DNA from: an uncultured virus (IMG/VR IMGVR_UViG_3300035188_001343)
Taxonomy: Duplodnaviria; Heunggongvirae; Uroviricota; Caudoviricetes
DNA: 64,000 nt
Virus record (IMG/VR): IMGVR_UViG_3300035188_001343
Strand: one strand, 5' to 3'
Shown: positions 1-64,000 of the stretch, piece after piece
Numbering within the stretch: position 1 is the first letter of the stretch
Layout: each line of letters opens with the position of its first letter
Notes under the pieces: generated by a model
What the model was told of the DNA's origin: nothing
Seen by the model: the letters and a program-made list of their open reading frames with translations, nothing else
Database searches by the model: none
Made by a program: the position numbers and the translations under genes

Positions 1-1383
1 TCATCCTTATTCAACGCTTATCAAGAAGAAAAAGATGGTAAATTAATCAATGATAATGATAGATTTAATCATACCTCATTATATGCAGATAGTGGTGGAT
101 TACAGGTAATCACCGCAGGTAAAACCATCAATGATGAGGTAAAAGAAAAAGTTTATAAAACTCAAGCAATGTATTGTGATTATGCTATGACATTCGATGA
201 AATGCCTGTAAAAATTGTTAAGGAGTTAGCAACTGGTTCGGTTGCAGGTGCTGACGGTCAGGTATTCATAGATGAATTGATTTCGATTTCTGCAAAAAAA
301 TCAGCAAAACATATACAGAAGCAGATAGATATGTTTGAAGAATTAAAAACAAACACTAAAATAATGCCTATTTTACACGGATACAGTGGTGAGACATTCA
401 TTGAATATGCACAAACAATTTTAAATGAATTGCACCATATAGGGGATCATATTCAAGGTGTTGCCATTGCATCATTAAGAGGTCACGCAGACAATAAAGT
501 TGGTATGATGAAAGTATTCGATTATGTACCCAAAGTTATCAATAGTGAAAAAATACCATCGGAGTATAAAAAACATGTGCATTTATTAGGTGTGGGTGCA
601 CATCAACGATTACTACCTGCATTGATGATGGTTAAAAAGGGTATTTTACCTATTGAAAAACTATCATTTGATTCTACAAAAATTATGAAATCATACACTT
701 ACGGTAAAGTTTTTCAATCTGTAGAGGAACTTATTAACCCAAAAAATTTTAATCCTGTGTTGACATTAAAAAAGTATGATGATAAAACACAACCAAACAT
801 TAAACAATTCTACGAGAATGTACATAATTTATTTTTCGATTACGATGATTATGTTTTTTCAGATTGGGAAGATTTAGCGAAACATTCCCAGAATAATGGT
901 GAACCTATTACTATGGGAAAACAATTTGAAAAGTATGGTGTGGAATATGAACGAAAATATTTATCACAGGTTCGGTATGCAACCATGTACCACATTTATA
1001 CGTTCTTGTCCGTTTGTGAGGCATATTTAGATGATGAATTAACCATTGAAAACATTATGGGGTATAATGATAGTATTTTGCACATATTTCAAAAATTTGA
1101 TTCTGTTAGTACACATGAGCAATTTGCTGAAGTATGTGATTATTTTTATACTACTGCGAAAACTGGCAGAACCGATTTAAGAATTGTAAAATGTAAAACA
1201 TTAAAAGAATTTGAGGAACGATTCGAACATAACCGGGTTGATAGTTATTTGGAACTGGGTATTGAAAAAGACGTAGAAATTCTAAATGAGGAATTAAAAA
1301 AACCATGGATAAAAACCTCAATGAAACGAGCAAAGGTAGTTGATTATTCGAATGAAATTCATCCCAGTGATGGATTGTTTTGA
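1..1383 (+). CDS. TGT/DpdA-like guanine transglycosylase paralogue 1 (5'-truncated by window)
   Basis: Frame is open from base 1 (SSLFNAYQEE...LYADSGGLQ). Motifs DSGG, MTFDE, ILHG, HVHLLG, SFDS of the TGT barrel; clearly paralogous to 15230, 16952 and 30586. Confidence 0.8.
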   Translation, partial: SSLFNAYQEEKDGKLINDNDRFNHTSLYADSGGLQVITAGKTINDEVKEKVYKTQAMYCDYAMTFDEMPVKIVKELATGSVAGADGQVFIDELISISAKKSAKHIQKQIDMFEELKTNTKIMPILHGYSGETFIEYAQTILNELHHIGDHIQGVAIASLRGHADNKVGMMKVFDYVPKVINSEKIPSEYKKHVHLLGVGAHQRLLPALMMVKKGILPIEKLSFDSTKIMKSYTYGKVFQSVEELINPKNFNPVLTLKKYDDKTQPNIKQFYENVHNLFFDYDDYVFSDWEDLAKHSQNNGEPITMGKQFEKYGVEYERKYLSQVRYATMYHIYTFLSVCEAYLDDELTIENIMGYNDSILHIFQKFDSVSTHEQFAEVCDYFYTTAKTGRTDLRIVKCKTLKEFEERFEHNRVDSYLELGIEKDVEILNEELKKPWIKTSMKRAKVVDYSNEIHPSDGLF

Positions 1384-1440
1384 AAATATAGTATAATTTA
1401 AAATAACATAATATTAAAAATAAAAAATTGGAGTATTAAT

Positions 1441-2214
1441 ATGATGGCTTTAACTGAGGTTTTCTGCTCAATTCAAGGGGAAGGTAGTAGTGCAGGCAAC
1501 ATTTCAATTTTCATTAGATTTTCGGGATGCAACTTTCAATGTCCGGGTTTTGGAGTGGAATATACAAACCCAAAAACGGGTGAAACGAAAAGGGGATGTG
1601 ATAGTTTTTATTCGGTTGATCCAGCATTTAAAAAAACATGGGATTATGTTGAAACTTTTGAAGAAATTGTGGATCTTGTTGATGCAATTATGCCAAAATA
1701 TCCAAAGGCACTTTTAACAAAACCCGATATTGTTATTACAGGCGGGGAACCAACAATAGCTTGGAAAAATCCAGAATTTCAAAAGTTGTTGGCTTATTAT
1801 ATATCAAGAAACCATGAGGTAACTATTGAAACTAATGCAAGTTTATACATTGAATTTAAAAGAGAATATCAAAGAAAAGTTAAATTTTCAATGAGTGTTA
1901 AACTAGCTGTTAGTGGTGAACCAGAACATAAAAGAATTAATATAGATAATATTACCAATATCGTTGAAAATTCACCACAAAGTTATTTAAAATTTGTAGT
2001 AGGTAAAGATAACATTGAAGAAACTGAAAAAGAAATTGATAGTATCTTAAAAGAGATACCAGTTTATTGTACGGTTTTTGTTATGCCTCTTGGGGACAAT
2101 AAAACTAATTTAGAATATAATGCAAGGTCGGTGATAGAAATGGCACTTAAAAAAGGATTTACGTATTCTGACAGATTACATATTCGTATATGGAACAATG
2201 AGATGGCTAGGTAA
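1441..2214 (+). CDS. queE: 7-carboxy-7-deazaguanine synthase (radical SAM)
   Basis: EVFCSIQGEG, FIRFSGCNFQC-x18-CDS, VITGGEP, IETN, SDRLHIRIW. Confidence 0.92.
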   Translation: MMALTEVFCSIQGEGSSAGNISIFIRFSGCNFQCPGFGVEYTNPKTGETKRGCDSFYSVDPAFKKTWDYVETFEEIVDLVDAIMPKYPKALLTKPDIVITGGEPTIAWKNPEFQKLLAYYISRNHEVTIETNASLYIEFKREYQRKVKFSMSVKLAVSGEPEHKRINIDNITNIVENSPQSYLKFVVGKDNIEETEKEIDSILKEIPVYCTVFVMPLGDNKTNLEYNARSVIEMALKKGFTYSDRLHIRIWNNEMAR

Positions 2215-2248
2215 AAACGGTAGTTTAAAAGAATTTTTTGGAAAAACT

Positions 2249-2623
2249 ATGAAAGGAATAATTACACAACTTAAAATGATTGAACTATCAATACTGGATA
2301 CATTATTCCTTTTTTTGATGACACTACTAGTTATTGGGTTGATTAACTGTGGAATATCGGTGCTTACATTTGGTGGTATAGTTTTAATATTTGGGGCATT
2401 TTTAACTTACAAGGGTCAAATATATCTTTCAGTTGCAACATACATTATTTCAGATTTGTGTTGGATATATAACGCATTTGAAAATAACGATCTTGTCGGT
2501 GTAACATTCATTTCTGTTGGAATATTTTTTGGCATTCTAGCAACATTTAAAATGAAGAATGGGCACATGGAAAAAGATTTAATTACTCGTAAAGTGAAAA
2601 CATCTAAGGTGAATAAAAAATGA
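2249..2623 (+). CDS. small multi-pass membrane protein
   Basis: Several hydrophobic segments; ATG 2249 chosen to avoid overlap with queE. Confidence 0.55.
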   Translation: MKGIITQLKMIELSILDTLFLFLMTLLVIGLINCGISVLTFGGIVLIFGAFLTYKGQIYLSVATYIISDLCWIYNAFENNDLVGVTFISVGIFFGILATFKMKNGHMEKDLITRKVKTSKVNKK

Positions 2624-3009
2624 TTGATATTTCACAGATTATTAAAGAATTTGAAGCGTTGACGGTTGATGAGTTAGAACGTCAATTTCAACAATTTGGT
2701 CTCAATCCTATTCGAAAATCATCAACTATACTTGAAAAATTGTATGGAATAGAAAATTATTTAGATGCACTAACGTATATTTGTAATATTGTTGAATTGG
2801 AACTTCAAAATGGGAATATAGAGTTAATAGATGATATTTTGAATAAGTATAATCCAGAAAAATGTGATATAATAGTTTCCACAAACATTCTCAGATGTTG
2901 TTTTAGAATTAAAAATGAATTACCACATTGGGATAGCACATTATTAAATGTGAAAAATCATTTGAATTCATTGTGTTTAGATGTAGAAAATATTTTGTGT
3001 TGTGTTTAA
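2620..3009 (+). CDS. hypothetical protein
   Basis: ORF coupled to upstream gene by ATGA overlap. Confidence 0.55.
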   Translation: MIDISQIIKEFEALTVDELERQFQQFGLNPIRKSSTILEKLYGIENYLDALTYICNIVELELQNGNIELIDDILNKYNPEKCDIIVSTNILRCCFRIKNELPHWDSTLLNVKNHLNSLCLDVENILCCV

Positions 3010-3030
3010 AAAAGTGTAAAGAAGGTATTT

Positions 3031-3660
3031 ATGTGTAGTATAATAGGCTCATTTTCAAAAGATAAATTTAAAGAATTGGTATTATTAAACCAACATAGGG
3101 GAACATTCTCCTACTCATTTTTAGTATTAAACCCAAAAAAATTAAAAATTGACACCCTTAAACAGGATTTTGGTTCGTTTGACTTAAATAGTATTGATGA
3201 TGCTACTGATGGTTATTATTTAGGACATTGCCAGGCACCAACAGGGGGTTTAATCAAAGATAAAGACAGGATTCATCCTGCAAAAATAGATGATGTATTT
3301 TTGTTTCATAATGGAATTATTAAACAAAAGGATGTTACTCGATTAAAAATGGAGCATGAAACATATGTTGAGTGGGATACCAAATTGATGCTCATGGAAA
3401 TTAAAAAAAATGGACTTACACCAACTTTGAATACCATTGATGGCAGTTTTGCTTGTGTTTATGTTGATGGTCTAAAATTTAGAATTTTTAGAAGTGCAGC
3501 CGGAACCTTATTTGTTGATGATTGTGGCAATATAAGTTCTACCAAATTTGAAAATTCTAATAGAATTGAACAAGGAAACGTATTTGTGTTGGATCTGTTA
3601 AATAATACGATGATAACAGAAGATAAATTTGTTTCCAAATCATCACCTTATTTTTATTAA
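3031..3660 (+). CDS. class II (Ntn) glutamine amidotransferase, stand-alone Gat-like domain
   Basis: N-terminal M-C nucleophile (MCSIIG), NQHRG, YLGHCQAPT, HP, LFHNGII, WDT, GSFAC. Confidence 0.85.
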   Translation: MCSIIGSFSKDKFKELVLLNQHRGTFSYSFLVLNPKKLKIDTLKQDFGSFDLNSIDDATDGYYLGHCQAPTGGLIKDKDRIHPAKIDDVFLFHNGIIKQKDVTRLKMEHETYVEWDTKLMLMEIKKNGLTPTLNTIDGSFACVYVDGLKFRIFRSAAGTLFVDDCGNISSTKFENSNRIEQGNVFVLDLLNNTMITEDKFVSKSSPYFY

Positions 3661-3679
3661 ATTAACCGAGATTTTAATT

Positions 3680-3907
3680 ATGCATGTTAAATATAAGATA
3701 CTAGAATATATAGCATTGTTTGTTTTTATCGGTTTATTGCAAAATAAATTTCCCGATAATACCTGGTGGAGTAGCTGGGATTTTTACACGATTATTATTG
3801 CATCAATTATATACAATGGTGTTTGTAATTTGCAGAATAAGGTTAAAACGAACAAAACATTGGAGAATACCAAACTAGGTTCAAAATCTGAAAAATTTTC
3901 ACAATAA
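3680..3907 (+). CDS. small membrane protein
   Basis: Two hydrophobic stretches. Confidence 0.45.
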   Translation: MHVKYKILEYIALFVFIGLLQNKFPDNTWWSSWDFYTIIIASIIYNGVCNLQNKVKTNKTLENTKLGSKSEKFSQ

Positions 3908-3929
3908 CACATAATATATGGGAGAAAAA

Positions 3930-4907
3930 ATGACTGATAACAAAGATATAAAAGAATCAAGCACAACAGAAAAAAAAGATGAAAAGGAAGATAATAAACC
4001 CACAGTGAGTTTTGGAACTGGTGGTGGACAAATTACTGCCGATTCACAGGAAAATGTTTCGGCTGGTGGAAATGTTTCTATTGATGGCACAATTGGTGGC
4101 GTAACTATTTCAGCAAATGCAGCAGGTGATACACATGCAAGTGCTGGGGTTGATGCAACTGATACATCGGTTGCATCAACTGCTGAAGTAGGAGTAAGTG
4201 CAACTTTAGGTATAAATGCGTCAGCACAGGTTGGTAATGTAACGATAGTAGGTGAAGAACATGTAAGTGCTACCGCAGATGCTGAAGCAAATGTGAGTGC
4301 AGGTTGGGATGGGCGTAATGCAAGTGTTACCGCAGAAGTTCAAGCGGGTGCAAGTGTTGAAATAGGTGCAAGTGTAGGCGTTACAACTGGAGATACCACT
4401 ATCACTCAAGAAGTACATGAGGGTGCAGAAGCAGAAGCTTATGCAGGTGGTACGGTTCAAGTAGGTAAAGATGGTGCAAGTGGTCATGCAGGTGCAATTG
4501 CAGGTGTAAGTGTTGGTGTGGGTGAAACTACTACCGTTGGTGATAGTCATGGTAATGCTGCGTCTGCAGGTGCAGGTGTTAGTATTGGGGCACAAGTTGG
4601 TGCAGAAGTTGAAGGTGGTGCCACTATGAAGGATGGTGTGGCAACTGTTGGTGTTGGGGGTGAAGTTGAATTATTGGCAGGTGTTGAAATTAATGCCAGT
4701 GTCAGTGTTGATACCAAACCTATTCAACAAGCGGCAGTTACTGCAGCAAATGAAACCGTGGGTGTTGTTAATAATATTGTTAATGAGGCTCCTGCGGTGG
4801 TTAATACTGTTGAAAATAAAACTGTTGAAGTAGTTAATACTGTGAGTAATGGTGTTAGTGATGTTGGTAAAAAAATTGGTAATGCCTTAAATCCTTTCCA
4901 TTGGTAA
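3930..4907 (+). CDS. Gly/Ala/Val-rich repetitive beta-strand protein
   Basis: GGAG SD before ATG 3930; low-complexity alternating beta-strand repeats (AGASVEIGASVG, AGVSVGVG). Confidence 0.7.
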   Translation: MTDNKDIKESSTTEKKDEKEDNKPTVSFGTGGGQITADSQENVSAGGNVSIDGTIGGVTISANAAGDTHASAGVDATDTSVASTAEVGVSATLGINASAQVGNVTIVGEEHVSATADAEANVSAGWDGRNASVTAEVQAGASVEIGASVGVTTGDTTITQEVHEGAEAEAYAGGTVQVGKDGASGHAGAIAGVSVGVGETTTVGDSHGNAASAGAGVSIGAQVGAEVEGGATMKDGVATVGVGGEVELLAGVEINASVSVDTKPIQQAAVTAANETVGVVNNIVNEAPAVVNTVENKTVEVVNTVSNGVSDVGKKIGNALNPFHW

Positions 4908-4931
4908 TTTTAAGGTATTACTATATGTTTT

Positions 4932-4959
4932 AAAAAGTGCTCTTACGAGCACTTTTTTT
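4932..4959 (+). terminator. intrinsic terminator
   Basis: AAAAAGTGCTC-TTAC-GAGCACTTTTT followed by T tract. Confidence 0.8.
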
Positions 4960-4969
4960 GCAAAAACTA

Positions 4970-4998
4970 TTTACATCACACAACAAATAAAGTACAAT
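4970..4998 (+). promoter_or_regulatory. sigma70-like promoter
   Basis: TTTACA-17 nt-TACAAT. Confidence 0.55.
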
Positions 4999-5146
4999 AT
5001 AATATACTCGATATATTTTCAAAATGTAAAGGGTATGAAACATTATACCAGTTTAAAAGTAAGCAATTTAATAGGAGGAAGAGAAAATAGGGGTTTACCC
5101 GTGCTTACCTCACCCGTATATTGAACGGGGGTGTTTCTCTCATAAT

Positions 5147-5836
5147 GTGATGAATTTAAAAATTACTGAAGACCAATTCAACATTTTGAAAAAATATGTA
5201 ATCTCGGAATATATTTTTGGTTCATGGTTACATAAAACAAATACAGTGAATTCCGATAAAGATGTTCTATTGATTTTAGATGATATTTTTGTATCTGATA
5301 GGATATATCCAAACATTCATTGTTTTCAATATGATGATGTGAAAAACAACATTCAATGGATGTTAACAACGGAAAGTACATTTAATAAAAACCTATTATC
5401 AGGAGAATCTAACATTTTTGCCGAATTGGTTTTATTTTCAGAATTCTCTAAATTTAATGATAAGTTATTGACGTGTAGAACGGTTAAAATTATTAAAGGG
5501 TTCATTGGGCGAGCAAAATTTGATTTGAAATTATTAGGTACTAGTAAAGACAAAAAGAATCGTAAAGCGTTTCATATTTCGAGATGTTTGTATATTGCAG
5601 AATGTCTGTTGGATAACAAACTACCAGATTTAAATTTGATTGGATGTTACTCAGATCTTGACAAAGATGCGTTGAGTGCTATGGAACTTAATCTACGAAA
5701 TAAATGTGTCGAATTGTATGAAAAAAATGAGTTGCATTGGTATCCTGTTTTATCTATCAATAATCAACATGATGAATTAAATGAATTGGATGAAATGTTG
5801 GCGGCGGCAAATAATTTAAAAGAATTTAATTATTGA
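5147..5836 (+). CDS. Pol-beta superfamily nucleotidyltransferase
   Basis: YIFGSWLHKTNTVNSDKD = GS...DxD motif. Confidence 0.7.
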   Translation: MMNLKITEDQFNILKKYVISEYIFGSWLHKTNTVNSDKDVLLILDDIFVSDRIYPNIHCFQYDDVKNNIQWMLTTESTFNKNLLSGESNIFAELVLFSEFSKFNDKLLTCRTVKIIKGFIGRAKFDLKLLGTSKDKKNRKAFHISRCLYIAECLLDNKLPDLNLIGCYSDLDKDALSAMELNLRNKCVELYEKNELHWYPVLSINNQHDELNELDEMLAAANNLKEFNY

Positions 5837-5903
5837 TTGTAGTATCATTTACTTCATTTTATAGTATAATACCTTTTCTAAAACGATAATAGGTATTAAA
5901 CAT

Positions 5904-8546
5904 ATGACTTATCCTGAAGTAAATGATTTACAATATATACGATCTGATGACATTTCAATTGAACCAAATTTGATTTCTTCCGACGACGAACTGTATGATG
6001 TTGGTTTAGAAAACTTTTTACCCGAGGTATATCCTAAAGTAGAATTAGTTGATGATGATGATGATGATGATGATGATGACTTTTTAAATGGTGAAAAAGA
6101 GGATCTTGCTTGTGGATTGCCTGATTATTTTCTAAGGAATAATATTCCTTCTTTAAAAGACATTAATTCATCTAAAGTAACAGTGGTTCCAATCGTTGTA
6201 ACTGCAAATGATAATATCATTAGTAAGGATGAATTGCGTGAGTTGGTTACTATAACTATTCCGGAGGGAAATAGATTTAGTGACCAAAACACTGACTTTA
6301 TTCAAATGAAATTTACTCCAGCCAAATGGTGTAGGAATGTTATAGATACCATAAACCGAAACCCAGATATAGAATGTGCTATTTTATTGGATCAAAACCA
6401 GAGAAATTATAAAAATGATATGGTTTCTAAAAAAACATTCGCCAATGATCTTGGTCATATGAAAACCAAAAATATGGAGGGTTCAATTGATTCACATGAT
6501 GATTTTGCGAATAAACATGAGGTAGCATATGAATTTTGTTTGTACCAGGACCCATCTGCACCAAATAGACCAACATACAATTCTGCTATTAATAATGATT
6601 ATAGGTATAAACTAATCATACTTTTGATTGATGGGTTACAACGCACGATGATGTTTTTACTTATATTCTTTGAAGGTGGATACACTAGAAATCTACTCGA
6701 TACGAGTGGTGATCAATGGAGGTATAGTTATTTTGATTTGTCGGCATTTTATCCCTACTATAATTCCAAAGGAATTCTATGTTATAAAATATTTCCGAGT
6801 CATCTGTCAGCACAAAAATCCGGTCATGTTTTTCTTAGTGCTGATGAAGTAAAAGAATTTAAAGCAAACAGAACGAAGAAATTAGATGGAGAATATATTA
6901 ATTTGATCCCATCACAAGAATTTGGAAAATTAGATTCTTATGTTCGTGATGGACAATTAGATGTTATTCATTTTGTTGAAAATATGATCGCTAAACACGA
7001 TCTGCGGTTTACTCGTGCTGCAGCAGAATCATTTATCAATTTTACACGTTTCATTTATGACAGATTATTCGTATGTGAAGATATAACTGTGGATCTCGAT
7101 ACAAAATCTACACCAGAATCTAACACTGAAAGATTTTTACAAATAAACGGTCGTGGTTTAAAAATGAACAAAGAATCCATGATTAATTCTAAATTAAATG
7201 GTGTTTCTGGAGTAAGATATAGTAAAGAGATTCTTGACCCAATTAGTGATTTATACCGAATGTGTGATGTCAAAAATCCAGAAGAAAAGGCTACCAGAAC
7301 ATTGGTTTCGGGCAACCATAAAAACACAAAACTGTATTTTAAGGATCAAAAATTACGAGAAAAATTAGAAAAAACTGAAAATCCGTTGTTGTTGCATGGT
7401 AAAGGAAATGGTACGATTAATGAAATGCAAAACACTGTCTTAAACAACGACCAAGAAGCAACAATTTGGGCAAAATTTTTCCTAACCAGTACTGCCGATG
7501 TTGAAGAAGCATGTAAATACACAAAAGAATTTTTTTATGCTGATAAAACTCAAAATTTGAGACCTAGCATGAATTTCATGACATCCTTGGATGATGACAA
7601 TAAGGCATTAATGGTTCATTTTATTTTCATCACTTATTTCAACATGATTGTTGAGGGTAGCAATTTCGATCCATACCTGATTAATAAAAAATATACCCAG
7701 GCTTCTCAAATTTTGAGAGTAATGTTTGGTTTGAAACCTATTACGAATTCTATTTCAACTGAAATATCACAAAAAACCAAATTTTGTTCGAACATTTCTC
7801 GCGATCTTGTGATAAACAAACTGAAATTTACTCCCGATAATTTAAAGAATGTTTGTGAACATCGCAACTGTAATTGGTCTCCCATTATGTCGTTGATTGT
7901 TGAGAGAGATTTCACTAATGCGACAAGAAACAAAGATGATTCCAACTATTTACACATTGTTTCGAATTTACTGCAACGGCCAAATGCGGCTAATAAACAA
8001 GCAGACCATATCCACCCACATAGTGTGATAAACGAACCATCAAAGGTCACTAAAAAAATTGATGCGAATTTTTCTGGTAGCACAGCAGCATTCAAAAATG
8101 AATTCAAACGGTTTATTGTAAAGTACAATAATACACCAATTGGAAAAATGCTATTGGACGACAAAGCGAATAAATCGAAAGGTGATGAGGATCCATCAAT
8201 TTTCTTCGATGAAAATGTTGTTCTCAGACCTACGATTAAATCGGATTATAAAATGAATATGTCCGATGAGCAGGTGATTGAAATTCTGAAATTCCGAAAC
8301 ATTATTGCTCGAATGGTTCATACTCAAAAAACTAGATTGCTCGAGTATGCCACACTAAACTATGGTGTTTGTGGTGAGGACAGTATGCGTTATCCACTGA
8401 AAACTGTTACCAATGAATTGGCTTTTGATACCCTGCTACAGGCTACGAATATGGAGCATGATTATCCAACACTGTATGATCAAGTCATGAATACTTCGGG
8501 CAGCACATTGTCTAGGGACACCATATTAAGTTTGCAGGAATTGTAA
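5904..8546 (+). CDS. GmrSD-like protein (DUF262/ParB-like N-domain + C-terminal HNH/DUF1524-like)
   Basis: NQRNY and IDGLQR (QR / DGQQR motifs); C-terminal DHIHP...IGKMLL...NKSKGD. Confidence 0.6.
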   Translation: MTYPEVNDLQYIRSDDISIEPNLISSDDELYDVGLENFLPEVYPKVELVDDDDDDDDDDFLNGEKEDLACGLPDYFLRNNIPSLKDINSSKVTVVPIVVTANDNIISKDELRELVTITIPEGNRFSDQNTDFIQMKFTPAKWCRNVIDTINRNPDIECAILLDQNQRNYKNDMVSKKTFANDLGHMKTKNMEGSIDSHDDFANKHEVAYEFCLYQDPSAPNRPTYNSAINNDYRYKLIILLIDGLQRTMMFLLIFFEGGYTRNLLDTSGDQWRYSYFDLSAFYPYYNSKGILCYKIFPSHLSAQKSGHVFLSADEVKEFKANRTKKLDGEYINLIPSQEFGKLDSYVRDGQLDVIHFVENMIAKHDLRFTRAAAESFINFTRFIYDRLFVCEDITVDLDTKSTPESNTERFLQINGRGLKMNKESMINSKLNGVSGVRYSKEILDPISDLYRMCDVKNPEEKATRTLVSGNHKNTKLYFKDQKLREKLEKTENPLLLHGKGNGTINEMQNTVLNNDQEATIWAKFFLTSTADVEEACKYTKEFFYADKTQNLRPSMNFMTSLDDDNKALMVHFIFITYFNMIVEGSNFDPYLINKKYTQASQILRVMFGLKPITNSISTEISQKTKFCSNISRDLVINKLKFTPDNLKNVCEHRNCNWSPIMSLIVERDFTNATRNKDDSNYLHIVSNLLQRPNAANKQADHIHPHSVINEPSKVTKKIDANFSGSTAAFKNEFKRFIVKYNNTPIGKMLLDDKANKSKGDEDPSIFFDENVVLRPTIKSDYKMNMSDEQVIEILKFRNIIARMVHTQKTRLLEYATLNYGVCGEDSMRYPLKTVTNELAFDTLLQATNMEHDYPTLYDQVMNTSGSTLSRDTILSLQEL
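6051..6080 (+). repeat. (GAT)9GAC microsatellite encoding poly-Asp10
   Basis: Direct reading of the sequence. Confidence 0.95.
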
Positions 8547-8553
8547 GAATCTG

Positions 8554-8589
8554 ATTATGGGGCAATCTAACTATAGATTGCCCCATAAT
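8554..8589. terminator. 16-bp perfect inverted repeat / terminator
   Basis: ATTATGGGGCAATCTA-ACTA-TAGATTGCCCCATAAT. Confidence 0.75.
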
Positions 8590-8657
8590 TTCTGTCAGAA
8601 GTATAAATTGTGGTATAATTTAATTTTAAATTTTAACAAATTGATTGATATAAAACT

Positions 8658-9014
8658 ATGAAACTTAAAGATTTAGTTGAAGCAACCGAATTGTCCTATG
8701 AAGAAAAATTGAAATCGGAAGAATATGTTGTTAAAATGAACATCCAAGATATTGTTCAGATACCAGAATGGCAGGAACTCAGAAGTTATTTTGTTGGTAA
8801 ATGGAAATCACAACCAGAAAAAAATTTACAAATGTTAAAAGATTTTGCTGGGGACTTAAAAAAATTATCCAACCGAAGATTGCGCATTATTCAAAATTAT
8901 GTTACCGGTTCAGCATTTCGTATTGGTATTATTGCTAATGAGGATATAAAAGAGTTTACTGAAGCGGTTCGTAAAGAGGTAGCAGATAGAAAAGCAGATG
9001 GGCGGTGGAAATGA
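8658..9014 (+). CDS. hypothetical protein with MKLxDL-E N-terminus
   Basis: ORF; N-terminus resembles the ORFs at 55217 and 55504. Confidence 0.6.
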   Translation: MKLKDLVEATELSYEEKLKSEEYVVKMNIQDIVQIPEWQELRSYFVGKWKSQPEKNLQMLKDFAGDLKKLSNRRLRIIQNYVTGSAFRIGIIANEDIKEFTEAVRKEVADRKADGRWK

Positions 9015-9484
9015 GAATAAATTGTATTGATGTTTCTGATTTGGCTGATCAACATTTGCGAGCAGAATGGTTGGAATTTTTAATGGTTGGTCCATATGTT
9101 AGGAGATCATTAAAATCGAAGAAAGGTATCTCATTTTCAAATTCAACTCGGTATGTGTTAGGGACAGGTCATGCGAGATTCTTCTATGATAAGTTAGGGT
9201 ATGTTGAAAATAGATACAAGCAAATCGAACATGAAATGCACGCAAGAGGATTTAAAACTAACCCAAATTTAGAGTTAAGTGATTTACCAAAAAATCTGTT
9301 TAATAGTTGGACACCAACAAAAGATGATAAAATACTCAATTTAAACCGCATAATTGCCAGGATATCTGATAAACCAAAATGGTATAAATTTAAAAATGCC
9401 CAGATGGAAGATTGGGTGGATTTTTATGAAAAAAGATATGATTTTACATACAATTATGATATAATACATTATGGTAAAAAATAA
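9011..9484 (+). CDS. denV: pyrimidine-dimer DNA glycosylase / endonuclease V
   Basis: MRIN...LADQHLRAEW; YVLGTGHARFFYDKLGY as in T4 DenV. Confidence 0.88.
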   Translation: MRINCIDVSDLADQHLRAEWLEFLMVGPYVRRSLKSKKGISFSNSTRYVLGTGHARFFYDKLGYVENRYKQIEHEMHARGFKTNPNLELSDLPKNLFNSWTPTKDDKILNLNRIIARISDKPKWYKFKNAQMEDWVDFYEKRYDFTYNYDIIHYGKK

Positions 9485-9507
9485 ACTTTAACTTAGAGAG
9501 AGTAAAA

Positions 9508-9939
9508 ATGTTTGCTAAATGGTATGAAGTAAATGGTGTAAAATGCCAGGGAAATGTAGAGAAAAATGTGGCGGAAATGATGGTTGAAAATAATCACTTT
9601 TTCTCTCGTGGAAAAGCAATTAAAACTCCGTTTGGTAACTATACACCAGATTTTGATTGTGACACCTATTTTGTTGAAGTGAAAACTTTACATAGTTGGT
9701 TACAAGCTTTAGGTGTGACAAGCTTATTGGAAAACGCAAAAAAAGATGAATTTGCTAAATTATCAAACAATTCTCAACAAAAAATGGAATGGGTTAATGA
9801 AAATGTTAAACCCGTTTATGTCTATATTGAAATTTCTGAAAATTCAAAAAAATTCAAAGATGTTTTCGAACCATCTCATACCTTATCAACAATCAAAGGT
9901 AATATCCAACAGTTACGACAATTTTTGACAACCATGTAA
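9508..9939 (+). CDS. PD-(D/E)XK nuclease-like protein
   Basis: YTPDF...FVEVK. Confidence 0.6.
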   Translation: MFAKWYEVNGVKCQGNVEKNVAEMMVENNHFFSRGKAIKTPFGNYTPDFDCDTYFVEVKTLHSWLQALGVTSLLENAKKDEFAKLSNNSQQKMEWVNENVKPVYVYIEISENSKKFKDVFEPSHTLSTIKGNIQQLRQFLTTM

Positions 9940-9997
9940 AAAATTGTAAAAAATTGTAAAATATCATAAAATAATTAATATTTACAAGGAATATAAA

Positions 9998-10762
9998 ATG
10001 CTCAAAGATGTATTATCAACATTACCATCATTAGATGAAAATAAAAGAGTAGTTTCAGTTTTAAGTGGTGGTTTAGATTCTACTATTGTAACTTACACAT
10101 TAGTTGAAAAATATGGAAAAGATAATGTAGTAGCATTATCATTTAACTATGGACAAACACATTCCAACGAACTTGATAAAGCGGTTACTACATGCAAAAA
10201 ATTGGGTATTGCACACCACGTTATCGATATTAGTTTTTTAGGTGATGTTATTAAAAATGTGTCAGCATTATCAGATGCTGGAAATGTTGAAATGCCTACC
10301 ATCGAGGACATTTTAGGATTAGCAACACCACCTACTTATGTGCCATATCGAAATTTATTGATGTTTTCTATTGCTCTGTCATTTGCAGAAAGTAATAACG
10401 CACAATTTGTGATGAATGGTTTACAGGCACATGATGAATATAGTTATTGGGACACAACTAAAGAATTTGTTAGTCGAATGAATAAAATCTCAGAGTTGAA
10501 TAGGGAGCAATTTATCGAAATTGTTTCACCATTTGTTGAATTTAGTAAATATGAGGAAATTTCGGTTGGTAAAGAACTTAACGTTCCGTGGATTGATACC
10601 TGGACATGCTATACTGGTGAACACGGTAATGGTGCTTGTGGTAAATGCCCTTCTTGTTCAGAACGCATTATGAATTTCGCAAAAGCTGGTATTATGGATG
10701 ATTGTCTATATGAGATTGAAATTCCATGGGATAGATTGATTGAGGAAAATTCAGAAATATAA
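9998..10762 (+). CDS. queC: 7-cyano-7-deazaguanine synthase
   Basis: SGGLDS, FNYGQ, TYVPYRN, TWTCY-x7-CGKCPSC zinc motif. Confidence 0.95.
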   Translation: MLKDVLSTLPSLDENKRVVSVLSGGLDSTIVTYTLVEKYGKDNVVALSFNYGQTHSNELDKAVTTCKKLGIAHHVIDISFLGDVIKNVSALSDAGNVEMPTIEDILGLATPPTYVPYRNLLMFSIALSFAESNNAQFVMNGLQAHDEYSYWDTTKEFVSRMNKISELNREQFIEIVSPFVEFSKYEEISVGKELNVPWIDTWTCYTGEHGNGACGKCPSCSERIMNFAKAGIMDDCLYEIEIPWDRLIEENSEI

Positions 10763-10764
10763 GT

Positions 10765-12201
10765 ATGAGTTTAGCAGTTATAACTAAGACCATTGGTGAT
10801 ATTGATGAATTTAAGAATCTTTACTTCGATAATAAAAAGACACTGGTAGAAATTTTGGATACTTATAATTTACCTCACAAATATGCGGATAATTTGCGAA
10901 AATTTGCATTAGGGTTGGGATTTCCAAAAAAATCTGATATTCACAAGGATGTGATCAACAGTATTGATGTGGTAGAATTTAAAAAATTATATTTAAATGA
11001 TCTGATGACTGTAAAAGAATTAGCCACACATTTTAATGTTGGGCGATTTACCATTGAAAAATTAATCACAAAAAATAAATTAAACAAGAGTAAAGACGAA
11101 TGGTTGAAAACTGTTAAAAGATCAATACGTCAATCTTATGGTGTGAATAATGTTTCCGAACTTGAGTTTGTGAAAAAATCGAAATCAAAAAACACATTCA
11201 TTCAAAATTTAGATATTTCTGAATTCAAAAAAAAATATAAGGAATTAGGTAATACAGAATTAGCAAAACATTACAATATAAGTACACATTATGTTTCTAA
11301 ATTATTACACCGATTTGGTGTTGAAAGAAATGAACGTGTTAATTCTTTAGAATTGGAAATTAAAAATTGGTTAATTCATGGACTAGGTATTATCGACCTT
11401 AAAGTAAATGATAGGGTGGTGTTGTCTGGAAAAGAAATTGATTTTTTGTCACCAACTAATAATTTTGGTATTGAATTTAACGGTATGTTTTGGCACAATG
11501 ATTTGATCGTGAATGAAACTTATCATCTCGTTAAAACAAAAAAAGCTACGGAGAAAGGTATCGATTTGTACCACATATTTGAATTTGAATGGATAACAAA
11601 AAAGGAAATCATTAAGTCAATAATTAGACAAAAATTAAAATTGACACCGAGAACAATTCATATAAATCAGTGTAATGTGCAATGGATTACAAAGAATGAA
11701 AAAGAAAAATTTTTGACAGAAAACCATATATTTGGTGACGATGATTCTGAAACACATATTGGTTTATTTTTCAACACTGAATTAGTTGAAGTATTAACTA
11801 TCGGTAAATCCTACCAATACCAATATACAATTTTCAATTCAGTGAGAAAATTGAATGTCTATGTTAATGGTGGTATTGAAAAATTATGGAGGTTTTTTGT
11901 GAAATATCATGATCCATCAACGGTTGTGGTGTATGAGGATATTAGATTTTGTCCATCAAACTCACAGTATGAAGAATTGGGGTTCATTTTGTCTAATTAT
12001 ATTCCCCCTGAATCATATTACTTCAACAATAGAAACCCATTAAAAATTTTTTCATCTAAAAAATTTAAAAAAGACCCCCACCATTATACCGAAAATTTCT
12101 TGTATAATTCAAACAAAACTGAAATAGAAAATATGCGAGAAAATAATTATTTACGATTTTGGGATTGTGGCAAAAAAGTACTTGTATGGAACAAAAAATA
12201 G
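10765..12201 (+). CDS. free-standing homing-endonuclease-like protein
   Basis: HTH-like repeats, YGVNNVS, EIDF...GIEFNGMFWH nuclease motif, C-terminal WDCG. Confidence 0.7.
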   Translation: MSLAVITKTIGDIDEFKNLYFDNKKTLVEILDTYNLPHKYADNLRKFALGLGFPKKSDIHKDVINSIDVVEFKKLYLNDLMTVKELATHFNVGRFTIEKLITKNKLNKSKDEWLKTVKRSIRQSYGVNNVSELEFVKKSKSKNTFIQNLDISEFKKKYKELGNTELAKHYNISTHYVSKLLHRFGVERNERVNSLELEIKNWLIHGLGIIDLKVNDRVVLSGKEIDFLSPTNNFGIEFNGMFWHNDLIVNETYHLVKTKKATEKGIDLYHIFEFEWITKKEIIKSIIRQKLKLTPRTIHINQCNVQWITKNEKEKFLTENHIFGDDDSETHIGLFFNTELVEVLTIGKSYQYQYTIFNSVRKLNVYVNGGIEKLWRFFVKYHDPSTVVVYEDIRFCPSNSQYEELGFILSNYIPPESYYFNNRNPLKIFSSKKFKKDPHHYTENFLYNSNKTEIENMRENNYLRFWDCGKKVLVWNKK

Positions 12202-12255
12202 TGTTTTAAGTATCAAAAACAATTTAAAAAAATTAAACTAAACAAATTTTGGAGT

Positions 12256-12861
12256 ATGACAATGCAATTAGTAGTTAATATCGATTCATCAAATTTTGGT
12301 ATAACCGTTGAAAAATTATTTGAAGAATTATCTGTTGATGATAAACGAGATTTAGCAAAACAAATGTTACATAAATTTTTAGAGGAACCTGTAAATATGG
12401 AAAGACAGGTTCGAGAACAAATGGTTATAAATGAGTTAATGAAGCAAAACGATTACAATGGTAAACCTACATTTACTGATGAAAACTCCGCAAGGTATAG
12501 CTATAAATTCAAAGAAATAATGAGGGATTTTAAGTCATCAAAAGAAACTATGATTGAAAAAACCACGGCGGAAATGACAAAATTGTTCTCAAATTTGGTA
12601 ACAGATATGGTTAATGAAAGTCCTGAATGTAAACTACAAGCGGAAGTAATTCAGAAATCTGTTGAGGATGCTTTCCCTGAAATGGTTCAAATTGCATTGA
12701 CTAATGCTGTTGCTACTCAATTACAAAACGCAACTTTTGCTATTAGTCAACAAAATTTATTATCCGATAGAGTTACTAGATTAACTAATAACATTAGATA
12801 TACTTTGAACACTCGTGGTATGAATATACAGGATCATGAAATACCTTCCGGAAATTGGTAA
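12256..12861 (+). CDS. hypothetical helical protein
   Basis: GGAG SD, 201-aa ORF. Confidence 0.6.
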   Translation: MTMQLVVNIDSSNFGITVEKLFEELSVDDKRDLAKQMLHKFLEEPVNMERQVREQMVINELMKQNDYNGKPTFTDENSARYSYKFKEIMRDFKSSKETMIEKTTAEMTKLFSNLVTDMVNESPECKLQAEVIQKSVEDAFPEMVQIALTNAVATQLQNATFAISQQNLLSDRVTRLTNNIRYTLNTRGMNIQDHEIPSGNW

Positions 12862-12866
12862 AAAAT

Positions 12867-13598
12867 ATGAGTAAAGATTTTGATTTGCAGTTTGGTGGTG
12901 AAATTATTGAAAAACCGACAGTTAAGACTACCAACAAAGGGGATGAAAAACTTATTAAAAGTAAGGATTGGATACCCCCATCTGATATGAATTCAGATGA
13001 AAAGGTTTTAAGACATCCCATTTTTGAAAAAGCTTTTTCACAGATTTTAAAACAATGGAAACCAAAAAGTAATGTTGCTTTTTTAAGTTTGTGTACAAGT
13101 TCAAGACCATATTCAAAATCTACAAAATATCAGAAATTCATTGAACGATTTGGTGATCATGTGGATTTTGTAGTAGTATCAAATGGAGGTTTTATTCCAC
13201 CCGATTATTGGAATAGTTGGCCGTTTAAAAACTATGATTCACCTCACGAACCAGATGGTTCGGTAGATGAATTATATCAAGAGGTCATGTATGATAGGTT
13301 GGTGAGATTTTTTAATACTTTTGATTATGAATATGTAATTGCTAATTTTCGACCAAATCTTAGAAATTGTAAACCAGCAACAGAGGGATTACAGTTGATG
13401 AAGGAAACGGGTAGAATTACAGATTTTGCAGTTATCCCCGATAAAGAATTATACGATAAAGCTGCAGAAGATGGTTGGAGGGGTAAAAATGGTTGTGGGG
13501 CAATTTTCCCTGATTTACATCTTTTTATTATCACAGAATTAGAAAACAAAGCGAAATCTTGGTCTAATTATAGATCACCCTCAAATAGTCTTTTTTAA
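12867..13598 (+). CDS. ArcS/DUF5591-like protein paralogue 1
   Basis: LCTSSRPYSKS and SNGGFIP...WPFKNYD resemble the ArcS PCSxxKPYSxS and PLGxVP..YP...YD motifs. Confidence 0.6.
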   Translation: MSKDFDLQFGGEIIEKPTVKTTNKGDEKLIKSKDWIPPSDMNSDEKVLRHPIFEKAFSQILKQWKPKSNVAFLSLCTSSRPYSKSTKYQKFIERFGDHVDFVVVSNGGFIPPDYWNSWPFKNYDSPHEPDGSVDELYQEVMYDRLVRFFNTFDYEYVIANFRPNLRNCKPATEGLQLMKETGRITDFAVIPDKELYDKAAEDGWRGKNGCGAIFPDLHLFIITELENKAKSWSNYRSPSNSLF

Positions 13599-13753
13599 CA
13601 AATAGTTTGTTGCAATTTAAAAAAATATTATATCCCAGAAAATTAGTAATTTTTTCATTACCAATTTTTAAAGATATAATATTTTTTTTCAAAATAAATT
13701 CACATTGGCTGATATTGAATTATTATAGTATAATAATTAAAAAAGGATAAATT

Positions 13754-14005
13754 ATGCTAATTAATTTTTGTTTTACTCTACTAATAATGATTACTAACAC
13801 TATATTAGTAGTGTTAACGGCATGTACAATTTATCTATTGTTTTGTACATTCATTCTTATATTTTGCTTAATTTTATTAAACTCATCGCAAGATTATGAT
13901 GGTTTGGAATTATACGCATACAACATATATGATTGGTTTATTGAAAAAAACAAACCTACTATGAAATTATTAGGTGTTTCCCTAGATGATGAATCTCTTA
14001 CTTGA
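13754..14005 (+). CDS. small membrane protein
   Basis: AGGA SD, hydrophobic N-half. Confidence 0.5.
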   Translation: MLINFCFTLLIMITNTILVVLTACTIYLLFCTFILIFCLILLNSSQDYDGLELYAYNIYDWFIEKNKPTMKLLGVSLDDESLT

Positions 14006-14016
14006 AAATAATTACT

Positions 14017-14487
14017 ATGAAATCAATATCATTAACTAAAATTCTGTTTGGTTTTTTAATCGCTACAACATTTACGAATGTTTATGCTGAGGACGATTTT
14101 TCATTAACACCAGAACAAATAGAAGTGTTGAAAAAGGCTAATGAATTAAACCCAATTGAACCATGGAATCCTAAAAAAATATGGTCATCAATTATTAATG
14201 ATGATGGCACATTTGATTATGGTGATAAAGTTCCTAAAATTCCAGAAGTGCAGTCTATCCCTCAAAAAACTATCAACCATACCAAGGTGAAACAGTCAAA
14301 CCCACCATTAGCAAAAATAACCCCTGTAGTAACTCCACCTCGAAAAAATGTAGTGGTGAAAAACAGTGAACCATCAAAAATATTGATGCCGACCCAAATT
14401 AAAAAATCAACAACACCATTAGTAGTGGCGACAGTTAAAAAGATAGATATGCCGAAACCAACAATCAGCAAAAATAACATAAAATAA
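14017..14487 (+). CDS. secreted Pro/Lys-rich protein
   Basis: Signal-peptide-like N-terminus ending VYA. Confidence 0.55.
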   Translation: MKSISLTKILFGFLIATTFTNVYAEDDFSLTPEQIEVLKKANELNPIEPWNPKKIWSSIINDDGTFDYGDKVPKIPEVQSIPQKTINHTKVKQSNPPLAKITPVVTPPRKNVVVKNSEPSKILMPTQIKKSTTPLVVATVKKIDMPKPTISKNNIK

Positions 14488-14505
14488 ATAAGATTTGAGA
14501 ACATC

Positions 14506-15162
14506 ATGGAAAAAATAGTAAAAAATAAATCAATTTTGGTTGGTGATGAGAAATTAGTTAAAAAGAAAAATTGGATTCCCTTGGATGAAATGAACACCGA
14601 TGTTAAAATTCTCACACATGAACTGTTTGATACTATTTTTAATAAGATTGTACGTGAACATAAGCCAACACACAACATAGCATTTATTTCATTATGTACT
14701 GCAACAAGACCATATCATTTGGGTCGAAAATGGAAAAAATTTGTTTCTGAATTTAGTAACAAAGCTGATCTAATTGTTATTTCGAGTGGAGGAGTAATTC
14801 CTCAAAATTATTGGTGTTCCTTTCCATATCAAAATTATGATGGTGATTCCGCAAAAAGTGCTAATGGGTTATACACTGAAAAATTAGAAAAAAGATTGGT
14901 AAAATTTTTCACTGTACACAACTATGATTATGTAGTAGCTAATTTTCGCCCGAAAATTAGAAACACTCCAGTAGTAAAAAAAGTATTTGACGATTTAAAA
15001 GTTAAAGGGATTATTAAAGATTTTGTGGTTGTTCCAGATGAAGCAGCATATCAAGAACTACAAAATCGAGGATTCCCTGGTGGAAAAATGTATCCCGATT
15101 TAGATGAATTAATCTTTGAAAAAATAAAACAATCTGTTGATAATTATATCGATATATTGTGA
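14506..15162 (+). CDS. ArcS/DUF5591-like protein paralogue 2
   Basis: LCTATRPYH, SSGGVIP...FPYQNYD, YVVANFRP; aligns by eye along its length with 12867..13598. Confidence 0.6.
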   Translation: MEKIVKNKSILVGDEKLVKKKNWIPLDEMNTDVKILTHELFDTIFNKIVREHKPTHNIAFISLCTATRPYHLGRKWKKFVSEFSNKADLIVISSGGVIPQNYWCSFPYQNYDGDSAKSANGLYTEKLEKRLVKFFTVHNYDYVVANFRPKIRNTPVVKKVFDDLKVKGIIKDFVVVPDEAAYQELQNRGFPGGKMYPDLDELIFEKIKQSVDNYIDIL

Positions 15163-15173
15163 ATATTAAAATT

Positions 15174-15226
15174 AAAAAATCTCCAAAGTTATTGTATAAT
15201 TTAAAATAAAACTTTGGAGATTTTTT
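15174..15226 (+). promoter_or_regulatory. 17-bp inverted repeat enclosing a TATAAT box and pairing the SD of the downstream gene
   Basis: AAAAAATCTCCAAAGTT-attgtataatttaaaataa-AACTTTGGAGATTTTTT, ATG at 15230. Confidence 0.7.
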
Positions 15227-15229
15227 TTC

Positions 15230-16885
15230 ATGTTAGAACCAAATGCGAGTATCCCAGTTAATGGGGTTATGTTTGACTATGTGTCAGGTTCATTAACCCC
15301 ATTTTTCAAATTAAAACACAAAGATCCAAAAATAGCAATCAACAACTATAATGATTTTGTTGGTCTAATGAACTATACCAAATCAATGTTGAAAGGTTAT
15401 TTTTCATGGAGCACACTGTTTAACGCTTTCCAAGAAGAAAGTGATGGAAAATTTCTTACAGAAAATAATAAATTAAACCATTTATTTACCTATTCTGATA
15501 GTGGTGGATTACAGGCTGCCAGAAGAAATATGATTATTGATGATGTATTGAAAGAAAGAATTTATACGGTGCAACATAACTATTCGGATATTGCAATGAC
15601 TTTCGATGAAATGCCATTTAAAAACATATCTGTTAATGCCGGTACTGCAATTGTTGGTACTTCATCCAGATGTTATATCCGAGATTTAATACAATCTACC
15701 GCAGAACATTCTGCACAACATATTAGAAAACAAATTGAGATGTTTGATTCATTTGGATCGAATACGAAGATTGTTCCCATCATACATGGTTTTCGACCAA
15801 GCAAAGGTTATTTTCGTGGAGAAACCGACAACACTTATGTCGATTATGCAAAATATATGTTTGATAAAATTGACAATTCATCCAAGCATATTCACGGGTT
15901 GAGTATTGCTTCATTAACCACACATCCAGATAATCGAGTTGGTATTTTAAAAGTTATTGATTATGTTCCTAGAACATTAGCTAGTAAAGATATTCCCGAT
16001 GAAAATTTAGAACATGTACATTTGTTAGGGTTAGCCAGTCCGCAGAGAATTTTACCTGTTCTAGCTCTTGTTAAACATGGGTTGATTGACAAAAGAGTTA
16101 AACGAATTTCATTCGATTCTACTGCAATTACGAAGGCTTATACTATTGGGCGGGTATTCAGAAATTATGACGAATATAAAAATGTTGAACAAAATAAAGA
16201 TTTTCACCCAGAATTAACTTTACAAAATTATAAAAACCCCAATTCTAAAAATGTCAGACAATACTATCAACAGGTACATAAGTATTTTCAGAATTATGAA
16301 AATTACCCTTTTAACAGTTGGGAAGAATTAGCTGATCACTCACCAAATAATGGTGATAGAAGACCAGCTGGTGTACAGGCTAAAGAAAAGGGTCGTGAAT
16401 TTGAATTAAAAATGTTGGCACAGGTGAGAATTAGTAGTATGTATCTCACTTATGTTTATCTCGATACATTAGAAAGATATATTAGTGGTGATTTAACGAT
16501 AGATGATTTGGCTCATTATAACACAGATATTGCAGCAATGTATCATGATATTGAACGAAACGCAACCAACATGCATGATATTTTTGAAATTGTGGAAAAA
16601 CATTATCAAAAAGTAAAAGCCGAAATTGATAAATCTGTAGATACTCTCGATGAATTTGATAATGAGCTTAAAAAAGCCACATCCATTCAAACAACAGGTC
16701 ATGAGGAAGCAAATGTTTTATTTTGTGATGAAGGTAAAGAAAAAGCCAGTGAAACGGTAAAAAAAATGAAAGAACATAATTATGAAATGACCAGAGGTAG
16801 AACAAATTTCAAACGTACTCAACGAAAAGCACATAATGATACTGACAATATAAGCGCAGTGGATATTACTAGTGAATTATTTTGA
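15230..16885 (+). CDS. TGT/DpdA-like paralogue 2
   Basis: LFNAFQE, SDSGGLQ, MTFDE, IIHG, HVHLLG, SFDS. Confidence 0.8.
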   Translation: MLEPNASIPVNGVMFDYVSGSLTPFFKLKHKDPKIAINNYNDFVGLMNYTKSMLKGYFSWSTLFNAFQEESDGKFLTENNKLNHLFTYSDSGGLQAARRNMIIDDVLKERIYTVQHNYSDIAMTFDEMPFKNISVNAGTAIVGTSSRCYIRDLIQSTAEHSAQHIRKQIEMFDSFGSNTKIVPIIHGFRPSKGYFRGETDNTYVDYAKYMFDKIDNSSKHIHGLSIASLTTHPDNRVGILKVIDYVPRTLASKDIPDENLEHVHLLGLASPQRILPVLALVKHGLIDKRVKRISFDSTAITKAYTIGRVFRNYDEYKNVEQNKDFHPELTLQNYKNPNSKNVRQYYQQVHKYFQNYENYPFNSWEELADHSPNNGDRRPAGVQAKEKGREFELKMLAQVRISSMYLTYVYLDTLERYISGDLTIDDLAHYNTDIAAMYHDIERNATNMHDIFEIVEKHYQKVKAEIDKSVDTLDEFDNELKKATSIQTTGHEEANVLFCDEGKEKASETVKKMKEHNYEMTRGRTNFKRTQRKAHNDTDNISAVDITSELF

Positions 16886-16951
16886 TTTTTTTAGAGTCAC
16901 TACCCAACACATTTTAGTATAATTAATTTAAAATAATTAACACGGAAATTT

Positions 16952-18463
16952 ATGAAAACTATCAAAAATAAGGAGGTGCCTGTACGTCTACAATTAGTAC
17001 TTTCGGGAGTTCCAGGTTATTTCAAGTTAAGAAGTAAACATGATGATTTATTTAAAATAACTGCAATTTCATTACGATGTGGGTTAGATTACATTGAAAG
17101 TAAATTGCCAGGTAATGTGGATATACATGGGTTATATAATGCTTATACCGAAGAAAATATGGCTAGACGTGCTGCAGATGATTCAATAAACGAACCATTT
17201 ACTAAAATTTTTCCAAATGGGTTACATGCAGATTCAGGTGGGTTACAAATGGTTACTCTTGGTAAAGGAACTATTACCGCATCTGATCGATTAAAAATTT
17301 ATAAAACCCAGGCAACTTATTCACATTATGCAATGAGTTTTGATGAAATTCCCTCATTGATACAAGATGATGTTAGATATTACCTACCCCATATTGTTAT
17401 GGAAAAAGGTATTCAGAGTGGGGCAAATTTAAAAGAACAGTACGATTATTTTGAAACAATCGATACAAACTGTAAAATCATCCCAATCGCACAAGGTTGG
17501 GGAATCGATGATACAAATACATTTGCAAAAGGATTATTTGGTCAACTAACCAAGGAGCAGTATGATAAAGTTGATGTAGTAGCAACGGGTTTTCCAACAA
17601 CCGCAATTTACGCCACTGCAAAACGTGTGTATGATATGTTTAAAGCGACTGAAATTCCAGTTAAAGCAAAGAAACATGTACATCTATTGGGTGTCACTGG
17701 ATTTAAGCGATTAATTCCAGCATTAATAATGATTAAAAATGGTTTCACCCCACAATTAGAAATTTTGAGTTTTGATTCAGTTACGATCACGATGAGTTAT
17801 GTAATGGGGAATCAAGTTCCTACAGTGGAAAACTTTTTAACAGGACAAACTAAAATAAAACTCGGTAAGAAAAGAAATTCTACAGTAGAAAAATATTGGC
17901 AGGATATTTATGATTTTTGGAAAGATGACCCAAACTTTATTTTTGATGATTTGGATGATCTAATCGACCACAGTTATTATAATAAAAAAGGTTTAAACAG
18001 TGGTTTTCAACAATATGAACATTACTTACAAGCCGATGAAAATGGTAATTTTACAGATGAAAACAAGATTATTGCAGATTTGCATTTTACAAAGGTGTTG
18101 AAACAAGAACAGTATTACATTTTATATCAGGTACATAATTATGTCCAAATATTAGAATCATTTTTAGAAGATAAGATAAAACTTGAACATATATTTGATG
18201 GTAAAAATTTAGAAATATTTTCTGCATTGGAAAAAGTTAAAACGGATGAAGAATTCACCGATTGGTTTTCATATGTACAAAAAGTTACTGGGTTTAAAGT
18301 TCCAGTATTGGATGGAAATCACTTAAATAATATTGACATAGTACAAACTTTATTTGGTGTGGATATGGTTACTGAGGAAAGAGAACGTAAAAAACAACCT
18401 GCGAGAATTACCAAGCCTGTCAAAACTCAAGATGATACGACTACTACAAATTTATTATTTTAA
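16952..18463 (+). CDS. TGT/DpdA-like paralogue 3
   Basis: LYNAYTE, ADSGGLQ, MSFDE, IAQG, HVHLLG, SFDS. Confidence 0.8.
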   Translation: MKTIKNKEVPVRLQLVLSGVPGYFKLRSKHDDLFKITAISLRCGLDYIESKLPGNVDIHGLYNAYTEENMARRAADDSINEPFTKIFPNGLHADSGGLQMVTLGKGTITASDRLKIYKTQATYSHYAMSFDEIPSLIQDDVRYYLPHIVMEKGIQSGANLKEQYDYFETIDTNCKIIPIAQGWGIDDTNTFAKGLFGQLTKEQYDKVDVVATGFPTTAIYATAKRVYDMFKATEIPVKAKKHVHLLGVTGFKRLIPALIMIKNGFTPQLEILSFDSVTITMSYVMGNQVPTVENFLTGQTKIKLGKKRNSTVEKYWQDIYDFWKDDPNFIFDDLDDLIDHSYYNKKGLNSGFQQYEHYLQADENGNFTDENKIIADLHFTKVLKQEQYYILYQVHNYVQILESFLEDKIKLEHIFDGKNLEIFSALEKVKTDEEFTDWFSYVQKVTGFKVPVLDGNHLNNIDIVQTLFGVDMVTEERERKKQPARITKPVKTQDDTTTTNLLF

Positions 18464-18481
18464 TTAGTGAGATAAACCTTT

Positions 18482-18673
18482 ATGATTGAAACTATTGAAA
18501 CTGCCGATTATATAAAATACAAATGTGAAAATTGCACTAAATTCTTTTTGATTGGTTCGGGAATTATAGCAGAAATACAACATAATAAAATTTCAAGTGA
18601 ATCGTGTGATTCTTTTACAAAATTAACCGCATTATGTTCGAGTTGTGTATCAAAATTAAAAATTGAACTATAA
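18482..18673 (+). CDS. small Zn-finger-like protein
   Basis: CxxC...CxxC. Confidence 0.4.
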   Translation: MIETIETADYIKYKCENCTKFFLIGSGIIAEIQHNKISSESCDSFTKLTALCSSCVSKLKIEL

Positions 18674-18684
18674 CTTTTTAAATA

Positions 18685-19095
18685 TTGATTGGAATGAAAA
18701 ATATGACCGCAAATAATATTGATATAATTGGACAAAGATTATGGTTTATCGAAAATTATAATATTCACCATATTGTAATAGTGAATTACTTTTATGATAA
18801 TCTTATGAAAAAAATAGTATTTGAATACTTGACTGCCATTGATGACATTTTAATAGTTCCAGTTATTAAGCAAACAGCAATATATGGTAGTGTAGAGGAC
18901 ATCATGTTTAACTTTGTGTTTTCTAAAACTAAAGAGGAAGCAATCATTAAATTAGCAAAAATATTTACAACTTATTCAACTGTTGTAGATGAACAGGACA
19001 ATTTTTGTACAGAATTAAATGTTAAATTACATTTTTCAACTTTGAAAGATTTTATAGCCTGTGTTACAAATCAATTCCCAGAAAAATTTATCTGA
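18685..19095 (+). CDS. hypothetical protein
   Basis: ORF; ends FPEKFI, similar to the ends of 24930 (YPECII) and 32281 (FPDLAAM). Confidence 0.5.
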   Translation: MIGMKNMTANNIDIIGQRLWFIENYNIHHIVIVNYFYDNLMKKIVFEYLTAIDDILIVPVIKQTAIYGSVEDIMFNFVFSKTKEEAIIKLAKIFTTYSTVVDEQDNFCTELNVKLHFSTLKDFIACVTNQFPEKFI

Positions 19096-20215
19096 TTTCT
19101 AATCTAAAGTTGTAGCCACTATTAATGACTGCCAAAAATTTTAAATTATTCACAACGGTATCACAATTAACAGTGTAACTAGATTTTACTTCAATAATTA
19201 AATTTTCTTTCGGTATGTAAATATCTGGAAAATATCGATGGCAAACTCCATATATTTCATACCAAAATTCTGGCATTCTACTATGATCGGTTATGATGTC
19301 ATCAAAAGAATATCCCTGTTCCTCCAACTCCGACAAAATAATAGGTTCGTACCCTTGAACTAACGATATTTCCCCTGATTTCCAACAATATTCCTTTGTA
19401 TTATAAGATGTTTGTAAATACTTTTCAAATATTTTAGGTGATTGCATTGCGTGTTCAACACCATATTTTTTTAAACATGTTTTTCTACCTTTTTCTCTAA
19501 ACTCTTTTACCTGTAATATATGTTTCACACCATATTTCTTTAAATTGGTTTCCACTATTTTTTCCTTGACTTCCGAACTTTGTGATGAATGTTCAAATCC
19601 GTATTTTTTTAAATTGGTTCTTTTAAGTTTTTGCTTGACTTCCTCTGTTCGCATAGGATGTGTAACACCATAATTTTGTAAACTGGTTTCTATTTTTTTA
19701 ATTTTGATTCTATCTAATTTTGAAACATTTTCAACTCCAAATCGGTGCATACATTGATTCCTATATTTTTCTTGAATTTCTTCATTTTGCATAGGATTTT
19801 CAACACCATATTTTGTTAAATGTGTTTTTTTGATTTTTTCTTTAATTTCGACATTCTGAAAAATATGTTCAACCCCATATTTTGCAAGATTAGTAGCTTT
19901 TATTTTTTCATGTGATGTGGGTAAATGCATGATGTTTTTAACACCATACTTTCTTAAATTACTCAATTCCATTGAGTGTAACCAACAACACGTTTCTTTA
20001 AATCCTTTAAAAATCGAAATGAATTTTGTTTCATTGTTACAGTTTTGATGCTGGCAAATATTTTTTACTAGTGGGTGATAATATTGGTATAATTCAATGT
20101 CGGTTGTTATTGTAGGGTTCATTAAATAATCCAGGCATTCAAGTTTCCATTTTTGAAAATTTTTCGTAAATCCTTGATTTTTGGGTTTGATGAAATATCT
20201 GTTAAAATTATCCAT
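19088..20215 (-). CDS. free-standing homing-endonuclease-like protein with KYGV repeats
   Basis: About 8 repeats T-x2-KYGVxH/N; C-terminal RYFPDIYIPKENLIIEVK. Confidence 0.75.
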   Translation of the reverse strand: MDNFNRYFIKPKNQGFTKNFQKWKLECLDYLMNPTITTDIELYQYYHPLVKNICQHQNCNNETKFISIFKGFKETCCWLHSMELSNLRKYGVKNIMHLPTSHEKIKATNLAKYGVEHIFQNVEIKEKIKKTHLTKYGVENPMQNEEIQEKYRNQCMHRFGVENVSKLDRIKIKKIETSLQNYGVTHPMRTEEVKQKLKRTNLKKYGFEHSSQSSEVKEKIVETNLKKYGVKHILQVKEFREKGRKTCLKKYGVEHAMQSPKIFEKYLQTSYNTKEYCWKSGEISLVQGYEPIILSELEEQGYSFDDIITDHSRMPEFWYEIYGVCHRYFPDIYIPKENLIIEVKSSYTVNCDTVVNNLKFLAVINSGYNFRLEIR

Positions 20216-20368
20216 GATAATATCCTATAGGGAACTAAGTGTTTCTATTATTTTACAAATTATCATCAACAAGGTCTGGATTATTAAAAACATACAACAA
20301 CTAAAAAACTAATTTAATTTTTTTGTATAATATCATTATACATTGAAACCAACCAAGGAGTATAACTT

Positions 20369-20629
20369 ATGGCAACAAAAAAAACTACAGAAAAAACAGA
20401 GAATGCAGAAGCAGAAGTAATGCGAGTTCAAATTTTTGATAATATTTACAATTATAATGATTTATCAGATGATACTAAGAAATTGTTTATTCTCCAGGAT
20501 GATATTCGTCGAGACCTTGCGTTTCACCATGCAAGAGCTGATGCCAGTTTAATGTATATCAGAACCAACTTGGAGAAATTAGTTAAAAATGAAACACCAA
20601 TTGGTGTTGCTGAAAAAGGAACAAAATAA
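20369..20629 (+). CDS. hypothetical protein
   Basis: AGGAG SD; first gene of the groEL transcription unit. Confidence 0.65.
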   Translation: MATKKTTEKTENAEAEVMRVQIFDNIYNYNDLSDDTKKLFILQDDIRRDLAFHHARADASLMYIRTNLEKLVKNETPIGVAEKGTK

Positions 20630-20947
20630 ATGAAAAAAGTTTATAAATTAATTGATCGTAGTTTAGTATTAGCAACTGAAGTAGAAGAAAACTTAACTAC
20701 AGTAACCGTTAAAGCCCCGTTAAGTGTTACTCAAACATTTAATCCAGCTACTGGACAACCAGAAGTAGTGATGATTCCGATGGATTTGATTTTTTCTGAA
20801 GCGGATAGTGGAAAAGATGTAGTTACGTTTAAGAAAGAACATATTATGTATGAAAAACCAATGTCGGATTTTCCAGCATATGAAATGAATTATAATATGC
20901 AAGTTACTGGTATTGAAACGGTACAAAAATCTGGTATTATCGTATAA
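20630..20947 (+). CDS. hypothetical beta-rich protein
   Basis: ORF immediately upstream of groEL; not recognisably GroES. Confidence 0.6.
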   Translation: MKKVYKLIDRSLVLATEVEENLTTVTVKAPLSVTQTFNPATGQPEVVMIPMDLIFSEADSGKDVVTFKKEHIMYEKPMSDFPAYEMNYNMQVTGIETVQKSGIIV

Positions 20948-20979
20948 ATTACAAACACTAAAATGGATTTAAAATTGAC

Positions 20980-22614
20980 ATGACCAAAGAAAAAGAAATT
21001 ATTAAAGATTTGATTATTGGTGCTGAAGCTAGAGATTATTTAGCTATCGGTGTTTCAAAAACAGTTGATGCAGTAGGAACAACATTAGGACCAAAGGGAC
21101 AACACGTATTGATTGATAGTGGACATCCAGCAATTTCATCGGTAATCACAAAGGATGGAGTTACTGTATTAAGAAATTTACAATTGTCTAACCCTGTACA
21201 AAACTTAGCGGTTAAAACTATTAGAGATGCCGCAGAAAAAACGGTTGACGAATGTGGTGATGGTACAACCACTACTGCAATTTTAGCGGGTGCAATTTAT
21301 ACCAATGGTTTAAAACATATTGCAGCAGGAGTTAATCCCGTAATGATTAAACGTGGTATTGATAAAGTAACATCAAAACTAATTGATGCTCTAAATTCTA
21401 TCAAACGAGATGTTGGTACCGATTCAGATATTCGAAATGTAGCCACTATCTCCGCAAATGGAGATGAAGAAATTGGTTCATTAATCGTTCAGGCAATGGA
21501 TAAAGTTGGTAAGGATGGTGTTGTAACCGTAGAAAATGGTAAGTCAATGCATGATGAGCTTGAAACAACAGAAGGGTTACGAATTGATCGTGGGTATGCA
21601 TCGGCTTATTTCATGACTAATCCAACAAAAAGTACAGCAGAACTTAATAAACCACTTATTTTAGTAACAGATCATGAGTTCCAAACTGCAAATGAAGTAG
21701 TCCCATTTTTAGAAATGGCATCTATATCATCAAAACCAATTCTTATTATTGCTGATGGTGGATCAGCAGAAGCATTACAGACAATGGTAGTTAACAAAGT
21801 AAAAGGTGTAGTTAGTTGTTGTGCTATTGATGCCCCTGGTTTTGGTATTAGAAAAAAAGAGTATTTGAAGGATTTGGCTGTTGCATTGGGTGCTGAATTT
21901 ATATCCGATGATGTGGGTATTAGTATTAGTCAAGTAACCAAAGAAATGTTGGGCACATGTGAAAAAGTAGTTGTTTCTAAAAACGACACTACTTTTATCA
22001 ATTCCTCACCAAATAAAGAACTCCTAGATGCTAGATTAGAAGAATTACAATCGCAACTATCTACAATCGATAACGATTATGATAAAGAATTTTTAAAAGA
22101 ACGAATTGCAAAGTTAACAGGTGGTGTTGCAGTTATTCGAGTTGGTGGTGCTTCCGAAGTTGAAGTAGAAGAGAAAAAAGATAGAATTGATGATGCATTA
22201 GGTGCGACAAGAGCTGCAATTGAAGGTGGTATTGTAGTTGGTGGTGGATGTGCATTATTACATGCAGCTCAAAAATTAGAAATGAATGATTTAGGAATTA
22301 AAAATTCAGATGAAAGAGCTGGAGTAGATATTATTCTTGAAGCAATCAAACAACCATTGAAACATATCGTTTCAAATGCAGGTAAAAGTGGAGATTATGT
22401 TGCCGAAACAGTATTAGTTAATTCTGTTGATAATTCTACATTTGGATACAATGCTGCAACTGAAGAGTTTGGTGATATGTTTGAAATGGGTATTATTGAT
22501 CCAGTAAATGTTACTATTTCTGCCCTAAAAAATGGTGCATCTGTGGCAACTCTACTGTTGACATCAAAAACTATTTTGATGAAACAAAACCAAGTAACTG
22601 CAGTTCGCGGATAA
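20980..22614 (+). CDS. groEL: chaperonin GroEL
   Basis: TLGPKG, TKDGVTV, GDGTTT, APGFG, GGVAVIRVG, GIIDP. Confidence 0.97.
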   Translation: MTKEKEIIKDLIIGAEARDYLAIGVSKTVDAVGTTLGPKGQHVLIDSGHPAISSVITKDGVTVLRNLQLSNPVQNLAVKTIRDAAEKTVDECGDGTTTTAILAGAIYTNGLKHIAAGVNPVMIKRGIDKVTSKLIDALNSIKRDVGTDSDIRNVATISANGDEEIGSLIVQAMDKVGKDGVVTVENGKSMHDELETTEGLRIDRGYASAYFMTNPTKSTAELNKPLILVTDHEFQTANEVVPFLEMASISSKPILIIADGGSAEALQTMVVNKVKGVVSCCAIDAPGFGIRKKEYLKDLAVALGAEFISDDVGISISQVTKEMLGTCEKVVVSKNDTTFINSSPNKELLDARLEELQSQLSTIDNDYDKEFLKERIAKLTGGVAVIRVGGASEVEVEEKKDRIDDALGATRAAIEGGIVVGGGCALLHAAQKLEMNDLGIKNSDERAGVDIILEAIKQPLKHIVSNAGKSGDYVAETVLVNSVDNSTFGYNAATEEFGDMFEMGIIDPVNVTISALKNGASVATLLLTSKTILMKQNQVTAVRG

Positions 22615-22627
22615 TAAATAATATTAT

Positions 22628-22666
22628 GTGGGTAAAAATGTGGCATAATTATTTACCCACTTTTTT
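22628..22666 (+). terminator. intrinsic terminator after groEL
   Basis: GTGGGTAAA...TTTACCCAC + T6. Confidence 0.65.
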
Positions 22667-22681
22667 AGATAATAGAAAATT

Positions 22682-23077
22682 ATGTACAAAATAAAACCCG
22701 ATATTATCGATTGTTTTGAATTACCTGAAAAACATATACCTTATGGTGATTACTGTTTTGTAAACGCACATGAGGTATGTCCTTTTTGGACACAAAAAGT
22801 TGGAGAATATCCACCAAATGAAGATGGGTATTGTCATTTTTTAAATAAATCTGATTGGGATTTAAATGAAGGGTGTGATCCTATTATAAAGAAATCACCA
22901 AATAAAAGTGTTGAAGGTAAAAAATTTTCTGAAGTTTATGGACAAATTGATGAAATCGATCCAATTTCAGGTAAAAAAGTACATTTTGGATTTAGTCTAT
23001 TATGGGATCAATGTAAAGAATGTGGTATAAACAAGGAAGATTTAGATGATGTAGTTTATACAGTTTTAGAAAATTGA
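22682..23077 (+). CDS. Cys-containing hypothetical protein
   Basis: IPYGDYC, CPFW, GYC, LWDQCKECG. Confidence 0.6.
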   Translation: MYKIKPDIIDCFELPEKHIPYGDYCFVNAHEVCPFWTQKVGEYPPNEDGYCHFLNKSDWDLNEGCDPIIKKSPNKSVEGKKFSEVYGQIDEIDPISGKKVHFGFSLLWDQCKECGINKEDLDDVVYTVLEN

Positions 23078-23107
23078 ATAACGTAACTTTTTATAAGGGT
23101 AAAAATA

Positions 23108-24916
23108 ATGATTAAACAAATGATATTGTTGACTGCCTTATCTGCATATACATTAACAGTAAATGCAGATAATAATATCCAACAACTCGAACCAATGTTA
23201 ATTACAAGTGAAAGTGGTACCAATTTAGTGGAGGATCCAACTAAACTTGTACAAAATACGATCGAAAAAATCAACTATGAAACCGTAATGCAAGAAACTA
23301 ACCCGGGTATGAAACAACCCGTTATTAGAGGGTTGATGGGTGATCAAGTTGCATTATCGGTAGATGGTATCAAATTCTCTAACTCGTTGTTTAGAGGCGG
23401 TCCAAACCAATATTATTCGTGGATTCCCGATGAGTTTACAACTGCGGCTTCATTGAATGATTCAGTTAATACAATGAGTAACAGTGCGTTGGGTGGATCT
23501 GTTGATAGAACTTTGGGTGTGGATAGATCACAGATGGGTATCTCTACCAATTTTAGAGGTCATACCGAATACGCAAAATATAAAAACACTGATTGGCAAA
23601 CAGCAGTTCTTAATACTGATAATGATGATGTATCTACACCAAACGGTATTGTGCCACACTCTGCATATAATCAGAAAGGTGCATTATTAGCACATACCAA
23701 CAAAGACTATGGTGATACAAAACTCGTGTTCACTAGAAGTGATAATGTTGATAGAACTGATAAATTTGCAAGTGGTGGATTTTACCAATACGATTTACAA
23801 CAGTATATCTTAGCATCCCATAAATTGTGGGTGAACGATCGTAAAATTTATATTCAACCTTCGTTTCAGCGATTTGAAGAAAAATTGGATTTAAACAGTC
23901 CTTTAGCAAAAAATGTTGATTCAAGCGATAATATGTATGGTATTAATGTTGGTTCATTCTATGATACTCAGTATGGCGTGTTAAATTATGGTGTTGCAGA
24001 TTCATATGAAGATATCAACGTAGTTACAGGTATTAAACCAGCTCAGTACAATTATAATACCTTAACTGGTTTTGGAGTATGGGATGGAAATATTACCCCA
24101 GATGACAATTACAAATTGAAATACAGTTATTCATTGATGGATACCTCAGGTAATGGTTTAAATAGAACCCTTGGTAATCATGCATATGGTGTAAATTTAA
24201 AACATGTATTTGCACCAGAAAACTATTCATACTTTGATTTTGACGTTGCATCAAAATTCCCAACAATCAATAACTTAGCATTAGCAAGAAATGATAGTGT
24301 TACTGAATTACCAAACCCAAATTTAAAACAAGAACGTGCAAATACTTATACTATTGGTCATCAATTCCATGGGTTAGACATTTCATTGTTTTATAAAGAT
24401 TTATCGGATGTAATCATTAGAACTCAAACGGATGTTCCCGATGGAAAAGGTAAATTTAAATGGCAATATAATAACGCAAATACTGGTCACATTGCAGGTG
24501 TTAAATTAGCTTATAATAGAACATTTGATACTGGTACAGGTGTTTATATGATGACTGAGTATCTTGATGGTAGAAATGATTATGATTATTGGGGAAAACT
24601 CACTCCATTACATTCAGAAATCAAATTAACTCAAAATGTAGATTGGTTATTTAAAGATAAGTTGATTGCACAATGGAGATATGCACCATCAGTTCCCACA
24701 GATAGAATTGCATTAAATGATGCTATTGATGTGAGAATTAAAAACCACAATTATGGATATAATATGTTGAATCTTGGTTATGAAACCACCTATGATAAAC
24801 AACATAAAGTATCATTGTTGGTAAACAACGTATTAAATAACACCGGTAGAGTATATGGTTCGTCTGTAGATTTCAACGAACGTATGCTATACCTAAAATA
24901 TAATTATTTGTTTTGA
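23108..24916 (+). CDS. TonB-dependent outer-membrane receptor
   Basis: Signal peptide; plug motif PVIRGL-x5-LSVDG; PNPNLKQE; NNVLN; terminal aromatic beta-signal YLKYNYLF. Confidence 0.85.
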   Translation: MIKQMILLTALSAYTLTVNADNNIQQLEPMLITSESGTNLVEDPTKLVQNTIEKINYETVMQETNPGMKQPVIRGLMGDQVALSVDGIKFSNSLFRGGPNQYYSWIPDEFTTAASLNDSVNTMSNSALGGSVDRTLGVDRSQMGISTNFRGHTEYAKYKNTDWQTAVLNTDNDDVSTPNGIVPHSAYNQKGALLAHTNKDYGDTKLVFTRSDNVDRTDKFASGGFYQYDLQQYILASHKLWVNDRKIYIQPSFQRFEEKLDLNSPLAKNVDSSDNMYGINVGSFYDTQYGVLNYGVADSYEDINVVTGIKPAQYNYNTLTGFGVWDGNITPDDNYKLKYSYSLMDTSGNGLNRTLGNHAYGVNLKHVFAPENYSYFDFDVASKFPTINNLALARNDSVTELPNPNLKQERANTYTIGHQFHGLDISLFYKDLSDVIIRTQTDVPDGKGKFKWQYNNANTGHIAGVKLAYNRTFDTGTGVYMMTEYLDGRNDYDYWGKLTPLHSEIKLTQNVDWLFKDKLIAQWRYAPSVPTDRIALNDAIDVRIKNHNYGYNMLNLGYETTYDKQHKVSLLVNNVLNNTGRVYGSSVDFNERMLYLKYNYLF

Positions 24917-24929
24917 TAATTAAATAAAA

Positions 24930-25322
24930 ATGTATTATATCCTATATAGTGATAAAATTCGGACGGTATCACCCGAAATTGAATATAACCGAGGTCAAAA
25001 TATACCATTTCGAGAAGGGTATTTTTTAATTGGTGTGGATGAAAAAAAACAAAGTGCAATTATATTTGACATTAATGGTGAAAGTAGAGTAACAAACAGT
25101 ATTACGATTTACGATTCAACTATTTTTATCGAAGGTGAATTATACAAGGTTATTCCTACATTGACATTTAACCACCCTGTCAGAGCCGAAATGGTTTTCT
25201 TAAATTTGAAAGTTACAGAATTTAAAAACGTCGGATTTAATTTTTATTTACCTATATTGTTTCAGAAATATGTTGATAGATTCGACTGTTTAAATGAACA
25301 ATATCCTGAATGTATTATTTAG
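24930..25322 (+). CDS. hypothetical protein
   Basis: ORF. Confidence 0.5.
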   Translation: MYYILYSDKIRTVSPEIEYNRGQNIPFREGYFLIGVDEKKQSAIIFDINGESRVTNSITIYDSTIFIEGELYKVIPTLTFNHPVRAEMVFLNLKVTEFKNVGFNFYLPILFQKYVDRFDCLNEQYPECII

Positions 25323-25330
25323 AATAACAT

Positions 25331-25371
25331 ATATGAATCGGTAGTAACACTTAGGTACTACCGATTCATAT
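25331..25371. terminator. bidirectional terminator
   Basis: 16-bp inverted repeat ATATGAATCGGTAGTA / TACTACCGATTCATAT between convergent genes. Confidence 0.75.
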
Positions 25372-25384
25372 CATATAAGAAATT

Positions 25385-26533
25385 TTATAATATAGTTAAT
25401 TGATCCCCAGAAAAAATCCAAAATTCAAACAAAAACCCAAGTTTTAAACAGGCATCTCTTTTTTGATAGTTTACAGTTTTTGACGACCACAAAGTATAAT
25501 TACTTTTAACCTCAATTATCTTATTTTCTGCAGGTATGAAAATATCTGGGAAATACCTATGTTGTTTATCATCCTTAAAATACCAAATTTCGGGCATATT
25601 CTTCCTATTTAAAATGATATAATCCTCCCCATACAAATTATTTGTGAAAATATATTTTAATGCTTTGTCCTCATATCCTTGAACATGTACGATTTTTCCA
25701 GATGGTAATATATAATCTTTAAATTTGTATCGATTTTTTTGTGTTTTTTCATGTATTTCGGGTACCTGTTGTGCATTATGCACCTTGTACTTTTTAAAAA
25801 ACGTTATTGTTGATTTTAAATTTCTCAGCTTATATGCATTTTTAACTGTTCCCGAATTTTTAATCATCGTCGAGTGGTGTTTATTTTTCACTAATAGTTT
25901 CTCATCATCGGTATAATTGTTGTATCTTAAAATAGCTTTTTCAGATTGACTGTTTCTGTACTCAGATGAATTGAAAGTCGCATTTCGTTTTTTAGTAGAT
26001 TCATCATTCAAACACAACAAATTTGTTTTGAACCCATATTTTTCTATCATTGTATTTTCCAATTTTTTCTTAACCATTTCCGATTTCATTGGATTATCAA
26101 CACCATATTGTGAAAGGGATGTTTCTTTTTTCTTTGCCTCAATTTCATGACGTTTACTCACCATTACCATTTTAAATTCTGGTGTTTGTGTATAACTTAC
26201 GAAACCATATTTTGATAGCATTACAGATTCATGATATTTTTTCCTACAGTTTTTAATCCCACAAATACTACCATACCCACGTTTTCCGTAGAATCGAAGT
26301 GGTGTGTTACAAATTTCACACGTAGGTTGTACAGCAATACCATTTTTTAACCAATAGGCTACTTCTGAAATTTTAGAAAGGTTATAAGTGGTTTTAAACA
26401 TAATTAACTGTTCGTATATAGTCATCAATTCTCGTTTAATATACCACTTTTTCATTGACAAGTTATGGTTATAATCCCCATTTTTTAAGTACATATGCTC
26501 ATAACACCATACTTTCAATTCTTGTATTTCCAT
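25385..26533 (-). CDS. free-standing homing-endonuclease-like protein (related to 19088..20215)
   Basis: CxxC...C-x4-C, KYG repeats, VQGYE, RYFPDIFIPAENKIIEVK; GAGG SD before ATG 26533. Confidence 0.75.
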   Translation of the reverse strand: MEIQELKVWCYEHMYLKNGDYNHNLSMKKWYIKRELMTIYEQLIMFKTTYNLSKISEVAYWLKNGIAVQPTCEICNTPLRFYGKRGYGSICGIKNCRKKYHESVMLSKYGFVSYTQTPEFKMVMVSKRHEIEAKKKETSLSQYGVDNPMKSEMVKKKLENTMIEKYGFKTNLLCLNDESTKKRNATFNSSEYRNSQSEKAILRYNNYTDDEKLLVKNKHHSTMIKNSGTVKNAYKLRNLKSTITFFKKYKVHNAQQVPEIHEKTQKNRYKFKDYILPSGKIVHVQGYEDKALKYIFTNNLYGEDYIILNRKNMPEIWYFKDDKQHRYFPDIFIPAENKIIEVKSNYTLWSSKTVNYQKRDACLKLGFLFEFWIFSGDQLTIL

Positions 26534-26650
26534 ATTATCCCTCGTGTAAATAACTACCACATATTCCAATTTTTCAACATATTTTACATATAACACTTAA
26601 TTTTTGTATAATTAATTACTTATTATTAACAACTATTAGGAAGAAAAAAT

Positions 26651-27193
26651 ATGCATTCATTAAATGTACCAAATATCATGCACGATATGAAAACTGAACC
26701 AGTTGGTGCTTATTTAGAATCGGAACATAGAAACTTTGCTCTATATACTATACAACAACGTGCTATAACTTTTTTTTCAGGATTAAAACCAGTCCAACAG
26801 CGGTGCTTATGGCAACTTAGAAATATAAACAATTTTGAAAAAGTTGCAAAACTTACAGGTTTAACAATGTCCTTACATCCACATGGTGACTGTATTGATT
26901 ATAATTCGGAAATCTTATTAGCTGATGGTAATTACATAAAAATTGGTGAATGGGTTGAAAAAAATTATGATGGTGAGTTACTAATCAAAGCTTTTGATAT
27001 TGAACAAAATAAATTTGTCGATACTGTTGCCAAACCTACAAATGGAAAAATGGTAGATGAACTGATTGAAATTGAAATGGAGAATGGTGAAATTTTGAAA
27101 GTTTCACTGGATCATAAAGTATTATTAGATGATGGTGCTACGTATATTGAAGCAAAAGATCTAACCGAAAACCATTCAATTAAATCACTGTAA
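26651..27193 (+). CDS. type II topoisomerase GyrA/gp52-like subunit, N-extein + split intein N-half
   Basis: GLKPVQQR...HPHGD then C1 of intein (CIDYNSEILLADG, 26891) with block B SLDH; 100-aa IntN. Confidence 0.9.
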   Translation: MHSLNVPNIMHDMKTEPVGAYLESEHRNFALYTIQQRAITFFSGLKPVQQRCLWQLRNINNFEKVAKLTGLTMSLHPHGDCIDYNSEILLADGNYIKIGEWVEKNYDGELLIKAFDIEQNKFVDTVAKPTNGKMVDELIEIEMENGEILKVSLDHKVLLDDGATYIEAKDLTENHSIKSL

Positions 27194-27229
27194 TCAGCGA
27201 AATCAAAGAGAATTCAAAGGAAACCCTAA

Positions 27230-28483
27230 ATGAAAATTAAATCAATCAAAAAAGTTAAATTAGAAACACCAATTCAGTTATATGATATTACTGTACCAGA
27301 TTATAGTAATTTCTGTATTAAATCTGGTGATAAAAATCTAGTAATACACAATTCATCAATCAGTGAATCCATCAACCAAATGACTGGGCAATACTGTAAT
27401 AATGTTCCTTTTTTTGATGGTCATGGTGCATTTGGTACAAGGGTGAATCCTACTGCATTTGGTCAACCACGATATGTATCCGCAAAAATCAGTAATTTTG
27501 CAAAAGATGTTATTTTTAAAGATTGGGAAATTGTTGAGTTAAAACCATCTTATGATGAAACGGATTTCGAACCGACTATGTTGCTACCATTAGTACCGCT
27601 TGTATTATTAAATGGTATTCAAGGTATTGCAACTGGTTATTCTACAACCATTCTTCCAAGAAATCTACCAGATCTCATCGATCAGCAATTAAGAGTGTTA
27701 CAAGGTAAGACACCAATAAATCCATTACCTTATTCAAAACCAATTGATAATTTGGCTGTTAGAAATGAAACGTCCCCAAACAAATATCAATTTTCGGGTG
27801 AATGTGAGGTAATTGATACTGCAACAGCAAAAATAACTAAACTACCTTTTGGTATGACACACGCAAAAATCGTTGAAAATTTAGCGAGAATGGTTGATAA
27901 AGGTCATATTATTGATTATATTGATAAAACTAAAGCTGAAATTGATATTATTGTTATATTTAAAAGAGCAACACTTAAAAATAAAACGGGCGAGGCGGCA
28001 GTAAAAAAATTAGGTTTAACAACGGGTGTTACAGAACGTATTATTGTGTTGGATGCTGAAACATCACAAAAAGTGGTGGAGTATGACGATCCTGCACAAT
28101 TTATTAAAGATTATACAGATTGGCGTTTAAGTTTTTATCCAACGAGATATAAAAGACTTATCCAACTTAACTTGGCAGAAATAAGTCGGTTAAATGACAT
28201 TGTTCTCGCAATTGATAATGATTTGGGTGGTCAAGCTAAAAAATTAAATAATCGCACGGATTTGATTGATTTTATTACTAAAATTGGTGTTGTGGATATT
28301 ACATATATTTCCTCACTACCAGTTTATAGATTTACTCGTGATGAATATGACAAAGCAAAAAATAAAATTGCTGAATTAGAAGCTCAAAACGAAGATTATA
28401 CGAACATCATTGGTGATGTTGATAGACAAAAATCTATTTTTTCCGATGAGTTAAAAGAAGTTAAGAAAAAATACGGTAAATAA
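27230..28483 (+). CDS. split intein C-half + topoisomerase GyrA/gp52-like C-extein
   Basis: MKIKSIKKV...YDITV...NF...VIHN (41 aa) then S+1; catalytic PRY; LLNGIQGIATGY. Confidence 0.9.
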   Translation: MKIKSIKKVKLETPIQLYDITVPDYSNFCIKSGDKNLVIHNSSISESINQMTGQYCNNVPFFDGHGAFGTRVNPTAFGQPRYVSAKISNFAKDVIFKDWEIVELKPSYDETDFEPTMLLPLVPLVLLNGIQGIATGYSTTILPRNLPDLIDQQLRVLQGKTPINPLPYSKPIDNLAVRNETSPNKYQFSGECEVIDTATAKITKLPFGMTHAKIVENLARMVDKGHIIDYIDKTKAEIDIIVIFKRATLKNKTGEAAVKKLGLTTGVTERIIVLDAETSQKVVEYDDPAQFIKDYTDWRLSFYPTRYKRLIQLNLAEISRLNDIVLAIDNDLGGQAKKLNNRTDLIDFITKIGVVDITYISSLPVYRFTRDEYDKAKNKIAELEAQNEDYTNIIGDVDRQKSIFSDELKEVKKKYGK

Positions 28484-28494
28484 TTTCTCAATGA

Positions 28495-28543
28495 TTTTTC
28501 CACCAAAATAAATAGGATAAACAACTTAATTTAGGTGGAAAAA
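28495..28543 (+). promoter_or_regulatory. SD-sequestering hairpin with an ATAAATA box between the arms
   Basis: TTTTTCCACC ... ATAAATA (28508) ... GGTGGAAAAA, ATG at 28546. Confidence 0.6.
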
Positions 28544-28545
28544 CT

Positions 28546-29736
28546 ATGACGAATACAATTTATTATATTGACAAGATTGATAATAATGAAACTTTATTTA
28601 AAAGTATGATTGAGCAAAATTATCCATATGAATTATGGGATTTATATTTGACCAACACTAAAGTTTTGAGAAATTACATACTTGAAATGATAGTCAAATA
28701 TGTAGATCATGAAGGCGAGGTAGTAGTAAAAGAATTTTCCGATGTACCACCTATGATTTATGATGATTTAAATAAATTTAAATTTGGTATTCCGGAAATT
28801 TCTACAAATACGATAATTGTTAATAAAGCATTGACTATATCTACTATTGAGGCAGTAAATTCAAAATTTGATGCAAAGTATTCATTAATGGTTGAGGCTT
28901 TAGACACAACCAATATATCGACTAAAAGTTGGAATAATTATCTCGATGAATTATATATCCATTATTGTGAAAATAGATTAAATGCACGAATTACAAAGAT
29001 TGTTGTAGAAGATACAATATCAGTTCTCACAAAATGGGATACTAATACAAATATAAAGGATAAAATTAAGGCTTATTTCCCGGAACAAGGAATAGTTTTC
29101 GATTCAAATACTTATTGGAAACTACCCCTTTCACATATTTCCAAAACATATTGGGAAAAATTTTCATTCGTACTAACAATAAACGATTATGATTTTTATG
29201 ATCCAGCAAAAGAAAAATATTTAGACTGTATAGCAAATGAATTATTTGATAAAGGGTGTTTTGATGAGATTGTTATAACTATGAACTATTGGTATTGGGC
29301 CGACAATTATAAAAAAATCATGGATTGGACAAAAAATAATGTAAAATCCGTTTTAATAAGTTATAGATTGAATACTATTTTTGACATAACTAAAAATAGA
29401 TATTTCAATAATGAACAAGCTACACATTATAATGATTACCAACGCAAAAACACACCATCCGAAATAATTGAAATGTATAAAAATCAATTACCTGTTTTTC
29501 TCAATTCGATATTAGAAAATCCACAAACTTATGGATTCGAATTGAAAGGTGGTTATTTTGGACGCGAAGGGAATGTGCCACAACCTAGTACACAGTCTGA
29601 TGAATTCACAGATTATAAGGACCATGTTTACAGTAACTTAGTAACATCTCCATTTGCAAATTTAAATGATAATTCAGTTGTAGTATTTAGAGAATCAAAT
29701 GTTAAAGTATTTACATGTGTGAAACAATTAGAGTAA
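28546..29736 (+). CDS. hypothetical protein
   Basis: 396-aa ORF, no recognised motif. Confidence 0.7.
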   Translation: MTNTIYYIDKIDNNETLFKSMIEQNYPYELWDLYLTNTKVLRNYILEMIVKYVDHEGEVVVKEFSDVPPMIYDDLNKFKFGIPEISTNTIIVNKALTISTIEAVNSKFDAKYSLMVEALDTTNISTKSWNNYLDELYIHYCENRLNARITKIVVEDTISVLTKWDTNTNIKDKIKAYFPEQGIVFDSNTYWKLPLSHISKTYWEKFSFVLTINDYDFYDPAKEKYLDCIANELFDKGCFDEIVITMNYWYWADNYKKIMDWTKNNVKSVLISYRLNTIFDITKNRYFNNEQATHYNDYQRKNTPSEIIEMYKNQLPVFLNSILENPQTYGFELKGGYFGREGNVPQPSTQSDEFTDYKDHVYSNLVTSPFANLNDNSVVVFRESNVKVFTCVKQLE

Positions 29737-29759
29737 ACAATTTTTAAGGAGACCACCAA

Positions 29760-30200
29760 TTGAAAATAAAAAAATCATTTGATGATATTATAGTTTATTT
29801 TGATATTCTTGGTAATAAGTTATCAATTGATAGTGACGAATTGTTGAAAAACATCATCACTTCCGTTAAAAATTCTGAATTTATATTTAGACATAAACCA
29901 TTTAATGAATTAGTTAAAGAACAGCAAAAATGTCAATTTTACATATTAGTTGATTTTGAACCCACAGAAATTGATAGTTTTAAATTCATTACAAAAATAA
30001 TATATAATTTTTTAATAGTAACAAACCAGCATAAATCATTTATGTTAGACAAAATAATAATACCTTATAATGAAAATGAAATTATAATTTATGGTACCGA
30101 AATTTTTAACTGGTATGAAATTAACATTTTTACATACTCTCCATCAATACGTGCTCAATGGGAAAACCCAAAAATTATTGAAGAAATTCTTAAAAAGTAA
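29760..30200 (+). CDS. hypothetical protein
   Basis: AGGAG SD + TTG start. Confidence 0.55.
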   Translation: MKIKKSFDDIIVYFDILGNKLSIDSDELLKNIITSVKNSEFIFRHKPFNELVKEQQKCQFYILVDFEPTEIDSFKFITKIIYNFLIVTNQHKSFMLDKIIIPYNENEIIIYGTEIFNWYEINIFTYSPSIRAQWENPKIIEEILKK

Positions 30201-30241
30201 TATGATTTAGTATAATTTTTTAAACAATTTTTTTTTAAAGG

Positions 30242-30526
30242 ATGTTAATTATGACATTTGAAATGACTATTAATAATATAACTTATGTTAAAGATGATCT
30301 CGGTTCAGAAACATGGGATTATATCAAACAACAATTGCACGATGTAAAAAATAATGGGAACTTAGTATCCGTACAACTTAAAACTATACAGGATGGAGAA
30401 TTTTCAGATTATGTGATACTATATGGAATTTACGAAAAAACAATTGAGGAAGATAATACCTATATGTCTTCAGGTGGGTTATGGGTATATTCTGATCCAT
30501 CACTGTTATTAACTGCAATGATGTAA
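30242..30526 (+). CDS. hypothetical protein
   Basis: ORF after TAGTATAAT box. Confidence 0.55.
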   Translation: MLIMTFEMTINNITYVKDDLGSETWDYIKQQLHDVKNNGNLVSVQLKTIQDGEFSDYVILYGIYEKTIEEDNTYMSSGGLWVYSDPSLLLTAMM

Positions 30527-30585
30527 TGTCATTTTTTTTTGTAAAATAGATATATTCACATTATTTTTCCATAGGATAAATCGTC

Positions 30586-31929
30586 ATGTTAAATAAATTA
30601 AAATTAGAGTATGTTGAGTCAGCTTGGATTATTTTGTATCAACTTACCAATAGCGATACAAAACTTTTAAAGGAAACAACTGATCTATTTCAAAAAAATT
30701 TGAAATATATGTTAGAAAAAATTGACAACAACGATCTAATATTTTCGGGATTATTTAATGCATACACCGAAGATAAGAATGTTGAAAGATTAAAAACTGT
30801 ATTGGATTTTAATAAAACGAATGGTTTACATACATTTCAATATGCTGATAGTGGCGGATTACAAATTGTCAATACCGGTGCAGTGGTAAACGATGAATTG
30901 AAACGGAAAATATACACATATCAGGCAGAAAACTCAAATTTTGCATTTTCGTTTGATGAAATCCCTGCATTCCGAAATCAAGATAAAACAAGAACTTATG
31001 TCGATGAATGGGTAAAACCTTATGCTATTAAAGCTGGAATAAATTTACAAGAACACATTGATATTTTTAAAAAATTAAAAACGAAAACAAAGTTAATACC
31101 AATCATTCAAGGATTTGATTATTCCCAAATTGAATCCTATACAAAAAATATGCTAAATCAAATTAAAAAACCAGATCTTAAAGAAATTGGTGCAATTGCG
31201 TGTGGAAATGCACATGGAAATGGTTTTGGCACTTTGGATAACTTTATGGCATTACAAACTATGGATATTCCAGTAAGTTTAAAAAACCACACACATCTAT
31301 TAGGAGCAAGTGGTATAGATCGCATTGCTCCTATTCTAACTGTAGTTAGAAATGGGTTGATAACCGATATGGATAGATTATCATTCGATAGTTCATATCA
31401 TACTCAATCCTATGTATATGGTGAGGTACAACGAAATACCCAACATCTCATGAATAATATAAAAATTCATCGTTTGGGATTGAACCGAAATCAATATGTT
31501 GAAAATAGGTTTTTAGAAATGATTGATTTTTGGAAGGATTGTAATACATTCAATTTTATAGATTTAGAAGATGTGTTTTGCCATTCCATTTATGATGATG
31601 CAGGTATAAATTCACCAGCAAAACAATTAAAATCAAGAACGGATGTTGACTATATCAAAAATATAAATGTAATTCAAATGCATATTATGTTCAACATATA
31701 CAAATACATAACATTGTTATATGATTTCATTGAAGACAGAATTGGTTTTTATGATTTATTCCATAATGACAAATATTTTATGTTTTATAGTGCCTTGGCA
31801 AATGTAAAAACCTATGGAGAATACATTGACTGGCGTGAGGATGCAATCAAAAAATTTAAATTTGTTCGTGCAACCAACATTATGAAATTTGATAATTCAA
31901 AAAATACCGAAACAGATTTTTTATTTTAA
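30586..31929 (+). CDS. TGT/DpdA-like paralogue 4
   Basis: LFNAYTE, ADSGGLQ, FSFDE, IIQG, HTHLLG, SFDS. Confidence 0.8.
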   Translation: MLNKLKLEYVESAWIILYQLTNSDTKLLKETTDLFQKNLKYMLEKIDNNDLIFSGLFNAYTEDKNVERLKTVLDFNKTNGLHTFQYADSGGLQIVNTGAVVNDELKRKIYTYQAENSNFAFSFDEIPAFRNQDKTRTYVDEWVKPYAIKAGINLQEHIDIFKKLKTKTKLIPIIQGFDYSQIESYTKNMLNQIKKPDLKEIGAIACGNAHGNGFGTLDNFMALQTMDIPVSLKNHTHLLGASGIDRIAPILTVVRNGLITDMDRLSFDSSYHTQSYVYGEVQRNTQHLMNNIKIHRLGLNRNQYVENRFLEMIDFWKDCNTFNFIDLEDVFCHSIYDDAGINSPAKQLKSRTDVDYIKNINVIQMHIMFNIYKYITLLYDFIEDRIGFYDLFHNDKYFMFYSALANVKTYGEYIDWREDAIKKFKFVRATNIMKFDNSKNTETDFLF

Positions 31930-32280
31930 AAAGTTATAGTATAATTTTAAAATAGTGATTTTGTTAAAAGTCATCTTAGTTCATTTAAAATACATTTTGA
32001 AAAAAGTTAAAATTGGTAATGTAAACCCCTTTTTTCAATTTTCTGCACATAATAACACAATACATCACATTAAAACATTTGGAGTATTTTATGTACGATG
32101 AAAATAAAATATGTATGGCATTACACTTATTAAGAAAAGGAAATATAACTTTGATTGATTGTATGCAATACATCGAAAATGTGTTTAACGGTGATGAATC
32201 CACTATTCAAGAATTTATGTGTGATTACAACATCGAATACAAAGATAACAACACATTGGATTAATACTGGATTTTAAATT

Positions 32281-32817
32281 ATGATAAACAAACAGACAAT
32301 AGCAGAGCAATGGAAACAAAATCCAAACAAAAAATATTACATCATAAAAAACCCAAAAATAAACAAGGGTAGAAAAAAAATTGATGGATTAGACATTAAG
32401 ATTGTTGAATATGTGGTTAGTAGTATGGATAGTAAGTTCGTGTATTTTGAAAAGATTGACAAAGATAAAAATAAACGATACCCAAATGTTTTACCGTTTG
32501 ACAAAAGATTTCCAGATGCTGAGAATGAAGTATTCTATACAAAAGATACACCAACAGTAAACAAGAAAAATTGTGTCGATTCATATGGAATTTTCAATGA
32601 ATACAAACTAGCAGATTTTCATAAATTGGTTAGATTACACAGAATTTCAATTTATTTGTCCGAAATGTATAAATTTCTCAAAACTACAAAACCCGATGTA
32701 AAATCTGATTTTACTTTACTAGAAGTAGAAAAATATTTCACAAAAATTCAAGATACAAATTATTTTGAAAGATTAGAAACAATCCAATCTGATTTTCCAG
32801 ATTTGGCTGCAATGTAG
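32281..32817 (+). CDS. hypothetical protein
   Basis: ORF. Confidence 0.55.
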   Translation: MINKQTIAEQWKQNPNKKYYIIKNPKINKGRKKIDGLDIKIVEYVVSSMDSKFVYFEKIDKDKNKRYPNVLPFDKRFPDAENEVFYTKDTPTVNKKNCVDSYGIFNEYKLADFHKLVRLHRISIYLSEMYKFLKTTKPDVKSDFTLLEVEKYFTKIQDTNYFERLETIQSDFPDLAAM

Positions 32818-32826
32818 GAGATAAGT

Positions 32827-33297
32827 ATGACTAAAGTAGTATCATGTGGTATCGTTCCAATTAGAAAAAACGGAGATGATATTGAAATTTTATTATGTGT
32901 TCCTATTGAGGGTAGTTATGCACCTTCAAATGGTTCATTTTATGGAATGGGGTTTTTAAAGGGTCAAGTAGAAAATGATGAATCTAACTTAGAAACTGCA
33001 AAGCGAGAATTTGCAGAAGAAAGTGGTGATTTACAAATTGAGTTATTTGGTGATGAAACTTATTTCACCCAAAACAACCCAAAGAAAAAAATATATATTT
33101 GGCCTGCAGTAGTATTACCTACTGAATTTAATTACAGCAAAATTGGCGATAATGGTGTTGTGCACGACCATGATGATGAGAATGCACTAATTAAATTTTA
33201 TCCGATTACAAACCTACCCCCAATTTTTAGAAATCAACAACAAATATTAGAAGATTTACTCGAATTCATCGATGAAAATAAAGAAAGTATTATTTAA
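32827..33297 (+). CDS. Nudix hydrolase
   Basis: Nudix box G-x5-E-x7-REFAEESG. Confidence 0.88.
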   Translation: MTKVVSCGIVPIRKNGDDIEILLCVPIEGSYAPSNGSFYGMGFLKGQVENDESNLETAKREFAEESGDLQIELFGDETYFTQNNPKKKIYIWPAVVLPTEFNYSKIGDNGVVHDHDDENALIKFYPITNLPPIFRNQQQILEDLLEFIDENKESII

Positions 33298-33322
33298 ATT
33301 TTTTAGTATAATAGATTTGTAA

Positions 33323-33349
33323 GAGTGATAAGATGCAATCTTATCACTC
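33323..33349 (+). promoter_or_regulatory. 12-bp hairpin in a probable 5' leader
   Basis: GAGTGATAAGAT-GCA-ATCTTATCACTC downstream of a TAGTATAAT box. Confidence 0.5.
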
Positions 33350-33385
33350 AAAAATCAACCCAGATAAACTTAGGAATTCAATAAA

Positions 33386-34600
33386 ATGACCGAATTAAAC
33401 GCAAAAAAATTTGAAAATTCATCACAATTAGAGGAACTTTATAAAGTTGCATGTGATACATCAGTGTCAGTAATTGTTGAAGGTGATCATGGTATTGGTA
33501 AATCTGAAAGTGTTTATGCTTTTGCAAAATCACAAAATTATCATGCTGAACCATTATTTTTATCCCATCAAGAAGTTGCAGATTTAATTGGAATTCCAAC
33601 ATTAGAACGTGATGAAAATAACTTTGCGTTAACCACATGGTCAAAACCGATCTGGTTGCATCGCATGGAGTTAGCTGCAAAAGAAGGAAAACGATGTATC
33701 CTATTCTTAGATGAATTAAATAGAGCACAGACTGAAGTTAGACAAGCGGCATTACAATTAGTATTGGATAAACAAATTCACGAACATAGATTACCAAAAA
33801 CCACAGTAAATGGTGTTGAGTATGATACGTTTGTAGTTGCTGCAGTTAATCCAGCGGACGGTTTTTATCAAGTAGATGAATTGGATCCAGCTTTATTGGA
33901 TAGATTCTTATATTTCAAATTACATGTAAATGCAGATAGCTGGATTGAATGGGCTACCAATAACAATGTACATTCTACAATTATTTCCTATATTTCACAC
34001 AATAAAGATAAATTATATGTGAAAGATGAAAATGCCTCCATGTTTCCAACTCCACGATCTTGGGTTAAATTAAGTGAATTACTTAAATCATATGAAGCTA
34101 AAAATTTAGACAATCAAGCATTACTTTACAATCTCATTTCTGGAAAAATTGGTCATTCTGTGGGTGCACAATTCCAATCATATTACAAAGAATATTCAGT
34201 ATTTGTAACGGTAGATGATATTGTGGTATTAGCAAAAAAAGAATATCCAAAAGCTGTTAAAAAGTTTGGTGATGCCTCAGTTGAATCAATGGATGCTGTA
34301 GCAGAAAAAATCAAAGTATTGATTGAACCATTAGAAATTCCTCTTTTAAAAGAATTGTCAAGTAATGTGATTAACACATTCCTCGATGATAGTGGTAAAG
34401 TTAAATTTAGTGATGCTTATCCTATGATTTGTTTTATGCACGCACTACCAATCGAACAACTCGCAGCAGTAATTAAAGAATTACAGGTAGAATCTGAAGA
34501 TAAAAATTCTAAAAAATATGACAATCTTGCAGAAATTTCTCCAGGAAAAGATATTTTTAGAAGAATTGTAAGAAAAGTTAAAAAACTTTCATTAGTTTGA
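33386..34600 (+). CDS. MoxR-like AAA+ ATPase
   Basis: GDHGIGKS, LFLDELNRA, AAVNP, LDPALLDRF, PTPRSW. Confidence 0.85.
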   Translation: MTELNAKKFENSSQLEELYKVACDTSVSVIVEGDHGIGKSESVYAFAKSQNYHAEPLFLSHQEVADLIGIPTLERDENNFALTTWSKPIWLHRMELAAKEGKRCILFLDELNRAQTEVRQAALQLVLDKQIHEHRLPKTTVNGVEYDTFVVAAVNPADGFYQVDELDPALLDRFLYFKLHVNADSWIEWATNNNVHSTIISYISHNKDKLYVKDENASMFPTPRSWVKLSELLKSYEAKNLDNQALLYNLISGKIGHSVGAQFQSYYKEYSVFVTVDDIVVLAKKEYPKAVKKFGDASVESMDAVAEKIKVLIEPLEIPLLKELSSNVINTFLDDSGKVKFSDAYPMICFMHALPIEQLAAVIKELQVESEDKNSKKYDNLAEISPGKDIFRRIVRKVKKLSLV

Positions 34601-34673
34601 GTTCAACCATACAATAATTTTTTGAAAAAAATGGAAATAAATAAATCGTCACAATACCATCAAGGAGTTCATT

Positions 34674-34862
34674 ATGTCTGATTTAGAAACCATTAGATTC
34701 CAAAAATTACCAACTCTAAAATTCACTGAGCAAGATAAATTGGATCTGCTCAGTGAATTCAAAAAAAGAAAAATTACTTGTAGAGTAACAGCAACCCATA
34801 TTTTATTTGATGAACGATACTTAAAATTAGTTAAGGATATAGTCCCTGCATCAATCAGATAA
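34674..34862 (+). CDS. small hypothetical protein
   Basis: AAGGAG SD; upstream ATAAATA. Confidence 0.55.
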   Translation: MSDLETIRFQKLPTLKFTEQDKLDLLSEFKKRKITCRVTATHILFDERYLKLVKDIVPASIR

Positions 34863-34904
34863 ATTTTTTAAATTATTAACTAATTGCGATTTTGGGAGAT
34901 TAAA

Positions 34905-35678
34905 ATGGAAAATACAAATAAACAACTTGTTAAAAATGAAAAAAGAAAAGGCAGATTAAAAAAAGGTGAAACCATTTCCGTATCAGGTCATAAGACAATG
35001 ACCATAGATGAGGCTTTTAAATCTGTAGAAGGTATGAAACATAAAATTGCAAACAAATATAAGGTTTTTTGTAATGCCTCAGTATCTTATGAGGATTTAA
35101 TTTCTGCGGCAAATGTAGGGTTAGCATGGGCTTATAGAGATTGGGATGCAAATATTGCGAAATTTACTACTTTTTCACATAATAGAATTGAACGTCAAAT
35201 TGATTTGTATCTTTGTGAAATGCTACCAAAATATAAAAACAATGTTGATGCTAAAAATTGGTTAAGACGAAAAAACAACGAATCTTTGAGCAGTTTAACA
35301 GAATTAGGATATACATCCGATAAGGCGTTCAATGTTGCACACGGTTTAGATGGTAAAAAACCTTTTACAAAAGAACATTATAATCTTTATACTCAGAAAG
35401 TTGCAAATAATCTTTTTAACTATGGTAATGATTTAGTAATTACTAATTCTAGTGGTTTTTCCAATGCAGATAATGAAGATTTTGATATTTTCGATATTGT
35501 TTCTAATGATTCGGATGAAAATGATGATGTTCATGAACATGATTTTAGTAATTTAAATACCGTACAGACAGAAATAGCAAAACTTATTATGGATGGTTTT
35601 TCAATTACTGAAATTGCTGAAAAATTTGGAATTACTAAACCTAAACTCATAAAATTAGCAGGTGTTAAGGAGAATTAA
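34905..35678 (+). CDS. sigma70-family sigma-factor-like protein
   Basis: Region 2-like YEDLISAANVGL...KFTTF; C-terminal HTH GFSITEIAEKFG. Confidence 0.7.
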   Translation: MENTNKQLVKNEKRKGRLKKGETISVSGHKTMTIDEAFKSVEGMKHKIANKYKVFCNASVSYEDLISAANVGLAWAYRDWDANIAKFTTFSHNRIERQIDLYLCEMLPKYKNNVDAKNWLRRKNNESLSSLTELGYTSDKAFNVAHGLDGKKPFTKEHYNLYTQKVANNLFNYGNDLVITNSSGFSNADNEDFDIFDIVSNDSDENDDVHEHDFSNLNTVQTEIAKLIMDGFSITEIAEKFGITKPKLIKLAGVKEN

Positions 35679-35679
35679 A

Positions 35680-35931
35680 ATGATATTACCCGATGTAAAT
35701 GATGTTTATGCAGATTTTATTTTAAATTATGCGAAGAAAGATGGATTAAGTAGTTTAGTTAGAGAATTAACTATCGATGAAGAAAGAGATAAATTAAAAG
35801 TGGATTTACAACCTGACTTAATTGATTCATTCTCAGTAAAATTTCCTGATGTTGATTTGTCACATTTGGATGATACAGTTGAATGGATTTTAATGATGTC
35901 GATTAAAAAAACCAAGGATGGTGTTAAATGA
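35680..35931 (+). CDS. hypothetical protein
   Basis: AGGAG SD before ATG 35680. Confidence 0.5.
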   Translation: MILPDVNDVYADFILNYAKKDGLSSLVRELTIDEERDKLKVDLQPDLIDSFSVKFPDVDLSHLDDTVEWILMMSIKKTKDGVK

Positions 35932-36362
35932 CGATTGACACAACAACAATTGGAAATTATAATGATTTAAATAATATGAGTGGAGTAGGTGTTTTAAATC
36001 CGGTAATTAGTGCACCATCGACAATAAGCAATATTAATAGTTATGGTAACACTATATCATGCTGTAATGGCTCTTCCAATTCAATCCAACCAGTATTGGC
36101 AAGTAATGTTGTTCTTGGTGATAGTAGTTCAACAAAGAAAAAATTATATATTACAGAAATCTGGCAAACTAAAAACCCAATTAGAATTGATGATAATTTG
36201 ATCGTTTCGTTAGAAAAAGATTTAATTTCAAATGACGAAATAAAAACAAAAATTTTGAGTATAATTGAGAATGAACATCCAGATGTTTATTTACAACTAG
36301 GATTGGATAATAAAAACATCAAATTAGTAAAGAACGAAGTAACATTAGAAATAAGGAGTTAA
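35928..36362 (+). CDS. hypothetical protein
   Basis: ATGA-coupled ORF. Confidence 0.55.
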   Translation: MTIDTTTIGNYNDLNNMSGVGVLNPVISAPSTISNINSYGNTISCCNGSSNSIQPVLASNVVLGDSSSTKKKLYITEIWQTKNPIRIDDNLIVSLEKDLISNDEIKTKILSIIENEHPDVYLQLGLDNKNIKLVKNEVTLEIRS

Positions 36363-36365
36363 ACG

Positions 36366-36776
36366 ATGAGTCTTGTAGAATTAATGAAAGAAAATGATAT
36401 TGAATTAGATTGGTTATTTACATTAGCAAAATTAAATTCTAATGAAGGATTAATGTATTTTGCTCCTGTAGTTGAAACTATCAATGATGCTGAGGTAACA
36501 AACCTTGAACCAAAATGTTTTATAATTGATGGTGCCTTGTTTGTTTATGGCGATGAATTAGATGATAAAATTGAGGTAAATTCAATTAATAATGTTATCT
36601 CGTTAACAAGGGTTGATGGTATTCAACTTAACATCGATACAAAAACTATTTCAGGTTTTCCATTTAAACACACCCAATTCAAAAGCATCCCATTTACATT
36701 GAAAAGTGATGTAAAAGATGATTATGTTGAATACAATGACGTTTTTGTTGAAAACCAACAAAATAAAGAATTTTAA
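36366..36776 (+). CDS. hypothetical protein
   Basis: AGGAG SD. Confidence 0.55.
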   Translation: MSLVELMKENDIELDWLFTLAKLNSNEGLMYFAPVVETINDAEVTNLEPKCFIIDGALFVYGDELDDKIEVNSINNVISLTRVDGIQLNIDTKTISGFPFKHTQFKSIPFTLKSDVKDDYVEYNDVFVENQQNKEF

Positions 36777-36808
36777 AGTAACATAATTAAATTTTTGAAT
36801 AGGTTATT

Positions 36809-37279
36809 ATGAAACATTTAGTAAATGTGTTTGATTTGGACTGTACTTTGATAGATAGTACACATAGAATAAATCAGTACGGTGATAAAACCAAAGGTGT
36901 AGATCTTGAATACTGGATAGAAAACTGTACATATGATAAAGTAATGAATGACACATTACTGCCATTAACAGAATTATTTTATGAGTTTAATAAAACCAAT
37001 TTTACAAATATTGCTGTTACAGCAAGAGAAATGTTTGCTGCAGATTATGAATTTCTTGAAATGCATGGCTTACATTTTCATATGATTTTACATAGAGAAA
37101 ATTCTACAGAATTAGATCATGTTCTAAAAGAGAAAAAATTAGAGGAACTATTTCGCAGTGGTAATTATGTTCCATTCCTGGCATTTGATGATAAAGATGA
37201 AAATTTGGAAGTTTTTGAGAAATTTGGGTTTAAATGTTTTAACGCTATAACCATGAATTCATTGATTTCTAAAAAATAA
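36809..37279 (+). CDS. HAD-family phosphatase (PseT phosphatase-like)
   Basis: VFDLDCTL, VTAR, K, FDD. Confidence 0.8.
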   Translation: MKHLVNVFDLDCTLIDSTHRINQYGDKTKGVDLEYWIENCTYDKVMNDTLLPLTELFYEFNKTNFTNIAVTAREMFAADYEFLEMHGLHFHMILHRENSTELDHVLKEKKLEELFRSGNYVPFLAFDDKDENLEVFEKFGFKCFNAITMNSLISKK

Positions 37280-37295
37280 GACTGATTTAAAAGGT

Positions 37296-37330
37296 TTGGC
37301 AAGTAGATAATAAAAATAGCTACTTGCCAA
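37296..37330. terminator. bidirectional terminator
   Basis: TTGGCAAGTAG / CTACTTGCCAA between convergent units. Confidence 0.6.
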
Positions 37331-37337
37331 TAAAAAA

Positions 37338-37638
37338 TTATTTAGAAAATATATTTTCAGCCCATTCCGTAATTGGACCCCTTAAGACTTTACTTAATCT
37401 TATTGAGAACAAATTTACACCAGAATATTTATTTTTTGTTGAATTTAAAATAGTTGATAGACCATTAGTGTGTTTATTAACATATAAATTGTCAATCTGT
37501 TTTGTCGAACCTAAAATAACCACTTTACATTCGGCATCCAATCTTGTTAGGATTAAGCTGCATAGTTTTGTTTGACATATTTTGTGCTTCATCAATAATA
37601 ACAACGGCATTTGAAATCGTACGTCCTCTTGCTTCACC
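37338..37638 (-). pseudogene. degenerate duplicate of the phoH 3' end
   Basis: GEARGRTISNAVVIIDEAQNMSNKTMQL / +1 frameshift near 37553 / ILTRLD...RGPITEWAENIFSK; no N-terminal part. Confidence 0.85.
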
Positions 37639-37688
37639 AAAATTTATTTTTTTGTATGATAGTAGTATAATTAAAAAAAGAGGAAGGT

Positions 37689-37745
37689 TTATCCTCGCTC
37701 TGCCGAAAGACACCGTCCTTTAGGTCGGGGATGCAGAGGATAGGA
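37689..37745. mobile_element. GC-rich hairpin resembling an IS200/IS605-family end remnant
   Basis: Minus strand reads CATCCCCGACCTAAAGGACGGTGTCTTTCGGC; no transposase or TnpB nearby. Confidence 0.4.
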
Positions 37746-37924
37746 AATCAAATTTATTTTAAGAAAATCAAGAATAAATTGTAAAATATCACCATATCCA
37801 AGATTTGTGATATAAATGATAATGTGATTCAATAGAATCATATCTTCCAATGAAACTCCATCATATTTTAATACTGGTTGGTTTAAAGGCAGAACGATCA
37901 TCAAACCAACCATTATTAATTAAT

Positions 37925-39382
37925 TTATTTTTTTTTTGGTGAAAATATATTTTCAGCCCATTCAGTAATTGGTCCTCTTAATACTTTCGTTAATTCGATT
38001 GAGAATAACTTAATTTCGTCGTAAGAATAACTGGTTGATCTTATAACTGTTGTCAATCCATTTGTGTGCTTATTAATATATGAATTATCAATTTGTTTTG
38101 TGGAACCTAAAATAACAACCTTGCATGATTTATCGATGCGTGTTAGAACAAGCTGCATCGTTTTATTTGACATATTTTGAGCTTCATCAATCATTATCAC
38201 TGCATTGGAAATTGTTCTTCCTCTAAGGGCACCAACCCAAAGAGTTTCAATTCCATAGCGGTCAATAGTTTCTTCAACTTTTTCCTGGACTGATTTTGTA
38301 TTGATATGCGATTCTTTCCCACCTGCTTTATTGTGAACAGATTTCTTCATTTCACTACGAACAATATACTCTATACTATCCATTAGAGGATGATTATAAA
38401 TTTTAAATTTTTCATCATTGCCGCTCAAAAATCCGATTTCTTCATTTTTGTCGAGTGATTCGATAGAATTTCTGATATACACAATTTTACTAAATCTTTT
38501 TTCTCTGACCATTTTCATGCAACTTGAAAGTCCCGCCAACGTTTTTCCTCCTCCCGCAGGGGCATCAACAACGACAATATCATATCGGTCATCAAGAATG
38601 GCATTTGAAAAAAACAACTGTTCTTTGTTTTTTGGTGAAACCGATTGACACCTTATTTCATCTTCATCAAGCACAAATAATTTTTCATCATGAACAGCAC
38701 ATAGAATTTCTCTACCATCCGGCATTCCAATCGAATAAGAAAAATTATGACATTTGTATTCTGGATCAAAATCCAATACAGTTTTTTCATTCACATCAGC
38801 AATACCAATTACTTTATCCAAAACGATAGTTTTATGAAATTCATAATCAAAAACATTTTCTCCATCACCTTTCAAGGTATCTGTTGCAACACTTAAACTT
38901 ATTGCTCTTGTTCTTGCCATAATATCAAGCGATAAAAAAGTCAATTTATTTGTTTTTCTCTCATCTTCATGCAAATAATGTTCCTGTGCAAATGTAGTTA
39001 TTTCTAATATTTTTTTATCATTTACAATGTTTGGAGAAACATTTTTTATAGTGTCGGTTTTATAAGTTTCCTTAGAAATAATATCTACTCTAACATTAAA
39101 CCCAGTAGTTAATCTAATTGAAATTATTTTATATTCCCTCGATACATCATCCATTGAAATCACTTCTGCATCACTCAGTAATCGCCCAAATTCCCTTGCT
39201 TGATAATTAATTTCATCAAAACCACTTTTTTTCGCATCTATTTCATCTAGTACAGTTTCAGGTATTATTACTAAATTTTCTGAATTATCTGACAATGTTA
39301 TAAAAGCATGTGCATCCTGCAATATTATGTTAGTATCAACCACATAATACTTTTCAAATCGATTATTACTAGTATTAGACAT
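37925..39382 (-). CDS. phoH: PIN-PhoH protein
   Basis: PIN VVDTNI, VLDEID; Walker A APAGGGKT; RGRT, IDEAQN, GSTKQID. Confidence 0.9.
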   Translation of the reverse strand: MSNTSNNRFEKYYVVDTNIILQDAHAFITLSDNSENLVIIPETVLDEIDAKKSGFDEINYQAREFGRLLSDAEVISMDDVSREYKIISIRLTTGFNVRVDIISKETYKTDTIKNVSPNIVNDKKILEITTFAQEHYLHEDERKTNKLTFLSLDIMARTRAISLSVATDTLKGDGENVFDYEFHKTIVLDKVIGIADVNEKTVLDFDPEYKCHNFSYSIGMPDGREILCAVHDEKLFVLDEDEIRCQSVSPKNKEQLFFSNAILDDRYDIVVVDAPAGGGKTLAGLSSCMKMVREKRFSKIVYIRNSIESLDKNEEIGFLSGNDEKFKIYNHPLMDSIEYIVRSEMKKSVHNKAGGKESHINTKSVQEKVEETIDRYGIETLWVGALRGRTISNAVIMIDEAQNMSNKTMQLVLTRIDKSCKVVILGSTKQIDNSYINKHTNGLTTVIRSTSYSYDEIKLFSIELTKVLRGPITEWAENIFSPKKK

Positions 39383-39537
39383 AAATTTCCATCCATTAAA
39401 ATTAGTTTAAACGGGATTGTTATAAACTCAGAATTATTTATGAATTTTTTGCAGTGCTGTTAACATTCAACAAAAAAATAACTTGACAATAAATACGAAT
39501 AAAAAATGAATTAATTATAATTAGAGGAGATCTACAA

Positions 39538-39750
39538 ATGATTGCAAATCAAAAAACTTTAGATACAATTTCTAAAAAAATAAAAGGTAAATTTACTGCA
39601 GATTTTAAATCAATTAAAAAAACTGAACAAGTGGTTCAAGAACAACCTACCTATAATGTGGAAAAATTTGTTGTGACACCGTTAAGAGAGGTGGAACCTA
39701 CACCACTCGTCATTGAAGAAGTGACACAAGAAAATTTAGTAGTGGAATAA
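39538..39750 (+). CDS. small hypothetical protein
   Basis: GAGGAG SD. Confidence 0.6.
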   Translation: MIANQKTLDTISKKIKGKFTADFKSIKKTEQVVQEQPTYNVEKFVVTPLREVEPTPLVIEEVTQENLVVE

Positions 39751-39773
39751 TTTCAGTATTAAATAGTGATATA

Positions 39774-39807
39774 ATTAAAAAACCCCATCTTAGTGGGGTT
39801 TTTTAAT
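39774..39807. terminator. bidirectional terminator
   Basis: ATTAAAAAACCCCA-TCTTAG-TGGGGTTTTTTAAT. Confidence 0.8.
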
Positions 39808-39808
39808 G

Positions 39809-40681
39809 TTAAGATTTACGTCGTTTGTTTTTAAATACACTAACTTCAAGTTTATCAGTTTCAAAAGGATATTTTGCCTCTTTATAATAATCTTTTCTGG
39901 CTTTTATATGTTTTCTATCAAAAACCAAGTTCGATGTTAAATCAATAACATTCAAATGTTCTTTTTGACCATCTTTTCTTCTCAACCCTCTACCAATAGA
40001 CTGAATATTTCTCGTAAAACTTTTTCCAGGTGTTGGTGCCAAAATAATATTATTGATATGCACAATGTCTAACCCAGTTGACAAAAGAGAATAAGTTCCC
40101 ACTGCAATATGTTTACCGGCATAAACAAATTCATTGAATTTTTCCTGACGTTTATTCAAATTTAATTTCGAACTAATATAAGTATAATTTAACAAATCAG
40201 CCATTTCTTCTGCAGGCTCAATATTTTTCATCAGAATCAAGGTATTTCCATCTAAAGTATCTACCAACGCCTTAACAAAGTTTCTAAACATGTCATTCGA
40301 TTGTAAAAAAATGGTTTCATCGTGCCAATCGACAAATACATCGATATATTCTGTTGGATACACCAACTCAAAAATGCTAATATGGATGCTTGATAATATG
40401 TTTTGACTCTGTAATTCATGTGCCTTGATATTATAGGTTACTGGTCCAAAACCTGCAGTAAGATTTGCTCTAGATAACGCATCTTTAGGAATTGTACCTG
40501 TTAAACCAATACGCATATATGAATTAACAGCGTTACTCATTATTTGTTGAGCTACATATGCCTTTGCAGTGTGACAATTTTTAACACATATTTCGTTTGC
40601 AAAATAATTATGGTTATCGGCAATATGTAAATTATACACATCACCATCATAATCTATTTCTTCAATTTTTTTAATTTTCAT
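39809..40681 (-). CDS. split intein C-half + UvsW-like SF2 helicase C-terminal part (piece 3)
   Basis: 35-aa IntC MKIKKIEE...VYNLHI...NYFANEICVKN then C+1 H; GLTGT, STGLDI, QSIGRGLR. Confidence 0.88.
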   Translation of the reverse strand: MKIKKIEEIDYDGDVYNLHIADNHNYFANEICVKNCHTAKAYVAQQIMSNAVNSYMRIGLTGTIPKDALSRANLTAGFGPVTYNIKAHELQSQNILSSIHISIFELVYPTEYIDVFVDWHDETIFLQSNDMFRNFVKALVDTLDGNTLILMKNIEPAEEMADLLNYTYISSKLNLNKRQEKFNEFVYAGKHIAVGTYSLLSTGLDIVHINNIILAPTPGKSFTRNIQSIGRGLRRKDGQKEHLNVIDLTSNLVFDRKHIKARKDYYKEAKYPFETDKLEVSVFKNKRRKS

Positions 40682-40698
40682 ATTTTACTCTCAAACCA

Positions 40699-41673
40699 TC
40701 AGTAATCAGATGAATTAAAACTGATTACATCATCATCGGTAGTTAAACAATCAACACGAATCCAACCTTGTTGGGTTAACACCTCATGATTTCCAGTTAA
40801 TCTTATAATGGAACCATCTACCATCGTCAATTGAAACATTTTCTGGTTTTCCGATTTCTTCAAATTTTTATGTATTTTAATAACGGGTTTATCTTCAATT
40901 GTATTGTTCGTTTCATTTAATGTTTTAACCAAATCCCCAACGGTTATCTCATCAATTCTTTTCTCTGAATTATCGGACATTTTAATCATACTGCCTGGGT
41001 GTAAACATTCATCCCATATAACACATTCAAAATCCTTAATAAATGATCTGTTGTTTTGTAATGTTTGCCAGGTAGCAACAATATTATGGGCTTCTTCATT
41101 TTTACCACTGCCAAACATACCCACTGGAATTTCAAACTGTTTTATATATTCGGCAGTTTGTTTCAATAGTGATGATGAAGGTACAACAATTATCACACGC
41201 ATGTTTAATTTGTTTGCATATTTAACAATTGCTGAGGTTAATAATGTATTGTGGTGAATAAAACCCATCGAGCATCGATATAGATGCTCCGGACTATCCA
41301 CTTCAATGTCAAACACATCTACTACAGTATCATTTATCTTGATACCAGTAATAATTTGTTCAACGTCATCTCCAATGACGTTTAATTTATCACCAACAGA
41401 TAATAAATCGGCAAATACAAGGTTTTTATCTTGCAACTGTATTAAATGTTTATTCGCACAACACACTGTATGTACATTGTTTATTGTCAATTCAACAGTT
41501 TTAGCAGTCTTTTTTATCAATCCCTTTACTGGCACCCAATTGTTTAACTCGTTCTGAATTTGAATTGGTGTGGATTGAAAATATTCTGTATCATAAATGA
41601 ATTCAACACCTTCTTCTAATGCTATCAATTCAAATAGATTGTTGTACGTAATTTCGACTTCTTTTAATCCCAT
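40699..41673 (-). CDS. IntC + UvsW-like helicase middle extein + IntN (piece 2)
   Basis: Long IntC ending FIHHN (41248); 80-aa extein TLL...VVPS...ATWQ...IWDE; IntN from CLHPGS (41007) with TGNH. Confidence 0.88.
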   Translation of the reverse strand: MGLKEVEITYNNLFELIALEEGVEFIYDTEYFQSTPIQIQNELNNWVPVKGLIKKTAKTVELTINNVHTVCCANKHLIQLQDKNLVFADLLSVGDKLNVIGDDVEQIITGIKINDTVVDVFDIEVDSPEHLYRCSMGFIHHNTLLTSAIVKYANKLNMRVIIVVPSSSLLKQTAEYIKQFEIPVGMFGSGKNEEAHNIVATWQTLQNNRSFIKDFECVIWDECLHPGSMIKMSDNSEKRIDEITVGDLVKTLNETNNTIEDKPVIKIHKNLKKSENQKMFQLTMVDGSIIRLTGNHEVLTQQGWIRVDCLTTDDDVISFNSSDY

Positions 41674-41814
41674 CAAATAAATTCCCTAAATTCAATATTT
41701 ATTCATATAAATTAATATTTTACAATATTTTCTACAAAAATAGTCGAAGCTCATCAATATAATTCAACCTGGGTAGTATAAATAAGTTAAAATTAATTAA
41801 TAAGGAAGCATAAA

Positions 41815-42171
41815 ATGATTATTGTATTTGATAAAGATGTAGATAAAAATATAACAGATATTTACACTACAGACACTTCAGTGGACGCAACTAAAGTTTT
41901 TTGGAGTTCATTAGGTAGTTCGGTATGGGTAATCGATGAGAAAAATTTCAAAATTATGATTTGTACTGACAGTGTTACAATAACGTTCAATAGTAAAGAT
42001 GCGTTAGAACCATATATTACACAAAGAAAATTATTGGCACCAAATTGGATTTATCCAACTATAAAATATAATACCGATCCATACTATGATTTACCTAAAA
42101 CTGGTGTTATTGAACATCATGTTTATAAAAATACAGATGTTGAAGCAGATTTGAAAAAAAATATGTTATAA
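41815..42171 (+). CDS. hypothetical protein
   Basis: AAGGA SD. Confidence 0.55.
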   Translation: MIIVFDKDVDKNITDIYTTDTSVDATKVFWSSLGSSVWVIDEKNFKIMICTDSVTITFNSKDALEPYITQRKLLAPNWIYPTIKYNTDPYYDLPKTGVIEHHVYKNTDVEADLKKNML

Positions 42172-42209
42172 TATATAACTAAACATTAATATTATTAGGG
42201 ATAATTATC

Positions 42210-43019
42210 ATGTTGTTAGTAGATTTAAATGAAGAAGCAAAAGAAAAAGTTTTAAAAGGATTAGGGTTATCATTAACCAAAATTAAAACGTTCGATGGAT
42301 GTAATTACAAGTATTACTTACAATATATTCTCAAAGAACCATACGATAAAGCTGCCTTCAATCCAAAGTATTTCAAAATTGGTCAGTTTGCACATAAATG
42401 GATTGAAAGTGAAATAAAAGGAGTGGTGTGTGATTTTGATTCCTCAACACTAACCGATGAAGATAAACAAAAAACTATCGGTAATTGTGCTAAGGTATTC
42501 CAAAACGAGTATATTAAAAGTATTATTGATAAAGGTGAACCAGAAAAAGAGTTTTCCTTATATATCACACCAACCGAATCGGATGGATTAGAAGCAAAAC
42601 CTACATTCTTAAAAAACGCAGATTTTCATGGGTATATTGACTATTACGCGAAGATTGGTGATACGATACACATCATTGATTGGAAAACAGGGGGTTATAA
42701 AAAAAATACCGATGATGATACATTTATGCAGTTATTTTTATACGCTAAAGCTTGTCAAAAATTAGATGATGGAAATAACTTTGTGTTGAGTTACTATTAT
42801 TTAGATCACGCAAAGATTGTTACGCAGGAACTAAGTATTTCTGAATTAGATGCAAAGATTGAAGCGGTTGTTAAAAAAGGCATAACTATTCCAACGAAAA
42901 ATGATGAAAGTTTATTTCCTGCATCACCTAGTTGGGCGTGTAAACTTTGTCCATATTCTAAAGTAAGAAGTAGTGATAATATCATACCTTGTAAATTCAC
43001 AATACAACAAACAACATAA
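42210..43019 (+). CDS. Cas4/AddB-like PD-(D/E)XK exonuclease
   Basis: N-terminal C, GYID, IIDWKTG, QLFLY, C-terminal CKLC...C. Confidence 0.8.
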   Translation: MLLVDLNEEAKEKVLKGLGLSLTKIKTFDGCNYKYYLQYILKEPYDKAAFNPKYFKIGQFAHKWIESEIKGVVCDFDSSTLTDEDKQKTIGNCAKVFQNEYIKSIIDKGEPEKEFSLYITPTESDGLEAKPTFLKNADFHGYIDYYAKIGDTIHIIDWKTGGYKKNTDDDTFMQLFLYAKACQKLDDGNNFVLSYYYLDHAKIVTQELSISELDAKIEAVVKKGITIPTKNDESLFPASPSWACKLCPYSKVRSSDNIIPCKFTIQQTT

Positions 43020-43069
43020 TATATTGTATAATTTATTAAATTAATTTAACTCAGAGATAGAAAAAAATA

Positions 43070-43807
43070 ATGAACCAAATTGACGATACTGAATATGATG
43101 ATATGATTGCATCTGAGCATTATTCAAAAAGAAAATCTAAATCTGATCGTGAAAAATCACATGTTATAGATGTTGAACATAGAGAAAGAGTGCTGTTATC
43201 ACAATTACTGAATAATGCCGAATTGTTTATTAAAGGTATCGCATTCTTAGAAAAAGATTTTTTTGAATCCAAAATAAACAGACTCATTGTTGGATTTATA
43301 AAAAATTATTACGAAAATTACAAAAGTATTCCACCAGAAGATGCCATTTTGATTGAATTAGGTATTGATGATGCTCGACATGATTGGTTGGATGTAGAAA
43401 AACAATGGCCATCCGAATACTTAGAAGATTATTTAAATGCTTTCATAAAAAATATGAGTATGAAAGGGGCAATTGAGGATTCTATCGAGTTACTCGAATC
43501 GGAAGATTATGGGGCAATTGAAAAGAAAATTAAAGATGCTGTTAATGTTGACTTAGATATTAAATTGGGTGTTACTATTGACAATGATAAAGCGGGATTT
43601 AAAAATTTGTTTGATATGTTGACATCACAAGAAGCAACAATTCCAACAGGATGGGATAATGTTGATGAGAAATTAGATGGTGGCGTAACTGTTCCATCAC
43701 TAAATTATATTCTAGCTAAAAGTGGTGGTGGTAAATGTGTTTTTCACGATACATTAGTAACCATCAAAGTATCAAAAGATCTTTATAACCGACTTTTAGA
43801 AGCTTAA
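43070..43807 (+). CDS. DnaB/gp41-like replicative helicase N-extein + 23-aa intein N-half (piece 1)
   Basis: IPTGWDNVDEKLDGG, AKSGGGK then CVFHDTLVTIK... (43736) and stop. Confidence 0.85.
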   Translation: MNQIDDTEYDDMIASEHYSKRKSKSDREKSHVIDVEHRERVLLSQLLNNAELFIKGIAFLEKDFFESKINRLIVGFIKNYYENYKSIPPEDAILIELGIDDARHDWLDVEKQWPSEYLEDYLNAFIKNMSMKGAIEDSIELLESEDYGAIEKKIKDAVNVDLDIKLGVTIDNDKAGFKNLFDMLTSQEATIPTGWDNVDEKLDGGVTVPSLNYILAKSGGGKCVFHDTLVTIKVSKDLYNRLLEA

Positions 43808-43813
43808 ACAGGT

Positions 43814-43844
43814 TGGGGAGTTTTCATTAAACTCCCCACTTTTT
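43814..43844. terminator. terminator after helicase piece 1
   Basis: TGGGGAGTTT-TCATT-AAACTCCCCA + T tract. Confidence 0.7.
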
Positions 43845-45027
43845 AACAATTCAACCAGTTTAACCTGTCATTAATTATTTTGAGAATGAAATCTCTATTT
43901 TTTTCAAGTGGAACAGAACTCCAAATTTCAAAAACATCAAAATTATTAGATTCTTTCAATAATCTATGTTTAGTAAGATCATACTCTCTAACTTCTTCGG
44001 CGGTTTTTAAATTATAAGGCTGTTGCCAATTAATCCATTTTTCTAAATCATTTTCTAACCATTTTGGGTTCGGATGAAATACCTCACCATTATATTCAAA
44101 ACACAAATTCAATTCTGGTATTGTCAAATCAAATAACCACCATCTATTATCGACAAAAATTCTAAATTCCGTATTTTCATCTTCACCAAAATAGTAATCA
44201 ATATCACAGGATTTTAAATAATCTAATATTGGTTGGAAACACAAAATTGATTCTTTCGATGCCTTTCCAATGGTTGAATATTTTTCTTTTTTCTTACTTT
44301 CATTGAACGCATGTAAATTAAACTGCCACCTTTCCTGTCTTTCTTCCCATCTTTTTAAACCATCTATTTCACCATATTTTGCAATGCATTTTTCTTTTGA
44401 AAAAGTAGTTTGTCTTTCAGTTACTTTTTTTAATGCATCTTCTTCAGAATATCCTTGATTAACCCAGTAAAATTTCGTATTAGGCATTTTCTTAGCCCAA
44501 TTTTCATATTCGATTTCTCGTTGTTTTGCTTGTTTGATATTTGTACTGTCTGCCCCTTTCTTTGCAATTTCTGAAACCTTAACTTTAGCTTCTTTTTCAG
44601 AATAACCCAAACCAATCCAATAACTGACATTGAATGTTGAGATACTTCGTTTCCTTTTGATTTCATCCCAAATTCTTTTTCCTTCTATTTCACCAAATTT
44701 GTCAATGTAATTATTTGCAGTTTGAGAATATTTTTTTCTATTTGAAATTTCGGTCCAATATTCCTTTCCAGCTTCTTCACCCATCATTAAAATATATCGG
44801 TCCCTAGTAATCGCATTTCCTAACAATTTTAATTTTTCCAATCTATCAACCCAATTTTGTAAATCATATTTCACAAAATACGCAACATTCTTACAATTCA
44901 CATTTCTAATTCGTCCAAAAATTTGTTCTAGTTCTAGAATTTGTGATTCGTGAGTAACTGTCAATTTAAAATCATTTCCCAGAACTGATATTACTTCGGG
45001 TAGTTCATTAAACTTTTTCTTTCTCAC
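43843..45027 (-). CDS. free-standing homing-endonuclease-like protein between helicase pieces
   Basis: KYGEIEG / GYSEEEA repeats; FDL...FEYNGEVFH; DxxK; EIWS. Confidence 0.7.
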   Translation of the reverse strand: MRKKKFNELPEVISVLGNDFKLTVTHESQILELEQIFGRIRNVNCKNVAYFVKYDLQNWVDRLEKLKLLGNAITRDRYILMMGEEAGKEYWTEISNRKKYSQTANNYIDKFGEIEGKRIWDEIKRKRSISTFNVSYWIGLGYSEKEAKVKVSEIAKKGADSTNIKQAKQREIEYENWAKKMPNTKFYWVNQGYSEEDALKKVTERQTTFSKEKCIAKYGEIDGLKRWEERQERWQFNLHAFNESKKKEKYSTIGKASKESILCFQPILDYLKSCDIDYYFGEDENTEFRIFVDNRWWLFDLTIPELNLCFEYNGEVFHPNPKWLENDLEKWINWQQPYNLKTAEEVREYDLTKHRLLKESNNFDVFEIWSSVPLEKNRDFILKIINDRLNWLNC

Positions 45028-45189
45028 GCGTATTTCTCCAAGTTATTCTTTGATAGCTCTTTTAATTACTCAGTCTTTAACTATCATTTTTTCCTTAATG
45101 ATTTTTTTCAAACGAAGGTGTAATTGTGGTGAAATTGTAAATCCACCTTTAACTCTTTTTTTAGTATCATCGATTTTTGGTTTGGATAT
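45025..45189 (-). pseudogene. degenerate ribbon-helix-helix-like small gene
   Basis: SD GGAG, ATA in place of ATG, SKPKIDDTKKRVKGGFTISPQLHLRLKK...KD*VIKRAIKE with internal TGA and a 3' frameshift. Confidence 0.4.
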
Positions 45190-45286
45190 TTTCTTCTCCA
45201 AATTTATTTTTTGATAGTATAATATATTTTAGTATTATTATACATTTGTTTACACAACCTTAATATTTTTTTATCAACGTTATGAG

Positions 45287-45676
45287 ATGATGCTTATGCT
45301 TAAAGAACTTTTAGAAATGGTCGTAGTGAAAATAATGAAATTTGATAAAGAACATGATTTAACCCTTTTAGAAAGCACAAATGAAAATGCCTTATTAAAG
45401 GTAAAGTTTAATGATGTTGATTGTGGACTTTTGATGCTGACAACTGATTGTGATTTGAATCGAAAAGCAATAATACTTTCAAATACAATTAAGAATACCA
45501 TTTTTGATTTTTTTATTTTGATGAATGTTGATAACATTATAGTAATGTTTACAGATCATCAAGGGAATTTGTTCCCACAACACATTTCAACAAAAAATGA
45601 AAATATGGTAGAATTAGTTTGTAGTAAACCTTTTCTAAAAAACCTTATAGCAAATCGCGGAGTTGAATATCTATGA
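45287..45676 (+). CDS. hypothetical protein
   Basis: ORF ATGA-coupled to helicase piece 2; true start probably downstream. Confidence 0.5.
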   Translation: MMLMLKELLEMVVVKIMKFDKEHDLTLLESTNENALLKVKFNDVDCGLLMLTTDCDLNRKAIILSNTIKNTIFDFFILMNVDNIIVMFTDHQGNLFPQHISTKNENMVELVCSKPFLKNLIANRGVEYL

Positions 45677-46857
45677 ATGTTATCGAAAACACTGAAAATG
45701 ATGTAGAAATCCAGTTAACAATGGGTGAACTATTTGAAAAAATGGAAAAATTAAGAAATCTCAAATTTTCTGATACCGATGATGATGAACAAATTCTAGG
45801 AATTGATGAACAATTCAAAATAAGAAACGAACACAATGAGTGGATCGATGTTATTGGTATGGTAACAAAGTTTGATTCAGTAGATGAAATTACGTTCGAA
45901 TCTGGAAACAAATTGAGAGCATCCCCAAAACATATACTTGCCTATGATAAACTACATACCAAATATCTAAAAGACTGTAAGGTGGGTGATAAAATAAAAA
46001 AAGCTGATGATGAATTTGACACTATTGTTTCGATAAACAACATTAGTAATAGAGGGAAACTGTATGATCTACAAGTCGCATCAGATACTCACCTGTACCA
46101 AACATCCGATGGTTTAATTCATCATAATTCTATCGGTTTAGTTAATCTTAGTTGGAATTACATTCAACAAGGAAAAGATGTAATTTACATTTCATTAGAA
46201 TTAAAAGAAGCTAAAATTATTAAAAGGTATATTACTCATTCCACAAAAATAAAAACCTTCGATATTCCGAATAAAGAATTTGAAATTTTTAACCATCTTA
46301 AAAAATGTGATGAAAAAGGTTATGGTAGGTTTACAACTCATTTTTACCAACCAAATACATTAACATCAATGAAGTTGGAATTGTTTATAAGACATTACAT
46401 ACAAAAATACAGCACTGTGCCAGTAATTGTAGTAGATTACGCAGGTTTAATGATTCCCAATACCAAAGGATGGCAAGGTATGTTTGAGCGAGACAAGTAT
46501 GTTTCGGAAGAATTGAGAGGTGTTGCTACTCTATTTAACACAGTAGTATGGTCGGCAGACCAATACAACCGGTGTATTGCGTTTGGTGAAACTGTAGAAA
46601 CACCAACAGGTAAAAAAAATATAGAAGATATTGTAATTGGTGATAAAGTTTTGGGTACTAATAATGAATTCAGATTAGTAACCGATGTTACCGAACCCGA
46701 TGAACAAGAAGTTTATGAAATTACTACTAAAAGTGGTAAGAAAGTAGTAGTATCGGGCAGACATATTTTTCCTAAATATGTTGATGGAAAAATAATAGAT
46801 GACAATATTTTTTGCACCCTTAAAGTTGGTGATTCGATTTATGTAAATGGGGATTAG
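45673..46857 (+). CDS. IntC + DnaB-like helicase middle extein + IntN (piece 2)
   Basis: 152-aa IntC ending LIHHN (46128); extein SIGL...YISLE...VVDYAG...SADQYNR; IntN from CIAFGE (46573) with SGRH. Confidence 0.88.
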   Translation: MNVIENTENDVEIQLTMGELFEKMEKLRNLKFSDTDDDEQILGIDEQFKIRNEHNEWIDVIGMVTKFDSVDEITFESGNKLRASPKHILAYDKLHTKYLKDCKVGDKIKKADDEFDTIVSINNISNRGKLYDLQVASDTHLYQTSDGLIHHNSIGLVNLSWNYIQQGKDVIYISLELKEAKIIKRYITHSTKIKTFDIPNKEFEIFNHLKKCDEKGYGRFTTHFYQPNTLTSMKLELFIRHYIQKYSTVPVIVVDYAGLMIPNTKGWQGMFERDKYVSEELRGVATLFNTVVWSADQYNRCIAFGETVETPTGKKNIEDIVIGDKVLGTNNEFRLVTDVTEPDEQEVYEITTKSGKKVVVSGRHIFPKYVDGKIIDDNIFCTLKVGDSIYVNGD

Positions 46858-48380
46858 TCCCCATTTAAAAATTTGTTACATGATTCAATAACATTTTGTT
46901 GATTATTTTTGTAATCATTTTCCCAAACCACTTTCACATCGAAACCTCGGTTTTCTAAAATTTTAACTCTCAATGCGTCATGTTTTCTTTTTTCAAACAC
47001 TGTTAAATTATCACATGGAAGTACATAGTTATCATCGTAAAAATCTGGGTTTCCATGCCAAAAATCACCGTAAAACTCAATGATTTTATTTCCCAAAAGA
47101 AAATCTGGGCGGATAAACATTTTTTTTAGAATTCGATATTCATCAACAGTTAAAGAAATGAGTTCTTCATTGTCTCCAAATTTTGCATGGTTACAATCTA
47201 ACTTGGTGAACAAATCAAAGGAAATCATTGAATAACTTTTTGATAGTTTCGATTGATGTTCGTTCCACCGATTAGTGCCTTCCACATTACCGTAAAGCCT
47301 AATGTAATTTTTCAAGGTATATTTTTCACGTTGATTCACCTGCATATCACTAAACGCCTCTACACCTTTTTGTTCACCAAACAACTCAATTTTTCTTTCC
47401 AATGTTAAATTACCTGCATTGTGGTTACATCGATTCTTAAATTTTTCTTTCCCTACTAGCAATCCATACTTTGCAATGTAGCCTTTTTCCGAATTTGCAA
47501 ATGAAATCTTTTCTCGATACTCTTTCCATTTTCTCAACCCTTCTTCTACACCATATTTTTCAATTAATCGATTTTCCGATATAGTACACCTCAATTTCTT
47601 TTCTTCAAATCTTCGCAATCCTTCAATTTCACCAAATCGTAAAATATGAATTTCTTTTGATGATGCATCTGTTTTCAAATGAGCTAGTAACCTATCAAAT
47701 CGGTCTAAATAATTATCATCTACCCCATATTTCACCCAATATGCTAAATTTTTTTTCCTATCATCGGTAACTGTTCTTTTCTCTAATACCTCAGTAACTT
47801 TTAATTCCATTTCTCGACTAATTATGGTGTCATCCAAAATATGTTTGACGGTTTTTCGATTCTTCCATCTGTCAAAAAGAGTATTACACTGCTTAATATT
47901 GTTCACACCATACTTTTCAATGTTTGTTCTTTCTACCTTATATTTAATTTTTTTAGATGCGAAACCTAAACCACCACACGATTTCACTGTTGATTCTTTT
48001 CGTTTTAATTTAATTTTTTCAGATGAATACATACATCCCCTCGAACAAAATTCATCATACCCCTCTTTTGGGCTTCTAAATTTAGTTGATTTTCCACACT
48101 CACAAATATTGGGTGTCATACTCAATCGCAAACAATATAATCTTTCCGATATAGTGCTACAATCAACCAAGTATGAAGTCATATTAACTAATTCCATAAC
48201 TAGTTCACGATTTTTTACCTTGTTTTTGTTGTATGGTTTTGAAATACCGCTCGGGTAAAACTCTTTTAATATCTCTTCGCTTGTCATACCAAAAAACCTA
48301 TTTTCAATCACATTTGGTAAATATTTTACATTTTTTATAGTATAATATAATAAACATTTTGAATTATAATGGTCACACAA
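46854..48380 (-). CDS. free-standing homing-endonuclease-like protein
   Basis: CECG...FCSRGC, KYG repeats, RPDF...IEFYGDFWHGNP, VVWE; true start may be internal. Confidence 0.7.
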   Translation of the reverse strand: MCDHYNSKCLLYYTIKNVKYLPNVIENRFFGMTSEEILKEFYPSGISKPYNKNKVKNRELVMELVNMTSYLVDCSTISERLYCLRLSMTPNICECGKSTKFRSPKEGYDEFCSRGCMYSSEKIKLKRKESTVKSCGGLGFASKKIKYKVERTNIEKYGVNNIKQCNTLFDRWKNRKTVKHILDDTIISREMELKVTEVLEKRTVTDDRKKNLAYWVKYGVDDNYLDRFDRLLAHLKTDASSKEIHILRFGEIEGLRRFEEKKLRCTISENRLIEKYGVEEGLRKWKEYREKISFANSEKGYIAKYGLLVGKEKFKNRCNHNAGNLTLERKIELFGEQKGVEAFSDMQVNQREKYTLKNYIRLYGNVEGTNRWNEHQSKLSKSYSMISFDLFTKLDCNHAKFGDNEELISLTVDEYRILKKMFIRPDFLLGNKIIEFYGDFWHGNPDFYDDNYVLPCDNLTVFEKRKHDALRVKILENRGFDVKVVWENDYKNNQQNVIESCNKFLNGD

Positions 48381-48931
48381 TGAAAATCATACAGCATCCA
48401 GATACCTATATATGTGAAATATGTGGGGCAGAATATAAACGAAAAGAATTAGCAGAATATTGTGAAAATTTCAACCTATCCACATCAGAAATATCGATTG
48501 GGGATACTATTTTAGTTGAAAGTCGTTATGATGGTTACTTTGAAGAAAAAGTTACCGATGTATTGTTAAAAAGCACACAGGTATTCATTAGACAGGATGA
48601 TGAACAAGATATAATTACTCATCGAGATGGCACCAAATATACCCCATTAGAATGGGTTAAAAAATTTGATTTGCAACCACATAAATGGGTCATAATAACA
48701 GAAAACGATATTGAAATTTGTAAAAATGGTTCTACCAGCAACGAATGGTATGAAAGTGAGGTAGTAGATTTAAAAAAATGTCAGTGGGTTGATGATTATG
48801 AATCAATGCCACAGGAATGTATTGTTAAATGGTTTGAAAATGGAATTATTACAATTCGAAATAGTGGTAAGGAACATTATAAACAACACTGGTCTTATAA
48901 AACAACTTTTATTGCATGGTTGAAAAAATAA
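48380..48931 (+). CDS. hypothetical protein with Zn-finger-like N-terminus
   Basis: YICEICG...AEYCE. Confidence 0.55.
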   Translation: MKIIQHPDTYICEICGAEYKRKELAEYCENFNLSTSEISIGDTILVESRYDGYFEEKVTDVLLKSTQVFIRQDDEQDIITHRDGTKYTPLEWVKKFDLQPHKWVIITENDIEICKNGSTSNEWYESEVVDLKKCQWVDDYESMPQECIVKWFENGIITIRNSGKEHYKQHWSYKTTFIAWLKK

Positions 48932-48932
48932 T

Positions 48933-49349
48933 ATGGAAACTGATAATGACATTTTAGAAAAATATTACACAATAAAAAAAGATAATAAAAATTATCTCGG
49001 TTATTACAACGATGATGAAACATATGTGTTATGTATGGCACAAACAATGGGAATGGTGAAATATGATTTACTGAATAGACACATAATTGGAAAGTATTTT
49101 GGTGCTACCGAGGCATTAAATATCACGTTACAGAAAGATAATTATCAAAATTCTACATTTGTTGAATTGCTTGATGATGTTTATAAACTCATACAAGAAA
49201 CCCTTGATAGTCCAAATTGCGATTATTCATGTAAATTTCCTATATCTGAAAAAAATACCAATAGTGTGTTAAAAGTATGTAAGTATTTGAATAAAAAAGG
49301 ATTCAAAACCACCTTTAACAAACGATTTTTAACAATTATGTGGCTTTAA
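48933..49349 (+). CDS. hypothetical protein
   Basis: ORF. Confidence 0.5.
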   Translation: METDNDILEKYYTIKKDNKNYLGYYNDDETYVLCMAQTMGMVKYDLLNRHIIGKYFGATEALNITLQKDNYQNSTFVELLDDVYKLIQETLDSPNCDYSCKFPISEKNTNSVLKVCKYLNKKGFKTTFNKRFLTIMWL

Positions 49350-49368
49350 ACTTTTTAGGAGTTTGTGA

Positions 49369-49755
49369 ATGAACGTAGAATTTAACCAAAACGTCGAAAA
49401 ATTAACTACTTATATTTTAGAAAGTGAAGAGGACCATTTTTTAGAAACTGTTGGTATTGAATCAATAGAACAATACACAAACACCGAAAATTTCAATCAC
49501 ATATATCAAAATGCTCATAAGATTAGACAACTATTAAATGAAGGAAAATCCGTTAGAGGTGTTAACGTTGAATTAGTTGCATTTGCCTTATCAAGAAGAA
49601 TAGTAGATGAATATGATTCACACTTAGAAGAAACAACACATATTTTACAAAATTCTTTATACACAATGTTACTTGATAACCCAGATGAATGTGAACGGCT
49701 GTGGAGTATTGGCATTATTGAAGAAGATTATTTTGACGACATTCTATTTGGATAA
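49369..49755 (+). CDS. hypothetical protein
   Basis: AGGAG SD; ends DDILFG. Confidence 0.6.
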   Translation: MNVEFNQNVEKLTTYILESEEDHFLETVGIESIEQYTNTENFNHIYQNAHKIRQLLNEGKSVRGVNVELVAFALSRRIVDEYDSHLEETTHILQNSLYTMLLDNPDECERLWSIGIIEEDYFDDILFG

Positions 49756-49766
49756 TCAAAGTCAAT

Positions 49767-49810
49767 TCTGTTGAATCTTAGGATAATAAGATACTCTAAG
49801 ATTCAACAGA
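49767..49810. terminator. bidirectional terminator
   Basis: 15-bp inverted repeat TCTGTTGAATCTTAG / CTAAGATTCAACAGA. Confidence 0.7.
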
Positions 49811-49816
49811 CTAAAA

Positions 49817-50236
49817 TCATTTTGGTGAATTAATGAGACTATGTGAAGCCATAAAACGAACCAACCCTCGTAAACCATAAGTAACTATTGTTATTCCAAC
49901 TAATAAACCAACATACCAATCGGGAATACCTTTCATTATTTCAAACCCAGTAACTGCAATTTCTTGAATTCTAGGTATAAAGGAAACAATCAAAGGTGAA
50001 AATAAAATAACCAAAATAAATTCATCCTTCCAGCTTTTATCCATCTGTTCCATTGCGGTTCTATCCAGACTTTCATCACTACCAATATCTTTACCAGATT
50101 CAATAATTTTTTCTTCGATATCGAGACGTTTTAACCGAATCTCATGTTCTCTGGTGTCAATCACCATAGACCGTTCGATTTCGAGTGCTTTTCGTTTTTC
50201 TTTTTCAGTTAAATAAGAATTAAATTTTTCAAACAT
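49817..50236 (-). CDS. GTA-type 3TM holin-like protein
   Basis: SWKDEF...P...FIP; GF...PDWY; YGLR; AGGAGG SD; upstream ATAAATA. Confidence 0.7.
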   Translation of the reverse strand: MFEKFNSYLTEKEKRKALEIERSMVIDTREHEIRLKRLDIEEKIIESGKDIGSDESLDRTAMEQMDKSWKDEFILVILFSPLIVSFIPRIQEIAVTGFEIMKGIPDWYVGLLVGITIVTYGLRGLVRFMASHSLINSPK

Positions 50237-50357
50237 ACTACCTCCTAAAGGTTGTATCACTATTCAAAAATATTTATCAGACAATTTTTTTTTGAAAATT
50301 CATACATTCACCAAATTTCCATATAAATAGTATAAAATCTTAACTTTAGGAGGTAGT

Positions 50358-50561
50358 ATGTTTGATAACGAAAGAACTTTAAAATGGTCAGATGGAATCT
50401 TAAAATTTCCATGTGGTGTTACCGTTGAATTAGATGAAAAACAATTAAAAAAGTTACTCACGGCTTTCAAATTAGAATCCGAAATTGATAATATGATTAA
50501 TAACGGTTCAATGACAATTGCAAAAGGTAGAGCATTCCAAATTAAACACCACTTAACGTAA
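50358..50561 (+). CDS. small hypothetical protein
   Basis: AGGAGG SD. Confidence 0.6.
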   Translation: MFDNERTLKWSDGILKFPCGVTVELDEKQLKKLLTAFKLESEIDNMINNGSMTIAKGRAFQIKHHLT

Positions 50562-50580
50562 TATCCATTTATTTGTGGGG

Positions 50581-51873
50581 TTATTCTATGGTAATAGTAT
50601 CAAGTAAATCCCCACCTTCTATATGCATTTTATAGATATTACCTCCGTTACGAACCTCTAATCTAAAAGTAAGCAATATATTCTTTTTAGAATTAACTTC
50701 CCGAATGCCAAATTTCGGTCTTTTATTGTCTAAGGCATAATAAGCTTCCAATTCATACGATGATAATTTACTTTCAATATCTTTGTAAGAAAAAACTTTA
50801 AAATCCCCTTTATTTAAATGTACCTTAGATACATCCTCATCTTTTGTTGCAAAATATTTAATAGCAGAGCTAAGAGTGTGAATAAAAGTTTTCTCACCAC
50901 CTTTTTGTTGGAACATTTTATTCAATTTAATTGTAGTTAGTTTAAACACTGAAGCATACCAGTCTTCTTCTTTTACAAATGGTGCGTTCCACTCTTTTAT
51001 ATCAATACCCAAACGTTCTATTGCATCACTAATTTTCTCATATGATACACCCGTTTGTTCCAAGTTTTTTGTTTGACCGGCTTTTAATGATAAATTTAGA
51101 TTGGTTAATACTGGTTCACCTTTATTAATACCAATCATAACTTTCAAATCAACCTTAGTTCCTTTTTCATCTACCGAACCAACCGAGGAAATATCTACAG
51201 TGTCATCAGTGCCATTATTACCCAATAAATCTGCGTGCTCAAAAACATATGTAGAATTTGCGTATTTAACTGCTGCGGTGAATTCATCATTCATCATTGA
51301 CCAATTTTTATCATCAAACAAAGCTTTTAATTGTGCAGGTTTTAAACTTATGGTTAGCGAGATATTATCATTACCTGATTTTGGTGTTTTGTCAGATTTT
51401 AATGATGTCGATGCAGTTTTAGTAGATTTATTCATCGATGTTAAAATACTTTTTATATCATCAATATCAATAGTTTTAAATGGTTGCTTGAACTTTGCCG
51501 CAATAGCTGCACCTAAAATACCTTCCGCAACATCACCCCTATTAAACTTAACATCACCAACTGAAAATGGTGTTTTTTCAATTTTAGTCCATGATATTAA
51601 TTTAGCGGGTACACTATCATCATCAATTGTAAATCGCCCATCTTTGCTTTTTAAAAAATCTCTAACCTGATTATCATCGGTAAAACTTCTAAGTTTATCA
51701 ATAACATCATTCTTCTTTATGATTACCATAGTGGTTTTATCACTAAGTTGAATTTGTTCACCTACATCCACTTTTTGTAGAAATTTTGCAACATAATTTC
51801 TACCAGGTTTTGTTATATCACCATACGAAAACCCACCTTCTAATAAAACACTTATAAGTTCAACTACATTCAT
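50581..51873 (-). CDS. hypothetical protein, possible restriction-endonuclease-like fold
   Basis: GDVAEG...TKVD...LSLK; upstream ATAAATA. Confidence 0.55.
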   Translation of the reverse strand: MNVVELISVLLEGGFSYGDITKPGRNYVAKFLQKVDVGEQIQLSDKTTMVIIKKNDVIDKLRSFTDDNQVRDFLKSKDGRFTIDDDSVPAKLISWTKIEKTPFSVGDVKFNRGDVAEGILGAAIAAKFKQPFKTIDIDDIKSILTSMNKSTKTASTSLKSDKTPKSGNDNISLTISLKPAQLKALFDDKNWSMMNDEFTAAVKYANSTYVFEHADLLGNNGTDDTVDISSVGSVDEKGTKVDLKVMIGINKGEPVLTNLNLSLKAGQTKNLEQTGVSYEKISDAIERLGIDIKEWNAPFVKEEDWYASVFKLTTIKLNKMFQQKGGEKTFIHTLSSAIKYFATKDEDVSKVHLNKGDFKVFSYKDIESKLSSYELEAYYALDNKRPKFGIREVNSKKNILLTFRLEVRNGGNIYKMHIEGGDLLDTITIE

Positions 51874-52047
51874 AAAATTCCCTATTTTAATTTTTAATAC
51901 TAATATTTATCATACATACTAACAAAAACTATATACAATACCATGATTAAATTTTAAAATAGTATATTCTTTTTAAACAATTTCACTTTCGTGTGAATAT
52001 TTTGTAAAATTAACACATAAATCAATCAACAATAAAAGGAAAACCTA

Positions 52048-53154
52048 ATGACACCTAGAAAAATTTTTTCAATACCTTTAAACCCATATACCACAGCAGA
52101 AGATTATGAAAAAATATTTGTGCCGTTTTTATTGAAATATAAAGATTGGATCTACGACATTTATTTTACATGTAGAATCCCACCATTCTTACAAGATAGT
52201 ATGGGTGCAGTATTTAAAGAAGAACAACTCATCCAAATGTTTCAGAATGCGATGACATTACAAGAACGTACCGGTGTAACCGTTTCTGCGACTTTCAACA
52301 ACATTAACGTACCACCTACAACTGAAAATTTAGAAATTTTTGTCAACAATTTACAATATCTATATGATGCAGGTTTAAGAAGTATGACCCAACCACATAA
52401 TCATTGGATGATGTCAAAAGTATTCAAAGAAAAATTTCCAGAATTACAAGTTAAAAATACAGTATTGAAACGTGTTGCAACCGCACAAGATTTTTGGTTA
52501 GCCGCAGAACTCGGATATGATTATGTCAATATTGATAGAATTTTACTAAGAGATGAAACTATGTTGGGTAGAATTCGAGAAGCCCAAATTAAATTCCAAG
52601 CAGAAACTGGTAAATATGTACCAACAGCGTTATTAGCAAATGAAGGGTGTCTCGGTAAATGTCCCGCAATGAATGAACACTACACACTCAATAGTGCCAG
52701 TGGTTCAAGACAGCCTGGAACTGATAAACCTTACTTCCATCAATCAATTAGTAAAAACACCTGTCCAAAATGGAGATTAGAAGATCCTGCTTATTCATTT
52801 AAAATGGCTAATATCCCACCCTATAGAGAAGATGTTGAACGTATTCTTGATAAAGTGGATATTCTTAAAATGCATGGTAGAGAAGGATTTGGTCTACTAA
52901 ACTCAACAATATCATTTGTCGAAAGTTATGTAAATGCTGACGCAGAATTATTCGATATTTCAGTTAGAACACAGATTGAAGATTTAATGGTGCAACCTAA
53001 AGTGTTGGATGCATGGAGAACACATATTAGAGATTGCAAATTTGAATGTTGGGATTGTCACTTATGTGATAAATTAGTTGAATCGGCACAAAAGAAAAAA
53101 GATAAAAATCTAGGAACTTCAATCGATCAATTGATTGCGAATTTTGAAGGATAA
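52048..53154 (+). CDS. peptidase U32-family-like (Fe-S) protein
   Basis: LANEGCLGKC...C, LKMHGRE, C-terminal CxxxCxxCxxC. Confidence 0.65.
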   Translation: MTPRKIFSIPLNPYTTAEDYEKIFVPFLLKYKDWIYDIYFTCRIPPFLQDSMGAVFKEEQLIQMFQNAMTLQERTGVTVSATFNNINVPPTTENLEIFVNNLQYLYDAGLRSMTQPHNHWMMSKVFKEKFPELQVKNTVLKRVATAQDFWLAAELGYDYVNIDRILLRDETMLGRIREAQIKFQAETGKYVPTALLANEGCLGKCPAMNEHYTLNSASGSRQPGTDKPYFHQSISKNTCPKWRLEDPAYSFKMANIPPYREDVERILDKVDILKMHGREGFGLLNSTISFVESYVNADAELFDISVRTQIEDLMVQPKVLDAWRTHIRDCKFECWDCHLCDKLVESAQKKKDKNLGTSIDQLIANFEG

Positions 53155-53220
53155 TACAGCGTCGGTTTCTCTGGGATATTTTCTCAGAGAAACTATCTAA
53201 ATTTTTACATGGGGAAACAA

Positions 53221-53661
53221 ATGAAATTAGGTACAATACTTACAAAAACTACACCTACCGTATTTTTAGGTGGTACATGCAATGAATCTTTATGGCGAGA
53301 TGAATTAATAAAATTATTAAATGTCAATTATTTCAACCCTGTAGTTGATGATTGGACGGAAGAGGCACAGAAAAATGAATTATATCAAAGAGAAAATTGT
53401 GAATTTGTTCTCTACGTTTTAACACCTGCAATGACTGGTGTTTATAGCATAGCTGAGAGTGTTGATGATTCAAATAAACGTCCAGAAAAATGTTTGTTTT
53501 GTGTGTTGCCAACGGATAACAAACTGTCATTCGATAAGACACAATTAAAATCATTAAATATGGTTAAAAATATGATTGCTGAAAATGGTGCTAAAGTTTT
53601 TGATTCATTGGAAGAAATTGCGGAATTTTTAAACAGTACAGTTGATCTTGAAAAAAACTAA
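53221..53661 (+). CDS. nucleoside 2-deoxyribosyltransferase-like protein
   Basis: VFLGGTCNESLWR, FNPVVDDW, YSIAE. Confidence 0.7.
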   Translation: MKLGTILTKTTPTVFLGGTCNESLWRDELIKLLNVNYFNPVVDDWTEEAQKNELYQRENCEFVLYVLTPAMTGVYSIAESVDDSNKRPEKCLFCVLPTDNKLSFDKTQLKSLNMVKNMIAENGAKVFDSLEEIAEFLNSTVDLEKN

Positions 53662-53774
53662 CCTATCAATCACTTCGATTATAGACAAACAGAAAATAAC
53701 GTTGGTAATCTTTGGATATTTTACAAAGAAAAAACACAAAAATAAATATCAATCTTAAAAATAAGGAATTAAAA

Positions 53775-54689
53775 ATGGCAGTTATTCAAAATATCTTTAA
53801 AAACCTCGAATACAAACTTAACATGACCGAAGAAATTAAACTCTTTAAATGGTCACAAAAACCCATCATAGAAAAAATTTCTGATTTGATGGACTGGAAT
53901 GAATCATTTGGTCCAGATGCCATTATTGTAAAGGCAGCAGAACAAATTCTACAACTGAATTACCCAAACGAGTATTTAAAATATTCTGCGGCTCAACAAA
54001 AATTTAAACATTCCCACCCGTTTCACATCGAACCAGAAATTGAAGATGTAAGTGGGTTTATCGATTGGATTAATAGCGTATTTGATAAATTTGAAGGATT
54101 GCAAGAAGGGTTACTTGGAGGATTAGTTATTAGTCCCGCTGTAGAAGGAACTACTGTTTCTTGTGAATATGAAAAAGGCAAATTACAACGAGTCCTCAAC
54201 AAGGGGGATGGTGAAGATGCAGAAATGTTAGTAAATCTTATGGATTTAGGTTCAATTCCTCAAGAAATTTCAATTAAAAAGAACATCGTCGTAAGAGGAG
54301 TAATAACTTTAAAGGATCCATCTAAAAGATCTAAAGGTTCATCCGTTACTGCTACAGTTAATGAAACAATTTTCAAAGATAAGGCAGATGATACAAATTT
54401 AATATTCTTACCTACAGAATGGTTGCCTGCAGATGGTAATAGAATTAATACCTCCAAAGCATACCAAACTTTAAAAGATAATGGATTTCAAGTACCTGCG
54501 GTTTTTACAGCATCACAGGTCGTAGAGGCACTTTCCAAATATGAGGAATATATGGGGACGGATTTTGGTTATTATGTTTACGGTGCAAGAGTTGAAATTG
54601 AAAAAGGTGAAACAATAAACAGTTTATTATCTTTTATGAAAGATGATCAATCATCGAGTTACTATCATAAAGTAATCATAGTGAAGTAA
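53775..54689 (+). CDS. NAD-dependent DNA ligase adenylation-domain homologue, probably inactive
   Basis: SPAVEG...YEKGKLQRVLNKGDGEDAE...VVRG parallels LigA EPKxDG...Y..G.L....TRGDG..GE...EVRG; catalytic Lys absent. Confidence 0.6.
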   Translation: MAVIQNIFKNLEYKLNMTEEIKLFKWSQKPIIEKISDLMDWNESFGPDAIIVKAAEQILQLNYPNEYLKYSAAQQKFKHSHPFHIEPEIEDVSGFIDWINSVFDKFEGLQEGLLGGLVISPAVEGTTVSCEYEKGKLQRVLNKGDGEDAEMLVNLMDLGSIPQEISIKKNIVVRGVITLKDPSKRSKGSSVTATVNETIFKDKADDTNLIFLPTEWLPADGNRINTSKAYQTLKDNGFQVPAVFTASQVVEALSKYEEYMGTDFGYYVYGARVEIEKGETINSLLSFMKDDQSSSYYHKVIIVK

Positions 54690-54703
54690 AAACACATATT
54701 ATC

Positions 54704-55192
54704 TCATTGGTTTTGATAATTATTGACTATTCCATCACCTGTGTACTTAGCAACCCATGAAATCTCATTAGTAAAAAATCGAGCAGCAGTGAATCCGGCA
54801 TCATCACAAAAATCAAACCAATGTTTTGTAAATGCCGGAATTCCAATCACATCTCCTTCTACACAATGAATGATATACACTAAGTCATCAATGTGAATAT
54901 AAAATTTTCCACCACCTTGTATAAAAAACCTAATTTCATAATCTGAATGAGTATGTTCTCGGAAAAATTTTTCTCTGAACATACCAATATTATTTTCATC
55001 GGGTAAAAAAGTTACAACATCGGTATTAGACACATTAAACAACTCTTTTAATTTCATTATACTACGTTCGGATTTATCATGTGACCTATTATCGAAATAA
55101 ATTCCAATCTCTAAAAGAATGTTTTTAATAATCTCAAATTCGGTAGAGGTATACATATTAACATTATTTGAAAAAACAACTAATTTACTCAA
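54704..55192 (-). CDS. mtnD: acireductone dioxygenase
   Basis: EHTHSDYEIRFF, GGGKF, GDVIGIPAFTKHWFD, AARFF, W. Confidence 0.85.
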   Translation of the reverse strand: MSKLVVFSNNVNMYTSTEFEIIKNILLEIGIYFDNRSHDKSERSIMKLKELFNVSNTDVVTFLPDENNIGMFREKFFREHTHSDYEIRFFIQGGGKFYIHIDDLVYIIHCVEGDVIGIPAFTKHWFDFCDDAGFTAARFFTNEISWVAKYTGDGIVNNYQNQ

Positions 55193-55216
55193 TTTTATTT
55201 CTCCTAAAACCTGATT

Positions 55217-55507
55217 TTATTTCTTTTTTGCCCATTTTTTAAATGTTTTTGCAAGTGTTGCTCGTTTCTTTTTTAAAGCCCATGCATCATACTCTTTTTT
55301 TGACATATTACCATTTTTAAATTTAATTTTTGCCTTTTCATATTCCTGCTCAACATATTTTATACAAGAGTGCGATGATTTTTTAAATCCCATCTCTTTA
55401 CATTGTGCAGTAAATGAACCAACAGTACCTTTTTCTTTCATGGATTTTGCGACATCTTGAGCCCACCATTCACATATCAAACTACCATTTAATTCTTGGA
55501 GTTTCAT
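55217..55507 (-). CDS. small basic protein with MKLxEL N-terminus
   Basis: W(A)QD...GSFTAQC...KRATLAKTFKKW. Confidence 0.6.
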   Translation of the reverse strand: MKLQELNGSLICEWWAQDVAKSMKEKGTVGSFTAQCKEMGFKKSSHSCIKYVEQEYEKAKIKFKNGNMSKKEYDAWALKKKRATLAKTFKKWAKKK

Positions 55508-55857
55508 GATAAATCGACAATCAGTTTTTTCATATCTTTTTCAGATGTAATGGTGAAATCATATTGTGTGGTTGGAATAACTTTTGGATCAATAGCATCC
55601 TCATGTGTATCATGGTGATCAATTGCAGCAACCAAAACACCATCCTCATTTCTAAAAGATATTCTGCCTTTACCAGATACAACATTTGCATTAAAATTCA
55701 AAACATATTCACTATCTTCACCACCATATTTAACATCGACGTTAGAATTTTTAAAATTCTGCTTAATAAGTTTTCTTTGATCGGGAGTTAATGGTAACAT
55801 TTTTGGTTTTTGTGGTTTTTTACCAAATATACTTTCATTCAAATCTAATAATTTCAT
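55504..55857 (-). CDS. hypothetical protein with MKLxDLNE N-terminus
   Basis: AGGA SD; TATAAATA upstream. Confidence 0.6.
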   Translation of the reverse strand: MKLLDLNESIFGKKPQKPKMLPLTPDQRKLIKQNFKNSNVDVKYGGEDSEYVLNFNANVVSGKGRISFRNEDGVLVAAIDHHDTHEDAIDPKVIPTTQYDFTITSEKDMKKLIVDLS

Positions 55858-55881
55858 AAATTATTATCCTTTTATAATTTT

Positions 55882-55899
55882 GTATAATATTTATTTATA
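55882..55899. promoter_or_regulatory. adjacent opposite-strand promoter boxes: GTATAAT (+) and T4-late-type TATAAATA (-)
   Basis: GTATAAT at 55882-55888; TATTTATA at 55892-55899. Confidence 0.5.
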
Positions 55900-55910
55900 A
55901 ACACATTAAG

Positions 55911-56948
55911 TTGAGCAAAAATATGATATATGCATGTATAAAAGATTTCCCAAATACGTCTATTGTTGTTGGTGATGAACTTGAAATAATTAAACTTGAA
56001 AACGGTGAATACATAATAGATGGTGCAATTACAACTGATAGCACTATCGTTTATGAATTTTTTGAAAAAAAGAAACTAAAAGGTGTAATGTATTCTCCTT
56101 ATTCACATTCTAAAATGGAAACATGGGTATCATGTCCAAAAAAATTTGAATATAATTACATCATCAAACCACCCAGAGTTGAAATACCAAATGCAATTTT
56201 AGAAAAAGGAACTCTTTTTCATGCAATACTCGAATTTGACATGGTTGATAAATTAGATGAATTTAGTATTAACGATAAGTTCAAGGCATTAAACAAATCT
56301 ACCGCAAATGAAATAATTGAACAGGCATTAATTTTTACAGATGAATCCAAAACGTATCAATGGATAAAATCATTAGACGGTATTAAGGTTACTGAACAGG
56401 AAATGTTTTTAGGTGTAGATTTAGAACCAGTACAAGATATTTCAACTGCTCTTATAAGAGGATTTATTGATTTACTAATATACGATGAAAAGACTAAGAC
56501 CTGTTACATTTTTGATTGGAAAACAGGAGGGAAATCTAAAGAATCTTTGGAAAAATGGCCGAAACCAAAGGATCAATTGGAATTATACGCTGTTTGGGCA
56601 GAACAAAATTTTGATGTTGCCTCAATCATTACAGCATTCATTTACGTTGAACATGACCATATAGCAAAATACCATTTTAAGAAAAATGATATTTCGGGAT
56701 TGAAAAAGAAATTTAAAGATAAGATAAGTAACATTGAAACAGATAACACATTTTCAAAAAATTTATCTCAATTATGTGCATGGTGTGATTTTCGCACATT
56801 ATGTCTTGGTATAAGTATAGAGAGAGAACCTAGATCAATAACATTAGACGAAATAAAAGTTGCAAGTAAAATGGTTGGGGTGGAAAAAAAGAATAAAGAA
56901 AATAGTAAAAATAAAAAATTTTTTGATAAAATCAAACAAAAATTTTAA
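55911..56948 (+). CDS. Cas4/AddB-like PD-(D/E)XK exonuclease
   Basis: SHSK...CP, RGFID, FDWKTG, QLELYA, CAWCDF...C. Confidence 0.8.
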   Translation: MSKNMIYACIKDFPNTSIVVGDELEIIKLENGEYIIDGAITTDSTIVYEFFEKKKLKGVMYSPYSHSKMETWVSCPKKFEYNYIIKPPRVEIPNAILEKGTLFHAILEFDMVDKLDEFSINDKFKALNKSTANEIIEQALIFTDESKTYQWIKSLDGIKVTEQEMFLGVDLEPVQDISTALIRGFIDLLIYDEKTKTCYIFDWKTGGKSKESLEKWPKPKDQLELYAVWAEQNFDVASIITAFIYVEHDHIAKYHFKKNDISGLKKKFKDKISNIETDNTFSKNLSQLCAWCDFRTLCLGISIEREPRSITLDEIKVASKMVGVEKKNKENSKNKKFFDKIKQKF

Positions 56949-57021
56949 AATTATAATTTAACGGGAACCTAGGGTTATTATTGATTCACCATTGGTTCCC
57001 ACTAACAGGAAACCACTAATA

Positions 57022-57558
57022 ATGTCAGAAAAAAAAAGAATACCAATAACTATTGAAAAGATAAATTCATCAACCTTCCAATTAACCAAAATATCTTCTG
57101 TTGATATAGCGAAAATTTCTGAAAAATTTTCGTGGTTGCCAGCAAACTACAAATATGACCCAAAATTCAGATTGTTAGGTATCAAGGGTGTCAAAATAAG
57201 ATTAGTACAGCAAAATGGTATGTTTCCATCGGGTCTATTTAATGATGTAGTAGATTTTATTAAAAATGATTTAAACAAACAAGTAACTATATCGGATGAT
57301 ATAAATGAACATTTTTTATCACTAGTTGATTTTTTTAAAGATGGAATCAGTGATAAAATTTTTTCAGATTTTGAATTTGATGGATCACCTGTTATATTGC
57401 GAGATTACCAATTGGGTGCGGTTGAATCGAGTTTTGAAAATAGAAATTGTCTTTTAAACCTTTCAACTGGTGCTGGTAAATGTTTAGGAGGAAATACCAA
57501 ATTGAAAGTTAAATTACCTACAGAAATTATTGAAAAATATCCACATTTATCCGAATAG
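57022..57558 (+). CDS. UvsW-like helicase N-extein + 25-aa intein N-half (piece 1)
   Basis: LRDYQ Q-motif, STGAGK then CLGGNTKLKVK... (57481) and stop. Confidence 0.85.
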   Translation: MSEKKRIPITIEKINSSTFQLTKISSVDIAKISEKFSWLPANYKYDPKFRLLGIKGVKIRLVQQNGMFPSGLFNDVVDFIKNDLNKQVTISDDINEHFLSLVDFFKDGISDKIFSDFEFDGSPVILRDYQLGAVESSFENRNCLLNLSTGAGKCLGGNTKLKVKLPTEIIEKYPHLSE

Positions 57559-57567
57559 GTATTATTT

Positions 57568-57855
57568 ATGTTACTATGGGCAGTGAACACCAAAAAATCA
57601 AAAGTCGAATATAAAGGGATTATTGTGGACGACAACAATATCAATCAATTGACGGTAGAAATATTCAATATATTTTACCGAACATATCGAGAGATGAATC
57701 AAAAGGTTTTACAGATTGAAAGAAACATGGTCAATGAACCTCCTTACAAAGAACTATTAAATTTGATAAACCCAAATTTGAAATTTGATACTGATTTAGA
57801 ATATTTTGTTACCCTCACAAACATATTTTCTTTAACCCCACAAAACATGGAATGA
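57568..57855 (+). CDS. hypothetical protein
   Basis: ORF. Confidence 0.5.
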   Translation: MLLWAVNTKKSKVEYKGIIVDDNNINQLTVEIFNIFYRTYREMNQKVLQIERNMVNEPPYKELLNLINPNLKFDTDLEYFVTLTNIFSLTPQNME

Positions 57856-58070
57856 TTATGTTCGAATATGTAAAATTTAATTGTCATGTGATGGCAAAAA
57901 ATGATGTAAATGGAAAAACTCCAGAAAAAGTATTCAGTGATTATTTAGCAAATCGTGTAAATGAATGTGATTACATATTTGATGGTGTGGAATGTGTAGT
58001 GATGTCCGTCAAATACGATATGACAAAAACGTGCATGATAACAAAAATTTTACGAAAAAGTGACTTGTGA
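57852..58070 (+). CDS. hypothetical protein
   Basis: ATGA-coupled ORF. Confidence 0.45.
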   Translation: MIMFEYVKFNCHVMAKNDVNGKTPEKVFSDYLANRVNECDYIFDGVECVVMSVKYDMTKTCMITKILRKSDL

Positions 58071-58135
58071 AATTGGTAACTACTTAAATCTTTAGTATAA
58101 TATAGAAATATTTACATTTATGAGAAATTTATACT

Positions 58136-59407
58136 ATGGCTATCATTCAAGTAGTTACACAGGATCCAAACTTTGGCTTCATTATTCATAAAAATCCTGC
58201 TAGTGGAATGCAATTAAGAAGCATTAGACAGGGTACCTCTTTTGGATGGTATTCTAAAAATAATACTGTATACAACATTCTATTTAAAGACGCTGACAAC
58301 GCTGTTAGTTTTGGCGATCAAGAATTTGAATATTTAAATACAAGCAGATATAATTCACCAGTATTTGTATTAAATGCAATAAGTGAATATTTCAACTCTA
58401 CGGTAAAATCACAAAGCGAAATTGATGTCGATGGGTTTGAAAAATCATTTTTAATTAACGCAATAGATTTAAAATCACTGTTTCAACTGTCACAATTTGA
58501 AAAATATTTTCCTGATTTTGAAATTGAGTATGATTTATACACTGCAAAATCATTTAAATTGAAAATATCAACCAAAAAAAGTTTTCACATGTTATTCAAC
58601 TATGTTAACTTATTAATGTTGTTCATAGTATTGACTAAAGATGATGAATTTCTACAGTTAAATGATGATTCCATTGAAAAATACTTAAGTTCGATTGAAC
58701 GTTTAAATGCCCCATTTTTCATAAGATATTTATTTAGTCGAAATATGTTGCGAAATAAAAACCAATTCGAAAAATATAAACCTCGGTTAGAAAACACAAC
58801 CTTATATGAATCAACTAAAATGCAATATGGTGATACGGCAACACAAAGATTTCGTGCCATCAAACAATTAGTATCATTCGATAAACCAATTTTGGATATT
58901 GGTTGTGGTGAAGGTTTTTATGCAATCCCATTTTCAATGTTGTTAAATGATGAAATTAACTATTATGCGATTGATATTGATGAAAAATTAATCCAAACAG
59001 TTAGAAAAAAAGCAGATAAAAAGAACATTATAAACTTAAAGGTTTATAACCACATTGATTTATTTTTAAAGAACTATGATGGGGATGTAGTTGATATTAT
59101 TCTCACTGAAGTAATTGAGCATATGCCAATTTATGAAAGTAAAGAATTGATTAAAAAAATTATCAACACTGTCAATTTTAACAAATTAATCATTACTGTC
59201 CCAAACAAAGAATTTAACGAATTTTATATGATTGGTGATGATGAATTTAGACATTACGATCACAAATGGGAACCGACTTACGACGAATTTAAAAATTTAG
59301 TTTTGACAGAAATTGATAGTCAATTTAAAACTGATTTTATTAAAATTGGTGATACTGTAAATGATATTTCCACGAGTATCGGGTGTTTAATTACTAAATC
59401 CGTTTAA
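58136..59407 (+). CDS. hen1: Hen1-like RNA 2'-O-methyltransferase
   Basis: N-terminal FGFIIHKNP, YLNTSRY; LDIGCGEG, EVIEH, TVPNKEFN, FRHYDHKWE; adjacent to pnkp. Confidence 0.85.
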   Translation: MAIIQVVTQDPNFGFIIHKNPASGMQLRSIRQGTSFGWYSKNNTVYNILFKDADNAVSFGDQEFEYLNTSRYNSPVFVLNAISEYFNSTVKSQSEIDVDGFEKSFLINAIDLKSLFQLSQFEKYFPDFEIEYDLYTAKSFKLKISTKKSFHMLFNYVNLLMLFIVLTKDDEFLQLNDDSIEKYLSSIERLNAPFFIRYLFSRNMLRNKNQFEKYKPRLENTTLYESTKMQYGDTATQRFRAIKQLVSFDKPILDIGCGEGFYAIPFSMLLNDEINYYAIDIDEKLIQTVRKKADKKNIINLKVYNHIDLFLKNYDGDVVDIILTEVIEHMPIYESKELIKKIINTVNFNKLIITVPNKEFNEFYMIGDDEFRHYDHKWEPTYDEFKNLVLTEIDSQFKTDFIKIGDTVNDISTSIGCLITKSV

Positions 59408-59443
59408 TCAATATAGTTTACCAATCAATACGAGGATGAAATA

Positions 59444-62119
59444 ATGAATATTATTAAAACACAGTTGCATACTATCATCATGTTAGTTGGACCAACTAAT
59501 AGTGGGAAAACTACTTTTGCGAAAAATGTTTTGATTCCACAATTACATAACGCATTTGATGTTGGAAACAATTTCAAACCGAATATCCAATACATCAGTT
59601 CAGATGATATTCGCAGACAATTATTAGGTGACATCAATATTGATAAATACAACAATATAATGACCGAAGTAAGTGAACAAGCTTTCGAATTACTGTTCAC
59701 CCAACTAAATGTGTTTACAACATATCCGGTTAACGCACATTTTGTTGTTGTAGATACTACTGGATTAAGTGAGGAATTTAGAAATAAAGTAATCGACATT
59801 TCAACAAAAAATAATTATTTTATTGATGTGATTACATTTGACTATAAAAATGTATCCGAATACAAAAAACAGTTTGTGGTTACTGGAAAAGATAGCGGTT
59901 CCACAGATGGGCGTTTAATCTCGAAACATTTGACACGGCTGCATAACGAAGTATTGAAAACCATCAAACGTGAAAAATACAAAAACATCACTCGAATCAA
60001 AGATAAAGGATTTTTACAAGAAATTTTAAACGATGATGGAACAGTTTCATTAGAACCAACTATCAAAATTGAAGTAAAAAATGTAGAGAAATATTCCAAA
60101 AATGTTTTATCAAACGCATATGATTGGATGGTTATCGGTGATGTGCATGGTTGTATTGATGAATTACATCAACTATTAGTAAAAATAGGATTCGGTGTTA
60201 TTGACAATGAATTGTTTGACACTGAAAAATCTAAAAATAAAGGTTTGATTTTTGTCGGTGATTTAGTTGATAAATCAAATGATGACGATTTAGAAAAAAC
60301 CATCAGATTTATCCATAATAGTATGGACAAATTTTCAGACAGATTTCATATGATTTTAGGAAATCATGAAGACATGGTTTACAAATGGATAACCGATGAT
60401 AACTCAATAGAAAAAACGGCAGAACGATACAGACAGAAAGAAATTTACTACAACACAACATTCTTATTAGAAAAAAATGAGGAATTGAAACAACTGTTTT
60501 TTAACATTTTTTCAAAAATGAAACCATGGGTAAAAGTAAATGGAACAAAAAACAAAAGTTTTATTGTTACTCATGCACCATGCGAAACAAAATATTTAGA
60601 AAAAATGGATAAAATTTCTACAACTAAACATTTTAAATGTTTGAGTAGATCAAAAAACAAGAATTTAACTAATGATGAGTTAACACCTTATCTTATGTTA
60701 GAAGCAGTTAATAACCACCCAACACATATTTTTGGTCATTTAGGTCAAAATAATGTGAGAACATTCAAAAACAAAGTATGTATTGATACGGGATGTGTTT
60801 ATGGAAATGAATTAACTGGGTACTCAGTAACGAACAACAAACCATACATTGTATCGGTAGGTTCGATGAAAAAACGCCCAGCATCAAACGATTTTGATAA
60901 CAATCTATTCTCAGTTGTATCCAAATTTGAAAATGTTAACATTAATAGTCTCGATGAATTCAATCAGAAACGATTAAATTATATCGTTTCTAATGGTGTT
61001 GGTTATATCAGTGGTACAATTTCCCCAGCAGATAAAGATGTTGAAACTAAAAATTTGGAATCTTTGAAATCTGGATTAAACTACTATAAAGGTAAATATG
61101 ACTCTTTAATTTTAGAGCCAAAATATATGGGTTCACGGGCACATATCTACTTGAACCGAAACATTGAAAAATGTTATAGCACATCTCGAAACGGATTCAA
61201 AATAAACCGAGATTTAGGCAATTTTTATTCAGATTTGTTGAATGAATATACTCCTCTCATGGATGAATTTAATGCTGATGAAATGGTTTTAGATGGTGAA
61301 TTAATGCCATGGGCTGCAATGGGTACGGGTTTGATTGATAACCAATTCAAAGTTATCGATTTGGTTTTAAAATCGGAGTTAGATTTTTTAAAAGAGAATG
61401 ATTTTGATGTGGCATTCCAAAATTTAGTAGATGTTTGGCAGGACAGCAATTTTGAAAATATCAAAAATACCATGTCAAAAAAGGATTTGAGTGAAAAGTT
61501 CAAACACAACTATGAAAATTTTAAAAATGTAAAAATAGAAGTGGATAGATTTCAGCCGATTGAAACACATTTAGACGCCTGGAGTATTTACAATTCTCAG
61601 GTGGAATTATATGGTGCTGAAGGTGCGGTACATTTTAAACCATTTAGAATTTTAAAACTGAAAGATAAAAATGGTATGGATATTGATATTGGTTTAGATA
61701 CAGTCCAACAGTTTACCAAAATTAACAATGATGATTTTCACATTGTCGATTTTACTAATGAAAATTACCAAGAATTAGCTGACAAATGGTATGAGAATTT
61801 AACAAAAAATAACAAAATGGAAGGATGTGTCATCAAACCATCCACTTTAACGTTATTAAACAATGTTGCACCTTATTTAAAAGTGCGAAATCCAAAATAC
61901 TTGACAATTATCTATGGTTATGATATGTACTTTCCAAAGAAATTTGAAAAATTATTTAACCAAAAAAATATAAACCGAAAAATCAAAGCATCAATTAGAG
62001 ATTATAAATTCGGTGAACAAATGTTAAGTGTTGATATTTCATCTCCAGAATTTAAACAAATTGTTGCGAATTTTATGTTTGAAAGTGAAAAAGATCGAGA
62101 TATTGATCCAAGATTATAA
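59444..62119 (+). CDS. pnkp: polynucleotide kinase-phosphatase-ligase
   Basis: Kinase GPTNSGKT; phosphoesterase GDVHG, GDLVDK, GNHE; ligase EPKYMGSR, LDGELMPW, EGCVIKP. Confidence 0.9.
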   Translation: MNIIKTQLHTIIMLVGPTNSGKTTFAKNVLIPQLHNAFDVGNNFKPNIQYISSDDIRRQLLGDINIDKYNNIMTEVSEQAFELLFTQLNVFTTYPVNAHFVVVDTTGLSEEFRNKVIDISTKNNYFIDVITFDYKNVSEYKKQFVVTGKDSGSTDGRLISKHLTRLHNEVLKTIKREKYKNITRIKDKGFLQEILNDDGTVSLEPTIKIEVKNVEKYSKNVLSNAYDWMVIGDVHGCIDELHQLLVKIGFGVIDNELFDTEKSKNKGLIFVGDLVDKSNDDDLEKTIRFIHNSMDKFSDRFHMILGNHEDMVYKWITDDNSIEKTAERYRQKEIYYNTTFLLEKNEELKQLFFNIFSKMKPWVKVNGTKNKSFIVTHAPCETKYLEKMDKISTTKHFKCLSRSKNKNLTNDELTPYLMLEAVNNHPTHIFGHLGQNNVRTFKNKVCIDTGCVYGNELTGYSVTNNKPYIVSVGSMKKRPASNDFDNNLFSVVSKFENVNINSLDEFNQKRLNYIVSNGVGYISGTISPADKDVETKNLESLKSGLNYYKGKYDSLILEPKYMGSRAHIYLNRNIEKCYSTSRNGFKINRDLGNFYSDLLNEYTPLMDEFNADEMVLDGELMPWAAMGTGLIDNQFKVIDLVLKSELDFLKENDFDVAFQNLVDVWQDSNFENIKNTMSKKDLSEKFKHNYENFKNVKIEVDRFQPIETHLDAWSIYNSQVELYGAEGAVHFKPFRILKLKDKNGMDIDIGLDTVQQFTKINNDDFHIVDFTNENYQELADKWYENLTKNNKMEGCVIKPSTLTLLNNVAPYLKVRNPKYLTIIYGYDMYFPKKFEKLFNQKNINRKIKASIRDYKFGEQMLSVDISSPEFKQIVANFMFESEKDRDIDPRL

Positions 62120-62125
62120 AAACTT

Positions 62126-62149
62126 AAAAGTGGGGAAACCCACTTTTTT
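62126..62149 (+). terminator. intrinsic terminator
   Basis: AAAAGTGGG-GAAA-CCCACTTTTTT. Confidence 0.8.
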
Positions 62150-62200
62150 AATGCATTTTATAGTATAATATAATATATATTTCCATATAGAGATTATCAG

Positions 62201-62824
62201 ATGAAACAATTCAATACATTAGTGTATATTGGTAGATTCCAACCATTCCACAAAGCACATTTAGAAACTATAAAAATTGCCAGCAAACAATGCAAGAATC
62301 TAATTATTATTGTAGGTTCAAACAGTGCACATAGAACGTTGAGAAACCCATTTACATCAGATGAAAGAATCGAAATGATAAAGGGGACAATCGATGAATT
62401 TAACGAACATTGTAAAGATGACGAATCAATAAACGTCAATTTACTATATGAAACAGTGGTAGATTGTCCAGAAGATGATTCAATATGGTGTGGTAGAGTT
62501 AAAAGAGCAGTAGAAAAAGATTCATTAAATTCGGAAAATGTTGGCATTATTGGTCATGTTAAGGATGATAGTTCCTTTTACTTAAAATTGTTTCCAGAAT
62601 GGGAACATGTAAATGTAGATAAAATATATGACATTGATGCTTCAAGTATCCGAAATAGTTTATTTACCGAAAACATGAATTCACAATTGGATGATTATTT
62701 ACAACATATCTCTGTGTTTACCCATGAATTTTTAAAAAGATTCACATCATCATCACATTATGAAAAATTAAATAATGAGTTTACATTATTGTTTTCAAAT
62801 GAAAACTTAAAAAACAAACTATAA
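62201..62824 (+). CDS. NMN adenylyltransferase (NadM-like)
   Basis: YIGRFQPFHKAH, VGS, NPFT..ER, GHVKDDSSFYL, ASSIR. Confidence 0.88.
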   Translation: MKQFNTLVYIGRFQPFHKAHLETIKIASKQCKNLIIIVGSNSAHRTLRNPFTSDERIEMIKGTIDEFNEHCKDDESINVNLLYETVVDCPEDDSIWCGRVKRAVEKDSLNSENVGIIGHVKDDSSFYLKLFPEWEHVNVDKIYDIDASSIRNSLFTENMNSQLDDYLQHISVFTHEFLKRFTSSSHYEKLNNEFTLLFSNENLKNKL

Positions 62825-62844
62825 ACCAATCAGGATAATAGATT

Positions 62845-64000
62845 ATGTCAAATTTGATTTTAAACACCGATAGTTACAAAACGTCACACTTTTCCTTATA
62901 CCCAAACAATTGTACAGGTCAATTTTCTTATATTGAGGCAAGAACCCCAAATAAAAAAATTGTACCGTTTGGCATCACCTTATTCATTAAAAAATATCTG
63001 TTAAACAAAATAACATTGGATGATGTTTTTGAAGCGGAAGAACTTTTAAAAAATCATGGTTTGCCTTTTAACAAAGATGGTTGGTTGAAAATTATTAACG
63101 AATATGATGGTTATTTACCACTATCAATCAAGGCGATTCCTGAAGGATCATTAGTTAATTCACTCGAACCTATTGTTACGATTGAATCTACAGATGAAGA
63201 TTTATTTTGGTTGCCATCATATATTGAAACTGTGTTACAACGTGCAATATGGTTTCCAACGACAATTGCCAGTAATGATTATCAAAATTACCAAGTATTG
63301 AAAAAATACTATGAAGAAACATCAGACCACCAAGAATTACTACAGTTTGCATTACACGATTTTTCTGCAAGAGGGGTTTCATCCGAAGAAACATCAGAAA
63401 TTGGTTCATTAGCCCATTTGTTATATTTTAGAGGTACTGACGCATTATCTGGGATTCTTGCAGGTAGAAAATATTACAACTGTGATATGGCTGGGTTCAG
63501 TATTCCTGCAACCGAACATTCGGTGCAATGTGCTTATGGTAATGAAAATCAAACCACCTATATTGAAGCGTGTTTAAATAATCACAACATGATTAGTATT
63601 GTCTTAGATGGTTATGATATTTTCAGAGAAACATACACTCTATCTGAATTTAAAGACACTATTGTTGGTAATAACAAGACAGTGGTTTTGCGTCCAGATT
63701 CAGGCGATCCGTTTGTAGTATTACCACAACTGTTTACCACATTAGAAGAAAAATTTGGATATACACTAAATTCAAAAGGTTACAAAGTTTTAAACAACGT
63801 GAAAATTATTCAAGGTGATGGTATTGATTCGGATATGATTGTTAAACTGTGTGAAATGGTTAAACAATTAGGATTTTCGGCAGAAATGTTAGTTTATGGT
63901 TCTGGTGGTGGTTTAATTCAAAAAGTTAATCGGGACACATACAGTTTTGCTCAAAAAACATCTGCTATGAAAATCAATGGATTGTGGGTTGATACTGTTA
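62845..64000 (+). CDS. nadV: nicotinamide phosphoribosyltransferase (3'-truncated by window)
   Basis: Not in ORF track; reads MSNLILNTDSYKTSH...LHDFSARG...SIPATEHS...RPDSGDP...IQGDG. Confidence 0.9.
   Translation, partial: MSNLILNTDSYKTSHFSLYPNNCTGQFSYIEARTPNKKIVPFGITLFIKKYLLNKITLDDVFEAEELLKNHGLPFNKDGWLKIINEYDGYLPLSIKAIPEGSLVNSLEPIVTIESTDEDLFWLPSYIETVLQRAIWFPTTIASNDYQNYQVLKKYYEETSDHQELLQFALHDFSARGVSSEETSEIGSLAHLLYFRGTDALSGILAGRKYYNCDMAGFSIPATEHSVQCAYGNENQTTYIEACLNNHNMISIVLDGYDIFRETYTLSEFKDTIVGNNKTVVLRPDSGDPFVVLPQLFTTLEEKFGYTLNSKGYKVLNNVKIIQGDGIDSDMIVKLCEMVKQLGFSAEMLVYGSGGGLIQKVNRDTYSFAQKTSAMKINGLWVDTV

Follow-up and report, generated by a model that had tools for sequence, protein, structure and literature searches.

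Two related split inteins with short N-terminal halves in the P-loops of DnaB-like and UvsW-like helicases of an uncultured phage

Introduction

A handful of natural split inteins with an N-terminal half (IntN) of peptide-synthesis length have been characterised, and such inteins are wanted for semisynthesis and labelling (PMC13014065, PMC10189870). Those named in PMC13014065 are AceL TerL, GOS TerL, VidaL and PolB16. VidaL and PolB16 have IntNs of 16 aa and 15 aa respectively and are described as split at the S1 site (PMC13014065, PMC10189870). AceL-TerL, GOS-TerL and the consensus intein Cat (PDB 6dsl) are split at the S2 site and have IntNs of 25-37 aa. In the fractured phage genes described by Dassa et al. 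2009 (PMC2677866) all natural splits but one lie at the canonical endonuclease-domain site.

Here we describe two inteins encoded in a 64,000-nucleotide stretch of DNA from an uncultured virus (IMG/VR IMGVR_UViG_3300035188_001343), hereafter the window. Both are further members of an already known kind, the short-IntN split inteins, and combine a short IntN with a long C-terminal half (IntC) as do VidaL (PDB 6vgv) and PolB16 OarG (PDB 8cpn). Their family profile matched PolB16 (E 2e-6) and VidaL (E 2e-4), with sequence identities to these of only 15-25%. Cys1 is shared with VidaL, whereas PolB16 has Ser1 and a DNA polymerase host and the window inteins have Cys1 and lie in helicase P-loops. 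The window IntNs are longer (23-25 aa, against 15-16 aa) because a conserved helix follows strand beta1. AceL-TerL, GOS-TerL and Cat resemble the window inteins in IntN length, in their phage and metagenome origin, in class-1 chemistry and, for AceL-TerL, in Cys1. However, the match of the family profile to CatC was marginal (E 0.13), and position +1 is occupied by Ser or Thr in the window inteins and by Cys in AceL-TerL as reported in PMC11766414. Engineered Ssp DnaB S1/M86 and Ssp DnaX S1 (11-aa IntN) have the same structural split point and a near-complete HINT domain as IntC, but as described in PMC3443213 they are artificial and carry no extra IntN helix, whereas the window family is natural and conserves the split form.

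Results

Organisation of the DnaB and UvsW loci

The features of both loci are listed in Table 1. The two IntN halves lay, base for base, where the earlier note had placed them, and their translations agreed with the peptide sequences given there.

Table 1. Features of the two helicase loci within the window
Feature	Position	Strand	Evidence or remark
DnaB/gp41-like helicase N-extein, 222 aa, ending ..AKSGGGK	43070..43735	+	PHROG 19 DnaB-like replicative helicase, E 4.7e-21
IntN of DnaB P-loop intein, 23 aa (CVFHDTLVTIKVSKDLYNRLLEA)	43736..43804	+	TGT from 43736, GCT to 43804
Terminator-like hairpin between convergent DnaB piece 1 and endonuclease gene	43814..43838	.	
Free-standing homing-endonuclease-like gene, 394 aa, antisense, between DnaB intein halves	43843..45027	-	phrog_22677, E 2.9e-10
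129-aa ORF	45287..45676	+	stop overlaps DnaB IntC start (ATGA)
IntC of DnaB P-loop intein, 152 aa, ending GLIHHN	45673..46128	+	AF2 model, intein fold, 17 homologues
DnaB middle extein, 148 aa, SIGLVNL...DQYNR	46129..46572	+	Pfam DnaB_C; T4-type DnaB-like helicase 8due, E 2e-8
IntN of second, typically split DnaB intein, 94 aa	46573..46854	+	gp41-1 intein 6qaz, E 1.5e-7
Second antisense homing-endonuclease-like gene, 508 aa, DUF7487 / REase-like C-terminus	46854..48380	-	homing-endonuclease PHROG and DUF7487 matches
UvsW-like helicase N-extein, ending ..LSTGAGK	56992..57480	+	Pfam UvsW_N, E 6.8e-6; PHROG DNA helicase
IntN of UvsW P-loop intein, 25 aa (CLGGNTKLKVKLPTEIIEKYPHLSE)	57481..57555	+	TGT from 57481, GAA to 57555
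IntC of UvsW P-loop intein, 142 aa from ATG, ending GFIHHN	41248..41673	-	AF2 model, intein fold, 10 homologues
UvsW middle extein, 80 aa, TLLTSAI...VIWDE, Walker A Thr to DExH box	41008..41247	-	Pfam ResIII
IntN of second, typically split UvsW intein at DE-CH, 102 aa	40702..41007	-	Pfam Hint and Intein_splicing
IntC of second UvsW intein, 35 aa, ending CVKN	40577..40681	-	Pfam Intein_splicing positions 122-155
UvsW C-extein, 255 aa, Helicase_C domain	39812..40576	-	Pfam Helicase_C, E 8.4e-8

The DnaB N-extein showed 69% identity to the uninterrupted DnaB of L001, and its IntN was followed by a TAA stop codon (43805-43807). The hairpin beyond this stop was the only terminator-like site between 43000 and 46000 (shuffle mean 0.6). 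A match to phrog_22677 was common to the two endonuclease-like genes. In L009-L011, homologues of the first (27-31% identity, E 1e-29 to 1e-31) are placed antisense between the two halves, IntN and IntC, of the Clp intein. Pfam and PHROG searches with the 129-aa ORF gave no match; the Atlas provided weak nuclease-like structural leads and nothing stronger. The DnaB IntC made up residues 1-152 of an ORF at 45673-46857 (+), with the junction GLIHHN-SIGL. GGAG and AGGGA start signals were found upstream of the two IntC starts, the GGAG being a ribosome-binding site 10 nt upstream of the DnaB IntC ATG. Motif scans found no third DnaB piece (IntC of the second intein plus C-extein) within the window.

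This layout, in which the N-part and IntN are followed by an endonuclease gene and then by the IntC and C-part, is that of the fractured genes described in PMC2677866. The REase and DUF7487 likeness of the DnaB-locus endonuclease C-terminus and the resemblance of the second DnaB intein to gp41-1 are also shared with fractured-gene phages. Unlike the fractured genes as described there, the window has an S1 split, an antisense endonuclease gene and non-adjacent UvsW halves.

The UvsW N-extein showed 60% identity to its homologue in G002, and the IntN was followed by a TAG stop codon (57556-57558). Its IntC was encoded by an ORF at 40699-41676 (-), with the junction GFIHHN-TLL and the Asn codon at 41248-41250, so that the two halves were on opposite strands and approximately 15 kb apart. 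G002 retained both the UvsW split and this 15-kb, opposite-strand arrangement. The middle extein was contiguous in P0020, P0024 and P0027, and relatives without the second intein read WDEVHGAKA. The ORF containing the IntC of the second intein began 17 nt downstream of the preceding ORF. Among the window ORFs, no homing-endonuclease gene was found beside either half of the UvsW P-loop intein. A metatranscriptome run contained four 151-nt pieces from the region and no more; these may be carried-over DNA.

Relatedness, catalytic residues and insertion site

The proposed likeness of the two long IntC partners was borne out by BLASTP (27% identity over 143 aa, E 1e-15) and by hhalign of the two IntC families (99.65% probability, E 3.9e-25, 140 columns). 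The DnaB-type and UvsW-type sequences formed separate clades (support 99/95 and 100/98) and are old lineages distinct from each other.

Both inteins contained Cys1, the block B His, the block F Asp and His, HHN and a Ser or Thr at +1. In 27 of 27 family members H87, D132, H140, H150, H151 and N152 were invariant. Within the block B TxxH motif the His was invariant (H87, H76) and the Thr was replaced by Ser or Ala (SPKH, ANKH). The residue at +1 was Thr in 97, Ser in 23 and Cys in one of 121 family members, and the GK-C junction was present in both inteins and in all eight aligned N-tails. Intein-free alleles were seamless (GGGK-SIGL, GGK-SVAL, GAGK-T) and read straight through the GK-S/T that had been reported as interrupted in both helicases. 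The DnaB allele of L001 reads ..SGGGKSIGLINL.., that of P0047 GGK-SVALTNL, and the UvsW-like genes of L017-L019 GTGAGK-T.. The Cys1 nucleophile, blocks F and G and the restored host motif fit class-1 inteins, and from the conservation together with the structure models we infer that both splice.

Conservation of the split

The possibility that the stop codons were sequencing errors had been raised earlier, and they proved to be real. Contigs from three other sequencing runs crossed them with 0 differences: X3 (43470-44153) and X4 (43504-44164) over the DnaB stop and X5 (57485-57997) over the UvsW stop. The relatives stop likewise. A stop after a 21-24 aa tail was present in 19 of 20 DnaB-N homologues, that is, in the window's own and in 18 further protein clusters, and the tails of these 19 shared the motif ..T-L-I-N-I-K-x-S-K-x-L-Y-x-K-L. 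Four distinct UvsW-type N-pieces stopped after 25-28 aa, the tails in relatives being 26-28 aa long. All 17 DnaB-type and all 10 UvsW-type IntC homologues had lengths fitting IntC-first proteins, and wherever the sequence was inspected the IntC was at the protein start.

Predicted fold and docking

AF2 models of the DnaB and UvsW IntCs had pLDDT values of 89.5 and 90.3 respectively, and their 55 Foldseek matches at E<=1e-3 were to inteins alone. VIA likewise matched them to solved inteins, at Z 15.3 (rmsd 2.6, 137 aligned) for the DnaB model and Z 14.9 (rmsd 2.5, 140 aligned) for the UvsW model. Alignments with canonical inteins ran from residues 11-13 of the targets onward, starting at model residues 9-11 (DnaB) and 2-4 (UvsW). 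Because the alignment starts at target residues 11-13, the models would lack beta1 alone, and both IntCs are predicted to be HINT folds missing the first strand only. The VidaL chain from residue 16-18 corresponded to model residues 1-6 (Z 13.3 and 12.3), so that in structural terms the IntCs start at nearly the same point as that of VidaL. The models place the split at an S1-type site, in the turn that closes the first strand or hairpin (approximately canonical residue 11-16). The canonical part of each IntN would thus be its first ~10-12 residues, which form beta1, and the rest an extra conserved helix. An S2-type split, as in AceL-TerL, GOS-TerL and Cat, was rejected; the alignment of Cat chain B did not begin until residue 31 of the DnaB model or 23 of the UvsW model, and beta2 and alpha1 are therefore inside the IntC models here, not on the IntN.

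Docking covered the DnaB pair, for which the earlier note had proposed that the short tail complements the IntC. The modelled complex of the DnaB IntC with its 45-aa N-tail had an ipSAE of 0.83 (runs 0.82-0.84), against 0.00 for the best of three controls, a pass that may stem from a resemblance to inteins of known structure and not from an interaction of this particular copy. Among solved complexes 116 of 157 attained the ipSAE mark, and among mismatched pairs 2 of 215. The partner had a pLDDT of no less than 62, and contact agreement was 81% or higher. In the model the IntN segment TLVTIK paired with residues 11-17 and 48-51 of the IntC, and GGK-CV adjoined HHNS and block B.

The wider intein family

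Split inteins with IntNs of ~25 aa had been called rare, which holds among characterised examples but not in metagenomes, where 206 representative clusters of the family were found at E<=1e-10. The IntC was at the protein start in 101 of the best 150 representatives, and GK-C was upstream within one protein in 14 of them (e.g. P0048, P0051). Hosts included Clp, AAA, RecA, PhoH, DnaB and ResIII helicases, and IntN length ranged from 21 to 29 aa. Judged by these sequences, the family is widespread, little described and targets Walker-A loops.

Discussion

The reading of the earlier note, that related, atypically split inteins occupy the P-loops of two helicases, one DnaB-like and one UvsW-like, is supported by the catalytic blocks, the fold, the seamless intein-free alleles, the split kept in relatives and the DnaB complex model. 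Very probably, both elements are functional class-1 inteins and belong to a single family, which sits at the Walker-A GK-S/T of phage P-loop ATPases and is mostly S1-split in nature. The N-piece would consist of the N-extein, strand beta1 (~10-12 residues from Cys1) and a conserved 11-15-residue helix, followed by the stop. The C-piece would open with the remainder of the HINT domain (beta2, alpha1, block B His, block F Asp/His and block G HHN), its +1 Ser or Thr being the Walker-A Ser/Thr itself. After translation the IntN may dock as the missing strand beside IntC beta2, its tail helix packing against alpha1, and trans-splicing would then link GK to S/T. As splicing joins GK to S/T, the ATP-binding loop would exist only after splicing. 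Each helicase has a second, ordinary split intein and would therefore be assembled from three polypeptides. The split may have arisen at the site of a free-standing homing-endonuclease gene, of which the DnaB copy retains one, antisense, and the UvsW halves would have moved apart later, to ~15 kb and opposite strands.

As to how two inteins of one family coexist, one tentative explanation, which we consider somewhat less probable than its opposite, is that the post-beta1 helix acts as a lineage-specific address tag on its own IntC alpha1, allowing same-family S1-split inteins to coexist without cross-splicing. For this helix the DnaB type has the consensus SKxLYxKL and the UvsW type [PS]xxLIxKY. 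On this explanation, the two short-IntN inteins of the window would be naturally orthogonal to each other, and together with the three unrelated typical split inteins also found there they would make up a natural orthogonal set of five; the family, with no fewer than 101 split representative clusters, would be a library of orthogonal tags of peptide-synthesis length.

It is unlikely that the co-resident inteins instead cross-react in the infected cell and yield DnaB/UvsW chimeras both ways, whether as waste or as functional products. The GK-S/T junction and fold are common to both, as is the IntN pattern of C1, T6, alternating hydrophobic residues and K11 followed by a helix. The DTLLNIK of the UvsW-type IntN of L022 is also the core of the DnaB-type P0029 and P0031, and PMC3443213 describes an engineered S1-type IntC that spliced with foreign 11-12-aa IntNs at just 41-50% identity. 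However, the window IntNs are identical at only 3 of 23 aligned residues (3 in the first 12), their IntCs share 27% identity, the clades are separate, and the tail helices are conserved within each type and different between types. A chimera would join mismatched domains. Both types are probably present on one contig in a relative (P0002, P0018 and P0031, each with a longest contig of 40,524 bp), a co-occurrence that would argue that the pair is tolerated.

The inteins could also be splicing-dead relics, the pieces being pseudogenes or associating through their intein halves as non-covalent split helicases. Replacement of the block B Thr in both inteins is compatible with this, and a fractured phage gene without an intein can yield a working enzyme, as described for Aeh1 NrdA (PMC2677866). 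This is very improbable, since the nucleophiles and the catalytic His, Asp and Asn are invariant or nearly so in relatives at 26-80% identity, the exteins are well conserved, and an unspliced product would carry a domain of ~175 residues within the Walker-A loop. That the splits are assembly or sequencing artefacts of contiguous inteins, which do occur as fused members of the family, can be dismissed almost with certainty, given the identical contigs of the three other runs, the same stop position in 18 further clusters, the 1.2-kb antisense gene separating the DnaB halves, and the UvsW halves lying 15 kb apart on opposite strands, as in G002.

With the two elements read as working inteins, the locus supplies two related Cys1 inteins with Ser or Thr at +1 and natural extein contexts, and it points to a large Walker-A family of like build across many ATPase types. 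Placement of an intein at GK-S/T would make ATP binding strictly splicing-dependent and, speculatively, could provide a post-translational checkpoint. Two essential helicases would rely on four split inteins, and the phage would run at least five, which raises the question of how wrong ligations are avoided. The source phage is a large, freshwater one.

Split inteins in the DnaB and UvsW P-loops

Re-reading of the sequence reproduced exactly every coordinate of the earlier note, which had described two related, atypically split inteins with N-terminal halves (IntN) of 23 and 25 aa in the P-loops of two helicases. The pieces are listed in the table with the other features of the window. The claimed likeness of the two C-terminal halves (IntC) was borne out by BLASTP (27% identity over 143 aa, E 1e-15) and by hhalign of the two family alignments (99.65% probability, E 3.9e-25). 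In an alignment of 27 family members HHN did not vary, nor did the His of block B or the Asp and His of block F. Intein-free alleles continued without a break through the junction, which agrees with the interruption of GK|S/T proposed from the sequence: the DnaB of G002, a related virus record, reads ..LAKSGGGKSIGLINLAWNY.., the cluster representative P0047 reads GGK-SVALTNL and the UvsW-like genes of three loci in relatives (L017-L019) read GTGAGK-T... At a further locus (L015, about 2850-3060), the GK|T site of a UvsW-like homologue held a different intein, with the C-terminal block ..HLYLTDEFIVTHN|TSMCAA.

Positions of the split intein pieces and other features in the window
Feature	Position	Strand	Basis
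QueC	9998-10762		
DUF5591 ORF, first	12855-13598	+	DUF5591 match
DUF5591 ORF, second	14506-15162	+	DUF5591 match
Endonuclease-like gene, antisense	19088-20215	-	DUF7487, E 1e-75
Endonuclease-like gene, antisense	25385-26596	-	DUF7487, E 2e-39
Topoisomerase IV subunit A, first ORF	26651-27193	+	
Topoisomerase IV subunit A, second ORF	27230-28483	+	
UvsW IntC, 142 residues from ATG ending GFIHHN, then TLLTSAI.. of ResIII helicase	ORF 40699-41676	-	
DnaB-like N-part ending ..AKSGGGK, then IntN CVFHDTLVTIKVSKDLYNRLLEA, then TAA	ORF 43070-43807	+	sequence, Pfam/PHROG
129-aa ORF between the DnaB halves	45287-45676	+	
DnaB IntC, 152 residues ending GLIHHN, then SIGLVNL.. of DnaB_C	ORF 45673-46857	+	
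ORF with no DnaB or intein match	48359-48931		
UvsW-like N-part ending ..STGAGK, then IntN CLGGNTKLKVKLPTEIIEKYPHLSE, then TAG	ORF 56992-57558	+	sequence, Pfam/PHROG
Hen1 methyltransferase, then Pnkp-like kinase/phosphatase/ligase	58136-62119	+	Hen1, E 5e-70

Conservation of the split

That the stops after the short tails were sequencing errors was dismissed, since contigs of three other sequencing runs between them spanned both stops, as well as the start of the UvsW IntC, with 0 differences. Counting the window's own protein, 19/20 homologues of the DnaB N-piece ended after a tail of 21-24 residues with the conserved motif T-L-I-N-I-K-x-S-K-x-L-Y-x-K-L, and the remaining one was an intein-free allele. 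The lengths of the IntC homologues (17/17 DnaB-type and 10/10 UvsW-type) were compatible with IntC-first proteins, and IntC came first in every homologue whose sequence was read. The UvsW split was kept in G002, with a 28-aa IntN and halves ~15 kb apart on opposite strands as in the window, and two more UvsW-type N-pieces stopped after 26 and 28 residues. A search of viral_contigs gave no match to the UvsW N-piece and a first metagenome scan found none; a second scan with the alignment as query revealed 3 loci. No UvsW N-piece was found in the related virus record G001, which may be a fragment.

Fold and split site

AlphaFold models of the DnaB and UvsW IntC (pLDDT 89.5 and 90.3) resembled inteins/HINT domains only. 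A Foldseek search of the IntC model gave 55 matches at E<=1e-3, headed by the Pho RadA mini-intein (E 5e-7), and VIA-align gave Z 15.3 and rmsd 2.6 over 137 aligned residues for DnaB and Z 14.9 and rmsd 2.5 over 140 for UvsW. By profile search the closest solved relatives of the IntC were PolB16 (E 2e-6), Pho RadA (3e-5) and VidaL (2e-4), with CatC marginal (E 0.13).

Structure prediction was carried out for the cognate DnaB pair only, using IntC residues 1-163 and a 45-residue N-tail. It supported the pairing of the halves, with an ipSAE of 0.83 (runs 0.82-0.84), and none of the 3 controls exceeded 0.00. At that mark, 116/157 solved complexes and 2/215 mismatched pairs pass in the benchmark; as intein complexes have already been solved, this result speaks for likeness and is not proof of binding. 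Partner pLDDT did not fall below 62, and the runs had at least 81% of contacts in common. In the model, TLVTIK of IntN was placed between IntC residues 11-17 and 48-51, and GGK|CV adjoined HHNS and block B. The interface further took in the tail of IntN (SKDLYNRLLEA) and, on the IntC side, residues 1, 4, 9-10 and much of 20-27 (helix alpha1).

Alignment of the IntC models to canonical inteins began at residues 11-13 of the latter, corresponding to model residue 9-11 (DnaB) or 2-4 (UvsW). Npu DnaE aligned over the ranges 10..154 against 11..139, residue 11 of gp41-1 paired with residue 11, VidaL aligned from its residue 16-18 and Cat IntC only from model residue 31 (DnaB) or 23 (UvsW). Because the models align from canonical residues 11-13, strand beta2 and helix alpha1 lie on IntC and IntN gives only beta1, which puts the split at the turn after the first beta strand, the S1 position. 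As modelled, the split is at S1 and not at S2, the AceL-TerL-type site after helix alpha1 (site definitions as in the available text of PMC13014065). The alternative that the IntN tail is itself helix alpha1, as in an AceL-TerL-like S2 split, was dropped on the same alignment start in both models. Rather, each IntN ends in an extra helix of 11-15 residues, which is conserved within its lineage. VidaL, PolB16 and the engineered DnaB S1 intein share the S1 split of the window's pair, unlike AceL-TerL and GOS-TerL, which are split at S2.

A wider family of P-loop inteins

The same intein family was found at GK|T of Clp-type AAA+ proteins (L009-L011 and L013), of a PhoH-like protein (L012) and of another AAA ATPase in G001 (L005), with IntN of 26-29 aa. 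The Clp-type AAA+ proteins of L009-L011 and L013 were split at the second P-loop. At L005, ..GEPGIGK|C and a 29-aa tail (2220-3452, - strand) were separated by a gap of ~270 nt from an IntC ending GFIHHN|T (1-1947, - strand). G001 (306 kb), the nearest related phage record, had 12 Intein_splicing matches in total; the other related record searched, G002, is 224 kb.

When 1.84 billion representatives were searched with a profile built from 8 IntCs, there were 1541 matches at E<=1e-3; 206 of them reached E<=1e-10 and 34 reached E<=1e-30. Among the best 150 representatives, IntC stood at the protein start (split form) in 101; in 14 it lay inside the protein, preceded by GK-C (contiguous or fused form), and in 7 it was otherwise internal; 28 were partial matches. 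Of the 121 members assessed, 97 had T at +1, 23 had S and 1 had C. Pfam domains in the 101 split members of these best 150 were AAA_2 (19), AAA_5 (17), ResIII (12), AAA (10), RecA (6), PhoH (4), DnaB_C (3), ABC (1) and SNF2 (1). In P0048, P0051 and 12 further representatives, a single protein ran from GK-C and beta1 through the tail and a short linker to the IntC domain; such forms could be cis-splicing relatives, or fusions after loss of an endonuclease gene.

A tree of 27 IntCs grouped them by host gene (support DnaB 99/95, UvsW 100/98, Clp 100/98), so the two inteins of the window are old, separate lineages and not the product of a recent duplication.

Natural atypically split inteins and fractured genes have both been described, so the kind is already known. 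The DnaB locus is laid out like the 'fractured genes' that Dassa et al. 2009 described (PMC2677866) but has a non-canonical split site. None of the papers found on atypically split inteins names a helicase P-loop member in its title or abstract, and split inteins are not mentioned in the papers listed on jumbo, huge or giant phages. No open paper was found that describes the intein family or these hosts; an earlier description is possible outside the open literature. An S1 split shared across the family, together with the added helix, is worth specialist attention.

Endonuclease-like genes

Between the DnaB halves there were a terminator-like hairpin, an antisense 394-aa endonuclease-like gene and the 129-aa ORF, the stop of which overlaps the start of the DnaB IntC. 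This ORF had no family match (Atlas scores <0.9); its low-confidence model gave weak structural leads to PD-(D/E)xK-type nuclease clusters (TM 0.5-0.59). Homologues of the 394-aa gene (27-31% identity, E 1e-29 to 1e-31) lay antisense between the Clp intein halves of L009-L011 too, so the intein and this endonuclease-like gene family travel together. The halves were adjacent in L013, with nothing between, and in L012 the endonuclease-like ORF was on the same strand. The window's genome was rich in DUF7487 endonuclease-like genes, two more of which were antisense, the second adjoining the split topoisomerase gene on its upstream side.

Separation or cross-reaction of the two pairs

The DnaB and UvsW IntN of the window were identical at 3/23 aligned residues. 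This, the 27% identity of the IntCs and tail helices specific to the DnaB or the UvsW type point, at the level of sequence, toward the pairs being kept separate. For each of the representatives P0002, P0018 and P0031 the longest contig listed was 40,524 bp; judged by this equal length, both types appear to be together in a relative, and such apparent co-occurrence also points toward separation.

A common junction and a common overall IntN pattern point toward possible cross-reaction of the pairs. A UvsW-type IntN of 26 aa (L022, about 1660-1830) had the beta1 core DTLLNIK, the same as that of DnaB-type P0029 and P0031, and this match likewise hints that cross-reaction may be possible. By analogy, so does an engineered S1 IntC which, in the available text of PMC3443213, cross-reacts with IntNs only 41-50% identical.

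Further split inteins

In DnaB piece 2 the extein ended at DQYNR|C, where a typical IntN of 94 aa with a relationship to gp41-1 (E 1.5e-7) began; a second antisense endonuclease gene came next. A third DnaB piece with the matching IntC and C-extein was not found in the window by two regex motif scans, which a divergent IntC could escape. The UvsW middle piece ran on to WDE|C and a 102-aa IntN, and a 35-aa IntC began the next ORF; UvsW relatives without this second intein read WDEVHGAKA. The two ORFs of topoisomerase IV subunit A were separated by 36 nt, without an intervening endonuclease gene, and encoded a typical split intein with an IntN of ~93 aa and a 41-aa IntC that finishes VIHN|S. No significant similarity was seen among the three typical split inteins. 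With the topoisomerase one included, the window encoded at least five split inteins, and the presence of two family members and three others in one phage also merits specialist attention.

Genome setting

The window (GC 28-36%) carried large-phage genes for a Cpn60 chaperonin, QueC, PhoH, Hen1/Pnkp, NAMPT and topoisomerase IV subunit A, and its DnaB N-piece was recorded on a 227,833-bp contig. DNA near-identical to the window occurred in metagenome runs from lake water and freshwater. Megablast of 39800-48400 gave 0 matches among GenBank phages, and tblastn of the DnaB IntC against 50,697 GenBank phage records found nothing beyond 3 weak matches, each to a terminase intein of a Vibrio phage. 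Four 151-nt pieces of the metatranscriptome run X23 fell within the endonuclease gene and DnaB piece 2; these are no evidence of transcription. The Hen1 and Pnkp-like genes, an RNA-repair pair, lay directly 3' of the UvsW N-piece region. The two DUF5591 ORFs, which are next to QueC and have one ORF in between, may stem from duplication or fracture of a gene in the queuosine/archaeosine pathway.
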